Shown: positions 1 to 64,000, numbered from the stretch's first letter. The stretch is 64,000 nt of DNA from a bacterium (GCA_032250835.1 JAVVEA010000009.1:1-64000); one strand, 5' to 3'. A program made the numbers and translations. Notes: a model not told the origin generated them from the letters alone.

Positions 1-128
1 CTAAATCGAGGTTCGTTACCGCAATTCAGAAATAACGCCTAATTCAAATTTTGTCTGAACTTTTCGGTCCACTATAGAGGTTGTGGCTGTGGACCGCAGA
101 GACCGCATTAAGGACGCCTACAAGCTAT

Positions 129-806
129 ATGGTTTTAGACACTGAAAAGATCACTAACGATCTGCAAACGCGTGGTTGGTATCTACATACTGGCCACGAA
201 TCAGAAATTGCCTTAAGACAAAGTTTTGGCTTTTTGGGTGATGTTCTACTGCAATCGCATATCAAGATACTGCATGGATTCTCTTCCCCTCCTACTCCCA
301 ATACTCCTTTTGGGATGCGACTTCATACTGACGCGCCATGCGCGGACTACGTCCTATGGCACTGCTTGTGTGAAGGGGAGGTGGGGGAATTTATCCAACT
401 CTGCCACGTAAATCATGTGATCAATCTGTTGAGTTCTCAGGAAAAGAAAGCGCTTTCCAGGCTTTATGCAGATCAAGTATCAATGGAAGCCAAACATCAG
501 TTGATCTCCTCTTACTTTGATTTTCCAGTGCTGTATGGAAGCAATCTTGAATGCATGAATTTTGCTCATTGGCTCTCATATGGGACACAAGAAAATGTTC
601 AGCATGCTGCCATCAAAAAGCTAAGAACTGCCGTCGAGGACACGATCTTAAGTAGCGCTGTAGAATCGATCTTCCTACGAAAAGGTCAGGTGCTAGTCGT
701 AGATAATAAAAGGCTTTTACATGGAAGGACAGTTTTATCAGAACACAGTCGCCGATTTCATATGAGATATTGGTTTCGTTCCAATATGAACCGTAAAGCA
801 ACATAG
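129..806 (+). CDS. TauD/TfdA-like Fe(II)/2-oxoglutarate dioxygenase
   Basis: HTD (HxD) iron-binding motif plus C-terminal VVDNKRLLHGR, typical of the TauD/CAS-like fold. ATG at 129 chosen within ORF 81..806. Confidence 0.7.
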   Translation: MVLDTEKITNDLQTRGWYLHTGHESEIALRQSFGFLGDVLLQSHIKILHGFSSPPTPNTPFGMRLHTDAPCADYVLWHCLCEGEVGEFIQLCHVNHVINLLSSQEKKALSRLYADQVSMEAKHQLISSYFDFPVLYGSNLECMNFAHWLSYGTQENVQHAAIKKLRTAVEDTILSSAVESIFLRKGQVLVVDNKRLLHGRTVLSEHSRRFHMRYWFRSNMNRKAT

Positions 807-891
807 AAAGAATTTAGGGGATTTCCAAACTGTCTAAGCTTTTTTTGGGTCGCCCAGATTAGTCCTTTAGCAAATGAAACTAATTCCCGAA

Positions 892-1040
892 AATCAGGTG
901 ACAAAATCAGGGGACAGCATACCGATTTCCTGAAAACAGGGGTAGCCCTCGGAAATTGGTATGCTGTCAACGCATATTGGTAATTGGTACGCTGTCACCG
1001 TATATTCGGGCATAATGTCACCGGTTTGCTCACCCGATTT
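892..1040. repeat. Cluster of RAYT-associated ~24-bp repeats, including an inverted doublet
   Basis: Forward copies at 892-903 (truncated) and 905-928 (aatcaggggacagcataccgattt). Reverse copies at ~953-978 and ~982-1006, with degenerate ones to ~1040. 913-930 pairs with 951-968 (one G.T pair). Confidence 0.75.
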
Positions 1041-1180
1041 GTGATCAGTTCTCTCAGCGCTGAACGGCTCGGAGGGAAAAAACCGCCTCAATCTCCCCGG
1101 TGCGGGCTTGCCTTCGGTTTGGCGCTGCTTGTGGTATGCTGGGGCCCAAGAAACGCCGAACCTCCAACAAATACTCCCCT

Positions 1181-1360
1181 TGGACATCTCCCTGTAGTCC
1201 TCTCAGGATCATGGGAACTCACCGCCATCACCTCGTCCTCAAACGCAGGTCCAAATCCTATCCCTTCTCCTGGACATCTCCCCATAGTCCTCTCAGGATC
1301 ATGGGAACCTACCGCCAATACCTGATCCTCAAAGGCAGGTCCAAGTCTTACCTCTTCCGC
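1181..1360. repeat. Degenerate 90-bp tandem repeat (2 units; partial third copy at ~1751-1803)
   Basis: tggacatctccc...tagtcctctcaggatcatgggaac begins at both 1181 and 1271. taccgcca...ccaagtcctacctcttccg recurs at 1751-1803. Confidence 0.8.
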
Positions 1361-1643
1361 TCCATCATCCCTAGATCACTTCGCCCTCAGCTTGGTCGCA
1401 GGGCATTCCTACTGTCTGTGCATTCCTCTGTTTTACAAGTGGCACAAAAGCGGGCAAAATTTCTTCACGGCGCAGCCCAAGAAATCTATGGCTACCTCAA
1501 GATTGACCCCCCTATGGAAAAGATGACCATTGAAGGCATTAAGACGATTCTGGCCTATCGGTTGAAGGTCTACCGGCAGTTGGTCGAAGAAGAGGGACTG
1601 GATAACTTCCTCCTGTCTTCAGAAGACCTAATAGCCGCAATAG

Positions 1644-1667
1644 AATCAGGTGACAGTATCCCTATTT
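1644..1667 (+). repeat. RAYT-associated 24-bp motif, forward copy
   Basis: aatcaggtgacagtatccctattt. Confidence 0.75.
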
Positions 1668-2158
1668 TTATCAGAAAGCTGGCGTCGAGGACCGAAATTG
1701 TGTGTAGAGTTGGGGGTGTCGGTTGGCGGCGTAGGCCGAAAAACTTAATATACCGCCAGCTGATTTTTGCCCCCAAGCGCCGGGCCAAGTCCTACCTCTT
1801 CCGTTCGGTCTTCTATACCCCTTTGGTCATTCATGCCTATTCATCTAAAATTATAAACTTATACATACTTGGGCGCGGCCTGGGCAGTCGGTGCGGTTGG
1901 GCCTTGAGCGCCCAATGAGCAGCCGGAACGCCTCCTCAGGGTAAGAACCCCCGAAAACAATAAGAAAACGGAATTCTTCGGATATTGTTTTATGTAGTAT
2001 CCAATTTGTTTAGATCAACGTATCCAGTATATACATACCAAGAAGGTTCTAGACTTTTGCTCAGCCCACATAACTTTGTTCGCTTTAAAGTTGGATAGCG
2101 TTTGTGTCGGATAGAAGCAGTTAGACCAAACAGCAACCAACCATCAAGAGATACGAAA

Positions 2159-2362
2159 ATGGTAGAAGGAAAAGTTAAGTGGTTCAGCGATGAAAAAGGC
2201 TTCGGCTTCATCGAAGTTCAAGGCGGCGCGGACGTGTTCGTCCACCACAAGGCGATCAACTCCGGCGGCTTTAAATCTTTAAGCGAAGGTCAGAAAGTGA
2301 CTTTCGAGATCGAGCAGGGCCAAAAAGGGCCCGCCGCCGTTAACTTGTCTATCGTAGACTAA
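2159..2362 (+). CDS. cspA: Cold-shock protein
   Basis: [15 protein letters not shown] and DVFVHH RNP motifs; 67 aa. Confidence 0.95.
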
Positions 2363-2370
2363 CGCCTTTG

Positions 2371-2392
2371 AGCGCCCGGCTGGCCGGGCGCT
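2371..2392 (+). terminator. Hairpin terminator after csp
   Basis: agcgcccggc-tg-gccgggcgct inverted repeat directly after the stop; weak U tract. Confidence 0.6.
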
Positions 2393-2405
2393 ATTCTCCC
2401 CAGGT

Positions 2406-2463
2406 AATCAGGGACAGAGTGACCACATATACAGGTGGCATAATCAGGTGACAGTATACTAAT
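2406..2463 (+). repeat. Forward motif copies upstream of the Y1 transposase
   Basis: aatcagggacag at 2406-2417 and aatcaggtgacagtatactaat at 2442-2463. Confidence 0.75.
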
Positions 2464-2515
2464 AAAAGTGTAATCAAAGAGAGACGCTTTAAATTTAAGT
2501 CAGGAAAGAGGGGCT

Positions 2516-3175
2516 ATGGGAAGGTTAGCACGGGTAGTATTGCCAAAAGTTGTGCATCACGTAACCCAACGGGGTGTTCGATCCATGGACATCTTTTTGG
2601 ATGACCAAGATAAAGAAACTTATATGGCGCTGTTAAGGGAGCAATCAAAAAAAGCGGGCCTTAAAATCGTTGGTTATTGCCTGATGGCCAATCATATCCA
2701 CCTGCTGGTGATTCCAAGAACGGCTGATAGTTTAAGGGCTGCCATTTCAGAGACCCACCGCCTATACACGAGATATTTTAACTTCAGGACAAAAGCCCGA
2801 GGGCATCTATTCCAACAACGCTTCCTCTCTTGCCCGCTTGATGACCAAAATTTTATTGCCGCCGCCAGATATGTCGAGCGAAACCCCCTTCGCTTAAAAA
2901 TGGTCAAAAAGCCATCTGATTATCCGTGGTCCAGTGCAAGATATCATCTGGGTTTAGACGAAAGTAACCCGCTGATTGGAAAGATTGATTCTAGAATGCC
3001 TACGCCCAAAGAATGGAAAAAATGGCTGCAAACTGACCCTCAGGAGCTTGATTTGTTACGTAGACATTTTAGGGTTGGCCGTCCACTGGGCAGCGAATCT
3101 TTCATGAAGAAAGCGGAAAAAGTAACCGGTAGAGTGCTCATGCTCAAACCAGCGGGAAGGCCAAAGAAAAATTAG
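2516..3175 (+). mobile_element. REP-associated tyrosine transposase-like protein (Y1/HUH, IS200-like fold)
   Basis: MGRLARVV...HHVTQRG N-terminus, MANHIHLLV HUH motif, GHLFQQRF, YVERNP catalytic Tyr, YPWSS and a C-terminal GRPKK tail. Confidence 0.9.
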
Positions 3176-3192
3176 GATGCTGTCACCTGATT
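3169..3192 (-). repeat. Reverse motif copy overlapping the transposase stop
   Basis: aaattaggatgctgtcacctgatt, inverted relative to 2442-2463. Confidence 0.8.
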
Positions 3193-3204
3193 ATGAGGAG
3201 CAAT

Positions 3205-3621
3205 ATGAAAGGTTCAAAAGATACACAACAGGTCGAAGGTTCCTGCCTTTGTAACAGGATAGGATTTCGGATTACCGGCACTTTTGAAGGCTTCTTTTTG
3301 TGTCACTGCAAACGTTGCCAGAAAGACAGCGGCTCCGCCCATGCGGCGAATCTGTTTTCACAAAGGGCCACCATCGAATGGCTCTCGGGAAGCAGCAATG
3401 TCCAGACTTACAACTTACCCAATACCCGGCATTCTAGGAGTTTTTGCAAAACCTGTGGCTCCGCTTTGCCTAATCTCCAAGGAGAGCTTTTAGTGGTTCC
3501 CGCAGGAAGTCTAGACAGCGCCCCCTCGATAAAGCCGAATGCGCATATTTATTGTAAGAATAAAGCCCATTGGGATGAAGCTTTGGAAAAGGTCCCAAGA
3601 TTCGATGAACTGCCTCAGTGA
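3205..3621 (+). CDS. GFA (glutathione-dependent formaldehyde-activating/CENP-V) family protein
   Basis: GSCLC, CHCKRCQK and FCKTCGS Zn motifs; GAGGAG RBS before ATG 3205. Confidence 0.9.
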   Translation: MKGSKDTQQVEGSCLCNRIGFRITGTFEGFFLCHCKRCQKDSGSAHAANLFSQRATIEWLSGSSNVQTYNLPNTRHSRSFCKTCGSALPNLQGELLVVPAGSLDSAPSIKPNAHIYCKNKAHWDEALEKVPRFDELPQ

Positions 3622-3809
3622 CTCCAGGATAGGAACTTTTTAAAGCCCCGTTCCTTTGGTTAAAACAGCTAACTCAAAAATTTTCTGGGCATGCGTTTAA
3701 TCAGTAGACTGCATTCTAATTTCGCGGATTTTACCGCGCCCAAAACACCCTGCCTTTGCCTCCAAATCGCCCCCAACAACGGATTCTTGTCGCGAAGTAG
3801 ATATACCGG

Positions 3810-4331
3810 TCACCTGTTTTTTAAGAGCTGCGCCAGAGGGCGTCTCCAAAGGATTGCGAGAAAAATCGAAAGCAGACCAAAGAAGAAGGCTCCCAGCACG
3901 CAGCCTGTGCGCACCTGCTTGGCCGTTTCTAACTGGGTCTTTCCCCAGTTCAGCTGCAACTTTCCGGCGGCAAGTTTCTCTTCTCCTGCGCTGATCTTGT
4001 CCTCTCCCTGAGCAACTTGCTGGTCTCCATCGGCGATTTGCTGGCGGCCGTCTTCGAAGCCTTCCCCGCTGTTAAATAGGGTATCCGCAAGCACCATTAG
4101 CTTATTGTCATAAGCTTTTTTATACTCGGATTTTCCCTCTGCCAACTGCATCTTACCGTCCGCCAGCTTGGCTTTTCCCTCCTTGAGTGCGGTCTGTCCC
4201 GCCTTAAGTTGTTTTTGACCATCGGAAATTTGCTTTTCCCCGGCCAGGATTTTTGCATCGAGAATCACATAGCCGCCCACCGACGTTACCGCCAGAAGGA
4301 CCGAGAAGATCAGCCCAAATACCTTCATCAT
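3810..4331 (-). CDS. Hypothetical membrane protein with L-x-x-G heptad coiled-coil repeats
   Basis: Hydrophobic helices at both termini flank QLKAG/ALKEG/KLADG/QLAEG heptads. The stop codon lies in a copy of the 24-bp motif. Confidence 0.75.
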   Translation of the reverse strand: MMKVFGLIFSVLLAVTSVGGYVILDAKILAGEKQISDGQKQLKAGQTALKEGKAKLADGKMQLAEGKSEYKKAYDNKLMVLADTLFNSGEGFEDGRQQIADGDQQVAQGEDKISAGEEKLAAGKLQLNWGKTQLETAKQVRTGCVLGAFFFGLLSIFLAILWRRPLAQLLKNR

Positions 4332-4864
4332 GATGTTTTACTATTGGTTGTATTTTCAACTGACCGGCGCAGGAGCGCTACTCTTTGCTCGAATGAAGCC
4401 TGCTTAGAGCGCAGATTGGCCTGATCGTACCACAGCACCAGGCGCTATCACACCTACTATATTTCGATCACCTGTGGTCGTTGGCTGGGCCTGTGCCAAG
4501 GATACGTTCTTGCTGGATTCTATCAGGCGCTCACGGGAAAGGACTTGCGGATTTTCAGAGGTTTGGGCGGTAGGCGCGGTTTGGGCAGGCAATTGAGGCC
4601 TTACCGGTATTTAAGACGGAGCCTAAAGGGCCGAACCCACAGAGTGGGGGAGGCGGCAAAGGCAAGGGGGGGAAACCCCGTTGCCTAAACCAGAAGGAAG
4701 ACCAGTGAGACAAAAGACGGTTGTCCCTGATTCAAGCACTCTACCTAGCAGGCAGCTGCACCAAGGGGGCTTGTTTGCCGGCTTCTGCTTCGGGCCGCTT
4801 CGTCTTTAAGATAGAGGCTGGGGGAAGCGGGTCGCATCGCGCCCCGCCAGGCGAAGCGCCGCAC

Positions 4865-5266
4865 TCAAGTAGAGGAGAGATCCAGGCGGGCCGGGTCGCT
4901 TTGGCGCTGATATTTAGCGATCAGCTTCTCTAAAGACTCGACCCCAAAGGGCTTTTGGTAGACCTCGGTGGCTCCCATGTCTAGGTAGGCCTGCGTTTCC
5001 TCATGGCTGGTAGACATAACAATGGGGATATCTAAGAAGTTGGATTTCTTGCGGATTTTTTCCAACAAAGTGGTGCCTTTGGCGAAGGGCATTTCCACAT
5101 CCAGGAGGATCAAATCAAAATTTGCATGGGCCTTTAGAAAAAAGTACCCATCAAATACGTCATGGGCCACCACCGACACAATGCTCCGGTTGACCTTGCC
5201 AATCATCTTAGAAATCAGTGAGCTTTGAGTTTTGTTGTCTTCAATAACTAATACGTTCATAGCCAA
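4865..5266 (-). CDS. Single-domain response regulator (CheY-like)
   Basis: VLVIED, LILLDVEMP, IPIVMST and KP motifs. Confidence 0.9.
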   Translation of the reverse strand: MAMNVLVIEDNKTQSSLISKMIGKVNRSIVSVVAHDVFDGYFFLKAHANFDLILLDVEMPFAKGTTLLEKIRKKSNFLDIPIVMSTSHEETQAYLDMGATEVYQKPFGVESLEKLIAKYQRQSDPARLDLSST

Positions 5267-5269
5267 CCT

Positions 5270-5638
5270 TTACTTGCCGGTGGATATTTGCAGGATGCTA
5301 TCAAGGCAGTCCTCAAAGCTTTTTGTGGTGTAGGGCTTTACGAGCTGCCAGGAGACATCCAACTCGTCTAGGTTGAGGACCCTGGCAGAGGATATAATGA
5401 TCGGGATGTTGGCGAAGGCTTCTAAGCTCCTTACCTTTTTAACAAAAGCAGAGCCATCGGCAAAGGGCATCTCATAATCTAACACGATGGCATCAAAGGT
5501 TCGGTGGGTCTGCAAATAGACATAGCCTTCAAAGGCATCGGTGGCGATCATGGATTGGATCTCAAACTTGCTCTTTTCAATGATCTTTTTGATTACGTTG
5601 CTTTGCGTTAAGCTGTCGTCAATGATAAGAATTTTCAT
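5270..5638 (-). CDS. Single-domain response regulator (CheY-like)
   Basis: ILIIDD, IVLDYEMP, IPIIISS and VKP motifs; paralog of the adjacent gene. Confidence 0.9.
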   Translation of the reverse strand: MKILIIDDSLTQSNVIKKIIEKSKFEIQSMIATDAFEGYVYLQTHRTFDAIVLDYEMPFADGSAFVKKVRSLEAFANIPIIISSARVLNLDELDVSWQLVKPYTTKSFEDCLDSILQISTGK

Positions 5639-6503
5639 ATAGATCCAGGTCTATTGGCTTTTCGTTTGGACGATTCCACCGTTGGGCGAGAGGATGCTTT
5701 GGAAAACCGGTTGTCAGCCAACCTCATATCCCAGGCCAAAAGAGGCAGTTCAAGAGCGGGGAAAAGACTGGCGGACCTGACCTTCTCGAAAACTCTAAGG
5801 CATAAAAAAGGCGACTTACCGTTAAATAAAGCCCTGGGCAGAGTTTTAGGCGGTCCCGATTTGCCCGCTAGTCGCTTCCAGGATACAGGCTTTTTGACGC
5901 AAAACCAATCTCTAAACATCGGTCCTGCGTCGAGAGGGAACAGGGCTGCTGGCCAAAAGACCCTCAGCCCTAAGGGGATTTAGACTTGGTGTAGTTGCCA
6001 GGCTTGGTCTTGGTGGCTTTGGTCTTCAAAGGCGCTACAAAACTCCGAAGGGTCCAACAAAGGGCCGGTCACTGGATTTTGGGGCTCCCGTAGGATTTTC
6101 CGCGTTGGTATTTTTCGGCCTTTAAGGCTTCTGCATAGCGCTTTGCACCCTTGCCCAAGCTATGTGGGGCCAGTGGTGGTGAACATAAATTTCATGACCG
6201 CCCGCAAGGTTTTGCCCACCTAGGTTCCGTCGGTTGAGCCCGCCCGGGCCTTAGCTTGACACCAAGCCCCTGAAGCCCGCGCCGCCTCAGAAGCCGGCCC
6301 CCAAAAGTGTATGCAGATATCTGCATTTTGCCTATCCATGATCAATTGATTATGTGACAATGGAGCAGTCCGTCAGGGATGGTTCTCTAGTTCAGAGACA
6401 GGCCGCCCCAAGGATAGAGAACCAACGCAATAACAGCGGGGGAACTCTCGGTTTAGGTTGAGACCAATTCTCAAGGGGAAACCTCTGTCCATAAAACGCC
6501 AAA

Positions 6504-7259
6504 ATGAAAACAAATCGATCCGGTCAAGCATTGGGTTTCAGGGGAATTTCCCTGATGGCCTTGATCTCTCTTTTGCTGGTTTTTTCCTCAGGCTCCCTGT
6601 TAGGCAAGCCCCAGGATTCTTGTGTGGAATGCCACAAAGACCCTAGCTTTTTGGTCACCAATAAAAAGTTGTACAACTATTACCAGGATTGGGAAGGATC
6701 ACCCCACCAACACGCAGAGGTCAGTTGCACCGCCTGCCATATGGGCAATGCCAACACCCCCGGCAAAGCCCAAGCCCACAAGGGGCTGATTAGCCGCTTT
6801 GATTTTAAAGCCATCCCAAAAACTTGCGGTATGTGCCACCAAGAAGTCTTTGCTGCCTACCAACAGAGTGTGCATTTTAAACAAATGTCCAACCGCCAAG
6901 CCTCATCCATTGGGCCCAACTGCATCACCTGTCACGGGATCATGAACAACGTGGGCGTTAGCGTAGCAAGGGTTCAAGAAACCTGTTCTCAGTGCCACAA
7001 CGCGAGTTCTAAAGGCCTAAAGGAGATTCCAAGGTGGGTGGAACAATACTTAAACAAGCTCGCCTCGATCCATCAGTTTTACCGGTACGTCAGCGTCAAA
7101 GGCGAACCAGCCGAAACACAACAGTTTTTAATAAAAACTGATCGAAAACTCACCGAGCTTAACGCCCAGTGGCACAGATTAGACCAGAAGGAAATTCAAG
7201 AGGGCACGGACGCCCTCATGGAATCCCTACAGTCGAGGCGCAAATCGCTTAGTCAATAG
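6504..7259 (+). CDS. Periplasmic pentaheme c-type cytochrome
   Basis: Signal peptide plus five CxxCH motifs (CVECH, CTACH, CGMCH, CITCH, CSQCH). Confidence 0.9.
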   Translation: MKTNRSGQALGFRGISLMALISLLLVFSSGSLLGKPQDSCVECHKDPSFLVTNKKLYNYYQDWEGSPHQHAEVSCTACHMGNANTPGKAQAHKGLISRFDFKAIPKTCGMCHQEVFAAYQQSVHFKQMSNRQASSIGPNCITCHGIMNNVGVSVARVQETCSQCHNASSKGLKEIPRWVEQYLNKLASIHQFYRYVSVKGEPAETQQFLIKTDRKLTELNAQWHRLDQKEIQEGTDALMESLQSRRKSLSQ

Positions 7260-7542
7260 CAACGCTGGTGATTTGAGATGCCTAAAAAAATTTGGGGACC
7301 GAAATCTGGCAAAAGCCAGATAACGGTCACCGGATTTTTTCAGGCGGGTGCCTATGCCAGTGTTGAATCGCTCACAAGTTCAATTTATTGTTGGCTAATT
7401 TTACGGGTGACTTGTCAGGATTCAAGCGCCTTCAAGGAGGGCGACCTGGAGCGCTACAGCCCCAGTAAAGGAGTCCTGACAAATTTCTTGTGTCCGACAT
7501 TGCGGCATTCCCGAACTGGATTAGATGTGGCAAATTGAGGGC

Positions 7543-8259
7543 ATGAAAACTAATAAACGCAAACGCTATCAGTGGCTACTCTTTGGCCTCATGGTGAGCA
7601 TTATCGGCCCTCTGTCCGAGTGGCTGCTTTTTAGCCTCCTGCCCAAGGATTCTGAGCAAGTTCGCTTAATTTCTTACCTTTACGCAGAAATTTCTGCTCT
7701 GATTGTGTTTGGTTTGTTCGGCTATATTCTCGGCAGCTACGCGGACCGAGTCGAGAGTCTGGCGGTGACAGACCGGCTCACGGGGCTTTACAACCGGCAC
7801 CATATGATGTTGCGGCTAGAAGAATTGACCCAATTGCAACAGCGATATGGGGAACATTTTTCGTTGATCATGCTCGATCTAGATCACTTCAAGGCCGTTA
7901 ACGACCAGTTTGGCCATATGGTGGGGGACCAGACGCTTAAAGCCGTCAGCACGACGCTAGCCGACCAACTACGCGATACAGACATCCCCTGCCGCTACGG
8001 AGGCGAAGAGTTTTTGGTAGTCTGCCCCCACACCCACTTGGATGAATGTTACCTCCTAGCCGAGCGCATCCGCGCCGCTATCGAACAACTGGGCCCACAG
8101 GAACTGGGTCACCCCGGCCCCCAGACGCTATCTGCCGGGGTTTTTGAGGTGCAAGAAACCTTTAGCGCAGGTCTGATGACCGCGCTCAACTGTGCCGACG
8201 AAGCGCTCTATCAGGCCAAAAAAGCGGGTCGGAATCGTGTAGCTCGAGGTGCCATTTGA
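7543..8259 (+). CDS. Membrane-anchored diguanylate cyclase
   Basis: Two TM helices, DRLTGLYNR, DLDHFKAVND and RYGGEEF. Confidence 0.93.
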   Translation: MKTNKRKRYQWLLFGLMVSIIGPLSEWLLFSLLPKDSEQVRLISYLYAEISALIVFGLFGYILGSYADRVESLAVTDRLTGLYNRHHMMLRLEELTQLQQRYGEHFSLIMLDLDHFKAVNDQFGHMVGDQTLKAVSTTLADQLRDTDIPCRYGGEEFLVVCPHTHLDECYLLAERIRAAIEQLGPQELGHPGPQTLSAGVFEVQETFSAGLMTALNCADEALYQAKKAGRNRVARGAI

Positions 8260-8650
8260 TCCCGAACCAGACTCAATGGAACAACCAGTTGTTTTGAGCA
8301 ACCAAGGGGCCTGGTAGTAGGTAGATGCCGCTACTTCCTTCTGTATCTTTAGGCTGCCCGCCAGAAAGGGCATAAGTCCACGACCATTCAGGTCCCGGCC
8401 CAAAGAGATGGTTGCCGCACCACCGCCCGCCTGAGCCCAGTCGTTCCGACTAAACGCCGGTCATCGCTTCCAGCTTGCACAGATTTGCGGGGCAATCGAA
8501 GACTTGAAAATCCCCCCAGCTATCGGCAAGGTCCGCCCATTGGGTCAGCGGGGCTTAGCCGGTGTAAACCAATCCCAAAGCCCATCGGGAAGGGGATAGA
8601 AATTGTTGCTGCCGATTCGGTTGCAGGCATGGGAGATACTCTATCAGCAA

Positions 8651-8663
8651 CTGTCACCTGATT
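8651..8663 (-). repeat. Reverse motif core copy
   Basis: ctgtcacctgatt is identical to 3180-3192. Confidence 0.6.
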
Positions 8664-8672
8664 AAATAGAAG

Positions 8673-8804
8673 CTAACGGTGCGGCGCTACTCCGCCCACA
8701 GAACCGCTGACCGACCGATTTTCCTTGGGGTCTTTGGCGGCGTCTTTGGGTTGCTGCTTTTTACTGCTTTCAAAAACCCAGCGTTTGCCTTTCTTGAGAA
8801 TCAT
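8673..8804 (-). CDS. Possible 43-aa basic small protein
   Basis: Hand translation: MILKKGKRWVFESSKKQQPKDAAKDPKENRSVSGSVGGVAPHR. No recognised family. Confidence 0.25.
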   Translation of the reverse strand: MILKKGKRWVFESSKKQQPKDAAKDPKENRSVSGSVGGVAPHR

Positions 8805-9176
8805 GGGATTGCCTTGGTTAGATCGTAAAATATCGAAGGCTTTGCCTCCGCAGCTTTACCTAACTACTGCAACTTGGGGGCCATGCATTTAATATATTGT
8901 TATTTATGAATTTTAATAGAAAATTCCGGCCGAGCCCTTAAGCCCAGGCGACAAAATGGTCGCACCGCTGTGGCCCAGGGATTTTTGTCCCCTCTCTGGT
9001 GGCGAGCGTTTGGTGTTCCCAATCGGGTCCCTACGAAGCGCTTGAGCTAAAAGGAATTCGGCAAAAATGGCGGAAAAGGCCGATCCGCACCGAAGCCCTG
9101 AGGAGCCGAGAAAATCTGGTCGACGGCCATTTGCGGTTCAACCCAAATGGCCGCGTGCGGCGCGGCTCGAGAGACC

Positions 9177-9689
9177 TTATTCGGTCAAGTCGACCTTGCT
9201 GGTATAAAAGGTGAGTGTGTAATTCTTGTCCGCACCGTTTTCCCCGTCTTTAGCAACCACGCCGTAATCACTACCGCCGGATTCGCCAGCATTTACGCTC
9301 AAGGTGACGGCGGTGGTGTTGGAGTCGCCGGAGGCGCAGAAGTTATCGAAATTGGTCGTTGAGTCGGAGGTGGTGCAGGTTAAGTGTTCCCCGGCTTCTT
9401 GGGAAGACAACTGGGTGCCTGCGGCAACCAGCGTAACCGAACTGGCGAAGTTGGCGCAAAAAGTAGAGCCCGAGGCCGTGCCGGTATAGTTGGTGCCATT
9501 TTCGTAACAAATACATTGGGTCGAGCTACTAGACTCAATGTAACAACCAATGGCGTTGTTTGATTCCGCAAAGGGGGTCGCGGTGGTTAAGGTGACGTTG
9601 ATGGTCCCGTCATCTCCGTCCGAACCCTTGCAGCCGACCAAAAGACCGGCAAAAAACAGTACCCATAAACAACTTTTAAAAAAGCCCAT
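9177..9689 (-). CDS. Cys/Ser/Thr-rich lipoprotein
   Basis: Lipobox LVGC, six further Cys, and a C-terminal VVAKDG...KNYTLTF beta-sandwich-like end. Confidence 0.8.
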   Translation of the reverse strand: MGFFKSCLWVLFFAGLLVGCKGSDGDDGTINVTLTTATPFAESNNAIGCYIESSSSTQCICYENGTNYTGTASGSTFCANFASSVTLVAAGTQLSSQEAGEHLTCTTSDSTTNFDNFCASGDSNTTAVTLSVNAGESGGSDYGVVAKDGENGADKNYTLTFYTSKVDLTE

Positions 9690-10108
9690 AACTCCCCCAC
9701 TGGATTATTAAAACCGGTCTACAGGCCTTTCGTCTATCGATACAGCCTCACCATAGACCCCTAAAAGACACTGCTTTGCGTCAAATCTTCGGATGAGAAG
9801 GTAGCGGCTCTGTTAACAACTAAAAGCGCTTGGACGCAGCTGAGGCCGGGGAATGGGACCCCCTTGACTTGGCCCTTTAGGCCCCTGATTTTTGCACCGG
9901 CCCAAAGCACTATAGAACCGCAGCCTGCACCCAGCATGTTACAATCCTGGGCCGCTTACCCAAAGCCCATCGGGCGACTTTACAAAAATTGAGGCTACCG
10001 GTTCGCTCTTAGCTGTGGAAGACTTGGTTCGAGCGGGGGCGTCCCACCGCGTCTCTGCAAAATCAGCATACCCTGCTCTCCTTGGTTAACCTATTCGCGA
10101 TTGCTTTG

Positions 10109-12856
10109 ATGACCTCCTTTAGTTGCAGACAGTTTTTCATTTTAAGCTGTGCATTATTTTGTCTCGGGGCGGCTCCTGTCCAAGCCGAAACCTTTAAAAT
10201 CGGCGTTTTGGCCAAACGGGGGCCGGAAATGGCCCATGCCAAGTGGGACGCAACGGCGCGGTATTTGACTCAGGCTATCCCCAAACATCAATTTGTGATC
10301 GCCCCTTTGGGTTTTGATGCCGTTTCTGAAGCGGTATCCAACAAGGAAATCGACTTTTTGTTGGTGAACCCCTCTATGTACGTGGAGATGGAGGTGTTGC
10401 ACGGTGCCAGCCGGATCGCTACGCTTAAGAACAAAGGGCCCGGCGGGGCCTACACGGTCTTTGGCGGGGTGGTTTTCACTCGTTCGAACCGCAATGACCT
10501 GCAAACGATTTCGGACCTCAAAAAGGGGTACCGGTTCATGGCCGTCAACGAAACCAGTTTGGGCGGCTTTCAGCTAGGTTGGTCGGAACTAAAGAAATAT
10601 GGCATCGATCCCTATGGGGACTTTACCCAACTGGTCTTTCGCTCTAAGCATGACCAAGTGGTTTTTGCAGTGCTCAACGGCGAGGTAGATGCCGGCACGG
10701 TGCGTAGCGATACTTTAGAGCGGATGGCTGCCGAAGCGCAGATCAACTTAGATGACTTTAAGATACTCGGAAAAAAGACGGCTTCAAAAGAATCGGGCTT
10801 CCCCTTCTTACATTCGACCATCCTGGTGCCTGAATGGCCCTTTGCCAAGCTTTCGCACATTAGTGACGCCATCGCCCAAAAGGTGACCATCGCTCTGCTG
10901 GAGATGGAGCCTGACTCGGAGGCCGCAATCCAGGGGAAAAATGAAGGTTGGACGGTCCCGCTGAATTATCAGCCCATCCGGAATTTGATGATCGACCTAA
11001 AGATCGGTCCCTTCCGCAAATTCGGTCAGTTGACCTTCCAGAAGATCATCGATCAGTATTGGCTGCCCATCATGGCCTCTTTACTGACCCTGGTGGTCTT
11101 GATGTTCATTTTGACTTACATATGGAGGATCAACCGCCGCCTGAAAACCTCGGAAGACCGCCTACGGATCGAGGCGACCGAAAAGGCCGAGGTGGAGCGG
11201 GCCTTAGAGCAACAGCGCGATGCCTTAGAAGAGCAAGTCAAGCGGGTGCAGGCCACTTTGCAACGGTTGGAAAAAATCGAAAAGTACCACGACCTGACTT
11301 CCTTTTTGATTGGCAGCACCCAGCCTGAAGACCTGTTAAACAAGGCCTTGACTCGGGTGGTGGAGCTGAGTGGCTCGGAGTTTGGTACCGTCTTTTTATG
11401 GGATGGAGCGGCCCTGCGGCCCAGCGTGCGTTACGGCTTAAGCGAAAAAAACCTGGATCAATCGGGCTTGATCGGCAGCTTGCCGGAATTGGTTTTGAAG
11501 GAACGCAAGCCACGCCACATGACAAAGCTACCCGCCTCTTGCTTGCTTGAAGTGGGTTTAGGGGTGGCCAAGATCCATCCTGAAGAAATGGTCATGTTGC
11601 CTTTGAGCGTTACCCAAAAGCTGTTGGGCGTGATGATCATCGGCGGATTTAAGCGCTATCCGCCCGAGGACATTCCGGTCTTAAGCCATATGTCCGACCA
11701 AGTCTCCATCTTATTGGACAATGCCCTGACAGCAGAGGCGATCCAGCATTCTACGGAGGAATTGGCCCGGGCCAACGACACCAAAAATAAGTTTTTTTCG
11801 ATCATCAGCCACGACCTTCGAGGTCCTTTGGGTAGTATGGCAATGATATTCAAGCTGATCGAACAGGGGGAATTAGAGTTAAATGACGAGTTGGTCCACA
11901 ACATGGCTGAATCAACTGAAAACATCCATCAACTGCTCAACGACCTGCTGACCTGGGCCCAAAGCCAAAAAGGCCAGTTGGAATTTCGTCCCACTGCTCT
12001 TTGCCTCAAATCAGCGGTCCAAGAGACCGTGGGGCTACTGCGCGAAATGGCTTCGAACAAAGGCATCACCATTGCTTCTAACCTATCGCCCCAGCTTTAT
12101 GCCCAGGCGGACTTGCTGATGGTCACCACGGTGTTGCGTAACCTCTTGTCCAATGCCATCAAGTTTTCCCCGGCGGGGCAACGGATCGAGGTCAACGCTA
12201 AACCTTTGGGGGCTGAAGTGTTGGTGGAAGTCCGCGACTTCGGGACAGGGATCAGCCCCGAGGTACAAGAAAAGCTTTTTAGGCTCGACAAAGCGGTGGT
12301 TTCCTCACCGGGGACGGCCAACGAAAAAGGGACCGGGCTAGGGTTGGTGCTTTGCAAGGAATTTGTAGAAATCAATCAGGGCAGCATCGGGGTGCAAAGT
12401 ACGCTCGGTCAAGGTTCGGTCTTTTGGTTTAGTTTACCCCTGGCCACCTCGCCCCAGAAACCCTCCCAGGTGCCGGCAAAGGACTATGCGGGCTTTAAGG
12501 TCTTGGTGGCTGAAGACAATCCCTTGCACCAACTCAGTACGGGAAAAACCTTGGCTCAAATGAACATGGAGTATTCACTGGCCCCAGACGGAGAAGCAGC
12601 GTTAATCGCCTTCGGTAAAGAAGAATTTGATTTGGTCTTGATGGATATCGACATGCCCAAGCTCAACGGAATTGAAGCAGCTAAGAGGATTAAAGAACGC
12701 TCCAACAAACCGATCATTGCGCTGACCTCTTATTCAAAAGAAGAGTTATTAGACAGCCATATTGATGGGCACCTGTTTGACGGTTACCTCAACAAACCCT
12801 TGTCCAAGGAACAATTAGCCCACCTTCTCTCGGGGCTTTCCCCTGCCGAGGCCTGA
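10109..12856 (+). CDS. Hybrid sensor histidine kinase (PhnD-like periplasmic binding domain, GAF, HisKA, HATPase, REC)
   Basis: Signal peptide, phosphonate-binding-like domain, TM, SHDLRGP H-box, NLLSNAIKF, GTGLGL and LVLMDIDMP. Confidence 0.9.
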   Translation: MTSFSCRQFFILSCALFCLGAAPVQAETFKIGVLAKRGPEMAHAKWDATARYLTQAIPKHQFVIAPLGFDAVSEAVSNKEIDFLLVNPSMYVEMEVLHGASRIATLKNKGPGGAYTVFGGVVFTRSNRNDLQTISDLKKGYRFMAVNETSLGGFQLGWSELKKYGIDPYGDFTQLVFRSKHDQVVFAVLNGEVDAGTVRSDTLERMAAEAQINLDDFKILGKKTASKESGFPFLHSTILVPEWPFAKLSHISDAIAQKVTIALLEMEPDSEAAIQGKNEGWTVPLNYQPIRNLMIDLKIGPFRKFGQLTFQKIIDQYWLPIMASLLTLVVLMFILTYIWRINRRLKTSEDRLRIEATEKAEVERALEQQRDALEEQVKRVQATLQRLEKIEKYHDLTSFLIGSTQPEDLLNKALTRVVELSGSEFGTVFLWDGAALRPSVRYGLSEKNLDQSGLIGSLPELVLKERKPRHMTKLPASCLLEVGLGVAKIHPEEMVMLPLSVTQKLLGVMIIGGFKRYPPEDIPVLSHMSDQVSILLDNALTAEAIQHSTEELARANDTKNKFFSIISHDLRGPLGSMAMIFKLIEQGELELNDELVHNMAESTENIHQLLNDLLTWAQSQKGQLEFRPTALCLKSAVQETVGLLREMASNKGITIASNLSPQLYAQADLLMVTTVLRNLLSNAIKFSPAGQRIEVNAKPLGAEVLVEVRDFGTGISPEVQEKLFRLDKAVVSSPGTANEKGTGLGLVLCKEFVEINQGSIGVQSTLGQGSVFWFSLPLATSPQKPSQVPAKDYAGFKVLVAEDNPLHQLSTGKTLAQMNMEYSLAPDGEAALIAFGKEEFDLVLMDIDMPKLNGIEAAKRIKERSNKPIIALTSYSKEELLDSHIDGHLFDGYLNKPLSKEQLAHLLSGLSPAEA

Positions 12857-12874
12857 GCGCCTTACGCAAGCGGA

Positions 12875-14296
12875 CTAATAAAACAACACTTGGTCTTCGT
12901 CGAGGCGCTCGGGCTTGGGGACCGGTGCCTGGGGGAATTGGACGATAAAGCAACTGCCGGGGTGGGCCGGTTCTTTAAAACACAAAGCACCGCCCATTTT
13001 GTGCATCAACTCCCGGCATAATATTAACCCCAATCCGGTGCCCGGCTCGCCTTGGGTGCCCGGCTTGGAAGTGGCCAAGTCGGTACGGAAGAGGCCTTCT
13101 TGGCCCGCTTGGTCGATGCCCGTACCGTGGTCGTGAACTTCTAGGCTCCTTAGGGTTTTATCCGCCGCATCGTAGACTAACTCGATCTTACCCCCAAAAT
13201 AAGAATACTTGATGGCATTGGAGATCAAGTTACGCAAAACGGTGCCCAGCATTTCCCGGTCCGCAAAGACCGGGATTTCCCCCTGTGGCACCGGCGGCAA
13301 TTCTACTTCTTTCTGGGCTGCCACTTCCTGCTCAAATTCAAGCACTTGAGAAATCAACGCCGCGAGGTTGAGCCAGCGAGGTTTGGCGGCGATGTGGTTG
13401 CTTTGGCAATGGGCCCAAGCGAGCAGTTGCTCCAGCATATTGTAGGTGTTTTCCGTAGAGCGTTGGACAATTTTTAAAGCGTCGATCAGCCTTTCTTTTG
13501 GTACCTGCTCGGCGTTGCGCAACATCCAGCTTAACAAACCGGAGTTGGCCCCCATGGGGCCGCGCAGATCATGGGCAATGATGCTGAAAAACCGGTTTTT
13601 GGTTTGGTCTGCTTCTTCTAGTTCTGCGGTCCGGGCGACGAGTTGCGCTAAGATCGGCTCGGTGATGCGAAGAAATAAAAAAGCCCCGATGGAAACCACC
13701 ACCAAGGTGATGCCCATCACGATCAACCCAGCACGCAGGTAAGACTGGCGTACTTCGGCCAAGTCAATCTTGGCCACAATCCCTAATTTCATGGATTCTA
13801 CGGGCCGGTAGGCAGCCAGCACTTCTTCTCCTCGGTAGTCCAGAGAGATGAAACTTCCCGAAAGCCCCTTGAGGGCATTGCGCATGGGGCCAGCCCACGC
13901 AACGTTCCAGGCAATGGGTTGCAGGTTGTTGAGGTCGTGGAGGCGGTGGCTTAACAAAAAGACAATCTGGTCTCCCTGCCGCTTGCCCAAGGTAAATTCC
14001 CCAGTCTGGCCCATTCCCGAAAAGTTACGGTGCGCCTCGCGGAATTGTTCTAGCGTATGCTCTTCAGCGCTGGATCGGCTTTGCCCGAGGCTGGCCCCAA
14101 CTTGAAAATTGTGTTTGGCAATGACCTCCATCAAGCTAGCGTGACTTTCGACGATCTCGGTCAGCCGGGCCTTGGTGTCCTTAACCCCTAGGTCGTAGAG
14201 ATACAAGATCGCCAAAAAGCTGGTTGTCAGACAACTGGCCGAAAAAAGCCCAATCAACCAAAACACCCGCTGCCTACTTTTTAAGAGAATTTTCAT
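12875..14296 (-). CDS. Membrane sensor histidine kinase (Cache-like periplasmic domain)
   Basis: Two TM helices, DYRGEEVLAAY Cache motif, AHDLRGP, NLISNAIKY and GTGLGL. Confidence 0.9.
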   Translation of the reverse strand: MKILLKSRQRVFWLIGLFSASCLTTSFLAILYLYDLGVKDTKARLTEIVESHASLMEVIAKHNFQVGASLGQSRSSAEEHTLEQFREAHRNFSGMGQTGEFTLGKRQGDQIVFLLSHRLHDLNNLQPIAWNVAWAGPMRNALKGLSGSFISLDYRGEEVLAAYRPVESMKLGIVAKIDLAEVRQSYLRAGLIVMGITLVVVSIGAFLFLRITEPILAQLVARTAELEEADQTKNRFFSIIAHDLRGPMGANSGLLSWMLRNAEQVPKERLIDALKIVQRSTENTYNMLEQLLAWAHCQSNHIAAKPRWLNLAALISQVLEFEQEVAAQKEVELPPVPQGEIPVFADREMLGTVLRNLISNAIKYSYFGGKIELVYDAADKTLRSLEVHDHGTGIDQAGQEGLFRTDLATSKPGTQGEPGTGLGLILCRELMHKMGGALCFKEPAHPGSCFIVQFPQAPVPKPERLDEDQVLFY

Positions 14297-14615
14297 ACTG
14301 GGGGTTAAGGGGATTAAAAGTAAGAACTTGGTGTCTATGTTATAAAACCCGAGGACCTATGATAACAAAAAAAGCGTCCTTCAGAGCTGCCAAGCCGACT
14401 GACGAATCAGAAAAAGGCCAGGGGCTAGACTCATGGCTAGCCTAAGACGCTATGCCCCAGTGCATTTTTTTGGCGGCCTTCCAGATACCCCTGTTGAGTA
14501 GGATACAAATTAGGGCAGAGGAGGCTGTTTTGTGGTCCATCAGGCTCCCCCGCCGGCCCGGCTGTTCAATCCTAAAGGAGCTAAACTGAAGACGGATCAA
14601 GGGCTCGCCAATCGA

Positions 14616-14657
14616 CTTGCAATTAATATCTATATATTCTAATATAAATATATATCA
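14616..14657 (+). promoter_or_regulatory. AT-rich promoter/operator, possibly ArsR-type, upstream of thioredoxin
   Basis: ttgcaa -35-like hexamer followed by the imperfect palindrome atatctatatattctaatataaatatatat. Confidence 0.4.
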
Positions 14658-14724
14658 AGCGAAGCAACAAGTTAGTTCTTCGCCAAAGGCAGGAAAGCGA
14701 ACAACCCGTCAACCTGAGGTGGAC

Positions 14725-15090
14725 ATGACAGTAGAATATTTGAGCTTAGCGACCTTTAAAGAAAAGGTATTCGATTTCGAAGCCAACCAAGAATGGAACT
14801 TTAAAGGCGACAAACCTGCGGTGATCGACTTCTATGCCGACTGGTGCGGCCCTTGTAAAACCTTAGGCCCCATCGTCGAAGAGCTTTCCAACGAATACGA
14901 AGGCGACGTCACCTTCTACAAGGTAGACACCGGTGCAGAAGAAGAACTGGCCGGTATGTTCGGCATCCGGAGCATTCCCTCTCTGCTCTTCATCCCGACG
15001 GGCGACAAACCCCAAATGTCGCAAGGAGCCTTGCCTAAAGAGACCTTCAAAAAAGTGATCTCAGAGGTCTTGAGCGTAGAGTCCAAGTAG
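14725..15090 (+). CDS. trxA: Thioredoxin
   Basis: DFYADWCGPCK and GIRSIP; GAGG RBS before ATG 14725. Confidence 0.93.
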   Translation: MTVEYLSLATFKEKVFDFEANQEWNFKGDKPAVIDFYADWCGPCKTLGPIVEELSNEYEGDVTFYKVDTGAEEELAGMFGIRSIPSLLFIPTGDKPQMSQGALPKETFKKVISEVLSVESK

Positions 15091-15117
15091 GGCAGGCTGG
15101 CCCCTTCAAGCCAGCAG

Positions 15118-15149
15118 GGCTGGGCCTCTAATTAAGGCCCAGCCATTTT
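15118..15149 (+). terminator. Intrinsic terminator
   Basis: ggctgggcct...aggcccagcc followed by atttt. Confidence 0.65.
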
Positions 15150-15218
15150 GGCGGTTCTGGTGATTTATCGGGCGACCCCTATCTTAACAGTTGGGGCCGG
15201 TCTTATCCTATGGCCTTT

Positions 15219-16445
15219 TTAGGCCGTCGGGGGCGCTTCGATGAACGGTGCCTTGCCCGACCAAATCAGCACCAAAGCGCTAACCAGCGCCGAGAAGGCA
15301 ACGCCTAAGACCAGCGGGACCACCGTATCATTGTAAAATTGCCCCACCACCATACCCAAACCTGCCGATATCAGGGTGGACAGGGTCCCCACCACTGCCG
15401 CCCCGATTCCGGCCACCTCGCCCAAGGGCTCCATGGCCAAAGCGTTGAGGTTGCCGAACAGGATAGCCATGCAAAAATAAAAGAACGATAAATAAACCAA
15501 CAGAGTCCAAAAAGGCGGCACCCCGTCCCAAGCTTGGGCAAAAAAGTAATAGAGTCCCGAGACCCCCATCAAAGCGGTCAGAGAGACAAAGGCCAAGCGG
15601 GTCATGTCATAGCGCCGCACCAGCTTGGAGTTGAGCATCGAGGAGACCCCAAAGACCAAGGCCAAAGAGCCAAAAACCAGGGCGAAGCGGTCCCCTTGGT
15701 GGTAGAGCCCTTGAAATATCTGCTGGGCGGTACTTAGATAAATCAGGATCGCCCCAAAGATGATCCCCAAGGCGATGGTGGGCCCCATTGAGGCCTTGTT
15801 GGAGAGCACCAACCAAATGGTTCGGCCCGTTTGGATCGGGGTGAAGGCCGCCCGCTTGGACCGGGCCAAGGTCTCCGGTTGGCGTAGCGCAAACCAGAGC
15901 AGCCCCACCAAAGCCATAGCCAACAAAAACCAAAAGATGGCGCGCCACTGGGCGAACCAGAGGATGGTCTGGCCGAGCATGGGGGCGATGGCGGGCACTA
16001 AAATAAAGACCATCATCACCAAAGACATGACCCGCGCCATCTCCCGGCCATGAAACTGGTCACGCACCATAGTCAAGGTGACCACCCTGGGCGCGGCTAG
16101 ACCAAAGCCTTGCAACAGGCGGCCTAAGATCATTTGGTCGAAATTCTGGGCGAAGATGCTGACCAGACAACCGACGATAAACAACGCCAACCCGGCGAAG
16201 AGCGGTGGTTTGCGGCCAAAGGAATCCGAAGCGGGGCCGAAAAAAAGTAGGCCTAGGGCGGTGCCCATAAAGAGGCTGGTGATGACCAGCTGGTTGTCGT
16301 TGGCATGCTGGTTGCCCAGCTCTTGTCCGATTTGGGCCAAGGCGGGGAGCATGGCGTCGATGGCTAGGGCCATCAAAGAACTGAGCATGGCCATCAAAGC
16401 CACGAATTCTGGCAATTTCAGCGGCTTGGCTAGGCTGTGGGGCAT
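15219..16445 (-). CDS. Bcr/CflA family multidrug efflux MFS transporter
   Basis: AIDAMLPAL, GPASDSFGRKP and PAIAPMLG motifs; ~12 TM. Confidence 0.9.
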   Translation of the reverse strand: MPHSLAKPLKLPEFVALMAMLSSLMALAIDAMLPALAQIGQELGNQHANDNQLVITSLFMGTALGLLFFGPASDSFGRKPPLFAGLALFIVGCLVSIFAQNFDQMILGRLLQGFGLAAPRVVTLTMVRDQFHGREMARVMSLVMMVFILVPAIAPMLGQTILWFAQWRAIFWFLLAMALVGLLWFALRQPETLARSKRAAFTPIQTGRTIWLVLSNKASMGPTIALGIIFGAILIYLSTAQQIFQGLYHQGDRFALVFGSLALVFGVSSMLNSKLVRRYDMTRLAFVSLTALMGVSGLYYFFAQAWDGVPPFWTLLVYLSFFYFCMAILFGNLNALAMEPLGEVAGIGAAVVGTLSTLISAGLGMVVGQFYNDTVVPLVLGVAFSALVSALVLIWSGKAPFIEAPPTA

Positions 16446-16697
16446 GGGGTAACCTGTGGGGGGCCTTAAATATCCCCCAATCTATCGGGTCGACTGGTTT
16501 TTGGGGAGCCCAAAGCGCCGGGGATCGCCCGAATTATTAGCATTTTTCTTCAATCGACCTGAGCCGGGAAAACTCCCCCAAGGCCCATTGAGCCGCCTTT
16601 AGGTTTTCAGGGCTAAGGCCCCTAAAGCCCGTACTTGACAAGGATGCCGGCCCACCTTAAAGAAAAATATTGACCGACCGCCCGGTCAGTTTTATAG

Positions 16698-16713
16698 TTC
16701 GAAACATGTCGAA
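16698..16713 (+). promoter_or_regulatory. Putative ArsR operator
   Basis: ttcga-aacatg-tcgaa palindrome overlapping the arsR start, downstream of ttgacc...tatagt. Confidence 0.55.
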
Positions 16714-17044
16714 TAATAAAACTGAAACCTATTTGTTTTGTGAGCAGTTTAAGGCGTTGAGTAATCCGCACCGCCTGGCATTGTTCCACCGTCTGAGTAC
16801 CTGCTGCCCTGTAGGGACTCGCTGTGACACCGAAGCGGTGATCCGCTTCACCGTGGGCCAGTTGGGCGAAGGGCTGGATATTGCGCCTTCAACGCTTTCG
16901 CACCACCTAAAAGAACTGTCCCGCGCGGGATTGATCCAGACGGAGCGCCAGGGCAAGCAGGTGCTGTGCTGGGTCGAAGGGGAAACGCTGCAACGGCTCG
17001 CCGCTTTTTTTGGCGAAAGCAGTGAACTAACGAGCTCAAAATAG
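16706..17044 (+). CDS. ArsR/SmtB family transcriptional regulator
   Basis: FKALSNPHRL and STLSHHLKEL HTH; Cys cluster CCPVGTRC. Confidence 0.92.
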   Translation: MSNNKTETYLFCEQFKALSNPHRLALFHRLSTCCPVGTRCDTEAVIRFTVGQLGEGLDIAPSTLSHHLKELSRAGLIQTERQGKQVLCWVEGETLQRLAAFFGESSELTSSK

Positions 17045-17051
17045 CGGGGTC

Positions 17052-17303
17052 ATGAGCCAAGAAAACCCTAGTGGTAGCCTCTCCTTTGCGCAAAGCCAAA
17101 CGATTGAGGCCAAAATTCAAGTCGATCAGCGGTCCGCAGTGGTCACGCCCAGGTCGCCCAGGCGGACAATACCGGCAAATGGCGCGACTCTCGGCCCGGT
17201 TGTTGCGACTAGTTGCTGCGGTGCCCCCGCCAATTCGGCGATCAACCGCTTGGTTTCAACCCAGTTTCCTCGGCGCAGTCAGACCCGATTTTTCACCCTT
17301 TAA
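17052..17303 (+). CDS. Hypothetical small protein with SCCG motif
   Basis: Fills the arsR-gshB gap with ATG 7 nt after the arsR stop; may be a gene remnant. Confidence 0.35.
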   Translation: MSQENPSGSLSFAQSQTIEAKIQVDQRSAVVTPRSPRRTIPANGATLGPVVATSCCGAPANSAINRLVSTQFPRRSQTRFFTL

Positions 17304-17315
17304 TCAGCGCGGAAT

Positions 17316-18272
17316 ATGCCCAAAAGTCTAGTTTTTTTGATGGACCCCTTTGCTAGCTTGAACCTGGAGACCGAAACCTCTTTACTCTTCATGGAGGAAT
17401 TGCTCCGCCGGGGGCACCGGGTTTTTTGGGCTGAGGCCCGAGGGCTTTGCTTAGACAACGGAAAGTTACTGGGACAGGTGGCCCCGGTCCAAAGTGTGAA
17501 ACCCTTTGAACTAGGTGAATCGGTCTCCACGCCCCTGGACGGTTTTGACGCGCTGATCAACCGAAAAGACCCGCCCTTTGATCTGCACTACCTGCACGTC
17601 ACCCTGTTGCTTGACTTCTTGGCTCCCCAGGTGGTCCAGATCAACGCCCCCAGAGCGCTGCGGGACCTCAACGAAAAGCTCGTCAGCCAGCGCTTCCCGG
17701 AGCGCACCACCGATTGCCGCGTAGCGGCCGAGGCCGAAAGCTTGGCGGAGTTTGTCAGGCAGGCCGGGCGGGCGGTGGTCAAGCCGCTGGATGACTGTTC
17801 GGGCCGGGGTATTGGGCTTTTGGAGGGATCGGACCCCGACTTATTGTCCAAGTTGCAAGACCGCCTGAACGCTAGCGGCGGGTTCCTGATGGTGCAGCGC
17901 TACTTACCGGAGGTGCATCTGGGCGACAAGCGGGTTTACCTAGCGGGCGGTCGGATTTGCGGCTTGGTCAACCGCATCCCCAAAGACGAACACTCCTTAG
18001 GCAACATCCATATGGGCGCGCGTTGCGTGAGCGCCCAACTGAGCCCCCGCGAAGCCGAAACGGTTGAGATGATCATCCCCCTGCTGCAAGCCGAAGGGGT
18101 CTTCTTGGCGGGCGTAGACTTCATTGGCGGCGAATTGACCGAAATCAACCTAACCAGCCCATCAGCTTTGCGCCAAATCAACGAGGTGGACGGCAAACAT
18201 TGGGAGGTTGAAGTGGTCGATGGGATCCTAGACTTCATCAAGCTCAAAAAACTCCCGGCGACCTCCTGTTAA
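17316..18272 (+). CDS. gshB: Glutathione synthetase (ATP-grasp)
   Basis: FLMDP, RKDPPFD, NEKL, KPLD, GDKRV and EINLTSPS motifs. Confidence 0.88.
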   Translation: MPKSLVFLMDPFASLNLETETSLLFMEELLRRGHRVFWAEARGLCLDNGKLLGQVAPVQSVKPFELGESVSTPLDGFDALINRKDPPFDLHYLHVTLLLDFLAPQVVQINAPRALRDLNEKLVSQRFPERTTDCRVAAEAESLAEFVRQAGRAVVKPLDDCSGRGIGLLEGSDPDLLSKLQDRLNASGGFLMVQRYLPEVHLGDKRVYLAGGRICGLVNRIPKDEHSLGNIHMGARCVSAQLSPREAETVEMIIPLLQAEGVFLAGVDFIGGELTEINLTSPSALRQINEVDGKHWEVEVVDGILDFIKLKKLPATSC

Positions 18273-18415
18273 AGGCGGATATAGCTTATTTCGGCAGGCC
18301 CTCGAAGGTTTGACAAAACCACGGGTTGGTGAAAGATTGGACCCTATCACGGGGTCTGGTACCTTCCGGCCCTCTTCTAATATCCCTTATTTAATGCGAA
18401 GTATTGCTCCTCGTC

Positions 18416-19474
18416 ATGTTAGGCCCCAACACCCGGAAAAACTGGTTGATTGCTCTATGCTTTCTCCTATTGGCTCTGGGATTTCCTAAAGCGCGGTGGT
18501 GGCTGGGCTTGGAGCGTCCCGACTTATCCTTCGGTCCGTCCCCAACTAGGTTATATCCTTTATACGCCGACTTAGAAAGCTTGGACGGCTTCAAAGGGAG
18601 CTCACAGAAAAAAACCAAATACGCACAGGGGGCATTGGCGATCCCTGAGGGGGCTCGTAAGGCTAGTGCCCATCTTCCGCTACCACCAATGGGCCCCAAT
18701 TGGACTCTGGGCTTTCGGGTTCGTGCGGGTTTGGAGCATTCCAACTACTTTGAAAGTGGCTGGCGGCAGTTGATTAAAATATCCTCAAAAACTTCGGAGG
18801 ATCGGGCCAGTTTGGCTTTAGCGCTCCATATCGATTACCAACAACGGCAGTTGGTCTACAGTAGTCCCGCAAGTTCATCACTCAAACTAGAAGGCCTCCC
18901 GACCAAGTTAAGCCGTAGGGGAGACCAATACCTAATTAGTTACCAAGCCGACCAATGCCTTTTGGCTCTATACCTCAATGGTGAATCCCTGGGGCAGGTT
19001 GAGCAATGCCACCCAAATTGGCCTTTGGACCCCGAGTTGATCTTAGGCGGAGTGCCTCGTGGTTGGGCTCAGGTCGGCGCATACGGCCCCGTAGCTTTTT
19101 GGGACCGCTCCTTGAGCCCAGAGGAGGCCATGCTTTGGGCTCACGGCATCGACGGGGCCTTTAAATCAGCAAGGCGGCTTGGATTCGCGGCTACCTTGGT
19201 TTTTTACCTTGCCTGGGCCGGTCTTTTAGCCTGGTGGTTGCGCCATAACTTGGTGATGCGCGGCTTAGTTTTAGATACCTGGACTTGGATTCTTTCCTTG
19301 GCTCTTCCCATGCCCGACCAAGCCATACAAAATTGGGTCCGCAGCCTGGGGCTAGACCCCAGGGGAATGAGCGAAGACGAAATCATTCGAGCCATCATCC
19401 CAGATCCGTCCTTAGACTGGCCAAGTCGCAGAGCAGAATTCTGGAAACAATATCGGGAGGCACGCCGCAGATGA
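18416..19474 (+). CDS. Membrane-anchored LamG/concanavalin-like domain protein
   Basis: N-terminal TM, LYLNG, LILGG and FWDRSLSPEE LamG-type motifs, C-terminal TM. Confidence 0.6.
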   Translation: MLGPNTRKNWLIALCFLLLALGFPKARWWLGLERPDLSFGPSPTRLYPLYADLESLDGFKGSSQKKTKYAQGALAIPEGARKASAHLPLPPMGPNWTLGFRVRAGLEHSNYFESGWRQLIKISSKTSEDRASLALALHIDYQQRQLVYSSPASSSLKLEGLPTKLSRRGDQYLISYQADQCLLALYLNGESLGQVEQCHPNWPLDPELILGGVPRGWAQVGAYGPVAFWDRSLSPEEAMLWAHGIDGAFKSARRLGFAATLVFYLAWAGLLAWWLRHNLVMRGLVLDTWTWILSLALPMPDQAIQNWVRSLGLDPRGMSEDEIIRAIIPDPSLDWPSRRAEFWKQYREARRR

Positions 19475-22400
19475 AGCGCCCATTGGCTTTAAGAGAAATT
19501 TGGCTGTTGGTGGCTCTTTTGGGTCTGGCCTGCTGGTGGTGGAGTCGTCCCTTGGCTTACGAGTTGACTTTGGCCTTGGTTGATGACCGCCATGCCGCCC
19601 TCGAAAGTACTGCGATCCAGGCGGATTTTCACTTTCCGCTGAGTAAAGATTTACAATCCGACGCCAAGAAACTAGAGATTTCCAAAGAAGGGCCTCAGTT
19701 TCAAACAATTCAGGGTATAGAGGGCATAGCTTTAGGCGCGCAGAATGGGTTTTTAAGCATACCTGCTGAAATAGGAGCAAAAGAACAAGGATTCACACTC
19801 AGTTTTTGGTTTCTTGCCAAAGGCGTACAGGAACCCGAATCGGGTTTAGCCAACCTGTTGTGGATCGGCCAAGTGGAACAACCGGGCAATCCCTTGTTTT
19901 CCTTGTGGTGGAAAAGTGCCGGAGGCATGCATCTTTCCGCGCTTAACTTACACAAGGATATTCAAAAGGGGCAGCTATTTACGGACCGCTTCAATCGATT
20001 GACTTTCCGCTTTGACCCAGCCCAACAGGTATATTCGACTTGGCTCAATGGGGCCTTATTGGAGTCACCTCTTTCGCCCGAGACCGAACCCTTTTTGGTT
20101 CCCGATCGTATCCAAATTGCAGGCGGACTGGCTCCAAAGGCTGGTTTTAACGCGCTCTACGGCGGCCTAAGCCTATGGGAGCGGGCCCTAAAAGATACAG
20201 AAGTTAAACAACTCCACCGCAAACTTGGGGGCAACACCAACCGATACAACCTTCAAGTGATTTGGAACGAGCGTTTAGCTTGCTTTGGGCTGCTGTTGGC
20301 GCTGAACTCTGCCTTACTCTGGGCGTTGGGCTCATTATATTTTAGGCCACAATGGCGGGCCTTGGTGTTGATCAACAATATCGGTTTGGTGGCCTTCTTC
20401 CTATGGGGCTAGATCAATGCAAAAATAGAGGGGCTTGGCTGATCTGCTGGATTGCCCGACGCGAAATGGCGGTATTTATTTTACTGCTGGCTCTAAATTT
20501 CATGCTGAATCCGCATTATTTGGGGGCTGGCTATTCTTCGCAACGAGGGGAAAACAGCGAAGACTTTTTTCGTTATCTCTATGGCCTCAATGAGTTGATT
20601 GCTGGCCGCACGCCTCTTTGGAACCCCTACAGTGGCCATGGGCAACCTTTGTATTTTTACCTGCTGCTCACCTCCTATCCCTCCCCATTAGACTTATTAT
20701 TAGCCGCTTTGATCAAGCCGGTTACTTGGTTGGGTAGCCTTAAGCTGATGAGTGTTGGGGCCGTGATTGTCGCTTTATTTCAGTCCCTATTCGGATTGAT
20801 CCTGTTTAAGCTGAGCCGATACTTGGTTGGTTGCTCGGGTGTAGAGCCTGAGTCTGGGGCAACGGACCCAATCCTGCTGATGGGTGGGTCGGTACTTTTA
20901 GTCCAGTTTATCTACCAAATTGGTGACCTGGGCGCTAATGTGGTGTTTAATCACTTACTTATTTTTCCAACGCTGCTGCTCTACTATTTGTTGCGTCTTC
21001 TATTAGAGCCCCCCCGGTTGGATCGATTGGCCAAGGTGGTGTTAGCCTCGGTGCTGATGTTACATTACTCAGGAAGCTACGCGGTCCCTATCGGGATTTT
21101 ATTGGCCCTGGTGATCCTGTTCCATTGGGTTCTCCCGACCACCCCCGCTTTTTTTCCAATTTGGTGCTCAAGGTGGCGACAGATTGGGTTTAAGGGGTAT
21201 TTAACAGTTTTCGCGCTACTGGGGGTCGGTCTCTTATATTTATTGCCCCACACTTGGGTCTACTCACAAGATTTGCCCCGAATGGTTCGCGTCAATCGAA
21301 CCCTAAACCTACTGGATTTTCGCGATCTGGCAGTAGCTCAGCAGTACGGTGTGCCCAACACCAATATATATTATGCAACTAAACAGTTTGTGGTGCCGAT
21401 CTGGTTGTTGTTCCTCGGATTCAGCTTCTTGGGACTATTGACCTTTACCCACCGTGCCACCCGCCGGCGTTTTCTGCCCCTTTTGGTGGCTCTGTTACTG
21501 GGCCTGAGTGTGGTTTATGCCGAGCAGTCACCGCTGCTGGTGGTGGTTTATGGTTATCTGTTCCCTTCGTTGCAACAGATGTTATATACCAACGTATACG
21601 TGGGCTTGTCGCTTTTCTGGCTGGCTATTGTTGGACTGGTAGGGTTTCGCAATTTTTTCCGAACTGCCATCGGGAAAGCGGAATATGTTGTGTTTGGGTT
21701 CTTTAGCTTCGTGGTGATCTTACTGTTCCATAATAAATTCTTGAACGCTGGGCAAGCTCTGTCGCTCTGGCTGGTGGCGGATCTATTTTATCTATTAAAG
21801 ATCGGGTGACCCGCTAAATCACGCGCTGCCACCACTGTGTTGATGGGGCTCATTTTCTTATGGGTGCTTCCCATTCAGTGGCGGCTATCGCAACAAAAAA
21901 TGCTTCCAAACCCCTATTGGACTAACCACACCTCCGTGAGTTTGGGGATGAAGCCGCTTTTCGCGGAACAGCGAACCCAGCGAACCCGCTACCGCGAACC
22001 GCTTGAAATGTGGGGCAACGGGCTGGTCCTGATAGAACGACAGTGGGTCTTTGACCCTGCGCCAAACTTCCTTTTGACCGCCCAGCAAAACGAATTGTAC
22101 CAAGTTTTAGATGGTACCCAACAAAACTGGTTTTTTGCCCACACCGCGCCATTGCTGCGTTTTGGTCATCAAGTAACCTTCTTTGAAGACCGAAATCGCT
22201 TGATCGACAGCTTTAAGGATCGACAACTTTATGACCGCGTCCTGGCCCCTGCAGATCGCTACCCCATGGTTCCGCTAGAAAAGGAAAGAACGGCACAACA
22301 ACTTAAGGTGACGTCTTTTACACCCGAACACCTAGTGGCCGAAGCGGTGGTGGGCGGCCCCCAATTGGTGATTTGGTCCGATGCGGTCTACCCTGGCTGG

Positions 22401-22616
22401 ACTTTAGAGGTCAATGGAGAACCAAAACCGATATTAGAGGCCAATGGTGGGTTTAAATCCCTGTGGCTCGAAAAAGCCGGTACCTACCAGTTGGATTTTA
22501 GGTTTTTACCTAGGGTACGCTGGTTGATCTGGTTAGAATGGGTCTTGTTTTGGGGCCTTGCTTTAGGGCTCTTGTGGTACCAGCGTAAACCAAAGGGTTT
22601 AAAACCCAAGGGGTAA
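19471..22616 (+). pseudogene. Interrupted LamG + YfhO-like (GT-C) membrane glycosyltransferase fusion (pieces 19471-20412, ~20400-21809, 21810-22616)
   Basis: LamG motifs (FTLSFWF, WLNG, LWERALKDTEV), YfhO N-terminal PLWNPYSGHGQP and C-terminal SDAVYPGWTLEVNG. Frame change near 20400 and an in-frame TGA at 21807-21809. Confidence 0.55.
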
Positions 22617-22621
22617 TTTTC

Positions 22622-24574
22622 TTAGGCTGCGCCGAATTCAGCCTGTTCGCGGGTCCAGTTGATCAGGCCTCCAGCTAAGATCATCTCGCGCTGTCGGGAG
22701 GTAAGAAGGTGGCGGAGTTGGACCCAGGTGCCTAGCCGGGGGCAGTGAGCCCGAACGGGGCCCTCACCCTTTACCGCTTGGTGCAATCCTTCAAAAAGCA
22801 ATACATCGCCCTGTTGTAGCTTCTGATAGTCTTCGGGGTTTTCGAAGGTCAGGGGCAAAATGCCGAAGTTAACCAGGTTTTGCCAATGGATGCGGGCAAA
22901 ACTCAGGGCCACCAGAACCTTCACCCCCAAAAAGCGCGGTGCCAAGGCCGCGTGCTCGCGGCTCGAACCCTGCCCATAATTAGCCCCCCCTGCAATCACG
23001 CTGCCCTGCATCTGGTGCTTTAAGGCCCGCTCTACATAACCGGGGTCCAGGGCCCTAAAGACAAAGCGAGAGATTTCGGGGATGTTGCTTCGGTAGGGCA
23101 AAACCTCGGCCCCGGCGGGCAATATTTCGTCGGTGGAGATGTCGTCGCCGGTTTTAAGTAAAATCGGAAGCTCCAGGCGGTCTGCGATGCCCTCAAAATG
23201 GGGCAAGTCCGCAATATTCGGCCCTTTGATCAGCTGAACTGGTTGGGCCGATTCCTTGGGGTAAGACAGCATATTTAGGTTGAGTTTAAGCTCTTCGGGC
23301 TCTTCAAAGCGGGGGTAGGCCATCTTGAGGCTGCGCGGATCGGTGATCACGCCGGTTAAGGCCGAAGCGGCAGCCGTTTCGGGACTGCAAAGATAGACTT
23401 GGTCTTCGGGCGTACCCGAGCGGCCCGCAAAGTTACGCGGTACGGTCCGCAAACTGATCCGGTCCGTCGCCGGGGCTTGGCCCATACCGATGCAGCCATT
23501 ACAGCCCGCCTGATGCAGCCGGGCTCCGGCATGGATCAGCGGTTCCAAATGGCCCAGTTGGATTAGGTTTTCTAAAACTTGGCGGCTCGAAGGGTTGATG
23601 TCAAAGCTGACCTCTTCTGAGACCTGGGACCCGGCGACGATCATCGAGACGATGGCAAAGTCGCGCAAACCCGGATTCGCCGACGAACCAATATAAGCTT
23701 GCCCGATGGGCCTTCCGGCCACCTCGGCGACGGTGACCACGTTGCCGGGGCTGCTGGGCAACGCGATCAAGGGTTCAAGTTGGCAGAGGTCGATTTCGTC
23801 GTTCAGGTCATAAACCGCCCCTTCATCAGCCGCCCAAGCTTGCCACTGGCTGGCGCGGCCCTGTTGCTTTAGATAATGCAGGGTGCGGTGGTCCGAAGGG
23901 AATACCGTTGCCGTTGCCCCCAATTCGGCCCCCATGTTGGCGATCACATGCCGGTCCATGGCGCTCAAATGGGCCACGCCGGGCCCGTAATATTCAATGA
24001 TCTTGCCCACCCCGCCCTTAACGCCGTGCCTTCGCAACATCTCTAAAATTACGTCCTTAGCACTGACCCAGTCGGGCAAGCTGCCGGTGAGTTTAATGCC
24101 GAAGATTTGCGGCATCTTCACATAAAAGGGGCGACCCGCCATGGCCAAGGCCACCTCCAAGCCTCCGGCCCCCATGGCCAACATCCCTAAGGACCCGGCT
24201 GCGCAGCTGTGGCTGTCTGAGCCCAGAAGGCTGGCGCCAGGCCTACCGAAGCGCTCCATATGCACCGGATGGCTCACGCCGTTGCCGGGCTTTGAATAGA
24301 CCACCCCGAATTTACGGCAGGCCGACTGCAAAAAGAGATGGTCGTCGGCGTTGCGGAAGTCGCCTTGGATCAAATTGTGGTCTACGTACTGAACCGAAAC
24401 CTCGGTCTGCACCGAACCTAGATCTAGGGCGTCGTATTGCAGCATCACCAGCGTACCGGTGGCGTCTTGGGTTAAGGTTTGGTCTATCTTCAGGCCGATC
24501 TCCTGGCCCGCTACCAGTTCGCCTTCGACCCTATGGGCTTCGATCAGTTTGAGGGCTAGTGTTTTAGGCATCAT
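22622..24574 (-). CDS. Aconitate hydratase (short, ~650-aa type)
   Basis: QDATG, DHN, GSDSH, CNGCIG, RNFAGR, ISTDEI and NYGQGSSREHA. Confidence 0.92.
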   Translation of the reverse strand: MMPKTLALKLIEAHRVEGELVAGQEIGLKIDQTLTQDATGTLVMLQYDALDLGSVQTEVSVQYVDHNLIQGDFRNADDHLFLQSACRKFGVVYSKPGNGVSHPVHMERFGRPGASLLGSDSHSCAAGSLGMLAMGAGGLEVALAMAGRPFYVKMPQIFGIKLTGSLPDWVSAKDVILEMLRRHGVKGGVGKIIEYYGPGVAHLSAMDRHVIANMGAELGATATVFPSDHRTLHYLKQQGRASQWQAWAADEGAVYDLNDEIDLCQLEPLIALPSSPGNVVTVAEVAGRPIGQAYIGSSANPGLRDFAIVSMIVAGSQVSEEVSFDINPSSRQVLENLIQLGHLEPLIHAGARLHQAGCNGCIGMGQAPATDRISLRTVPRNFAGRSGTPEDQVYLCSPETAAASALTGVITDPRSLKMAYPRFEEPEELKLNLNMLSYPKESAQPVQLIKGPNIADLPHFEGIADRLELPILLKTGDDISTDEILPAGAEVLPYRSNIPEISRFVFRALDPGYVERALKHQMQGSVIAGGANYGQGSSREHAALAPRFLGVKVLVALSFARIHWQNLVNFGILPLTFENPEDYQKLQQGDVLLFEGLHQAVKGEGPVRAHCPRLGTWVQLRHLLTSRQREMILAGGLINWTREQAEFGAA

Positions 24575-24794
24575 TTTATGGGGATGGAGGGTATGGGATT
24601 TCAGTGACTGATTGCCCCCATTTTAACATAATTATCCTATAAAAAACAAATTTATTCCCCTTTACCGCCAGGGGCGAGACCAAGAAACTTTTCCCAATTT
24701 GATCAAAGGGTTAAACTATTTGACCAAAAAACCTTTGGCCGCATAGTTCTAGATTCGTTGGGGAGGGAGAGTTTTTTTGACGGCCCTATAGCCT

Positions 24795-24941
24795 GCTTAG
24801 CAGGTGCGCAGCCCGGCCGGTAGGTCCTTGGGCTTTAAGCACCGGGACTCCGCAAACAGGCTCTGGGGTAGGGGAGCCCTGCGGTGAGGAAGCCCATTGG
24901 AGCCCGGCCGGGGTCACCCTTTAAGTGACACTTGCCTTAGC
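24795..24941 (+). ncRNA. Candidate structured ncRNA (rod-like, possibly 6S-like)
   Basis: Nested stems: 24800-06/24929-35, 24812-20/24904-12, 24829-36/24889-96, 24850-54/24880-84, 24859-64/24873-78, plus a side hairpin at 24913-24929. G.U pairs favour the + strand. Confidence 0.5.
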
Positions 24942-24956
24942 TGCAACCAGGAAAGC

Positions 24957-27155
24957 TCACTCAAACAGCTCGATAAAAGGTAAGTCCTGGGCCACCAAGA
25001 CCAGGCAGGTCATCGGACTCGGGGGTAATTTGCGTTGCAGCCCAAAAAGGTATTGGCTGTATTCCTCGGCTTCTTCGTCGGGCTCCGGCGGGCGCAGACC
25101 CAAGAAGGTGGCTTTGGAAAAGCGGCTGTTGCGCAGGATCAGGTCGAAGCTTTGCTCTCCTGGCTGACGCACCAGGGCCTTGGGCTCGCCATTGACCCGT
25201 GCATCGGCCAATAATTGGACCAACCGCGCTTCGGTGGCTTCGGCTTCCTCTTCGCTGTCGACGATGGTCAGCAGGCGGATTTGGAAGTCCTTCCAAGTAT
25301 CGCTTTGCTGCATCATGTAAGCGATGGCCAGCATAAAGCCTTCGTTGCGGCGCTTGCCGCCCCACCAGAGGTCGATTCGGTTTTGGTAGACCCGGTCTTC
25401 TTCGTCGACCACTTCTTCTTCGGCTAAGATCAGGTTTTTCTTTTCACCGAAGACCTCTAAAACCAACTTACCGAATTCCAGCCGGTTTTCCTCCTCGCGG
25501 CTTTGCCCCAGCAGGAGCGTATTGGGCTTGAGCAGGCCCATGCCGTAGTAGCGCGTCAGGTGCCTAGCCCCTTTGATCGGATGCCCCGAAGACTGGACCT
25601 CGACCAAGGCCGGTACCTCGCGCCGGTCTAAGTAAGACTTCAGACTGGCACGCAGGGCTCGGCGCCGGTCTGGGGCGTCTTGCCCCTCGGGCAGGATGGC
25701 TGCCACGGTCATCAAGCCGCGCCGAGCGGCCAGGGCCTCTCCAAGCTTCACCAAATACCAACGTTTATTGATCGCGCCGGCAAAAACCAAAAGGTTAGGA
25801 CGCCAACTGCGGATGTCCGGCTTGGCGTCGCGGATGCGGTAGAGCACCGCGCGAGCCAAAAACTGAAAAAATCCCAGGCGGATGTCATCCCAGCGGCGGT
25901 TGAGGCGGCGTTTGTACATCCAGATCAAGATCCCCTGACCAATCGCCAGGGCGGCAAAAGTGGCCCAGGGATTGAGCAGGAACATCACCCCGAAACAGGC
26001 GACGGCACCGCTCATGCTGATCCACCACTTGACTTTAAAACTAGGCCGCCAGCTAGGGTTGTCCATCAAGGCCTCGGCCCCGGCAGCAAAGTTCAGCAGG
26101 CCGTAGGTAGTGAGGAAAAACATGCTGAGGATTTCAGCGATTTGGTTCAGGTCACCAGCCCAGATGCCGATCAAGGCCAAAGCAAAGCTCAACAGGGTGG
26201 CGCGCCGCGGGGTATCGTCTTTCTCGGTCCCTTTGCCTAAAAACCCAAAGGCCACCCGGTCGCGGGCAAGGGCCTGTAAGGTGCGCGGCGCGGCGAGCAG
26301 TGAGTTGAGCGCCGAAGAGAGGGCCGCCCCCCAAAGCCCCAAACCAATCAACCAAGCCGCCGGTACCAGCTGGTTGAGCACCAAGGGATCGGCACGCAGG
26401 ACCTCTAAGGGCACCCAGATCACCAGCAACACCGGCACCAACATATAAACGGCATAGCCTGTCAAAATGGCCAGCAGGGTGCCTTTGGGAAGGCTGGCTC
26501 GGGAGTCCTTCAGGTCCCCCGAGAGGGCCACCCCCGCTTCGATCCCGGTCACCGCCGGAAAAAAAACCGCAAAGGCCACCCAAAAAGTGACCGGCGGCGG
26601 GGCATCAACGGCGGCAAATCCACCCTCCGGCGGCCCACCCAGGACTATGGCCAAAAGGGAGATCAAGATCATGGTAAAAACCGCCAGCTGCGTTTTGGTC
26701 GCCACCTCGGCAGATACCAAGGCTATGGCCAGCAGCACCAAGAGCGTCAAACTGCCTAGCTGGGGGATGCTCCATTCAGGCAGCCAAGTTGAAAGCGCCT
26801 CGGCAAAACCGACGGTGTAAAAGGCGATGCCTAAGGCCTGGGCAAAAAAGAGTGGCAAGCCTACCGCCGCACCGGGCTCGATGCCTAAAGAGCGGCTGAT
26901 CATGTAATAACTCCCGCCGCCGCGCACCTGCATGTTGGTGGCGATAGAGGCGATGCTCAGGCCGGTCACGAAGGTGATGCTGTTGGCCAGGGTCACCAAG
27001 ATCAAGGTCTCGGCTAGGCCTAGGTTGCCCACCACCCAGCCGAGCCGTAAAAAAAGGATCACCCCTAAGATGGTCAGGGTACAGGGCAGGTAGACACCCA
27101 TGAAGGTGCCCAACCCAGCGCTGGGTAAAGATCGATTTGGCGGCATAGGGGACAA
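24957..27155 (-). CDS. SLC12/cation-chloride cotransporter-like amino acid permease
   Basis: GVILFLRLGW, GGGSYYMISRSLG, FFPAVTGI, SGDLKD, WRPSF and WRPNLLV. Confidence 0.9.
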   Translation of the reverse strand: MSPMPPNRSLPSAGLGTFMGVYLPCTLTILGVILFLRLGWVVGNLGLAETLILVTLANSITFVTGLSIASIATNMQVRGGGSYYMISRSLGIEPGAAVGLPLFFAQALGIAFYTVGFAEALSTWLPEWSIPQLGSLTLLVLLAIALVSAEVATKTQLAVFTMILISLLAIVLGGPPEGGFAAVDAPPPVTFWVAFAVFFPAVTGIEAGVALSGDLKDSRASLPKGTLLAILTGYAVYMLVPVLLVIWVPLEVLRADPLVLNQLVPAAWLIGLGLWGAALSSALNSLLAAPRTLQALARDRVAFGFLGKGTEKDDTPRRATLLSFALALIGIWAGDLNQIAEILSMFFLTTYGLLNFAAGAEALMDNPSWRPSFKVKWWISMSGAVACFGVMFLLNPWATFAALAIGQGILIWMYKRRLNRRWDDIRLGFFQFLARAVLYRIRDAKPDIRSWRPNLLVFAGAINKRWYLVKLGEALAARRGLMTVAAILPEGQDAPDRRRALRASLKSYLDRREVPALVEVQSSGHPIKGARHLTRYYGMGLLKPNTLLLGQSREEENRLEFGKLVLEVFGEKKNLILAEEEVVDEEDRVYQNRIDLWWGGKRRNEGFMLAIAYMMQQSDTWKDFQIRLLTIVDSEEEAEATEARLVQLLADARVNGEPKALVRQPGEQSFDLILRNSRFSKATFLGLRPPEPDEEAEEYSQYLFGLQRKLPPSPMTCLVLVAQDLPFIELFE

Positions 27156-27223
27156 AAGGAGAAGGGTTGATTTCTCCCAAGGATAGGCCCTTTGACCGAC
27201 TGGGGTCCAGTAGAAAAACGGAT

Positions 27224-28819
27224 TCAGCGGGGCCGCAGGGTCTGGTTCAAGCGCAGGCAGGCCTGTCCAATTTTCACCAAATTACGCCAAAGGGCCTGGG
27301 TGATTTTGTCTTCAGTGGGGTCCTCGCGCTCCGCTGGGGCGTTGGCTTCAAGCTGGTCTAACTGCGCCGACATTTGTTCTAGCTGATCGTCGCTCAACTC
27401 GCAGCGCCCTAAAGCTATGTTGGCGGTGCATTGAGCCAGCCATAACTTGACTTGGGCGCTCAGTTCGATCAGCCGAGGGAGTTCTTGTAAGGTGATCTGT
27501 TTTTCGTGCTTGCGGTTGAGGTTATGCACCAGCTTCAAGAGCCGGTCCCCAATGCTTTCGAGCTGGTCTAAAATCCTCAAATCCACCAAAGCCAACATCA
27601 ACTGCCGCGCCACCAAACCAAAGGAGTTCTGGATCAACTGCTTTGAGACATTCTCTTGGATGCGGTCGGTCAGGTATTCTTCATTGCGGGCTTCTTGTAA
27701 ATCCTGTTGCAGTTCGTGGTCTGGTGCCGTGAGCGCCGCCTCAAAGCGCTCAAACATATGCACCACCAGATGGCTCATCTCTTGGATTTGGGACGCCGCA
27801 TCCTCTAGGATCACGCCCTCCTGCTGACTGGCAGGGGTTTCTTGGCGGGGAACCATGAACTTAGTCCAATGGACCAACTGGGGCAAAAATCCGATCAACA
27901 GACAGATATTGGTCAGCTTAAAGAGACTGTGGTAGGCCGCTAAGTGGATCGGGATCAGGCTCGAGTCACTGACCGGCCCCGGCACGATCCAGTCCACTAA
28001 ATCTAAGTAGAAGGGAAAGACCAGCAGCATCCAAGACATGCCGATCACATTAAACAGAAAGTGCGCCCTGGCGGCACGTTTGGCGGTGTTGCTGGCGTTG
28101 AGTGAGGCCAAGTGGGCGGTGATGGTGGTGCCGATGTTCTCGCCCATCACGATCGAGGCGGCGATGGAAAAATCGATCCAGCCCCGGTAGGCCATGATCA
28201 TGGTGATCGCCCCAGCAGCGCTCGAGGACTGCACCACCACGGTCAGGACAATGCCGATCAAAACAAAAAACAGGTACGAACCATATCCATAGCCCGTATA
28301 TTCGGCCAAGAAGGCCATACCTTCGGGATTGGAGGCAATATCGGGGATGGCCCCTTTGAGCATATCGAGCCCTAAGAACAACAGGCCAAAGCCAATCAAG
28401 GATTCCCCCCAGCCCCGTTTGCGCTCGTCTTTGGAGAAAAGCAAAGGAGCGCCCAAAGCAATGGCGGGCATCACCAAAAGGGTGATCTTAAACTTAAAGC
28501 CCAACAGCGCCACCACCCAGAAGGTCACGGTGGTGCCCAAGTTGGCGCCCATGATCACCGCCACCGCCTCACGCAGCTTTAATAGCTGAGCATGGACAAA
28601 GCTGACCACCAAGACCGTGGTCGCCGAGGAGGACTGGATCAGCGCCGTGATCAAAAACCCCGTAAAAACCCCACCGAACCGGTTTTTGGTCAATAAATGT
28701 AAGGCCCGACGCAATCCGTTGGATTCTAAGCGGAGGATGGATTCGGAGAGCACCTTCAATCCGAAGAAAAAGATGCCCAAACTCCCCAGGATTTCGAAGG
28801 TGGTTTGGATCGCTGCCAT
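27224..28819 (-). CDS. Na+/Pi cotransporter family protein with PhoU-like C-terminus
   Basis: Two QSSSA motifs, GANLGTT and GENIGTT. Confidence 0.92.
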   Translation of the reverse strand: MAAIQTTFEILGSLGIFFFGLKVLSESILRLESNGLRRALHLLTKNRFGGVFTGFLITALIQSSSATTVLVVSFVHAQLLKLREAVAVIMGANLGTTVTFWVVALLGFKFKITLLVMPAIALGAPLLFSKDERKRGWGESLIGFGLLFLGLDMLKGAIPDIASNPEGMAFLAEYTGYGYGSYLFFVLIGIVLTVVVQSSSAAGAITMIMAYRGWIDFSIAASIVMGENIGTTITAHLASLNASNTAKRAARAHFLFNVIGMSWMLLVFPFYLDLVDWIVPGPVSDSSLIPIHLAAYHSLFKLTNICLLIGFLPQLVHWTKFMVPRQETPASQQEGVILEDAASQIQEMSHLVVHMFERFEAALTAPDHELQQDLQEARNEEYLTDRIQENVSKQLIQNSFGLVARQLMLALVDLRILDQLESIGDRLLKLVHNLNRKHEKQITLQELPRLIELSAQVKLWLAQCTANIALGRCELSDDQLEQMSAQLDQLEANAPAEREDPTEDKITQALWRNLVKIGQACLRLNQTLRPR

Positions 28820-28998
28820 GGTTTGGATAAAGGTTTAAGTCTGGCCTCAGCTAGTCTTACCTTAGCTTGTCTTGTCAAGGCCATTCTCCGATTGCTCTGA
28901 TCGCGCGGGAATCGAATGGTGCTGAGGGCGTCAGGCTATAGACGCAGTCGCTATGTGGAGCCCAGCAGTGCTGGGTAGAAACTTTTTTAAAAACCCCT

Positions 28999-29676
28999 TC
29001 AAAGCCCCTCGTTCTGGCGCGGCGGGAATTTATCCTGATTGCTCAGTAGCTCAAGCGGGAGGTGGTCGGTTAAGAGCGGGCTCATCGAACGTTCGGGGGC
29101 CAACGAGAGGCCCAAGACCGCGCCGTTGGGGATGTAAATCCCCTGTCGTAGGGCCCGATATTTAACCATGGTCCGTTCGCGGTGCCGGGGCAGGCCGCTT
29201 AAGAAAAACCACAACAACATACGGATCACATGCCCGTGAGTGAACAACAAAATCCGCTCAGGATGTTCTTCTAGGCGGTGGTAGGTTGCCTCCATGCGGT
29301 CTAAGAACTGCTCAAACGATTCGCCCTCGCCCTCTTGAAACTGGGGGTCGCAAGCCTCCCAATATTGCTCGGACATCGGGTGCCGGTCGGCTTTGGTGGT
29401 GTGGTAATATTTTTTGGGGTTCAGGTAGGTAAACTCCTGAATCGGCCACTCTTCACAAGGCACTTGGGGGAACTTTTCCATCGTCGGCAGCGCCGTTTGC
29501 AGGCTGCGGGCGTAGGGACTGTAAACGATGCGTTGGGGCGGGGTGTGGATCAGGTCGGCCACCGCTTGGGCCTGTTTGCGGCCTAGCTCGGTTAGCGCCA
29601 CGGTCTTAGGGTGTTCCGTCACGACCCCGGCGTTAGATTCACTCTCTCCATGGCGGATCAGCAAGATATTTTTCAT
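28999..29676 (-). CDS. Histidine phosphatase (phosphoglycerate mutase-like)
   Basis: RHGES, SPYARSLQTA and LFTHG. Confidence 0.9.
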   Translation of the reverse strand: MKNILLIRHGESESNAGVVTEHPKTVALTELGRKQAQAVADLIHTPPQRIVYSPYARSLQTALPTMEKFPQVPCEEWPIQEFTYLNPKKYYHTTKADRHPMSEQYWEACDPQFQEGEGESFEQFLDRMEATYHRLEEHPERILLFTHGHVIRMLLWFFLSGLPRHRERTMVKYRALRQGIYIPNGAVLGLSLAPERSMSPLLTDHLPLELLSNQDKFPPRQNEGL

Positions 29677-29703
29677 TTTCCCAGGTCCTCAAAAAAGGGC
29701 AGT

Positions 29704-30621
29704 TTAGGCGATGGACAAAATATAAGACAAACTCAACAGGCCGAGCAGCGTGGTTGAAAGCACCGTTAAGGTGACCAGATCGGGCTCAACCTGGTACTTG
29801 ATCGCTACAATGGCGGTGGTGACCGCTGCAGGTGTGCCTGCCTGCAAAATGGCGGTGCTGCGCCAAATCCCCTCGACCCCAAACCAAGGTGCCAGCAGCC
29901 CTACCAACGCAGGGGCCAAAACCAACTTGAGCCCCGCCGCCCACCCAATGCGCCGGTCCCAGCGCAACTGCCGTACCCCCGCCAGTTGCACCCCAAGGCC
30001 CAGCAGCATCACCGGGATGGCCGCCGCCGCCATCAGGCCGATGGTCCGGCTTAAGAATAAGGGTAAAACAAAGTCTAGGGAGTTCACCAACAGGGCCGGA
30101 AACATAGCCAAGATCGGTGGGGTGGTGATGGCCCTTAAAAGGGCTACCTGCAAGGCACCGGTGGTGGCCCACTCGGCGGCGGCAATGCAAACGAAGATGG
30201 CTAAGAAGCTGATCGCCAGCATGTAGATCAACCCGCTGGGTAGCCCCACCGCGCCATATTGGAATTGGATCATCGGGATGCCTAGATTGGCGATGTTGCC
30301 GTAAACCACCACCATCACCAAAGCGGCCTTCCCCGCCCGACTCAGCTTTAAGGCCCAACCGATCCACACCGCCGCCAACACCACCAACAGATGCACCGAG
30401 AGGATCATCCAGATAGCGGCGTTCGCCTCCTGCCAGGGGACTTTAAGGCGGTGCAAATGCTCAAACACAAAGGCAGGCATCAAGATATTATAAGACAACT
30501 GGGCCAAGCTGCGGGCCTCGATTTTAAGACGGCGCTGGGCCAGATAGCCGGTGCCTACGGTCGCGTAGACCGGTAGGACCACCTCGAACAGGGTCGCTAA
30601 AAAGTGTAGAGCAGCTTGCAT
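29704..30621 (-). CDS. AEC family (auxin efflux carrier/malate permease) transporter
   Basis: GNIANLGIP, LKLVLAP and GTPAAV; ~10 TM. Confidence 0.88.
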   Translation of the reverse strand: MQAALHFLATLFEVVLPVYATVGTGYLAQRRLKIEARSLAQLSYNILMPAFVFEHLHRLKVPWQEANAAIWMILSVHLLVVLAAVWIGWALKLSRAGKAALVMVVVYGNIANLGIPMIQFQYGAVGLPSGLIYMLAISFLAIFVCIAAAEWATTGALQVALLRAITTPPILAMFPALLVNSLDFVLPLFLSRTIGLMAAAAIPVMLLGLGVQLAGVRQLRWDRRIGWAAGLKLVLAPALVGLLAPWFGVEGIWRSTAILQAGTPAAVTTAIVAIKYQVEPDLVTLTVLSTTLLGLLSLSYILSIA

Positions 30622-30849
30622 GGGCCTGTAGGGAGATGGCTGTGGAGTCCCTTGGTCTTGGCTAAAAGCTTAGGCTCCCTGGGGCGCTTTGGGCAAGTCC
30701 AGGAGTCTCAATTTTGTGCTTAAGGCGGTGATTTTACCTTTTGCTGATCTCCAGGCGGGGGAGCAATTACTCGATTGCTGGGCTTAGTCAATTGGCATAT
30801 AGTGGGAAGGCCAGAATAAGTTGCATCACCCTGCCATCAGGTTCTCTTC

Positions 30850-31371
30850 ATGCGAAACAAGCTCTTCTTCTACTGCCTCTTCTTAGTCTTTGTTTTTGGG
30901 TTCAGCGCCACGCCCCTCTTTGCTAAGAGCAAAGCCGAGCAGGCCTTGGCCACCGCCGAAGCCAACAAAGCCCTGATCTTACGCTGGGCCAACGAATTAA
31001 ATGCCGGCAACTTGGATTATTTGCAGGTCCTGTTGCATAAGGACTTCGTGGACCACAGCGCCTTCCCTGGGGCCCCGAACGACAAAGCCGGTTATATGGC
31101 GGCCATGAACCAGGCCTACAAAGAGTGGTTCGCCGACATGCAGATTCGGGTCGATCAAGTGATGGCTGAAGGGGACCGCGTCTCTTATCGGGTCTATGTG
31201 ACGGCTATCCACAAGGGCAACGTGATGGGGGCCGCGCCGACCGGTAAAAAGATCGCTTGGCAAGATTTTGGCTTTTACCGCGTCCAGGAGGGTCAACTGA
31301 TCGAGCGGTGGGAGCTGCTCGACTCGGCAGCCTTCATGATGCAACTTGGCCTACTTAAGCCTGCAAACTAG
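30850..31371 (+). CDS. Secreted SnoaL-like/ester cyclase (NTF2 fold) protein
   Basis: Signal peptide, AEGDRV, H(K)G...PTGKKI and ERWELLD...MQLG. Confidence 0.85.
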   Translation: MRNKLFFYCLFLVFVFGFSATPLFAKSKAEQALATAEANKALILRWANELNAGNLDYLQVLLHKDFVDHSAFPGAPNDKAGYMAAMNQAYKEWFADMQIRVDQVMAEGDRVSYRVYVTAIHKGNVMGAAPTGKKIAWQDFGFYRVQEGQLIERWELLDSAAFMMQLGLLKPAN

Positions 31372-31697
31372 CTTTAGCCCGCCTTCAATGGACGCTTTTT
31401 TGAGGGCGCCGGATCAGGCTCGCAACGAAGAATCCTGCAGTTGCGCCAAGCCAAGCCATCGGAAGTTATGTTAGATTAACTACAATTTGTCGGGTTTATG
31501 GCACCTTTTGTAACAAAGATGACAATTTTTCCTTTTAGAACATTCGGCACATTTCTCTGATTATACGTAGACTTTTTAGATTTCATAACCGGCGTCATAT
31601 TTTTTGCAGTCCTTTGCCCCGGGCGAGGGAGTAGCCCGAATACCCGCTAGTAAGGAATGAATTAAAAAAGCTGTCATAGCAATCACCTGAGCTAAAA

Positions 31698-32747
31698 ATG
31701 AATCAAAACGTTCAACCCTCCGAAGCAACGCAGAGCGAGTCCAGCGGCAGTGCCACTGAACATTTGATCCAAGGTATTGAGGCAACCGCCGCGAAAGCGT
31801 CGCGCTTCAACCATGACTTGGAACGGATCATCGCGAACATCAACATGCTTTCGTTGAACGCCCTGATCGAAGCTGCTAATTCAGGCCCCGCCGGTAAGGG
31901 ATTTGGGGTGGTAGCTCAGGAAATGAAAAAACTGGCCGAGCGCATCCGCGAAGCCTCCAATGATTTTACCAATGACGTGATCGTGAGTCTGACCGCTCGC
32001 GCCGCCGAGAGCCGCAAGATCGACAACCTGATCGTGGGCGGTCGCTACGCCGACTTGGCCTTGAACTTAATCGACATCATCGACCGCAACCTTTTTGAGC
32101 GGACCTGCGACGTCCGCTGGTGGGCCACCGACAACGCGGTGGTCGAGGCTAAGGCGGACCCCGAATTGGCCTGCCGCCGCTTGGGCGTCATCTTAGATTC
32201 TTACACCATCTACCACGACCTTTGGCTGGCCGAGCCGGACGGAACAATTTTGGCCAACGGCCGCCCCGATCAATTTAAGGTGCGCGGTAAGTCGGTGGCT
32301 GCCGAAGGCTGGTTTAAAGACGCCATGGCCACCAAAGATGGTACCGATTACGCCGTTGGCGTGGTGCATGAAAACCCCTTACTTGACGGCGCAGCCGCCA
32401 TCCCCTACGCCACTGCGGTACGCGAAGGCGGATTAGAAAAGGGCCAGGTGATCGGCGTATTGGTGGTGATGATGAACTGGACTGGTCTGGCCGATGTAGC
32501 CATCGAAGCCGTCCGGTTCAGCGAAACAGAGAAGAACAATAGCACTTGTTATATAGTCGATTCTAAAGGGATGATCATCGCCCCCACCACCGACCCCGGC
32601 TTTTTAAAAGAGCACGTCGCCTTTGACAGCAGCGAACCCCAGAGCTACCAGTTCGACCGCAACAGCCTGATCGCCCAAGCAGCCACACCGGGCTTTGAAA
32701 CCTACGAAGGCCTCGGCTGGCGCGCCGTGATCCGCCAATACCTATAA
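31698..32747 (+). CDS. Soluble chemotaxis protein (short MCP signalling domain + Cache-like C-terminus)
   Basis: INMLSLNALIEAA...[27 protein letters not shown] and GFETYEGLGW; no TM. Confidence 0.85.
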   Translation: MNQNVQPSEATQSESSGSATEHLIQGIEATAAKASRFNHDLERIIANINMLSLNALIEAANSGPAGKGFGVVAQEMKKLAERIREASNDFTNDVIVSLTARAAESRKIDNLIVGGRYADLALNLIDIIDRNLFERTCDVRWWATDNAVVEAKADPELACRRLGVILDSYTIYHDLWLAEPDGTILANGRPDQFKVRGKSVAAEGWFKDAMATKDGTDYAVGVVHENPLLDGAAAIPYATAVREGGLEKGQVIGVLVVMMNWTGLADVAIEAVRFSETEKNNSTCYIVDSKGMIIAPTTDPGFLKEHVAFDSSEPQSYQFDRNSLIAQAATPGFETYEGLGWRAVIRQYL

Positions 32748-32758
32748 CCCCCCTCCTT

Positions 32759-32782
32759 TGAAGGGGGCCCCGGTCCCCTTCA
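32759..32782 (+). terminator. Hairpin after the chemotaxis gene
   Basis: tgaagggg...ccccttca inverted repeat. Confidence 0.5.
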
Positions 32783-33001
32783 GCATTCTTACGCTTTAGC
32801 CCAGAACAGTCTGCGGCACTGCTTTGGTGCCTCCCAGCCCTTTTGGGCTAATGGTTCAATCCGCCTTGCGCTACCCCCCCTCTCCTTTTTCCTGAGCGTT
32901 CATCTGATCGAAGGTTTCCGGCCCGCTAAGCTCATATTTTGTGCCCCATCGGGCCGTTGATTTTTCGTGCCCAAAGGATAGAGGTGGCCTTCCGGCAGGA
33001 T

Positions 33002-33037
33002 GGTAAGTTACCTTCCACTATTGGAAGAAAACTTTCC
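33002..33037. promoter_or_regulatory. Tandem upstream activator sites (candidate HoxA boxes)
   Basis: ggtaagttaccttcc (33002-16) and ggaagaaaactttcc (33023-37), 21 bp apart, upstream of an AT-rich tract and the sigma54 site. Confidence 0.5.
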
Positions 33038-33091
33038 GAATTGACGGGGTTAATTTTGTGTATATCATTGTAAATATAAACTATATTTCCA

Positions 33092-33107
33092 TGGCATGAT
33101 CTTAGCA
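33092..33107 (+). promoter_or_regulatory. Sigma54 (-24/-12) promoter of the hydrogenase operon
   Basis: TGGCATGATCTTAGCA = GG-N10-GC; an NtrC-type HoxA is encoded in the window. Confidence 0.75.
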
Positions 33108-33125
33108 AATAACGACCCTCTTAGG

Positions 33126-33215
33126 CCCACCAGATGGAAAGTTCGCGGTGCTGGGTGCAGAGATTCGGGGTTCCCATCCTGACGAATCACCAGCACCGCG
33201 TTCCTTTTGGCTGGG
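33126..33215 (+). promoter_or_regulatory. Long 5'-leader hairpin
   Basis: cgcggtgctgg (33144-54) pairs with ccagcaccgcg (33190-200); gattcg/cgaatc inner stem; ggaa/ttcc and ccca/tggg outer stems. Confidence 0.55.
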
Positions 33216-33243
33216 AAACGATCTTCAATCCTGGAGGAATCAG

Positions 33244-33819
33244 ATGAACTGGAAGAAATCCCTTTATGCCACTCTTGCGGCCGCTTTCGTTGCGGCTCCG
33301 GTTTACGCGCATACCGGTCCTATCGCCGAGGGCCTCAGCTCGGGCCTGCTCCACCCCTTCTTGGGCTTAGACCACCTGCTGGCCCTGTTGACGGTGGGGG
33401 TTTTAGCGGTGCGCCCTAGCGAAAGCATGCGCTGGTTCTTGCCCCTGACTTTTGCTGGGGTTATGGCCCTGGGGGCTTTGGTGGGGATGATGAATCCCGG
33501 CCCGTCGAACGTTGAATTTGCCGTTGCCGGTAGTGTGGTTCTGTTGGGTGCTCTGTTGATTTGGGGGCGTCAGTTCAACAGCATCATGCTGGTTTTTCTG
33601 GTTGCCTTGTCCGCCTTGATGCACGGTCAGGTCCACGGTGCCGAGGCCAGCGGCGCATGGTTTAGCTACTTGGGCGGTATGACCGTCTCGACCCTCTTTT
33701 TGCACCTCTGCGGGGTATTCCTGGGGACCCTTCTGGTTCGCAGGAGTGAGACTTCCTTGCGCCTCTACGGTGCCGCAACCTTGAGCTTGGGCCTGGCCCT
33801 CTGCGTAGGGCTGGTTTAA
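33244..33819 (+). CDS. hupE: HupE/UreJ nickel transporter
   Basis: Signal peptide-AH, HPFLGLDHLLA, HGQVHGAE and LHLCG. Confidence 0.92.
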   Translation: MNWKKSLYATLAAAFVAAPVYAHTGPIAEGLSSGLLHPFLGLDHLLALLTVGVLAVRPSESMRWFLPLTFAGVMALGALVGMMNPGPSNVEFAVAGSVVLLGALLIWGRQFNSIMLVFLVALSALMHGQVHGAEASGAWFSYLGGMTVSTLFLHLCGVFLGTLLVRRSETSLRLYGAATLSLGLALCVGLV

Positions 33820-33822
33820 GCC

Positions 33823-34164
33823 ATGCACGAGCTTTCGATCATCAATGACGTGCTGGACTCTTGCCTGAGTGCCGCCGCTCTCGAAGGGGCCGGGCAGATC
33901 AACCGAATCCGCCTCAAGATTGGCGAGCGCTCGGGGGTGAGTCTAGACGCATTGGGTTTTGCCTTTGAGGTCGCCCGGATTGGGACGCTCGCCGAGGGGG
34001 CGCAGCTGGACTTGGTGGCGCTGAAGGCCGAGGCACTCTGCCTAGAGTGCGGCCAAGTCTTTCGCCCCGAAATGGGCCTCTTTTTAGAGTGCCCCCATTG
34101 CCAAGGGGTGGGCCAATTACGTCAAGGGCAAGAACTACTGATCGATAGCTTAGAGATCCAATAA
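33823..34164 (+). CDS. hypA: Hydrogenase nickel chaperone HypA
   Basis: MHELS, CLEC and CPHC. Confidence 0.95.
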   Translation: MHELSIINDVLDSCLSAAALEGAGQINRIRLKIGERSGVSLDALGFAFEVARIGTLAEGAQLDLVALKAEALCLECGQVFRPEMGLFLECPHCQGVGQLRQGQELLIDSLEIQ

Positions 34165-34180
34165 CTAAAGGAGACCTGTT

Positions 34181-34978
34181 ATGTGCCAAGATTGCGGATG
34201 TGTCGAAACCGGCGCGGTCACCATCGAAGGCGGCTCGGGAAAGCCCCACAGCCACGGTCCTCATGGCCATGGCCACCACCATCATGCTCATGGGCACCAC
34301 CACCACGACCCGGCCCCGCCCGGCAAGGTGAAGGAACTGTCCCTTAAAGCGGCCATATTGAGCCAAAATGATCATCTGGCGGCCCACAACCGGGAACACC
34401 TAAAGGAACAAGGCATCTTCACCATGAACTGGGTGTCCGCCCCCGGTTCCGGTAAAACCAGCCTGCTGGAGCGCATCGTCAAAGACCGGCCTGCGGGCCG
34501 CGAGGTGGCGGTGATCGAAGGGGACCAACAAACCACCCGCGACGCAGAGCGGATCAGGGCCCAAGGGGCCAAAGCGGTCCAGATCGAAACGGGTAGTGCC
34601 TGCCACCTAGACGCCCAGATGGTCCACCAAGCTTTACACAACTTAGCTCCCGCCCAGGGGTCTTTGTTGGTGATTGAGAATGTGGGGAATATGGTCTGCC
34701 CCACCGCCTTTGATTTAGGCGAAGACTTTAAACTAGCGGTGATCAGCACGCCCGAAGGGGACGACAAACCCCTAAAATACCCAGACCTGATTTTAAACTC
34801 GAAGGTGTTACTGATCAATAAGATCGACCTTCTGCCCTATCTGGACTTTGATCTCGCCGCTTGCGAGGCCAATGCCCGCAAATTAAACCCTCAAATCCAG
34901 GTATTCGCCGTTTCGGCCAAAACCGGAGAGGGCCTGGATTCTTTTTATCGTTGGTTGGACGCTTCCATGAGCGCCTAG
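34181..34978 (+). CDS. hypB: Hydrogenase nickel GTPase HypB
   Basis: CxxCGC, His-rich tract, GSGKT, CHLDA, ENVGN and NKIDL. Confidence 0.96.
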   Translation: MCQDCGCVETGAVTIEGGSGKPHSHGPHGHGHHHHAHGHHHHDPAPPGKVKELSLKAAILSQNDHLAAHNREHLKEQGIFTMNWVSAPGSGKTSLLERIVKDRPAGREVAVIEGDQQTTRDAERIRAQGAKAVQIETGSACHLDAQMVHQALHNLAPAQGSLLVIENVGNMVCPTAFDLGEDFKLAVISTPEGDDKPLKYPDLILNSKVLLINKIDLLPYLDFDLAACEANARKLNPQIQVFAVSAKTGEGLDSFYRWLDASMSA

Positions 34979-35028
34979 CCCAAGTCAGGGAAACAAACCA
35001 CAAGTGTATCAATTAAGGGGAGTTGGCC

Positions 35029-36120
35029 ATGGACAATAAAAGAAGTATTTGGAGCCACGCGCAAGAAAAGGGCTACAACCGCCGGGACTTCATGAAGTTC
35101 TGCGGTTGGATCGGAGCCGCCGCGGGGATCGCCTCGACCCAGCTGGATCAGGTGGTCTACGCGCTGGAAAACAAACCCCGCCCGCCGGTTATTTGGCTGC
35201 ACTTTCAAGAGTGTACCTGCTGTAGTGAGTCCTTCATCAAATCAGACCACCCCTTGGTGGCCGATGTGGTCTTAGACATGGTCTCGCTAGACTATACCGA
35301 GACGCTGCAAGCAGCCAGCGGCCATCAGGCCGAGGCCGCGCTGCAAGAGACCATGAAAAAGTACAAAGGCCAGTACATTCTGATGGTCGAAGGCTCGATC
35401 CCCACCAAAGAAGACGGGGTCTTCTGCTGTATTGGCGGACGTAGTGCCGAGCAGATTTTAGAAGAAGCCGCCAAAGATGCCGCCGCCATCATCGCCTGGG
35501 GCAACTGTGCCTTTGCGGGCTGTGTCCAAGCGGCCAAGCCCAACCCCACCGGGGCCACCCCGGTGCGTAAATTGGTCAGCGGAACGCCGATCATCAACGT
35601 GCCCGGCTGCCCGCCCATTGCCGACGTCATGGCGGGTGTGGTGGTGCATATGTTGACCTTTGACCGCATCCCTGACTTGGATTCTCAGGGTCGCCCCAAG
35701 GCCTTCTATAGTCGCCGCATCCACGATACCTGCTACCGCCGTCCCAATTACGACGCCGGTCTGTTTGTCGAAACCTTCGACGACGAAAACGCCAAAAAGG
35801 GGTACTGCCTCTATAAGATGGGTTGTCGGGGTCCGGTTACCTACAACGCCTGCGCCGTCACCAAATGGAACGATGGAGTTTCTTTCCCGATCCAGTCGGG
35901 GCACCCCTGTATCGGCTGCTCGGAAGAAGATTACTGGGATCAAGGTCCGCTTTATGAGCACCTGCCCGAAACGGCAGGCTTCGCCATCGAAGGCACTGCC
36001 GACAAGATCGGCATGGCCGCAGCCGCCGTCACCGCTGCGGGCGTCGCCGCTCACTTTGTGACCGCCAACTTAGCCAAACACGAAGAGATCAAAGAACGCG
36101 TCAAGGGGAGTAAAGAATGA
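35029..36120 (+). CDS. hyaA: Membrane-bound [NiFe] hydrogenase small subunit (group 1d-type)
   Basis: Tat motif RRDFMK, CTCCSES, WGNCAFAGCVQA, GCPP and a C-terminal TM. Confidence 0.95.
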   Translation: MDNKRSIWSHAQEKGYNRRDFMKFCGWIGAAAGIASTQLDQVVYALENKPRPPVIWLHFQECTCCSESFIKSDHPLVADVVLDMVSLDYTETLQAASGHQAEAALQETMKKYKGQYILMVEGSIPTKEDGVFCCIGGRSAEQILEEAAKDAAAIIAWGNCAFAGCVQAAKPNPTGATPVRKLVSGTPIINVPGCPPIADVMAGVVVHMLTFDRIPDLDSQGRPKAFYSRRIHDTCYRRPNYDAGLFVETFDDENAKKGYCLYKMGCRGPVTYNACAVTKWNDGVSFPIQSGHPCIGCSEEDYWDQGPLYEHLPETAGFAIEGTADKIGMAAAAVTAAGVAAHFVTANLAKHEEIKERVKGSKE

Positions 36121-37835
36121 ATCAGAAACGCATCGTAGTCGATCCCGTTACCCGGATCGAAGGCCACCTCCGCCTTGAAGCGGAAGTCAAAGACGGCAAG
36201 ATTGTGGACGCCTGGAGCAGCGGGACCATGGTCCGGGGTTTAGAAAAAATCCTGGTCGGTCGCGATCCCCGTGATGCTTGGGCCATGGTGGGCCGGGTCT
36301 GTGGTGTTTGCACCAGCACCCACTCCCTCACCTCGGTCCGCGCCGTAGAAGACGCCGTGGGTATGGCCGTACCGCCAAACGCCGAGTTGATCCGCAACCT
36401 GATGTTCTCCACGCTGCATATGCAGGACCATGTGGTCCACTTCTACCACCTACACGCCCTCGACTGGGTGGACGTGGTCAGCGCGCTCAAGGCGGACCCC
36501 CAAGAGGTCAGCAAGATCCAGCGCAGCATCAGCAAGTGGCCCAAATCGAGCCCCGGCTACTTTAAGTCGGTCCAAGACCGCATCGCCAAGTTTGTCTCCT
36601 CAGGCCAGTTGGGTATCTTCGCCAATGGTTACTGGGGCCATAAGGCCTATAAGTTGCCGCCCGAAATCAACTTGTTGGGCGTAGCGCATTACCTAGAGGC
36701 GCTGGAATGGCAGAAGGAGATCGTCAAGGTCCACACCATCTTCGGCGGCAAGCACCCCCACCCCAACTTGGTGGTCGGCGGTATGCCCTGCTCGATCAAC
36801 TTAAACGAGGTCAACGCCATCAACATGGAGCGCCTCAACTGGGTCCACAGCCTGCTTAAAGAAGCCCAGGAGTTCATTGATCAGGTCTACATCCCCGACA
36901 TCTTGGCGGTGGCCCCTTACTACCTCCCCTGGGCCGGAATCGGCGGCGGGTTGGAGAACTACTTGGCCTTCGGCGACCAGCCGACCAACGGCTACGCCGA
37001 TGTAGCCAAGTTCCGCCTGCCCCGCGGAGCGATCTTGGGCCGCAACTTGGCCGAACTGCATGAGGTTGACGCCAAGGACATGACCCAGATCAAAGAAGGC
37101 ATCGACCATAGCTGGTACAGCTATTCTGGTGACCAAAGCCCCAAGCACCCCTTCGAAGGGGAAACGGAGTTTAACTACACCGGTCCTAAGCCTCCCTACG
37201 AGCACCTCAACGTCGAGGAGAAATACTCCTGGATCAAGACGCCGCGTTGGAAAGGCCACGCCATGGAAGTGGGTCCCCTCTCGCGTATGTTGGTGGGCTA
37301 TGCCGCCGGCAGCGACGACATCAAAGGGGCCGTAGACGGTGCTTTAGGCGCGCTCAAGCTGCCCGTTTCGGTGTTGTTTAGTACCTTAGGCCGCACTGCG
37401 GCCAGGGCCTTGGAGTCTCAGTTGGTCGCTAAGTGGGCCTTAGAAGACTACCATAAGCTGATCGCCAACATCAAAGCCGGCGATACCAGCACCTTCAATG
37501 CCGAGAAGTGGAATCCAGAGTCCTGGCCCAAAGCAGCCAAGGGTGTGGGCCTGACCGAAGCGCCGCGCGGTGCCTTGGCGCATTATATTGTGATCAAAGA
37601 CGAGAAGATCGACAATTATCAGCTGGTGGTGCCCACTACCTGGAACGGCTCTCCGCGCGATGCGCAAGGCCAACGGTCGGCCTTCGAAGCTAGCTTGATC
37701 GGAACCCCCGTGGAGGACCCGGAACAACCTTTAGAGATGATCCGCACCATCCACAGCTTTGACCCTTGTCTTGCCTGCGCGGTGCATTTACACACCGAAT
37801 CGGGCGAGCATGTCCACCGGATCAACACCTTTTAG
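36117..37835 (+). CDS. hyaB: [NiFe] hydrogenase large subunit
   Basis: VDPVTRIEGH, RVCGVC (L1), DPCLACAVH (L2) and a cleavable C-terminal tail. Confidence 0.97.
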   Translation: MNQKRIVVDPVTRIEGHLRLEAEVKDGKIVDAWSSGTMVRGLEKILVGRDPRDAWAMVGRVCGVCTSTHSLTSVRAVEDAVGMAVPPNAELIRNLMFSTLHMQDHVVHFYHLHALDWVDVVSALKADPQEVSKIQRSISKWPKSSPGYFKSVQDRIAKFVSSGQLGIFANGYWGHKAYKLPPEINLLGVAHYLEALEWQKEIVKVHTIFGGKHPHPNLVVGGMPCSINLNEVNAINMERLNWVHSLLKEAQEFIDQVYIPDILAVAPYYLPWAGIGGGLENYLAFGDQPTNGYADVAKFRLPRGAILGRNLAELHEVDAKDMTQIKEGIDHSWYSYSGDQSPKHPFEGETEFNYTGPKPPYEHLNVEEKYSWIKTPRWKGHAMEVGPLSRMLVGYAAGSDDIKGAVDGALGALKLPVSVLFSTLGRTAARALESQLVAKWALEDYHKLIANIKAGDTSTFNAEKWNPESWPKAAKGVGLTEAPRGALAHYIVIKDEKIDNYQLVVPTTWNGSPRDAQGQRSAFEASLIGTPVEDPEQPLEMIRTIHSFDPCLACAVHLHTESGEHVHRINTF

Positions 37836-37844
37836 GAGGCTATC

Positions 37845-38534
37845 ATGTCTACCCAAAAAATATTGATGACTCCGGTGTACGTGTGGGAGGTCCCGGTGCG
37901 GATCTTCCACTGGGTCAATGCCCTGTGCATAGTGGTCCTGGCCATCACCGGATATGTGATCGGAAACCCACCGGCCTTGATGTCGAGCCAAGAAGCCTAT
38001 CATGGCTATTGGTTCGGTACCGTCCGGTTCGTCCACTTTGCGGCGGGGTACCTGTTCACCTTCAACTTAGTCTACCGGATCTTTTGGAGCTTTGTGGGCA
38101 ACAAACACGCCAACATCCTCAAGTGGATTCCGACGTCCAAGGAACAGATCGACGAGCTGATTTGCGTGGTCAAGCTGGATATTCTCCAGATGGTCTGCAA
38201 GCCCATTGAGTCAGTGGGGCACAACGCCATGGCGGCGCTGATCTATGTCTTTTTGTTCCTGGCCAGCTTCTTCCAGATCATCACCGGCTTCGGGCTTTTT
38301 GAGCCCATGAGCGGGTGGTGGCTGGCTGGTATGTTTAGCTGGATCGTGCCCTTGATGGGCGGTGATATGGCCGTGCGCTACTGGCACCACGCCTTTATGT
38401 GGTTTTTTATTCTCTTTGCCATAGTCCATGTCTACTTGGTGATGTACCATGACTACGTCGAAGGTCGGGGCGTCTTAAGCTCCATCGTTGGCGGATGGAA
38501 GTTTATCCACGTAAAAGACCAGGAGAAGCCATGA
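37845..38534 (+). CDS. hyaC: Hydrogenase b-type cytochrome subunit
   Basis: WEVPVRIFHW, GHNAMA, conserved His ligands and SSIVGGWK. Confidence 0.95.
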   Translation: MSTQKILMTPVYVWEVPVRIFHWVNALCIVVLAITGYVIGNPPALMSSQEAYHGYWFGTVRFVHFAAGYLFTFNLVYRIFWSFVGNKHANILKWIPTSKEQIDELICVVKLDILQMVCKPIESVGHNAMAALIYVFLFLASFFQIITGFGLFEPMSGWWLAGMFSWIVPLMGGDMAVRYWHHAFMWFFILFAIVHVYLVMYHDYVEGRGVLSSIVGGWKFIHVKDQEKP

Positions 38535-39031
38535 AATTTTTGCTCCCCGAGCGGCAGTTGTTGGTGCTGGGTATTGGCAACTTGATCATGGGCGACGAAG
38601 GCGTCGGGGTCCACGCCATTGAACGTTTGGAGCCCCTGGCCGACGAACTCAACGCCGACGTAGTGGACGGGGGAACCGGCGGGTTCCACCTGCTCAACCT
38701 GCTCGATGAATATCCTTACATCATCCTGATCGACGCCACTTTGGATAACGGCGTCGAGGGGGAGGTGAAGGTGATCGAGCCGCGCTACACCACCGACTAC
38801 CCCAAGAGCCTCTCGGCCCACGACATCGGGTTTAAAGACCTGATCGAGTCGGCGGCGGCGCTGGGGTCGAACCCGAAGGTCTATTTGATCATCATCTCCA
38901 TCAAAGAGTTGCAAAACATGATGTTGGAGCTTTCGCCGGCCGTAGAGGCCTCTTTAGATACCGTCGTTTCCGAAGTGAAGCGGCTGGCCGCCAAGGTGCA
39001 TGAGGAAATGGGGGTTGCGGCCAACTCATGA
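38531..39031 (+). CDS. hyaD: Hydrogenase maturation protease
   Basis: GIGNLIMGDEGVG, DGGT and SAHD. Confidence 0.95.
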   Translation: MKFLLPERQLLVLGIGNLIMGDEGVGVHAIERLEPLADELNADVVDGGTGGFHLLNLLDEYPYIILIDATLDNGVEGEVKVIEPRYTTDYPKSLSAHDIGFKDLIESAAALGSNPKVYLIIISIKELQNMMLELSPAVEASLDTVVSEVKRLAAKVHEEMGVAANS

Positions 39032-41304
39032 CCCGCATATACGTCCAAATTAAGGGCCGGGTCCAAGGCATTGGATTCCGGCCCTTTGTTTTTCGGCTCG
39101 CCTCAACCCGACAGCTCTGCGGATGGGTGCGCAACGGCCCCCTGGGGGTGGAGATCCAGGTCCAAGGTGAGGGGGCGGCGCTGCGGGACTTTTTGCTGCA
39201 CCTGGAACTGGACCTTCCCCCGCTGGCGGCGATCCACCAGATGTCTGCCGAAGAGATCGAACCCGAGGAGTCCCGCGAATTCCTGATCGCCCCGAGCCTG
39301 CAGGTCGGCGAACCCGAGGCCCTAGTTCTGCCCGATTTGGCCACCTGCCCGGACTGTTTGGCCGAGGTAAAGGACCCGACCAACCGGCGCTACCGCTACC
39401 CTTTCACCAATTGCACCTCCTGCGGCCCCAGGTTTAGCATCATCAGCGGCTTGCCCTACGACCGGCCCGCCACGACCATGAAGGGCTTTAAAATGTGCCC
39501 AGCCTGTCAGGCGGAATACGAGAACCCCGCGGACCGCCGCTTCCACGCCCAGCCCAACGCCTGCCCAGATTGCGGGCCCCAGGTTCAGGCCTTTGATCCG
39601 GCGGGAACGGCACTTGCGCAAGGTGAAGCAGCACTAGCGTTGGCTACCAACCGCCTCAAGGCAGGCGAAGTGGTAGCCCTCAAGGGGATCGGCGGCTTTC
39701 TGCTGCTCTGCCGCGCCGACCAAGCGGCCAGGATAAACCAGCTAAGGGAGGCCAAACACCGGGCCCATAAGCCCTTCGCCCTGATGTTGCCTAACCTGGA
39801 CTGGGCCCACCGGCTCTGCCACCTAGAGCCCGCCGAAGAAGTCCTGCTAAAGGGGCCCGAAGCGCCGATCCTATTGGCGCGCCGCCGCTTTGAGGCGAGC
39901 GAATGGGTGGCCGAAGCCGTCGCCCCTGGGGCCTTGGATTTAGGCGTTATGTTGCCCTACAGCCCGCTGCATCATTTGGTCTTAAGCGAGTTGGACCTTC
40001 CTTTGCTGGCGACCAGCGGGAACCAGGGCGGCGAGCCGATCTGCACCGAATTGAGCGAGGCTATAGAAAAGCTAGGCGGGCTCTGTGACCTGATCTTGGA
40101 CCACAACCGACCAATCATACGCCCGATGGAAGACTCGGTGGTCCGCTACAGCAACGGCGGGGTTCAGGTCTTGAGGCTGGCGCGAGGTTATGCGCCCTTG
40201 GTTTTAGATCTAGGGCATCGACTCGAAACCGGGCTGGCTTTAGCGGGGCAGCAAAAGACTGCCTTAGCGCTCTCAAAAGGAAGCCAAGTGATCTTAGGGG
40301 CCTACCTGGGCGATATGGACAACCCCAGGGCCCAAGCGGGCTTTGAGCAAGCCGCCCAGGACTTGCCCAAGCTTTACCGGGCCCAGCCGCAATATTTGGC
40401 GAGCGACGAACACCCCGGCTACTACGGCAGCCGCTGGGCCGCTAGCCATGACCTGCCGCGCCGCCGGTTCAGCCACCACCGCAGCCACCTTTGGGCGCTG
40501 ATGGCCGAAGCCCGGATCACCGGCGAGATCTTGGGCTTTGCTTGGGACGGAACGGGGCTAGGCGACGATGGCAACATTTGGGGCGGCGAGGTCTTCGCTG
40601 GACCGGCGGACCAATTGCAGCGGATCGCTGGATTGCCGAGCTTTGCGCTGATCGGCGGCGAGGCGGCGATGGCCGAGCCGATTAGGATCGCCTACGCACT
40701 TTGGTACCAGATCAAGGGCGAAGCGGTCTTTGAGCGCCCCGAAGATTTTTTGCTGCCCGCTTTACCGCCCACCGAGGCGGCCCTCTGGCCCCAGATGTTG
40801 GCCAAGGGGCTCAACTGCCCGCAGACCAGCAGCATGGGCCGCCTCTTTGACGGGGTCTCGGCTTGGTTGGGCTGCTGCTGCGAGGTAACCTATGAAGGCC
40901 AGGGAGCCATTGAGCTAGAACAGGCCGCCAGGCGCTGGACCGGAAGGCCGCCCGCCGCCTTGGAAGGTGAACCGATGGATTGGCCTGCTTTGCTGGTTCA
41001 CTTACAGAACCTAGTTCAAGAAGGGGCGAGCCTTGAACTTTGTGCCTCAGTCTTCCATAATCAACTGACCGCCTGGATTGGCCAGCTCGCTGCGGCCCAT
41101 CCAGCCCAACAGGTCCTTTTGAGCGGCGGCTGTTTCCAGAACCGCTGGCTGAGCGAAGCGGCGGTATTGGGGCTGAAAGAGTTGGGAAAAATCCCCGTGA
41201 TCCACCGTTTATTGCCGCCCAACGACGGGGCTTTGGCGGTTGGTCAATTATTTGGTGCCTTGTTCCATCAGGAGAATCGCCATGTGTCAAGCCTTGCCCG
41301 GTAG
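39028..41304 (+). CDS. hypF: Carbamoyltransferase HypF
   Basis: Acylphosphatase GRVQGIGFRP, Zn fingers, HHRSH, DGTGLG and PNDG. Confidence 0.96.
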   Translation: MTRIYVQIKGRVQGIGFRPFVFRLASTRQLCGWVRNGPLGVEIQVQGEGAALRDFLLHLELDLPPLAAIHQMSAEEIEPEESREFLIAPSLQVGEPEALVLPDLATCPDCLAEVKDPTNRRYRYPFTNCTSCGPRFSIISGLPYDRPATTMKGFKMCPACQAEYENPADRRFHAQPNACPDCGPQVQAFDPAGTALAQGEAALALATNRLKAGEVVALKGIGGFLLLCRADQAARINQLREAKHRAHKPFALMLPNLDWAHRLCHLEPAEEVLLKGPEAPILLARRRFEASEWVAEAVAPGALDLGVMLPYSPLHHLVLSELDLPLLATSGNQGGEPICTELSEAIEKLGGLCDLILDHNRPIIRPMEDSVVRYSNGGVQVLRLARGYAPLVLDLGHRLETGLALAGQQKTALALSKGSQVILGAYLGDMDNPRAQAGFEQAAQDLPKLYRAQPQYLASDEHPGYYGSRWAASHDLPRRRFSHHRSHLWALMAEARITGEILGFAWDGTGLGDDGNIWGGEVFAGPADQLQRIAGLPSFALIGGEAAMAEPIRIAYALWYQIKGEAVFERPEDFLLPALPPTEAALWPQMLAKGLNCPQTSSMGRLFDGVSAWLGCCCEVTYEGQGAIELEQAARRWTGRPPAALEGEPMDWPALLVHLQNLVQEGASLELCASVFHNQLTAWIGQLAAAHPAQQVLLSGGCFQNRWLSEAAVLGLKELGKIPVIHRLLPPNDGALAVGQLFGALFHQENRHVSSLAR

Positions 41305-41512
41305 GGTGCTCAGTTTTGTTGAAGGGTCCGACCCCCTGACCGCTCAGGTGGACTTCGCCGGGCTCAACCGCGCCATCTGTATGGACTGCGTGCCCGATGC
41401 GAAGGTCGGTGATTATGTGATCGTCCATGCCGGATTTGCCATCAGCTGCATGGACGAGGCAGAGGCCCAAGAGACGCTGGCGCTCTTTAAGCAGTTAGGG
41501 GAACCGTCATGA
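41282..41512 (+). CDS. hypC: HypC chaperone
   Basis: MCQALP and VGDYVIVHAGFAI. Confidence 0.95.
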   Translation: MCQALPGRVLSFVEGSDPLTAQVDFAGLNRAICMDCVPDAKVGDYVIVHAGFAISCMDEAEAQETLALFKQLGEPS

Positions 41513-42504
41513 CCGTACGCCTAGAAATGGGTGCCGGCGGGCAGCCGATGCAAGATTTGCTGGAACAGAGCATTTTTAAAATCTTCGACAGCCCCCTACT
41601 AGCCCAAGGCCACGACGCTGCCCAATTTGACCTGACCGGGAAGGTGGCCTTCACCACCGATTCCTTTGTGGTCAAGCCGCTCTTCTTTCCGGGCGGGGAC
41701 ATCGGCAAACTGGCGGTTTGCGGGACCCTAAACGATCTAGCCGTTTCGGGAGCCAAGCCCTTGTACCTCTCGCTAGCTTTGATCTTAGAAGAAGGATTAC
41801 CGCTCGAAGACCTGAACCGCATCTTAACCAGCGTCGCCACCACCGCCCGCGCCGCCGGGGTGCAGGTGGTCACCGGCGACACCAAGGTGGTCGAGCAGGG
41901 CAAAGGCGACGGGATCTTCATCAACACCGCCGGGATCGGCCTGCAAATCTCGCTGACCCAGATGCTGCCCACCAACTTAAAGGCAGGCCAAAAAATCTTG
42001 ATCAACGGCGGCATCGCCGAACATGGCTTGGCCATTTTGGCGGCCCGCGAGAATTTAGACCTAGGCGGCGAAATCCTGAGCGATTGCGCGGACCTTTCGG
42101 GGCTAACCGAGACGCTCTTGCAGGCTGGCGGCGTGACGCTCTTTAAAGACCCCACCCGAGGCGGACTGGCGGCGACGCTCAACGAACTGGCCCAGGCCAG
42201 CGGATTGGGGATCAACTTGGTGGAAAAATCGATTCCTTTAGACCCCAGGGTCGAGGCGGGCTGCGGCTTATTGGGGATTGATCCCTTGCAGGTCGCCAAC
42301 GAGGGGAAGCTGTTGGTCTTCGCCGAGGCCGACCATGCCGAATCCTTACTAGAAGTCATGTCCCGCCACCCGCTGGGCCAGGGTGCGGCGATCATCGGCG
42401 AAGTCACCGGAGGGCCGAGCGGCAAGGTGCATCTGACCACCCGCATCGGCACCAGCCGCGTGATCGACCCGCCGCTGGGCGACCAACTCCCGCGCATCTG
42501 TTGA
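41509..42504 (+). CDS. hypE: HypE carbamoyl dehydratase
   Basis: TTDSFVV, GDIGKLAVCGT, DPTRGG and C-terminal PRIC. Confidence 0.96.
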   Translation: MTVRLEMGAGGQPMQDLLEQSIFKIFDSPLLAQGHDAAQFDLTGKVAFTTDSFVVKPLFFPGGDIGKLAVCGTLNDLAVSGAKPLYLSLALILEEGLPLEDLNRILTSVATTARAAGVQVVTGDTKVVEQGKGDGIFINTAGIGLQISLTQMLPTNLKAGQKILINGGIAEHGLAILAARENLDLGGEILSDCADLSGLTETLLQAGGVTLFKDPTRGGLAATLNELAQASGLGINLVEKSIPLDPRVEAGCGLLGIDPLQVANEGKLLVFAEADHAESLLEVMSRHPLGQGAAIIGEVTGGPSGKVHLTTRIGTSRVIDPPLGDQLPRIC

Positions 42505-42505
42505 G

Positions 42506-43294
42506 ATGGAGGCTACCCGGCGGGTTGCTTTTTTGTGCAGCGGCTTTAACGGCCTGACCCAACAGGTCTGGACCGCTCTGGCCCCGCGCTTCGCCGCCAG
42601 CATTCTGGTGGTCGGGCCCCAGTGGGACCGGTTGCTGGACTTTAAGCCGCACTTGGTCTTGGCCCCTTACCTGAACTTGCGGATTCCTGAGTTTGTTTAC
42701 TCTCAGGTGCCCTGTCTGGTCTTACATCCTGGCCCCCATGGCTTGGGGGGCCCCAGCTCGCTGAACTGGGCAATTTTAGAGGGCCGCAAAGATTGGGCCG
42801 CCTGCATCTTTGAAGCCCGCCAAGGCTGGGATGAGGGGCCCCTCTGGGCCGAGCAAAGCTTTGAGTTGCCTAAAGGCAGCGTGATCCAGCTTTACCGCCG
42901 GACCATCGCGCCGCAGGCTACGGCACTCTACCAAAGGGCCATCTTGCGGCTCTGGCAGGGCGGCGACCCGCTACCGCGCGGCGAATTTCGTTACCAAAGA
43001 AGATTAACCTCCGCCGACCTAGAAATCGACTGGAGCCGCCCGGCCGAAGACTTATTGGCGGTGGTTCAGGCCGGAGACAGCCAGCCCGGCGCTTGGGGCG
43101 AGATCGAGGGGAAGCGGTACGGCCTCTTTGGCGCCCGCTTGAGCGCCCCACAGGGGCGGCCCGGAGAGTTGTTGGGCTTTGAAGAATCGGCAGCGCTGGT
43201 CGCCTGTGGCAAAGGCTCCTTAAAGTTCAGTCGGTTGATGCCCGAAGGTCAGGTGAAATTACGCGCCATTGAGGCCCTAAAAAGGGAAGAGTGA
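42506..43294 (+). CDS. hypX: HypX/HoxX N-terminal half (formyltransferase domain)
   Basis: SGFNGLTQ, APYL, LHPG...GPSSLNWAI, WDEGPLWA and GDSQPG; located in the hyp operon. Confidence 0.8.
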   Translation: MEATRRVAFLCSGFNGLTQQVWTALAPRFAASILVVGPQWDRLLDFKPHLVLAPYLNLRIPEFVYSQVPCLVLHPGPHGLGGPSSLNWAILEGRKDWAACIFEARQGWDEGPLWAEQSFELPKGSVIQLYRRTIAPQATALYQRAILRLWQGGDPLPRGEFRYQRRLTSADLEIDWSRPAEDLLAVVQAGDSQPGAWGEIEGKRYGLFGARLSAPQGRPGELLGFEESAALVACGKGSLKFSRLMPEGQVKLRAIEALKREE

Positions 43295-44094
43295 TGGAGA
43301 TTTCCGGTAAAATCTTGGGTCCCTTGGGTCACTTGCACTTTGATGCCTTTAACGGGGCCATGGATTTGGAGCATTGCCAGCGTTTGCTGACCGCCTACCA
43401 GGAACTGGCCGAAACGCCGCAAGTTAAGGTGATCTTGCTTTGGGGCGGCGAGGACTTTTTTTCCAATGGCATTGATCTGGTCAGCATCGACCAGCAATAC
43501 AACCCCGCCATCTTGGCCTATAAAAACCTACGGGGCCTCAACGGCCTGATCCGCGCGATCTTGAGCACCCCCGACAAGTTGGTGTTAGCGGCCCTAGGCG
43601 GGCCTGCCGCCGCCGGGGGCGTGATGCTGGCCTTGGCTTGCGATCTGCGCTACGCCCGTGCGGGTTTGGTCTTAAACCCGCACTACGTCAACATGGGCCT
43701 TTCGGGCTCTGAGTTTTTCAGCCTGCTCTTGCCGCGCGCCGTGGGGCAGGGCTGGGCCGAAAAACTGCTTTACGAGGCCCAGCCGATCTCGGCGGAGCTA
43801 GCTTGCCGGATCGGCCTGTTGCACGGCGAAATTGACGGGGCCAGCTTTGAGAAAGAAATTACCGAAAGGGCCGCCTTTTTAGCGGAAAATAACCTGCAAG
43901 CCCGCTTGGCCACCAAGCGGCTGCTCAACCGGGGGCTATTAGAGCGCCTGGACGAAGCCGAACAGGCCGAGCTGCGGGCCATGAAAGATTGCTGCAACGA
44001 ACCGGAATTTAACGAAGCCCGGCGCGCTTTCATAAAAAAAGAAGCGAGCCCGCAATTTGCCAACATTGCCACCAAGGGACCCCGTGGGACTTGA
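43291..44094 (+). CDS. hypX: HypX/HoxX C-terminal half (enoyl-CoA hydratase-like domain)
   Basis: FNGAM, FFSNGIDL, AAAGGVMLALACD, LNPHYVNMGLSGSE and ARRAF. Confidence 0.8.
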   Translation: MMEISGKILGPLGHLHFDAFNGAMDLEHCQRLLTAYQELAETPQVKVILLWGGEDFFSNGIDLVSIDQQYNPAILAYKNLRGLNGLIRAILSTPDKLVLAALGGPAAAGGVMLALACDLRYARAGLVLNPHYVNMGLSGSEFFSLLLPRAVGQGWAEKLLYEAQPISAELACRIGLLHGEIDGASFEKEITERAAFLAENNLQARLATKRLLNRGLLERLDEAEQAELRAMKDCCNEPEFNEARRAFIKKEASPQFANIATKGPRGT

Positions 44095-45178
44095 ATATTT
44101 AGAGGGCTTTGAAGACGCCGCCACCGCCCAAACGCTGGCCCGAGAGATCGGCACCTTGGCCGCCAAACGCCCCCAAACGCGCCTGATGCACCTTTGCGGC
44201 AGCCACGAACAGGCAATCAACGAAAACACCCTGCGCCAGCTGCTGCCCGATTCGGTGGAGATCGTCCCCGGCCCCGGCTGCCCGGTCTGTGTTTGCCCGG
44301 TCGAGGACATTGACCTAGCCGTTACCTTGGCCCGCGAGCCCGGCGTGACCCTCTTGACCTTTGGCGACATGATCCGCGTGCCCGGCACGGTGGAGTCCTT
44401 GGCCCAGGCCCGCAAAGAGGGGGCCTCGGTGCAGGTGATCTATAGCCCGCTGGACGCCATCGCCAAGGCCAAGGAGGCACCGGAGCAACAGTTTGTTTTC
44501 TTCTCGGTGGGCTTCGAGACCACCGTCGCCGGGGTGGCGGGACTGGCGGCGGCCAAACTGCCGGGCAACCTAACCTTCTTGATGGCCAACCGCTACATGC
44601 CGCCGGTCTTAAGGTTATTGATGGAGATCCACGACCAGAGCATCCAGGGCTTTTTACTGCCCGGCCACGCCGCCATCATCACCGGCCTAGAGCCCTACCG
44701 CTTCATGGAAACTGAATACAAATTGCCCTGCGCGGTGGCAGGCTTTGAGCCGGTGGATGTGCTGTATGGGATTTTGGGGCTGATGCGCCAGATTGATCAG
44801 GGCCAGGCTAAGGTGGAAAATCTCTTCAAACGTCTGGCCAAGGACGAGGGCAACCAAGCCGCCTGGGGCCTGATCAACCGGGTCTTTGAGTTGGGTCCGG
44901 GGATCTGGCGCGGGATCGACAAAATTCCCGGCAGCGCTTTCCGCCTCAAGGCCGACTACGCCCATTTAGACGCCCTCAAGCGCTTCGCCGCCCGCCCGGC
45001 CTATGCGCCGCGCGCCCATCCCCCGGGTTGCCAATGCCACCGGATCATGCTGGGCGAAAAGCGCCCCACCGACTGCGCACACTTCAAGAAGGGCTGCACC
45101 CCCAACAACCCGCTAGGCCCCTGCATGGTTTCGGTTGAGGGGACCTGTTATTCCTGGTTTCGGTTCTCGGGGCTCTAG
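44084..45178 (+). CDS. hypD: HypD
   Basis: CGSHE, GPGCPVCVCP, GFETT, PGH and GPCMVSVEGTC; GTG start inferred. Confidence 0.95.
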   Translation: MGLEYLEGFEDAATAQTLAREIGTLAAKRPQTRLMHLCGSHEQAINENTLRQLLPDSVEIVPGPGCPVCVCPVEDIDLAVTLAREPGVTLLTFGDMIRVPGTVESLAQARKEGASVQVIYSPLDAIAKAKEAPEQQFVFFSVGFETTVAGVAGLAAAKLPGNLTFLMANRYMPPVLRLLMEIHDQSIQGFLLPGHAAIITGLEPYRFMETEYKLPCAVAGFEPVDVLYGILGLMRQIDQGQAKVENLFKRLAKDEGNQAAWGLINRVFELGPGIWRGIDKIPGSAFRLKADYAHLDALKRFAARPAYAPRAHPPGCQCHRIMLGEKRPTDCAHFKKGCTPNNPLGPCMVSVEGTCYSWFRFSGL

Positions 45179-45205
45179 AGCGGTGACAAGAAACTGGGGT
45201 TGGGG

Positions 45206-45230
45206 AAATGGGTACATTGTCCCCGTATTT
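45206..45230 (-). repeat. Degenerate reverse motif copy upstream of the HNH gene
   Basis: aaatgggtacattgtccccgtattt. Confidence 0.55.
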
Positions 45231-45255
45231 TTAAAACGATGATCCAGGAGTTATT

Positions 45256-45969
45256 GTGGGTTCATTTGTTGGAAATGTTTCTGATTTTAAAAAGTATATA
45301 GGTCCTAGACTGAGGAATGTAGTTAACAATTTGGCTCGGCCTTATCGCATTGAAGTGGGGCAATGTCAGATTTGTAGGGCTACACAAACCTTGGAGGCCG
45401 CTCACATTCAGGGACGGGAGAGGACAATCATCATTGATGAGCTTCTAGAGAACTATTTAAATGGGGAGATTGTTACAATAGATTTAGAGGTTTTTGAAAA
45501 CCAGTTTTTTGCTGCTCATCAACCTTTGAACGAGTCGATCTTGATACTATGCAGAGCTTGCCATCGGGAGTACGACAATCAAGCCCAAGTAAAGGATCAG
45601 CCACAACTTACAAACGAGGATGTAGAAGAACTGTCAGAAGAGGCAGGTTACAGCGTTACCAATAGAGAGATTACCGACGATTTCCGGGAATTTGTTTCGG
45701 GTAATTTGCCTTGGGATGAAATTGAAAATCTACTGAACCCTACTTATAGTCGCGAAACCTTTTTGGTTCACTTCCCCATACTTAAAGAAGTTCCTGCTAA
45801 CGCGGATCAGCAGCGGTTGCGAGAATTAGCTCGTGATACAAAGGGTTACGGAAGATGGTCGCCCTTTCCTATTGCACGAGATGGGAGGGTATTTTTGGTG
45901 ACAACTCAATGGTTTGATCGTTGTCGTTCAAGATTTCTTGCTTGGAAAATGCAAATTGAAAACCGGTGA
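45256..45969 (+). CDS. HNH endonuclease-like protein
   Basis: CQIC...LEAAH...LCRACHREYD; AT-rich relative to the hyp genes. Confidence 0.65.
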   Translation: MGSFVGNVSDFKKYIGPRLRNVVNNLARPYRIEVGQCQICRATQTLEAAHIQGRERTIIIDELLENYLNGEIVTIDLEVFENQFFAAHQPLNESILILCRACHREYDNQAQVKDQPQLTNEDVEELSEEAGYSVTNREITDDFREFVSGNLPWDEIENLLNPTYSRETFLVHFPILKEVPANADQQRLRELARDTKGYGRWSPFPIARDGRVFLVTTQWFDRCRSRFLAWKMQIENR

Positions 45970-45983
45970 TCAAGTACCTATTT
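45960..45983 (+). repeat. Forward motif copy containing the HNH stop codon
   Basis: aaaccggtgatcaagtacctattt. Confidence 0.6.
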
Positions 45984-46096
45984 TCTCAAAAAAAAGCCGG
46001 TAAAAAAAACCGGATTTTAGATCAGCGCCCCGGCGCGAAGACCATGGATAGGATCAGGTTGATGGGTCCATTGTCCGACCGGTTTGACGGTCTCGC

Positions 46097-46125
46097 TTGC
46101 TCAATGTACCTACATTTGTTAATAT
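46097..46125 (+). promoter_or_regulatory. brnTA promoter with operator palindrome
   Basis: TTGCTC-17-TAATAT, with aatgta-cc-tacatt in the spacer. Confidence 0.6.
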
Positions 46126-46131
46126 CTAAAT

Positions 46132-46407
46132 ATGGTCGAGTTTGAATGGGACGAAGAGAAAAACAGGTCCAATCAAGAAAAACATCAGGTGGCCTTCGAG
46201 GAGGCTCAAAATGTTTTTCTGGATGCCCATCGGCTGATTATTGAAGACCTGGACCATTCGAATACAGAGGAACGCTTCTACTGTATTGGAAAAGTCGGAG
46301 AAAGCCTGTTGACGGTCCGTTTCACGCTGCGAGGGGAGACCATCCGAATCATCGGGGCAGGCAAATGGCGCAAGGGAAGGAGGTTGTATGAGCAAGAAAA
46401 CCGATAA
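46132..46407 (+). CDS. brnT: BrnT family toxin
   Basis: FEWDEEKNRSNQEKH...FEEA...HSNTEERF...IRIIGA. Confidence 0.9.
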   Translation: MVEFEWDEEKNRSNQEKHQVAFEEAQNVFLDAHRLIIEDLDHSNTEERFYCIGKVGESLLTVRFTLRGETIRIIGAGKWRKGRRLYEQENR

Positions 46408-46702
46408 ATTAGCTTATTCAGACGAGCCCGTTGTCTTCGGGAAGGTCGTCAAAGATAGAATCCCAAAGGGCCAGGAGATTAAGAAAGCGAAGGTCCGCGT
46501 CTTTAAAGAGGATGGTAGTGTTTTTGAGTCGGTTTTTGATCAAATCCGGGTTGATTTCCCTGGCTCAAAAAAAGCGGTCACCGTCCGCTATGACCAGGAT
46601 GTAATCGACTATTTCAAGTCCTTCGGACCGGGCTATCAGTCTAAAATGAACGCCGTTTTAAAGGCCTTTGTGGAACACGAAAAACATAAAACTCCCCGTT
46701 GA
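46388..46702 (+). CDS. brnA: BrnA family antitoxin
   Basis: KKAVTVRYDQDVIDYFK...GYQSKMNAVL RHH domain; overlaps brnT. Confidence 0.88.
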   Translation: MSKKTDKLAYSDEPVVFGKVVKDRIPKGQEIKKAKVRVFKEDGSVFESVFDQIRVDFPGSKKAVTVRYDQDVIDYFKSFGPGYQSKMNAVLKAFVEHEKHKTPR

Positions 46703-46891
46703 CCACCAACATTTCAACCCGGCACTTTGAGGCCGACTACCCCAGGGCAGCCCACCGCCCCGCTACGTTTAGCCTCGTCTGTTTAGGCCTAGCCCACCCC
46801 GCCTGAGATAGGGGGTCCTTGGTATAGGACCCTACCAAAATACTCTGATCGATCACTTCCAGGTTGACAGTTCGTACAGGCTATATAACTA

Positions 46892-46973
46892 TTTTGCATA
46901 TACGAAATAACCACCCCTTTCCTTACCGGTCCGGGGAGTCCTTTGCCTGGGATTATATTTCGTATATACGAAT
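46892..46973. promoter_or_regulatory. Paired palindromic operators upstream of the porin operon
   Basis: ttttgcatatacgaaa (46892-907) and the perfect palindrome ttcgtatatacgaa (46959-72). Confidence 0.55.
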
Positions 46974-46998
46974 CTTTAAACTACCTGGAGACAAAAAT

Positions 46999-48168
46999 AT
47001 GAAAGTTTTCACCTGGGCGCTGACCGCCCTCTTGCTGGCTAGCCCACTGAGCTTAATGGCCCAAGAACCGACTTTAGCAAGCCTAACCGAGGAAATAGCC
47101 CAGCTCAAAGAGCAACAGGAACAATACCGCAGCGAATCAACCAAGGTCGGTGGCTATGCCGAACTGCACTATAACGCAGTCGAAGGCCAAGAGCCGATCA
47201 CCGACTTGCACCGCTTCGTCTTGCTCTTTGAAAAACAGATCGGGCCGAATATCCGCTTCCAGAGCGAACTGGAGTTGGAGCACGCCTTTGTGCAAAGCGG
47301 TGAGGGGGAATTGGAGTTGGAGCAGGCCTTTTTGGAGTTTTCTTTGAGCCGCGAGACCCAAGCCCGCGCGGGGATTCTGTTGGTTCCCTTGGGTCTGATC
47401 AACCAAAACCACGAGCCCAACAGCTTTATGGGTGTCGAGCGCCCAGACTTCGCCAAGGTGATCATTCCTTCTACCTTCTTTGCCGAAGGAGCCGGACTAA
47501 AGGGGTCTTGGGGGCATTCTTGGCAATATCAGGCCTATTTTATGGCCCCACTGGACGCCAGCGGGTTTAGCGGCGCTAGCGGTCTGCGCGGCGGACGCCA
47601 AAAGGCCTACAAAAGCCGAGCCGGAAGTTTAGCTTTGGCCACCCGGCTGCAATATGCCCGCCCCGGCCTGCGCCTGGGCTGGTCTAGCTACCAAGGCAAC
47701 AGCGCCAATGAGGAGGTCAAGAGCGACGCCCGCGACGCTGGGGTTAAACTAGAGCAGGTTCAAGTCAGTTTTAATGCCTTGGACCTGGATTGGAACACTG
47801 CTAACTGGTCTTTGCGGGCCGAGGTGGCCCAAGGGAGCCTGTCTAACAGCGGCTTATTGAACCAAGTGTACGGGGGCCACGTAGGCAGCAGCTTGCAGGG
47901 TTATTATCTAGAACCGGCCATAAAACTCTGGGCCCAAGGGGATTCGACTCTAAAAGGATTTGTGCGTTATGAATCCCTTTCACCCCAGGCCAGCGTCGCT
48001 TCGGGTAGCGTCAACGACGCCTACCAGTATACCCGCACCACCTCCGGCCTGAACTACTGGCCCCACCCCCAAGTGGCCTTGAAAGTGGATATGGGGACCA
48101 AACAAACAGCCCAGACTGGCTCAGCAGCCCAACAGGAATGGAACCTGGGGCTCGGGTGGGTCTTTTGA
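46999..48168 (+). CDS. Outer-membrane porin (OprO/OprP-like beta-barrel)
   Basis: Signal peptide, coiled coil, GGYAELHYN, ELELEH, HEP...VERP and a C-terminal Phe. Confidence 0.8.
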   Translation: MKVFTWALTALLLASPLSLMAQEPTLASLTEEIAQLKEQQEQYRSESTKVGGYAELHYNAVEGQEPITDLHRFVLLFEKQIGPNIRFQSELELEHAFVQSGEGELELEQAFLEFSLSRETQARAGILLVPLGLINQNHEPNSFMGVERPDFAKVIIPSTFFAEGAGLKGSWGHSWQYQAYFMAPLDASGFSGASGLRGGRQKAYKSRAGSLALATRLQYARPGLRLGWSSYQGNSANEEVKSDARDAGVKLEQVQVSFNALDLDWNTANWSLRAEVAQGSLSNSGLLNQVYGGHVGSSLQGYYLEPAIKLWAQGDSTLKGFVRYESLSPQASVASGSVNDAYQYTRTTSGLNYWPHPQVALKVDMGTKQTAQTGSAAQQEWNLGLGWVF

Positions 48169-48728
48169 ATCCTCGCGGATTATTGCTGGCCCTGGGCCTT
48201 TGGGTAGCTCTCGGGGCCCCGGCCTTTGGGCAGGTTTTTGAGGACCCCGATGCAGCGCTGCAATCGGCGCTGCGCTCGGGGGAACAACTAACGCCGGTGA
48301 GTTGGTCTGGGTTGAGCGCTGAGGTCGCAGCGGCCCTAAAGGCCCAATCAGGCCAAGCCCTACGCCGCTCTTGGACCCGCTGCCATCAGGCCCAGTCGGC
48401 CAGCCAGCCGACCGCCTATTTATGTATCGACAACATGATCGGCAAGACCGAACCGATCACCTACTTGGCCCGGATCGCTCACCCCTCCGGAAGATTAGAG
48501 GACTTACGGTTGCTGATCTACCGTGAGTCGGTGGGGGCCGAGATAAGGCACCCGCTCTTCCTGGCGCAGTTCCTGGGCAAAGACACCCAAGCTCCCTTAG
48601 GACTCTCCCAAGATATCCAGGCCATCAGTGGAGCCACCTACAGCAGCCGGGCGGTGGCTCAAGGCAGCCGAAAATTGCTGTGGCTTTACCGTTTGTACCT
48701 TTCCAAACTTTCCACGGAACAACCATGA
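48165..48728 (+). CDS. FMN-binding domain protein
   Basis: Signal peptide, GKTEPITY, YRESVGAEI and ISGATYSS flavinylation motif. Confidence 0.8.
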   Translation: MNPRGLLLALGLWVALGAPAFGQVFEDPDAALQSALRSGEQLTPVSWSGLSAEVAAALKAQSGQALRRSWTRCHQAQSASQPTAYLCIDNMIGKTEPITYLARIAHPSGRLEDLRLLIYRESVGAEIRHPLFLAQFLGKDTQAPLGLSQDIQAISGATYSSRAVAQGSRKLLWLYRLYLSKLSTEQP

Positions 48729-49183
48729 GTTCTCTCCCTCCGGCTCCGCGCAATATACGCCCAGATACTTGGCAGGTGGTCTTATTGATGGGCTCTTTTT
48801 CTGTTTGTCTTTTTAGCGGGTTGGGACTTTGGGCCTTAGCCGAATGGGTTCCCAAAAACCCTTTTTCGGCAACCGGGCATCCCTTAAAAACGCCCCTATT
48901 GGCCCTGCATTTAAGCGGCATGGCCTTATTGCTGATCGGCTTAGGTAGCCTGATCCCCTGGCACCTTCGGGTGATCGTCCGCCGCCCCTTGAACCTAGGT
49001 GGGTTGCACTTGGCCTTGGGGCTAAGCTTTTTATTATTTTCTGGGCTTAATATGTTGGTGGTCTTGCCTGAAGACTGGGCCAACGGGATGCGGTGGCTCC
49101 ACCGGGGGCTGGGGGTAGGGGTGCCGCTGCTGGTAGGGGCGCATTTGAGGCGCTCTAGAGCGGCGATTAAAGTTAAGGTTTAG
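48725..49183 (+). CDS. Hypothetical 4-TM membrane protein (His-containing, possibly heme b)
   Basis: Four hydrophobic helices with His residues; ATGA overlap with the upstream gene. Confidence 0.6.
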   Translation: MSSLPPAPRNIRPDTWQVVLLMGSFSVCLFSGLGLWALAEWVPKNPFSATGHPLKTPLLALHLSGMALLLIGLGSLIPWHLRVIVRRPLNLGGLHLALGLSFLLFSGLNMLVVLPEDWANGMRWLHRGLGVGVPLLVGAHLRRSRAAIKVKV

Positions 49184-49290
49184 CTAAAGCACCCGAAAAA
49201 AGTTTTTGCATTTTTAAATTTTTGGTCCCTGTGTTAGCTTGTAGGCTGCCGAACCCGAATGATCCACCGCCTTTCCTAAGCCAGTATTCT

Positions 49291-50718
49291 ATGAGCAGTC
49301 TGGGCAAGATCTTGATCGTAGACGACGAGAAGCGCTCCGTCGAATCGCTGACCAGAGCGTTGGACCGGGAGTTTGAGGTGCTGGCGGCGAGCACCGCCGA
49401 AGAGGCCATGGCGCTTTTGGACGAGCACAAGATCAAGGTGATCCTCTGCGACAACCGCATGCCCGGCACCTCGGGGGTCGAACTGCTGGCCCAGGTGCGC
49501 CAGCAATGGCCCGATGTGGTGCGCCTGCTGATCTCCGCCTATTCGGACGTAGAAGACATCATCGACAGCATCAACAGCGGGGGGATCTACCAGTTCATCG
49601 CCAAGCCTTGGAACCCCAACAACTTGATGGTGATTTTAAAGAACGTGGTGATGCTCTATGACCTGCAAAAAGAAAATGCCCTGCTGGTTACCGAGACCCG
49701 CCTGACCACCGATGCGCTGCGCGAACACAACCTTACGGTCAAGAAGAAGCTCAAGGAAAACTTCCATATCAACAGCATCTACCGCTCGCCCGAATCCCCG
49801 CTGAACCAAGCATGCGAGCAGTTAATCAAGGTCGCGCCCTACGATATTTCGGTTCTGTTGACCGGTGAGTCGGGCACCGGCAAGGAGATGTTCGCCCGCG
49901 CGCTGCATTATAACTCGGGGCGTGCCGAGAAGCCCTTTGTGGCCGAAAACTGCGCCGCCTTAACCGACGAATTTTTGTCTAGCGAGCTCTTTGGCCATAA
50001 GAAGGGTGCCTTTACCGGGGCGGTGACCGACCATGTAGGCTTGCTCGAACAGGCCGACGGCGGGACGGTGTTTTTAGACGAAATCGGCGACGTAACGCCG
50101 GGCTTTCAGTTGAAATTACTGAGGGTTTTACAAGAAGGCGAATTCCGTCCCTTAGGCGGCAACCAAAGCCGCAAGGTAGACATCCGCATCGTCGCGGCGA
50201 CGAACCGCAACCTTGAAGAGGACGTCAAGGCGGGCCGGTTCCGTGGCGACCTCTATTACCGCTTGGCCACCGTCTCGATCAACCTACTGCCCCTGCGCCA
50301 GCGCCGGGTAGATATTCCTCTAATTGCCGAGCAGGTCTTGGCCAATTCCATGAGCATCTTCGGCAAACAGGTCAAGGGCTTCACGCCCGAAGCCTTGGCC
50401 ATGATCCAGGCCTTCGATTGGCCCGGCAACGTGCGGGAGTTGCAAAACGAGGTGCAGCGCTGCTTGGTCCTCTCGGCAGGCCCTTGGATCGAAGTCGAGG
50501 ACCTCTCGCCCAAACTCCGCCAAAAAGCCCCGGCCCAGGTTTCAAGCGGCAGCCTAGCCGAGCGCGTCCAGCAACTAGAAGAACAGATGATCTTAGACGC
50601 CATGTCCCGCCACCACCAAAACAAAACCAAGGTGGCCGAGGAACTGGGCCTCTCCCGCGTGGGCCTGCGCGCCAAGCTGGAGCGGTACCAGTTGGGTGAT
50701 GGGGTGGGGGCGAGTTGA
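49291..50718 (+). CDS. hoxA: Sigma54-dependent response regulator HoxA/HupR
   Basis: REC domain, GESGTGKE, GAFTGA, WPGNVREL and C-terminal LGLSRVGLRAKL HTH. Confidence 0.88.
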   Translation: MSSLGKILIVDDEKRSVESLTRALDREFEVLAASTAEEAMALLDEHKIKVILCDNRMPGTSGVELLAQVRQQWPDVVRLLISAYSDVEDIIDSINSGGIYQFIAKPWNPNNLMVILKNVVMLYDLQKENALLVTETRLTTDALREHNLTVKKKLKENFHINSIYRSPESPLNQACEQLIKVAPYDISVLLTGESGTGKEMFARALHYNSGRAEKPFVAENCAALTDEFLSSELFGHKKGAFTGAVTDHVGLLEQADGGTVFLDEIGDVTPGFQLKLLRVLQEGEFRPLGGNQSRKVDIRIVAATNRNLEEDVKAGRFRGDLYYRLATVSINLLPLRQRRVDIPLIAEQVLANSMSIFGKQVKGFTPEALAMIQAFDWPGNVRELQNEVQRCLVLSAGPWIEVEDLSPKLRQKAPAQVSSGSLAERVQQLEEQMILDAMSRHHQNKTKVAEELGLSRVGLRAKLERYQLGDGVGAS

Positions 50719-50859
50719 GGGGGGTGGGTGAACCGACTTCCTATAGTGGGACCCAATGGGTATAACTTAAGGGGCGGATACTTTAGCAATAAACTTTAAG
50801 ATTCATCCGACAGTGGTATCTATCGTTGTGGATTGAGGCCCATTCTAGCTAAGGCGGTG

Positions 50860-50883
50860 AAATAGGTATGCTGTCACCGGATT
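50860..50883 (-). repeat. Reverse 24-bp motif copy (left end of accessory block)
   Basis: aaataggtatgctgtcaccggatt; its reverse complement matches 53060-53083 at 22/24 positions. Confidence 0.8.
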
Positions 50884-51077
50884 ATAGACCTATCAATCCC
50901 CAGAAACCTCCCCGACCGATTCCGCCCGGACAGGGCGGGCTGAACACTGGGGAAGTCAAAATAACAGGTATCTCCGTCATAACAGCCCTTGAACTCCGCG
51001 CGCAGGCGCAGATCGGCGGCCTGGGTCGAGGCAGAAGCCAGTAGGAGGAGCAGGAGCAAATAAGGGGTGCGGATCAT
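50874..51077 (-). pseudogene. Truncated thermonuclease (SNase-like) gene
   Basis: Signal peptide, CYDGDT and RFLGID, then an abrupt end at the motif-derived TGA. Confidence 0.6.
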
Positions 51078-51186
51078 GGGCGGTTTTGCTAAAGCGTTTA
51101 GGTACATACTGCCTGCCCTCCGCCCCTTCGAACAGGACAAAAAAGGGCAACGGGCCGCAATCCTGCAAATTCTACCTGGAGAGCAA

Positions 51187-52071
51187 ATGCCCAAAACCAG
51201 CAGCCTAACCAAAGACATCCCCGAACCCTTCCTACGCCAGCGCCGCAATATGATGCTGATCTCGGTGCTCTTGATTGCCATCGTATTTTATGGCAAGAAC
51301 CCCGATCAAACCGTCAGTCTTTCGGGGCTCACGTTCAAAATGAGTCTTTGCCAGGTCATGCTTTGGGGCTTATTCTTTTTGGTTTATTTCACCTGGCGCG
51401 CCTGGCAGCGGATTGACTTCGCGCTGTTCACCATCACCCCAGAAGACCAAAACGCCGTTCTTAGGGGCTTGGTAAATGCGGGATTTGCTTGTCATCCAAA
51501 CACCAATCTAAATGAAGTCTCTGTGGAACGCTATTCTTTGGACCGCAGCCGGGTTTCTTTTATGGCTAAAGTCGGAGAAAACGGCTTGCGGCAAGATTGC
51601 ATGATTTCTACTCATCAAGACAAGGCCGAGATTAACAATAAATTGCGCACCTTTTGTAGAAGAACTGCAAAGGGCACCCGCTTGGCTGCAAAATGCCCCG
51701 AATTAGCTGACGTAAGCGAGTTCTGGGGGCTCATTTTGTCCGAGGAGAGGGATTCACCCAATGCCATAATTCGAAACGACATTGCCCCAAAGCTCGAAGT
51801 TTTCGACTTGATGCGCAAGACGCCCAGGACCAAACAATTCTGGAAGCACCCATATTTTTCCGATTTTCACCTGCCTTTTATTTTGGCCTGGTTCGCTATG
51901 GGCCTTACGTTGGGTAAGCTCCTTCTTTTGGCTACCGACTGCAACTGGTTTTGGACGCTGACCACTGGCGGTTTTTTGGTGATGGCTTCAGTGGTTGCGG
52001 CTGTTCTGTTGCTGATCCGATCGGAAATCTGGTGGCAGTACACCATTTTCAAGGAATCAGCGCCCAAATAG
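51187..52071 (+). CDS. Hypothetical membrane protein
   Basis: GGAG RBS; two N-terminal and two C-terminal TM helices around a soluble domain. Confidence 0.7.
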   Translation: MPKTSSLTKDIPEPFLRQRRNMMLISVLLIAIVFYGKNPDQTVSLSGLTFKMSLCQVMLWGLFFLVYFTWRAWQRIDFALFTITPEDQNAVLRGLVNAGFACHPNTNLNEVSVERYSLDRSRVSFMAKVGENGLRQDCMISTHQDKAEINNKLRTFCRRTAKGTRLAAKCPELADVSEFWGLILSEERDSPNAIIRNDIAPKLEVFDLMRKTPRTKQFWKHPYFSDFHLPFILAWFAMGLTLGKLLLLATDCNWFWTLTTGGFLVMASVVAAVLLLIRSEIWWQYTIFKESAPK

Positions 52072-52149
52072 ATTTCGTATTTTCTTCGACAAGGTGGTTA
52101 ACCGGCGCATTGCCCTTCAAGCCTCAACTTGAACAAGCCTCAGCCCCCC

Positions 52150-52266
52150 TCAATGCACCGTACACTGCATACAAGGATCAAAGCTGCGGACCACCATCCA
52201 GAGTTCGGGGGCCGGTTGGTCGCCGCTGTATTTTAGGCCCTCTAAGGGCATTTCGCAGGGGCCGGG
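52150..52266 (-). pseudogene. Diverged duplicate of the hoxC 3' end
   Basis: Aligns to 53583-53699 with 7 substitutions by hand count; encodes PGPCEM...RSFDPCMQCTVH*. Confidence 0.9.
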
Positions 52267-52298
52267 AGGCCAGATTGCCCACCGGTCCAACCAAGCCT

Positions 52299-52697
52299 TC
52301 ACGCCCCCACCTCGTACTCCAGCGCCGCCTTGGCCAAAAACTCTGAGCGGTTGAGGCCTTGCTTCTTGGCCTTTTCGTCGATCTGTTCCAGCTGGTTGCT
52401 GGGCAGACTGATATTGACCCGAACGGTCTTGCTGTATCCGGCCACCAGCTTGGGGTTGACCGGCACCGGCACCAAGTGTTGGCCCGCCTCCAGCCCCTTG
52501 CGGACCTGAGCGAAGGTGGAGGGCTCGGGCACGTCCTTTTCGTCGGCCAGCCAATGGGCCAGCGCGTCTTCGGCCATTTCGACCGCTTCTTCCCAGGTTT
52601 CGCCGTAAGAGATACAGCCCGGCAAGTCGGCGAAGGTGACCGTGAACCCGCCCTCGGGTTCTTCGGTGAAGGTTGCCAGGTAGTGTAATGATTTCAT
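52299..52697 (-). CDS. hicB: HicB family antitoxin (C-terminal RHH)
   Basis: VTFADLPGCISYGETWEEA, RVNISLP and NRSEFLAKAA. Confidence 0.92.
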   Translation of the reverse strand: MKSLHYLATFTEEPEGGFTVTFADLPGCISYGETWEEAVEMAEDALAHWLADEKDVPEPSTFAQVRKGLEAGQHLVPVPVNPKLVAGYSKTVRVNISLPSNQLEQIDEKAKKQGLNRSEFLAKAALEYEVGA

Positions 52698-52752
52698 CCT
52701 TTCCCTATCTTTCAGGAGGTTTATAGTGACCTCTCAGCCACTTTTTCGGGGC

Positions 52753-52929
52753 TTACTTGAGACCCGCTGCCTTGAGAATGCTGTTTGCCGTCCCTATGGG
52801 GACGTCCCCTTTGTGCCGGGGGACGGTGATGGGCCGCTCACCTTCCTTAATCCACTTGGTATGCTTCGAACCCTCGTCCTTAGCCCATCCGGCTTGTTTC
52901 AGCATTTTTTCGATCTCTTTGACTTTCAT
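52753..52929 (-). CDS. hicA: HicA family mRNA interferase toxin (58 aa, absent from the ORF track)
   Basis: Hand translation: MKVKEIEKMLKQAGWAKDEGSKHTKWIKEGERPITVPRHKGDVPIGTANSILKAAGLK. Confidence 0.9.
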   Translation of the reverse strand: MKVKEIEKMLKQAGWAKDEGSKHTKWIKEGERPITVPRHKGDVPIGTANSILKAAGLK

Positions 52930-52962
52930 TTGTGTCTTAGTAGCTGTTTAGAATATGCACTA

Positions 52963-53004
52963 ATCATACACACAATACACACCAAATATCAAGAAGAATA
53001 CACA
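52963..53004 (-). promoter_or_regulatory. hicAB promoter with repeated operator half-sites
   Basis: TTGATA-18-TATGAT on the minus strand; TGTGTAT occurs three times. Confidence 0.6.
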
Positions 53005-53059
53005 CTCACCACCGATTGCCCAGAATGGAGAACCTATGCATTCTGTTTGGACCCTTTTA

Positions 53060-53119
53060 AATCAGGTGGCAGCATACCTATTTAAATAATCAGAGAAATC
53101 CGGGGACAGTAACCTATTT
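53060..53119 (+). repeat. Two forward motif copies (right end of accessory block)
   Basis: aatcaggtggcagcatacctattt (53060-83) and aatccggggacagtaacctattt (53097-119). Confidence 0.8.
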
Positions 53120-53189
53120 TTCGCCAAAAAATAAGGGGCCAGTATACTTTCTCTGAGCCCGGAAGAAAAGGGCTTTAGGTTCCCTCTTG

Positions 53190-53520
53190 CGAGCGGCTTA
53201 GAGCCCCTAGCCAAGCGTAGCGGCCAAAATGCCACCTGTTCGAGCTTCGAGCGAAGCGAGGGCGAGTTTGGCATTTTAGCGGAGCGAGGCGTAGGGGGTC
53301 TTAGCCGCGAAGGTCGAGGGCTCGTTTCTTTGTTACTTTTCTTTGCGAGCCAAAGAAAGTAATCCCATCTCTTTAAACCTCCCAGTGGCTTTGTGCCTCC
53401 AAGAAGCCTGAAAAGAAGGGATGTTGGCTTCGCCAACGGTTTAGGCTGCGCAACACTCGCAGTGCTCGCGTTGTCACACACGTCGCCCTCAGCCTGCGGC
53501 CTCGAAGCTCCTTAGTGGGG
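53190..53520. repeat. Long imperfect palindromic extragenic element (MITE/REP-like)
   Basis: Nested stems gcggct/agccgc, agagcccct/agggggtct and aaaatgcc/ggcatttt; tgttcgagc...gcgagtt; ttacttttctttg-cgagc-caaagaaagtaa hairpin. Confidence 0.6.
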
Positions 53521-53582
53521 CCGATGGCCCCTGGACCCCGCTTATTTTTTTTCAACGGGATCAAAAGACGCTCAAGGCCCCC

Positions 53583-55028
53583 TCAATGCACCGTACACTG
53601 CATACAAGGGTCAAAGCTGCGGACCACCATCCAGAGTTCCGGGGCCGGTTGGTTGCCGGTGTATTTTAAGCCCTCCAAGGCCATTTCGCAGGGGCCGGGC
53701 TGGCCTATGGCGTCGCGGGGGGAGAAGTTCCAGCTGGTGGGGGCGACGATCTGGTAGCGGGTGAGTTTGCCTTCTTGGATTTCAATAAAGTGGCCTAGGC
53801 TGCCCCGCGCCGCCTCGACCAAGCCCTGGGCGGCACCGTTTTTAAAGGGATGCTCGCCGGGGGCGTAAAAGGGTTGGTTGAGGTCTAGTTGTTCTAGCCA
53901 TTGTTTCATCGCCCCAGTCAGCCGGGCGACCTCGATCCAGCGGGCCAAGACGCGGCTCAAGACGCTTTGGCCCCAGGTCTGGTAGGCGCTTAAAGCCAGC
54001 GGTTGCCCGTCGATCACTTGGCGGGATAAGGAGCCTACCGAAACGGGCTGGCCGCCGTAGCGGACCGCTTTGTTGTAGCTATACCGCCCCTCGCCCTCGC
54101 CGCCCAGTTGGGTAACGCCTTGGCTGGGGTGCAGCGGTTCGGTGGGGCCCTCAAGCCAAGAGGAAGCCAGGTCTTCGGTGATTTGGTCTACCTTAAGGGG
54201 CCCTAAGCCCTGTTGGTAAAAGCCGGGCGCAAATCCGCCCCAGTCCTTGCCGCCATAGGCCCCGAAGCTCATCATGGCCGTGTCGGTAGGCCCCAGCCTT
54301 TCCCAGCCCTCTGCTAAAGCAATATTCAGCCAAAAGCCCAGGTCTGATTCCCGGTGGTCTTGAACCCACTGGGTCAATTCGCCGCAGTCCTTCAACGCCA
54401 AAAATTCGGCCAGCGGCCCGCCATAGGTGCGTTGTTCTAAAAACCGCACCACCCGGCCTAAGCGGTCCAAAAATTCCGCCCGTTCGCTCAGGCTGGTTAC
54501 CTTGGCAATCCCGCCGGGCAACATAGAAATGCTGTGCGGCCATTTGCCCGCCAAGGGGCTGAGCATGCCCAAGATGGTGGCGCGGGTGTCTAGTGCTTCA
54601 AGCCAGGGGTGGCTTTGAGGGGCGAAGCGGGCGGTGGCCGCCTTATACCAGGGCTTTTGGGCAAAGGCCTGGGCCCCCAACTCGGGCCAAAAATAGAGGT
54701 AGCCGTGGGCGAAGAGGTCCGAGAGGTTTTCGGCGGCCTGCATCAAATGAAAGACCAACTGGGCGTTGCGGGGCGTCTCGACCCCGGCGGCTTGGGCTAG
54801 CGCGTTGCGCGCGGCGACGGACTGGGAGACCGAACAGATGCCGCAAACGCGCGGCGCAATGGCCAGGGCGTCTTGGGCGTCGCGCCCGACCAACATATTC
54901 TCAAATCCCCGGAACATAGGCGCGGTGATATAGGCCGCCTGGACTTGGTTTCCTTGGCGCTCCAGCCGGATTTCTAAGTCCCCTTCGATGCGCGAAAAGG
55001 GGCCCAATAGGGTTTGTTTGCCCGTCAT
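53583..55028 (-). CDS. hoxC: H2-sensing regulatory hydrogenase large subunit (group 2b)
   Basis: GPFSRIEGDL, PRVCGICSVSQS, and ends at DPCMQCTVH with no C-terminal extension. Confidence 0.92.
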   Translation of the reverse strand: MTGKQTLLGPFSRIEGDLEIRLERQGNQVQAAYITAPMFRGFENMLVGRDAQDALAIAPRVCGICSVSQSVAARNALAQAAGVETPRNAQLVFHLMQAAENLSDLFAHGYLYFWPELGAQAFAQKPWYKAATARFAPQSHPWLEALDTRATILGMLSPLAGKWPHSISMLPGGIAKVTSLSERAEFLDRLGRVVRFLEQRTYGGPLAEFLALKDCGELTQWVQDHRESDLGFWLNIALAEGWERLGPTDTAMMSFGAYGGKDWGGFAPGFYQQGLGPLKVDQITEDLASSWLEGPTEPLHPSQGVTQLGGEGEGRYSYNKAVRYGGQPVSVGSLSRQVIDGQPLALSAYQTWGQSVLSRVLARWIEVARLTGAMKQWLEQLDLNQPFYAPGEHPFKNGAAQGLVEAARGSLGHFIEIQEGKLTRYQIVAPTSWNFSPRDAIGQPGPCEMALEGLKYTGNQPAPELWMVVRSFDPCMQCTVH

Positions 55029-56002
55029 TTGGTGGGTTTTTTAGGTTGGTTGGGAGGCACGCGGATGAAGGGGGAATTGGCGTTGGTCCGCACCCGCTCT
55101 GGCGTTGCCGCCTTGGACAAGGCCGAAAGGGCGACAAACCAAGCCTTGGGCATGTCGGTGGGCAAGGTGCTGGGCAGGCCCGCGACCTTGGCGGTCTCTA
55201 AAAAAGGATGGCCAGGCTGTTGGAACCCCGGCGCGGTGCAGTCGATGCAGGAATATCCTCCGCGCAGGCAGGAACCCCCGCCGGGCCAAAGCCGGATGTT
55301 GCAGTCGCCCCGTGCCTGGGTCCCTTTACAGCCGAAGTTTTCCATCAAACAGCCCATACAGTTCGCCTCACCGGCGCTGGACTTATATTCGTAATACTCG
55401 TTGCGCGGGCAGCCGTGGTGGACCAAGTGGTTGGTGTAAAAGTTGAGCCGGTTGAACTCGTCTAAGACCAACTCCCCGTTGACCAAAAAGCTCATGCAGT
55501 CGGCAAACCAGCCTGCATGGATGGCGCAGCCCGCCAGATTGATCACCGGGCGGCCCGACCGGCTGCGGTACTTAGCCCCCAAAAAGCCGCCCAAATGTTT
55601 GTTGTCATATTGCAACCCCATGGCCCCGGCGGGGTTCGGGCCCACCGCGCTCATGCCGCCGAAGGCGGTGCAGCTGCCGATGGCCAGTAGGTTGCCCGCC
55701 ACTTGGGACAACTCACCGATCAAGTCGCTCATCATGCCGGGCCGCCCCGAGAGCCGGTGGGCCGCCCCGCCGTTGGCGGTCAGGACCGAGCCTTCAATGC
55801 ACAAATAATCCAGCGGCTCGCGCCCGGCTAAAAAGCCGTCCACTATTGCCCAAAAGTCCGGGCCTGAAGGGACGCTACAGGCCGGGTGCCAGACCATTTC
55901 CACGCCCAAGCGCTGCAAGCGGGGCATCAGGTCGGGCTGTAACAAGAGGGATTGGCTACAGCCGCCGCAACCGCCGGACTGAATCCACAATAATTTACTC
56001 AT
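55025..56002 (-). CDS. hoxB: H2-sensing hydrogenase small subunit
   Basis: No Tat signal; QSGGCGGCS, HHGCPRNEYYEYK and a C-terminal PTDMPKAWFVAL tail. Confidence 0.92.
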   Translation of the reverse strand: MSKLLWIQSGGCGGCSQSLLLQPDLMPRLQRLGVEMVWHPACSVPSGPDFWAIVDGFLAGREPLDYLCIEGSVLTANGGAAHRLSGRPGMMSDLIGELSQVAGNLLAIGSCTAFGGMSAVGPNPAGAMGLQYDNKHLGGFLGAKYRSRSGRPVINLAGCAIHAGWFADCMSFLVNGELVLDEFNRLNFYTNHLVHHGCPRNEYYEYKSSAGEANCMGCLMENFGCKGTQARGDCNIRLWPGGGSCLRGGYSCIDCTAPGFQQPGHPFLETAKVAGLPSTLPTDMPKAWFVALSALSKAATPERVRTNANSPFIRVPPNQPKKPTK

Positions 56003-57320
56003 GGCGCGGCTTGAGCGGGAGGGTGAAGGTAAATTGGGCTCCCTCGGCGTGGTTGGCCGCCTTGAGCGTGCCGCCTAGTTTTTCGATGATGCCAAAGCTA
56101 ACCGAAAGGCCCAGGCCGGTCCCCTCGCCGATGGGCTTGGTGGTAAAAAAGGGTTCCCAAATCTTGTCTAGGTTCTGGGGCGTGATGCCGCTGCCCCAAT
56201 CTTTAAAACAGACCCAGGCCCTATTCCCCTTGGTTCCGGCGGTCAATTCCAGTTGGGGCGTCGGGTTTTCGGCCATGGCGTCCATGGCATTTTGCAGCAG
56301 GTTGACGATCACTTGGCTGATCTCGCCCGCCGGGGCCTGGACCAGTAAACTTTCGGGCATTTGGTCGATTACCTGGGGCGCAACCTTGCCCTTGATCCAG
56401 CCCAAGGCCGTCCGTACCGCTTTGCAGAGATCAAATTCAATGCTCTGGCGGGTTTGGGTGGACGAAAACTGCTTGAGCCCGGCGATGATGTCTTGCAACC
56501 GCACCGCCCCTTCCATGCTGCCTTCGACCAGCGGGTTGATGTCGGCTAAGATCTTGACGATATGCAGGTCCTTTCGAGCCGCATCCAGCTGGGCGGGGCT
56601 TTGTTCCTGCTCTAGGCGGCCAATGTATTGGCCGATCTGGCCCAGATAGTCTTGCAGGATAAAGAGGTTGCTGAACAAGAAGCTGAAGGGGTTGTTCATC
56701 TCATGGGCCACCCCGGCGACCAACCGGCCCAGGCTGGCCATCTTCTCGGCGTGGATCAGTTGTTCCTGGGTTTGCATCAACTCCTGGTGGGCCTGTTCTA
56801 ATTCCTTATAGGCCCGCTGCAATTCGCCGATGGGCCGCCCGATCAGCACCAACCCAGCGTAGGCCCCGTCGTTGTCAAAACGCGGCGAGCTGTTGACGCT
56901 GAGCCGCAACAATTCCTGGTCCACCAGTAAATCCATTTCTAGGTCTTGGCAGGGAATGCGCCCGTTGGTCATCAACTGCCGCAGCTTCTTTTGCTCCTGC
57001 GGCGCGAAGCAGGCCTCTAAAGATTGGCCCAGAAGGGATTTGGGGTCCAAGTGGGCGATGCGTTCAAAGAACTGGTTGACCTTGATCACCCTGCCTTCGG
57101 CGCTGGTGACGATGAGCAGGTCGCTCATGTCGCGCTGGATGTTGTCTAAAAAATCGTTGGCTTTGCGCAGCTCTAGGTTGGACTCTTCTAGCTCCACCTG
57201 GGTCTTGACCAGCTCGGCGTAGGCCTGATCGATCTGGTGGATCACCTCGATCCAGACCGATTCCTGCTCGGGCATCAGGTCCAGTTTATCCAAATCTTTG
57301 GTCTGCTGCGGGGTCGTCAT
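55995..57320 (-). CDS. hoxJ: PAS-domain histidine kinase HoxJ/HupT
   Basis: WIEVI...AYAELV N-terminus, PAS, EKMASLGRLVAGVAHE and PFFTTKPIGEGTGLGL; translationally coupled to hoxB. Confidence 0.9.
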   Translation of the reverse strand: MTTPQQTKDLDKLDLMPEQESVWIEVIHQIDQAYAELVKTQVELEESNLELRKANDFLDNIQRDMSDLLIVTSAEGRVIKVNQFFERIAHLDPKSLLGQSLEACFAPQEQKKLRQLMTNGRIPCQDLEMDLLVDQELLRLSVNSSPRFDNDGAYAGLVLIGRPIGELQRAYKELEQAHQELMQTQEQLIHAEKMASLGRLVAGVAHEMNNPFSFLFSNLFILQDYLGQIGQYIGRLEQEQSPAQLDAARKDLHIVKILADINPLVEGSMEGAVRLQDIIAGLKQFSSTQTRQSIEFDLCKAVRTALGWIKGKVAPQVIDQMPESLLVQAPAGEISQVIVNLLQNAMDAMAENPTPQLELTAGTKGNRAWVCFKDWGSGITPQNLDKIWEPFFTTKPIGEGTGLGLSVSFGIIEKLGGTLKAANHAEGAQFTFTLPLKPRHE

Positions 57321-57557
57321 GTACCGCCTGGGTAGGGAGCAAAGCAAGGGGGCACTAAGGCCCAAAAGATGCTGGGCTTATTTTACCGCTTGGGCCCGGC
57401 GGGTCAACCTATTTGTGGGTTGTTGCAGAGCCTCGAAGAATAAAAGGCGCTCTGTGTTTTGGCCGTTTTTAGGCCGAATGATTTCTGTTCAAGTAGGAAA
57501 ATTGTGATGATACTAATGCGTAGTTGTTGGGATAACACCTCTGTTTTGAAAGTAGAT

Positions 57558-57878
57558 TTGAGATCCGCGATATTTTTTAAAGTGCGGTTGTTTGTGGCCC
57601 TCATGTTGATTGTCATGTTATTGAGCGGTTGCAAAGATTCCGCTGGCGATACCACCGCTCCCGACGGCACGGGCACCGATACTGCCACCACTACCGATAC
57701 CGGTACGACCACGACCACCGGCGATAGCGCAGCTGACACGACCACGACCACCGGCGATAGCGCAGCTGACACGACCACGACGACCAGCGATAGCACCACC
57801 TCAACTTCCACTACAGCCGCCCCGTCGAGCCTTTATGGTGCGGCTGTTTATGGAACCTCATTTTATGTAGCAAGATGA
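57558..57878 (+). CDS. Thr-rich lipoprotein
   Basis: Lipobox LSGC, TTTTTGDSAAD repeats and C-terminal YGAAVYGTSFY; start inferred. Confidence 0.7.
   Translation: MRSAIFFKVRLFVALMLIVMLLSGCKDSAGDTTAPDGTGTDTATTTDTGTTTTTGDSAADTTTTTGDSAADTTTTTSDSTTSTSTTAAPSSLYGAAVYGTSFYVAR
57705..57794 (+). repeat. 33-bp coding tandem repeat (2 perfect units + partial)
   Basis: acgaccacgaccaccggcgatagcgcagctgac at 57705 and 57738. Confidence 0.9.
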
Positions 57879-58435
57879 TGAAACCGTTTATAAGTTTCTT
57901 GGCCCTTTTTGGGCTACTTTTGGCCAACCTTCAAGCAGCGGTACCCCATACTTTAAGTAATGGCCAGAAGGTCGATGCGACGCAGTTAAACGAAAACTTT
58001 GCCGCCAACGCCAAACGGTGGGTTTTTAAAAACAATGGGGTTCTGTTAGGCGATGTGATCGCTAACGGTGATTTTGTCAGTTCCCAGGGGTATATCGGGA
58101 AGATTCAGCGCGATTCAAATTATACTGGCCAGCCAGGAGGAAATAAATTTTCTATTTTCTTCAGTTCCACTGATTGTTCGGGAACCAAGTACAACTACAC
58201 AGGTTACGCTGGCTGGGTAGTCCTAGGATCTGATGGGACTTCTTATTACCTAAAATGGAACGATCAAGTCACGGGGCTGGCCTATAAAAGCTCCAGGGTG
58301 TTGGATGGGTCTTGTACTTCACTGCCTGGAAACACCACCATTTATTTTATGCAGCCCATGTATATTAATGACGTTACCGTCACCGGCGTACCTAATTACC
58401 CCCTCTCGGGCCCCATCACGCTAGTCAAAGAATAA
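57875..58435 (+). CDS. Secreted hypothetical protein
   Basis: Signal peptide, VPHTLSNGQKVDATQLNENF motif and a Tyr/Gly/Ser-rich beta domain. Confidence 0.75.
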   Translation: MMKPFISFLALFGLLLANLQAAVPHTLSNGQKVDATQLNENFAANAKRWVFKNNGVLLGDVIANGDFVSSQGYIGKIQRDSNYTGQPGGNKFSIFFSSTDCSGTKYNYTGYAGWVVLGSDGTSYYLKWNDQVTGLAYKSSRVLDGSCTSLPGNTTIYFMQPMYINDVTVTGVPNYPLSGPITLVKE

Positions 58436-58439
58436 CGCC

Positions 58440-58649
58440 TCAGTCTTGCACTTCCTTGATTTTGACGAAGTCGGTCAGGTCGCCATGGTACTTGATGCCG
58501 CCCTGGCCGCGGAACTTGGTGGTCTGGCCACAATGGGGGCAGACTGCCTCGTAAAATACGTTGGCGTAAAGCAAGCCGCCGTGCTGGATATCAAAGGTTT
58601 TGGCGCATTCAGGCTGGGCGCATTTTAGTTCCGAAACCAAAGCCGACAT
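58440..58649 (-). CDS. Small Zn-ribbon-like protein
   Basis: CAQPEC and CPHCG; GGAGA RBS. Confidence 0.65.
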   Translation of the reverse strand: MSALVSELKCAQPECAKTFDIQHGGLLYANVFYEAVCPHCGQTTKFRGQGGIKYHGDLTDFVKIKEVQD

Positions 58650-58885
58650 AACAAGTCTCCAATTGGGTTGATGGGGCGATTTAAACGCTGCATTACTTTA
58701 TCTTAATATTACCGGTTCCGCTAGTCCGGCAGTTGATTAAAGCCCAGGATTCCCCAGGGGATTGTGGCCACGCCGGTTCATCTTTTCGCGGCTTTGCATC
58801 TACCCAAGGGGCTGATTCTGTGGCAACCTGTGGCCAAAGCAAAGGTTTAAATCGGGGCGCAATCCAACATTTGGGGCGGTAATCA

Positions 58886-60037
58886 ATGGCACCACAGGGT
58901 AAGAAAACACAGAACCAAAGCCTGATCCTACAGGTCTTCACCCAAGCCGGGTGGCAGGGGGTTTTGATCTTGGTGGTGGGCCTAAGCGCCCGCGCTTGGC
59001 CCGACGCCTTTTGGCCCATTTTGGTGTTGGCCTTAGCGCTGGGCCTGTTGGGTGGCTATCTGCAATGGAAACGCCTGCAAATCGCCCTAGGCACCGATCC
59101 GGCCCACCTAGGCGAGATCACCACCAAAATGTCCGAAGGGAACTTAGCCGCGAGCTTTGGCCTAAAAAAGGGCGCTAAACCCACCGGCCTGGTGGCCAAT
59201 TTATTGACCATCCGCAACACCTTTAAAGACGGAATCAAGGGGGTCTTGAAGGGAGCCCAGGAAGTGAGCCAGCAGGCCGACGAACTAGGGCACGGCATCG
59301 GGCGGATCGAAGCGGGGGCCGTGGCGGTGGAGCGCTCCTTGGCCCAGTCGGTTTCAAAGTTGGGCCAGATGGAGCAGGCCAGCCAAAGTGCCTTGGCCCA
59401 AGCCGAACAGTTGATGCAACGGGTGCGCGATACCCAAGGCTTGATGAACCAAGCCAAGCGCCACGCCGAAGAAGGAAGCGAGATCATGGGCCGCACCGGG
59501 GCCTCGGTACAGTCAATCGCCCAGGGAATGGAGCAGGTCACCCAGTTTATCGCCCGGATCAAACAGATCAGCAACCAAACCAACCTACTCAGCCTCAACG
59601 CCGCCATCGAAGCCGCCAAAGCCGGCGAGCAGGGCAAGGGCTTTGGGGTCGTCGCCGATTCGGTCAAGTCACTAGCCAACCAAAGCGCCCAGGTAACCGA
59701 ACAGATCGAAGCCGTAATCGAGCGCAACCAGCGCGAGGTGGAACAAGGCGTCGCGATCATCAACGAACAGACCGAAACCTTCCGCCGGATCGTTGAACAG
59801 GTAATCGCCGCCAGTGCCCAGATGGACGCGACCACCCAGCAATCCTCTAGCCTAACCCAAGGCATCGCCGAGGTCCAAAAGCAGTCCGTTGCTTTAGCGG
59901 CTCAGTCGGGCGAAAACCAAGCCGCCTTGGCAGAATTGCGCCATCAGGTAGATATAGGCGAGCGAGCCTGCGGCAACTTAGAGCAATTGGCCCGGGACTT
60001 AGTTCAGGGGTTTTCTCGTTTTAAGCTGGATCGGTAA
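58886..60037 (+). CDS. Methyl-accepting chemotaxis protein
   Basis: Two TM helices and [27 protein letters not shown]. Confidence 0.92.
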
Positions 60038-63000
60038 AGCCCAGGCGCTCTAGGACCTCTAACAGGGCTTCGGACCGTAAGGGTTTCACCAGATGGCTGT
60101 CGAGGGCCGCCCCACGGGCGGACAGTTCTTCTGCCGAAAAGGAGGTGAGCGCCACAACCTTGGGCTGTGGGCCCTCTAATTGGCGGATTGCGGCGGTGGC
60201 GTCGATTCCGTCTAAGATGGGCATGTCGATATCCATCAAGACCAAATCAAAGGCCGCAGCCTTGACCTGCTCTACCGCAGCGCGCCCATCACCGACCATC
60301 TCAAAAGCCAGACCCAAATCACGTAGTACCTTGCTGGTTGAAATCTGATGCAGCATGCTGTCTTCGGCCACCAATAGACGAAGCCCCCCTAACCCTTGGG
60401 CCCGAGGTAGGGCTTTGGATAATTCGGGCCCTCGGCCCAAGGGCAAGGTAAAGCTGAAGAGGCTGCCTTTACCTAATTCACTAAAGGCTTCGATCTTCCC
60501 CCCGTTTTTCTCGATAAATTCACGGCACAAGATCAGGCCAAGCCCGGTGCCGGTCTCGTTGTTGGTGCCCCTCGAACTGCGTAGGTTTCCGGCGATGGAA
60601 AAGAGGTTGCTCAGTCGATCATGGGTCATGCCTACCCCATTGTCGCGCACCAAGACTTCTAATTGCCCCTTACGCTTTTTTGTTTCTAGCTGGATCTGAC
60701 CGCCCGCAGCGGTGTACTTGAGGGCGTTGCCCAAGAGGTTACGGATCACGGTGGTGATCATGGCGGGGTCCCCAAAGGCATAGTGGTCCGGCTCCGCCAC
60801 ATAATTCAGCTGAATTTGCTTCTGGTCTGCTGGGCCTTGGAGCAAATGTAGGTTTTCTTCGATCGCTTGGTTGATCGGGAAGCTTACCGGCTCGAAGGTG
60901 AGTTGTCCGCTCTGGCTATTCGCCCAGGTCAGCAGGTTTTCGAGCAGTTCGTAGGTCTGTTTGGTGCTGCGGGCTACGCCCTCCAGCATGGGTTCGCTTA
61001 AGTCGGAGGGCTGGCTTATCACCTCGTTAAAGATCACCGAAAGACTGCCGATGGGCCCACGTAGGTCGTGGGAAATGATCGAAAAAAACTTGTCTTTGGT
61101 GCGGTTCGCCTCATCCAATTCGGCGGTCCGCTGGTCCACTTGGCGCTCCATGGTCTGGTAAAGCAGCGCGTTTTCGAGCGAAATGGCTGCCTGGGAGCTG
61201 AGCATGTTAAGCACCTGCAAACGGGTGGGCGTAAAGGCCCCAAAGAGTAAATTATTCTCTAGGTACAATAAGCCCACCAACCGCCCATGAGAAATAATGG
61301 GCGCACTTAAGATCGATTTGACCTGATGCTTTTGGATGTAGGGATCACTTAAAAAACGGTGGTCTTTCAGCGCATCGGCTAACACCACATGTTGCTTGGC
61401 ACGGGCCACATACCGCAGCACCGAAATACTGGCTTCGTCGAAGCGTTCTAAAGCAATCCCCTCTTGGGAGCCGCCGCTTAACTTTCCTTCGGCATCATAA
61501 CAGGCCTGGACCAGCATTTGCCCGTTACGTTCTAATGCCAAGACGGCCTTTTGGGCCCCCCCGGCTTCCAGCAATATCTTCATCAACCGCTCGATCAGCG
61601 ATTCCAATTTAATCTCACTAGAAATGGCCAGTGAGGCTTGGATCACCGCATTTAGGTCCAAGGACTGACTGCTAGACCCGCTGCTGCTATGCCCTTGGCT
61701 GGTGTTAAATAGCGCTGGGGAGCGGGTCTCGCCAAGACCTCGGGGGTGGACCTCTAAAACGGATTCTAGTTGGTTGGCCAAGAGTTTGGCTTTAGCGACC
61801 GCACCCAGTTGCTCGTACCGGGACTTGGCCAAAAGGGCCAACGGAGCGGAAAAGGTGTTTTGGCCTAATTTTAGGTAAAAATGGGCGGCCCGTTCCAGTA
61901 TGATGGCCTCTTCAAGACCGTTTTCCTGCCGGCGCACCGCCTGGATCGCTTGGTCGTAGTATTCGCGGGCCTGGGCTAGCTGGCCCCCAATGCGCGACAT
62001 TTCAGCCTGGATCAAGGCGCAGCGGTGTAGGTGCGTTTCGGGCACGGCCTCAGCGCATTTTTGGAGCTTCTTGAGCGATTTTTTGATCGCCTTGAGTAGC
62101 AGGGGCGAGCCATCGCGCTCAAACAACATCAGCCGGATCAAGGCGGAGTAAAAGGCCGAAAGGGTGACCAAGGGGGTCGCCATGATCCCTTCGACGTTGC
62201 CTTCTAGTTTTTCACAGGCCTTTAATGCCTCGTCATATTCTTCATACAAAAAGCCCAAAAGAGCCTTGAAGCATTGCAAATATCCAGCTTCGGCCGAGGC
62301 GTGTTGGTGTCCGGCTTCTTCATCGTAAATCAGGCCCCGCAGGCGGGCGGGCTCTTCAGGTTTTAGGCGTAGGTTGGCCATGGTTTGGTGCAACATCTTA
62401 GCGACCGAAGCGGCGGCATTGTCCTGTTGCAGCGTTTCATGGGTTTCGCTCATCTGCGACTCAATCAAATCAAAGGGGCGGCCCATAAAAAAGCCCCAGG
62501 CACCGCGCCCTAACGCGCCCCAAGCGGCCTCATACAAAAAACCCGTCTCTAAGCCTTTCTGGTATGCGACCATAAAGTCGTCTACATACCCAGCTAAGGG
62601 CTCCTGCCAATGGCGCAGGAAGTTGCAGAATATGTAATTAACATGCGGCTCGAAGCTCTTACCGTCTTTGACCTTATCGACCATCGAGAGGGCCAACTTG
62701 CCGAAGCGGTAGCCGCCCTTCCAGTCGCCTAAAACCCCGCTTAGGGTGATCCCAAAAGCGGCGTAGCCAAAGAGCGATACGGCGTTGTTGCCAAATTTGA
62801 GGCTCAAGAAGACCTCTTTGAGCACAAACAGCGGGAATAGATTCGAGCCCAACCTAAAGGCATCTGGCACCATGGTGGTGATCAGCAACATCGCCCGGAT
62901 CTTGTTGGGGTCGCTCATCTGCGGCAGGTCGGCCAAGTCCTCGATGCGGTGGCTACGCAAGGCCAACTTGGTTTTAATCAGGCTAGAAAGGATATGCGGG

Positions 63001-64000
63001 GGCTTGGGGTTTTTCGGGAACACCACGCCTAAGGACCTAAGCACCTCTAAGCCCAAGGTAAGAACCCGTTCGGGCTGGTAGCGGCCCCGGGCGACCATCA
63101 TCAGGGTGATGTGAAGCTCCAGCGCATCCAGGCGGTTTTTAGCTTTGGCGATTCCCTGGTCGGCGACTGCCTCGGCCTCGTCGAGCCGCCCACATAAAAA
63201 GGCCGAATCGGCCAAACCTTCGGCCAGCGCCAAGCGAACCCCGTAACCGCTCTGCCAATGAGCTTCTCCCAACAGCGCCGACCCAGCGCTAAAATACTGG
63301 TAGGCCGAAGTGAAGGCCGCCGAATCTTTGGCGCGGCGGCCTGCTTGTAGGTTGATTTGGGCCAATTGGAGCCGCTCTTCTTCAGAGGAGATCAGATCAC
63401 GGCCCAGGTTCAGTTGGTTGGCCACCGCAAAGGGGTTGTCCACCTGTCGGCTGTCGGCTTGGCTCTTGAGCAACTGGCTGCCAATACGGTAGTGGGCTTG
63501 CTGGCGTTCACCTTCACCTAAGGTCGAGTAAACCGCCTCTTGCAGGCGATCATGTACAAAAACGCAGTGGTTGTCGCTGCCAAATTCTTCGTCAACACTT
63601 GAGGCGATCAAGTGGTACTCGGCACCGACCGGCGCGATCACCCCTTCGAGAATGGCGATTTCCAAGCCCTTGACAATCTCGCTTAAGGGCTCTTTGGTGG
63701 CCGCGCGCAGGCTGGCTAGATCAAAGCGGGTGCCTACGCAGGCAGCGTATTGCAGTAGACGCTGGGTCCCTTCGGGCAAGAAGCGAATCTTTTGGGTTAA
63801 AAAGGACACCACATTCTCGGTCGCCTCTTGGGAGGTTACGGCCTTTAACTTCCAATCCCACCGGTGGTCGGTTTCATTAAAATAGACCGTCCCCTGCTGG
63901 GCCAATGCGGTTAAAAACTGACGGGTAAAAAAGGCGTTGCCCTGGGTTTTTTCTTTGAGCGCCTGGGCCAGTGCCAGTACTTCGTCTGGCGGCCTCAAGA
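60021..64000 (-). CDS. Large AAA-ATPase/TPR-GAF-histidine kinase-REC hybrid (5' end outside window)
   Basis: [22 protein letters not shown] (LYLENN), SHDLRGP, GTGLGL and LVLMDIDMP; the frame is open to the window edge. Confidence 0.9.

Follow-up and report, generated by a model that had tools for sequence, protein, structure and literature searches.

Our analysis of a 64-kb stretch of bacterial DNA (64,000 nucleotides, hereafter the window) revealed a transposase gene and a dispersed repeat that very probably form a REP/REPIN-RAYT system ('REPtron'), in a host whose lineage is probably SAR324-type. It is a small selfish-repeat system, made up of a single domesticated gene for a hairpin-cutting transposase and some fifty dispersed target repeats. 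The features identified in the window are listed in the table below.

The RAYT protein carries the HUH motif within NHIHLL and the catalytic Tyr119 within ARYVERNP, and it matched the Pfam domain Y1_Tnp with 42.9 bits. Among 26 homologues, H60, H62, Y119, N123 and P124 were invariant (26 of 26), and the C-terminal part is conserved as well, with G188, P190, G192 and F196 invariant. When the AF2 model of the protein (pLDDT 92.1) was searched with Foldseek, the best PDB match was E. coli TnpA-REP (4ER8_A, E 7.8e-8); IS608 and ISDra2 TnpA came next, with E values no better than 3e-5. The profile of the 26 homologues also hit 4ER8 TnpA-REP (E 3.5e-4; ISDra2 TnpA E 0.38), whereas a PDB search with the single sequence found no relative. 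The domain, the invariant HUH and tyrosine residues and the top fold bear out the label 'RAYT-like' given to this gene in an earlier note on the same DNA. The score of 63 bits against the NCBIfam model REP_Tyr_transpos (NF047646) is below the equivalog cut-off of 80 and counts against this assignment; the protein is a distant clade of that family. The clade is widespread in environmental metagenomes (at least 586 relatives were confirmed among 600 stretches listed) and 2086 homologous proteins were found. In the genome, a 97%-complete assembly, the gene itself was the only match to Y1_Tnp (PF01797), and no second copy of the gene with its flanking repeats was found.

Features of the RAYT system and its surroundings in the window (positions counted from the first nucleotide; a point marks a feature without strand)
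Feature	Position	Strand	Evidence or remark
REP cluster	889..1003	mixed	nhmmer; half copy, inverted doublet, decayed copy
Half copy of REP	889-903	+	nhmmer
REPIN-like inverted doublet	903-932 and 949-975	+ and -	nhmmer
Decayed REP copy	982-1003	-	nhmmer
Single REP copy	1641..1670	+	nhmmer E 5.4e-6
REP copy upstream of RAYT gene, left bracket arm	2439..2463	+	nhmmer E 4.6e-4; 4 mismatches to 24-mer
RAYT-type Y1/HUH transposase gene	2516..3175	+	219 aa; Y1_Tnp domain, fold match to TnpA-REP
REP copy at RAYT 3' end, right bracket arm	3167..3195	-	nhmmer E 3.6e-5
GFA-family gene directly past 3' REP of RAYT	3193..3621	+	Pfam GFA 92.5 bits
Region between hypD and convergent NiFe-hydrogenase large-subunit gene	45179..53582	.	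8.4 kb
Possible decayed REP relic	45203..45232	-	6 mismatches; nhmmer E 8.1, not significant alone
REP copy directly past sigma-54 activator gene	50858..50886	-	nhmmer E 2.8e-6
REP copy absent from the earlier note	52023..52053	+	nhmmer E 6.3e-4
hicB / hicA toxin-antitoxin (TA) pair between REP copies	52299-52697 / 52753-52929	-	Pfam
Two tandem REP copies	53057..53122 (53057-53084, 53094-53122)	+	consensus match, nhmmer

The gene is indeed enclosed by inverted copies of the repeat, as had been claimed: the plus-strand copy stops 53 nt ahead of the ATG and the minus-strand copy overlaps the stop codon. Orthologues in five relatives (G015, G017, G008, G012 and G026) are likewise bracketed by inverted repeats, in which the core GGNGACAK is kept and the flanks co-vary. 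Among 71 metagenome loci encoding RAYT homologues at 40-51% identity, the two flanks matched each other in inverted orientation at 14 or more of 16 positions in 60 loci, compared with 6 of 71 in the direct-orientation control. In 48 of 70 metagenome loci, both flanks carried the core G[GT]GACA[GC] in the expected strand orientation, compared with 2 of 70 for the opposite strands. Where longer metagenome loci containing the core were available (21), the repeat was found mostly beside the RAYT gene alone. The brackets in this genome, at the orthologues and in the metagenomes support the conclusion that the motif is the cognate repeat of the RAYT gene at 2516-3175, and with it the proposed tie between motif and enzyme.

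Within the window, the consensus AATCAGGTGACAGYATACCTATTT matched five times at up to 3 mismatches (0 in 100 shuffles) and the 14-nt core ten times at up to 2 mismatches (0.30 expected), while nhmmer recovered nine copies at E<0.05 (903+, 949-, 1641+, 2439+, 3167-, 50858-, 52023+, 53057+ and 53094+). Seventeen positions had been reported in the earlier note. Eight of them are good copies (905, 953, 1644, 2442, 3169, 50860, 53060, 53097), five are half or decayed copies that reach nhmmer E 0.5-8 only (892, 982, 7325, 8651, 45206), and four were not found at E<=10, with 7-12 mismatches to the consensus (2406, 3799, 4721, 45960); one good copy, at 52026, had been overlooked. That the hydrogenase and transporter operons are free of the motif was confirmed, the stretch from 8.7 to 45.2 kb giving no match at E<=10. 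The tandem pair is succeeded by a third, partial copy at about 53137. The possible relic next to hypD marks the left edge of the inserted region and lies 25 nt past the hypD stop codon. Searches against Rfam at gathering thresholds returned nothing in the window.

Single repeat units did not fold better than their shuffles (z +0.7 to -2.6) and carry neither a GTAG nor a CGTC tag, in line with the previous remark that the motif is no GTAG-type palindrome. Doublets fold at z -4.9 to -11.5, and positions 886-1005 fold as single-stranded DNA at -24.4 kcal/mol (z -5.0). An inverted copy of the own half-site was detected downstream, within 75 nt, in 12 of 48 copies and upstream in 0 of 48. The remaining 36 of 48 copies are not in hairpin form here, and in relative G015 most copies are doublets. 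As a separate candidate, a small hairpin inside the single unit (AAAT-C-AGGT / ACCTATTT) was rejected: it forms in a single copy (53054-53088, z -2.2), is unfolded in both RAYT-flanking copies and is lost from variant copies.

The genome holds about 48 copies of the repeat (nhmmer, E<0.05), and a reversed-pattern control gave 0 matches. The repeat is over-represented and extragenic, with 2 of 48 copies inside genes called by codon usage (87% of the genome being coding) and 7 of 48 inside any ORF of at least 100 aa (87-90% coding). The copies form 21 clusters compared with 43.2 expected (minimum 35 in 500 trials) and sit in AT-richer DNA adjoining TA and defence-type genes, so that the description of copies at the edges of AT-richer accessory genes was upheld. 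Their flanks share almost nothing beyond the motif itself, 25-40 nt. Two exact 19-mers were present among the copies listed for this genome and 34 in G015; the repeat population of this genome is small and largely decayed. Six genomes of the family have a RAYT orthologue with 45% identity or more; motif counts were 8-88 in five of these, and G008, the sixth, carries a variant motif. Counts were 0-4 in 10 of 13 family genomes without such an orthologue and 0-1 in 22 of 22 genomes of other families, with the limit that kin are not independent. G016, G014 and G009, whose assemblies are fragmented and 68-93% complete, contain 5-32 copies, and no close RAYT orthologue was found in them.

Pfam supported the labels TauD, GFA, HicB and HicA (HicB_lk_antitox 85.9 bits, HicA_toxin 55.4 bits) that had been given to neighbouring genes, and it gave no support for 'HNH', 'nuclease remnant' and 'heptad protein'. 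The 8.4 kb that separate hypD from the hydrogenase gene encode u237, BrnT/BrnA (confirmed by Pfam), u434, an FMN_bind protein, a sigma-54 activator, u334 and HicBA, and also contain REP copies and another repeat; the corresponding distance is 400 bp in G013 and 372 bp in G007. Relatives lack the motif-bounded genes at both syntenic sites that could be tested, namely hypD|hydrogenase and Pyr_redox_2|PLDc_2 on contig C39, and motif copies are found at or near the block edges at both, as expected if such genes vary between strains. A link between the motif and variable genes is thus supported. At the clusters on C14, C38 and C41 the flanking genes were not collinear in the 2-4 relatives compared. 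Among sequencing runs, one gave a weak match (0.10 of sampled words), in contigs that are 238-467 bp long and roughly 90-96% identical. None of these contigs spans a motif-bounded block, and they accordingly show no joint, empty site or circle; the stretches they leave uncovered carry no evidence. A common GFA cassette beside the RAYT genes of this genome and G015 was considered and rejected, the three GFA genes being divergent.

The REP/REPIN-RAYT system most likely works as follows. The single-copy gene at 2516-3175 encodes a domesticated Y1/HUH single-strand DNA transposase. The unit of its cognate repeat has the core GGTGACAG and a length of about 24-30 nt. It would be active as a REPIN, with two units in inverted orientation, or as one unit with its 5' half repeated downstream in inverted form; both arrangements are predicted to fold into a hairpin in single-stranded DNA. 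By analogy to E. coli TnpA-REP and the TnpA proteins of IS200/IS605, the enzyme may bind this hairpin and cut and rejoin beside it, which would spread the repeat, and not the gene, into intergenic DNA. Spacers that change fast and are AT-richer, and in which TA and defence genes also accumulate, are presumably where most copies survive or insert, and the copies would therefore resemble cassette borders. Several observations count against the REP/REPIN-RAYT reading, among them the low copy number for a REP family, the lack of a single-unit hairpin and of the GTAG/CGTC tag, and a distribution of copies opposite to the Pseudomonas pattern. Neither activity nor an excision product or a recent transposition was seen.

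The earlier note had proposed an integron-like cassette system, in which recombination at the motif by the RAYT enzyme would capture, excise or shuffle whatever genes lie between two copies. We consider this improbable, even if the clustering of copies, many gene-sized spacings with TA and defence genes in between, and the blocks missing from relatives all speak in its favour. So do the absence of IntI from this genome, an arrangement on C38 where two TA pairs are each framed by REP(-)...REP(+) with a doublet between the pairs, and the situation in G015, where doublets separate co-oriented cassette-type genes and, in three aligned sites, a doublet replaces the 3' half of attC. However, no cassette with motif-defined ends turned up in two places, the copies point in mixed orientations and have almost only the motif in common, and no same-strand repeat pairs frame genes here. 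In a relative, the boundaries of a 1.1-kb MNT-HEPN cassette do not depend on the motif: two of its four copies have no motif within about 2 kb, and the others lose homology 65-190 bp short of it. The predominance of repeats beside the RAYT gene alone in the longer metagenome loci also argues against gene capture. Known RAYTs, like the TnpAs of IS200/IS605, mobilise hairpin-ended DNA on one strand, and IntI with attC is an established way of moving such cassettes; true IntI and attC are present in the motif-rich relatives (TIGR02249 scores of 463 in G015 and 448 in G016). The motif could itself be an integron attC site, or a regulator's operator, given that it lies between TA genes, as attC often does, and that relatives carry integrons, but we find this hardly credible. 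The best TIGR02249 score in this genome was 67 bits against a cut-off of 265, none of six window spacers contained a TAAC...GTTA-ended (R''/R'-type) hairpin, and the attC signature of the lineage is missing from the motif clusters. The attC sites beside IntI in G015 differ in sequence and carry no motif, and the motif occurs on both gene sides and both strands and brackets RAYT genes in many lineages. A hairpin scan for attC gave no matches in its strict form and, when relaxed, 15 scattered matches in the genome, none at motif clusters; its sensitivity is low, with 1 of about 4 true sites recovered in the IntI-proximal control, and it therefore cannot exclude attC.

Alternatively, the repeats may be passive landing pads, where other processes (homologous or illegitimate recombination, IntI in ancestors, or hairpin-targeting insertion sequences) bring foreign genes into or next to REP hairpins that were already there and so split doublets. 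This appears somewhat unlikely to us. It would agree with the decayed doublet at the left edge of the C39 block, with a different 5.7-kb insert at the same site in G007, and with blocks flanked by 124-274-bp direct repeats of neighbouring sequence, the first of which ends at most 25 bp from a motif copy on C1, C5 and C14; of 24 low-copy pairs of local direct repeats in the genome, 4 have motif copies between them. It is also in line with a 2026 paper on TA operons framed by a duplicated 24-bp palindrome, which that paper attributes to a Tn3 res site (PMC13617665). On the other hand, no empty site with an intact doublet was found, relatives being without any motif there, and the long direct repeats are unexplained and present at a minority of clusters. 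An ordinary, active IS200/IS605-type insertion sequence made of the gene and its two repeats, with the other copies as MITEs or solo ends, is very improbable. The Y1_Tnp domain and the next-best folds would fit, but there is only one gene copy, nothing past the 25-40 nt of the repeat recurs elsewhere, and TnpA-REP is the best match in both fold and profile. The ends of IS200/IS605 elements lie on the same strand, and the two ends here are inverted.

A further possibility, which we regard as rather unlikely, is that the doublets belonging to this RAYT clade are not mere passengers: having invaded hairpin sites at the seams of cassettes, they would serve as joints for the gain, loss or exchange of TA and defence genes, independently of IntI and through either the RAYT or hairpin-prompted recombination. 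If true, this would be a second, HUH-linked route to integron-like arrays. If the repeats help to make or break seams, they would bear on how TA and defence islets form in integrase-free genomes and on the purpose of domesticated RAYTs. As it stands, the REP/REPIN-RAYT reading describes a known type of system with an unusual distribution of its repeat copies, which are few and gathered where accessory genes turn over. It documents a distant RAYT clade with the conserved repeat core GGKGACAS, and it is mostly a caution for annotators that such repeats do not amount to a new cassette system. A literature search at listing level found no description of REP/REPIN repeats as cassette borders.

REP/RAYT systems are known mainly from Proteobacteria, in which the stable core genome is marked by large numbers of the repeats. 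Integron arrays and CALINs resemble the present case in that small genes of the TA, GNAT, glyoxalase and GFA type are separated by a recurring palindromic repeat, which in G015 sits inside real attC arrays. They differ in the IntI and attC signature that this genome and its clusters lack, and the repeat here is fixed in sequence, not merely in structure, has mixed orientations and is tied to a Y1/HUH enzyme instead of a tyrosine recombinase. IS200/IS605 elements (IS608, ISDra2) have the Y1/HUH fold in common with the present system, and presumably also the chemistry on single-strand hairpins; here, by contrast, the gene is a single immobile copy, the flanking repeats are inverted and the repeat spreads without the gene. 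The REP/BIME system of E. coli likewise has a single-copy Y1/HUH enzyme (TnpA-REP, 4ER8) bracketed by inverted copies of a dispersed extragenic repeat, and this enzyme is the best fold and profile match. The identity in the structural alignment is only 15%, though, the RAYT protein has 219 aa with a conserved C-terminal part compared with 165 residues in the 4ER8 chain, and the repeat has no GTAG tag, forms no hairpin as a single unit and occurs in about 48 copies instead of the hundreds of REP copies in E. coli. With the REPINs of Pseudomonas and their Group 2/3 RAYTs, reportedly described by Bertels and Rainey in 2011, the system shares the inverted doublet as hairpin unit, a RAYT flanked by its own repeat, and orthologues in relatives that carry co-varying repeats. 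For RAYT Groups 1, 4 and 5, Bertels et al. (2017, PMC5581495) give low flanking 16-mer counts of 12-31. In Pseudomonas, according to Loper et al. (2012, PMC3390384), the older core is marked by at least 250 REP copies per genome, and 'REP deserts' are where strain-specific genes are located. The copies described here, by contrast, are low in number, occur in clusters and are enriched in AT-richer accessory DNA.

Our analysis makes it very likely that the Y1/HUH transposase gene and the dispersed repeat of about 24-30 nt form a REP/REPIN-RAYT system, belonging to a distant and widespread RAYT clade, in what is probably a SAR324-type genome. The consensus AATCAGGTGACAGYATACCTATTT had five matches in the window at up to three mismatches against none in 100 shuffles, and its 14-nt core had ten at up to two mismatches against 0.30 expected. 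A profile built from 45 seed copies and run over the whole source assembly (G000; 3.66 Mb, 43 contigs, with the window at C43:1-64000) gave 74 matches at E<=10 and 48 at E<0.05. From the sequence alone, 17 motif positions had been listed in the earlier note: eight are good copies, five (892, 982, 7325, 8651, 45206) are half-sites or decayed, and four (2406, 3799, 4721, 45960) were not recovered and carry 7-12 mismatches. One good copy, at 52026, was missing from that list. The hydrogenase and transporter operons are motif-free, as had been stated, since no profile match at E<=10 occurs from 8.7 to 45.2 kb.

The encoded protein (219 aa) carries the HUH motif in NHIHLL and the tyrosine in ARYVERNP. 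It matched Pfam Y1_Tnp with 42.9 bits and NCBIfam REP_Tyr_transpos with 63 bits, under the cut-off of 80, and no other gene of this 97%-complete assembly matches Y1_Tnp. A large protein collection held 2086 homologues at E<=1e-3 from SAR324, Deltaproteobacteria, Poribacteria, Lentisphaeria, Elusimicrobia and Geobacteraceae, with record names of 'transposase' and once 'REP-associated tyrosine transposase'. Five residues (H60, H62, Y119, N123 and P124) and a C-terminal patch (G188-P190-G192-F196) do not vary across 26 homologues. Searching the PDB with the single sequence gave no match; with the homologue profile, 4ER8 (TnpA-REP) was recovered at E 3.5e-4, against no better than E 0.38 for ISDra2 TnpA. 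The AlphaFold model (pLDDT 92.1) had as its top Foldseek match 4ER8_A (E 7.8e-8, target TM 0.69), a structure of the REP-associated tyrosine transposase from E. coli in complex with a REP hairpin; the IS608 and ISDra2 transposases came next (E 3e-5 to 1e-4). With 4ER8 ranking best in both the profile and the fold searches, the protein is a distant RAYT and not an IS200/IS605 transposase.

The link between repeat and enzyme is well supported. A plus-strand copy ends 53 nt upstream of the RAYT start codon and a minus-strand copy overlaps the stop codon. Relatives within the family have orthologues (45-63% identity), and each of these is bracketed likewise by inverted repeats, in which the core is kept and the flanks co-vary: AATCAGGTGACAG[T/G]ATAC in genomes G015 and G017, AGATC[C/T]GGGGACAGGAT in G008, TTCGGGGGACATAATACTCATC in G012 and AAAAGGGGACAGGTTA in G026. 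Among 600 matches listed from metagenome contigs, at least 586 stretches encode a relative, and from the best 80 of these we analysed 71 loci with at least 130 nt on each side. An inverted match of at least 14/16 between the 200-nt flanks was present at 60 of the 71 loci, compared with 6/71 in the direct-orientation control. The core G[GT]GACA[GC] was found on the plus strand upstream in 58/70 loci, on the minus strand downstream in 50/70 and in both places in 48/70, against 6, 6 and 2 of 70 on the opposite strands. Its median distance to the start codon was 56 nt. An inverted-repeat bracket is what defines a REPtron, and here it extends to a whole clade.

Of the 48 copies in G000, two fall within genes predicted from codon usage, which make up 87.3% of the genome, and seven within ORFs of any kind with at least 100 aa, which cover 89.5%. 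Single units fold no better than shuffles (z +0.7 to -2.6), and doublets do fold (z -5.0 for window 886-1005, -4.9 for a doublet on C5, -11.5 for one in G015), so the earlier remark that the unit is not a GTAG-type palindrome was right. The hairpin would be formed by a doublet or by a unit and a half-site; an inverted copy of the unit's own 10-nt half-site lies within 75 nt downstream of 12/48 copies and upstream of none. The repeat population of G000 looks old. Only two exact 19-mers occur among its listed copies, and G015 has 88 copies at up to two mismatches, which include 34 exact ones and mostly form tight doublets. Counted in this way across 41 genomes, G000 has 30 copies, G016 32, G017 29, G004 16, G012 8, G014 6 and G009 5; other family members have 0-4 and all 22 genomes of other families 0-1. 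An orthologue with at least 45% identity is present in six family genomes; five of these carry eight copies or more, and the sixth, G008, has a variant motif. No close RAYT orthologue was found in the fragmented assemblies of G016, G014 and G009, which carry copies. An exact-match scan of 185,579 species' genomes returned 30 stretches. Its multi-copy matches came from records titled 'SAR324 cluster bacterium', 'Deltaproteobacteria bacterium' and similar, and single matches in unrelated phyla numbered seven against about nine expected by chance on our own estimate; the repeat family is thus lineage-restricted.

The link between the repeats and variable accessory genes is real. Copies in G000 fall into 21 clusters (gaps <5 kb) compared with a mean of 43.2, and a minimum of 35 in 500 trials, for random intergenic placement. 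Windows of 3 kb centred on the motif have 51.3% G+C, compared with 54.8% for the genome and 53.1% for windows centred on random intergenic positions (Mann-Whitney p 4e-5 per copy, 1.3e-3 per cluster). At E<0.05 the largest contig, of 667 kb, is free of copies; its one match has E 5. Pfam was run on 150 of 153 ORFs around 18 loci elsewhere in the assembly, three short ORFs being left out, and the toxin-antitoxin and defence-type genes found beside the copies, together with BrnT/BrnA and HicBA in the window, bear out the proposal that the motif borders accessory genes.

Coordinates of the repeat system, neighbouring genes and associated features (C, contigs of G000; L, individual stretches)
Feature	Location	Details
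RAYT gene	window 2516-3175	Y1/HUH transposase
Copies at E<0.05 (n=9)	window 903+, 949-, 1641+, 2439+, 3167-, 50858-, 52023+, 53057+, 53094+	profile search
hypD-hydrogenase spacer	window 45179-53582	u237, BrnTA, u434, FMN_bind protein, sigma-54 activator, REP 50858, u334, REP 52023, 128-bp hydrogenase 3'-end copy, HicBA, REPs 53057 and 53094, another repeat
Sigma-54 activator	window 49222-50718	inside the 8.4-kb inserted region
Sigma-54 activator in G007	L052:15621-17069	about 8 kb from the hydrogenase genes, other side
129-bp direct repeat (93% identity)	window 52139-52266	orphan fragment inside ORF 52150-52554
Same, other copy	window 53571-53699	3' end of NiFe-hydrogenase large-subunit gene
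Second dispersed repeat	window 53169-53550	
Second repeat at contig ends	C8:1-108, C1:22-136, C1:123185-123273	
Second repeat adjoining the motif	window 53057/53094, C14, C39, C13, C41	
ORF with weak DUF6538 match (19 bits)	window 1100-1918	atypical codon usage
Tandem 87-bp direct repeat (85% identity)	window 1181-1267, 1271-1357	in ORF 1100-1918
Insert at C39-equivalent site in G007	L059 (G007:C10:8000-20000), about 4042-9721	5.7 kb
Block between two doublets	C5; L014 (G000:C5:38000-48500)	5.4 kb; five ORFs (503, 222, 405, 222, 209 aa), no Pfam matches
Block between two doublets	C41	847-aa PLD protein, 551-aa protein
Genes beside or between copies (Pfam)	C1	frameshifted PIN; HTH and DUF6932
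	C14	CopG; TIR protein; HigB and HTH
	C38	TumE; CopG; ParE
	C39, C40, window	HicB
	C43:75k	HigB
	C9	Fic
	C13	DUF433
Hybrid sites in G015	L031:1399, L032:4890, L032:1525	aligned against L047:150-275
MNT-HEPN copies	L050:755-1627; L094, L095, L096	G017 and G015

Family-level relatives served as comparison genomes for the synteny of motif-bounded genes. Between hypD and the gene for the NiFe-hydrogenase large subunit, which is convergent with it, there are 400 bp in G013 and 372 bp in G007, compared with 8.4 kb in G000, where a possible REP relic lies 25 nt past the hypD stop. At the site on C39, Pyr_redox_2 and PLDc_2 are 23 bp apart in G003, the equivalent site in G010 has 580 bp up to an ABC-transporter gene, and G007 has a different insert there. 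In G000 the spacer is occupied by a 2.4-kb block that includes HicB; it is bounded on the left by a decayed doublet and on the right by a REP whose end is 22 bp from the PLDc_2 stop. This spacer is a hot spot of recurrent insertion. Flanks of the clusters on C14, C38 and C41 were not collinear in the relatives compared. At both testable sites the motif-bounded genes are absent from relatives, and copies lie at or near the seams; these genes are therefore insertions at hot spots, a positive outcome of the check that the earlier note had proposed. The sigma-54 activator was not found in the G013 stretch examined, and its positions in G000 and G007 suggest a rearranged regulatory neighbourhood of the hydrogenase genes.

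Several further repeats were observed nearby. The 129-bp direct repeat frames a block of about 1.3 kb with hicBA, REPs and the second repeat, and on C1, C5, C14 and C17 blocks associated with the motif lie between comparable long direct repeats; one idea for the source of these repeats is Campbell-type integration of a circle carrying a gene end. The block on C5 is flanked by its doublets and two 228-bp direct repeats (97% identity) and holds a 1,024-bp direct repeat, also at 97% identity. The second dispersed repeat is far commoner than the motif, which it often adjoins, with about 95 blastn matches on 19 contigs; it is rich in G+C, contains long inverted repeats, and consists of modules that measure about 100 bp and are 77-95% identical. 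Rfam gave no match to it in the window, and it is absent from the RAYT gene flanks. It extends to the ends of several contigs, where it may have interrupted the assembly. DUF6538 is the N-terminal domain of phage-type integrases, and ORF 1100-1918, which lies beside the REP cluster, may be what is left of one.

The earlier note had proposed an integron-like system in which the enzyme captures genes through the motif. This was not supported, part of the evidence speaks against it, and we regard such capture as highly improbable. Apart from the motif itself, the sequences around the 48 copies have almost nothing in common, and no gene block with motif ends was found more than once. Copy orientations are mixed, and in the 21 longer metagenome loci that contain the core, the repeat is mostly restricted to positions beside the RAYT gene. 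The two most copy-rich genomes, G015 and G016, carry integron integrases (463 and 448 bits, cut-off 265; best score in G000 67 bits). In the G015 array adjacent to IntI the attC sites are canonical (TGCTAAC...GTTAGCA, 79 nt, -20 kcal/mol), and REPs are absent. G015's REP-rich arrays share this attC family and hold typical, mostly co-oriented cassette genes (glyoxalase, GNAT, VapBC, MazE-PIN, MNT-HEPN, GFA, HicAB, ParE, methyltransferases). The attC signature YTAAC-N-GTTTCAG occurs seven times in 89 kb of G015 loci, three beside IntI; the 3.66 Mb of G000 contain only ten loose matches, all of them away from REP clusters. The fused MNT-HEPN gene (290 aa) has at least four copies at 86-88% nucleotide identity in G015 and G017 (genus g5), one adjoining an IntI fragment at a contig start (G015:C95). 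At two of the four cassette loci homology stops 65-190 bp before a REP is reached, and the other two lack a REP within about 2 kb; the cassette ends resemble attC cores.

A broader reading, in which the repeats act as seams, is also unlikely, and several observations agree with it. At three hybrid sites in G015 the sequence aligns with an intact attC from the array near IntI as far as ...GGATTTGCCRGGAATTT (at one site only as far as ...GGATTT), and past this point a REPIN doublet replaces the attC 3' half (L'-R'). In G000, several blocks beside copies are framed by 124-274-bp direct repeats of neighbouring sequence, and on C1, C5 and C14 no more than 25 bp separate the end of the first repeat from a copy; 4/24 low-copy local direct-repeat pairs enclose copies; and REP-framed TA pairs occur without an integrase. 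The hybrid sites may have arisen as REPINs inserted into attC loops, or all three may go back to a single event and its later copying. Under the REP/REPIN-RAYT reading, which we prefer, REPINs would colonise cassette arrays and other high-turnover spacers.

Our literature searches found no paper treating REP/REPIN repeats as cassette borders. In a 2026 study of TA acquisition in Photorhabdus, a TA operon is framed by a duplicated 24-bp palindrome, which is ascribed to a Tn3 res site (PMC13617665). RAYTs are described as single-copy by Bertels et al. 2017 (PMC5581495), where flanking 16-mers are abundant for Groups 2 and 3 (57, 140) and few for Groups 1, 4 and 5 (12, 14, 31). Placement of the repeats in G000 is opposite to that in Pseudomonas, where, according to Loper et al. 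2012 (PMC3390384), REPs mark the older core and strain-specific genes lie in REP deserts.
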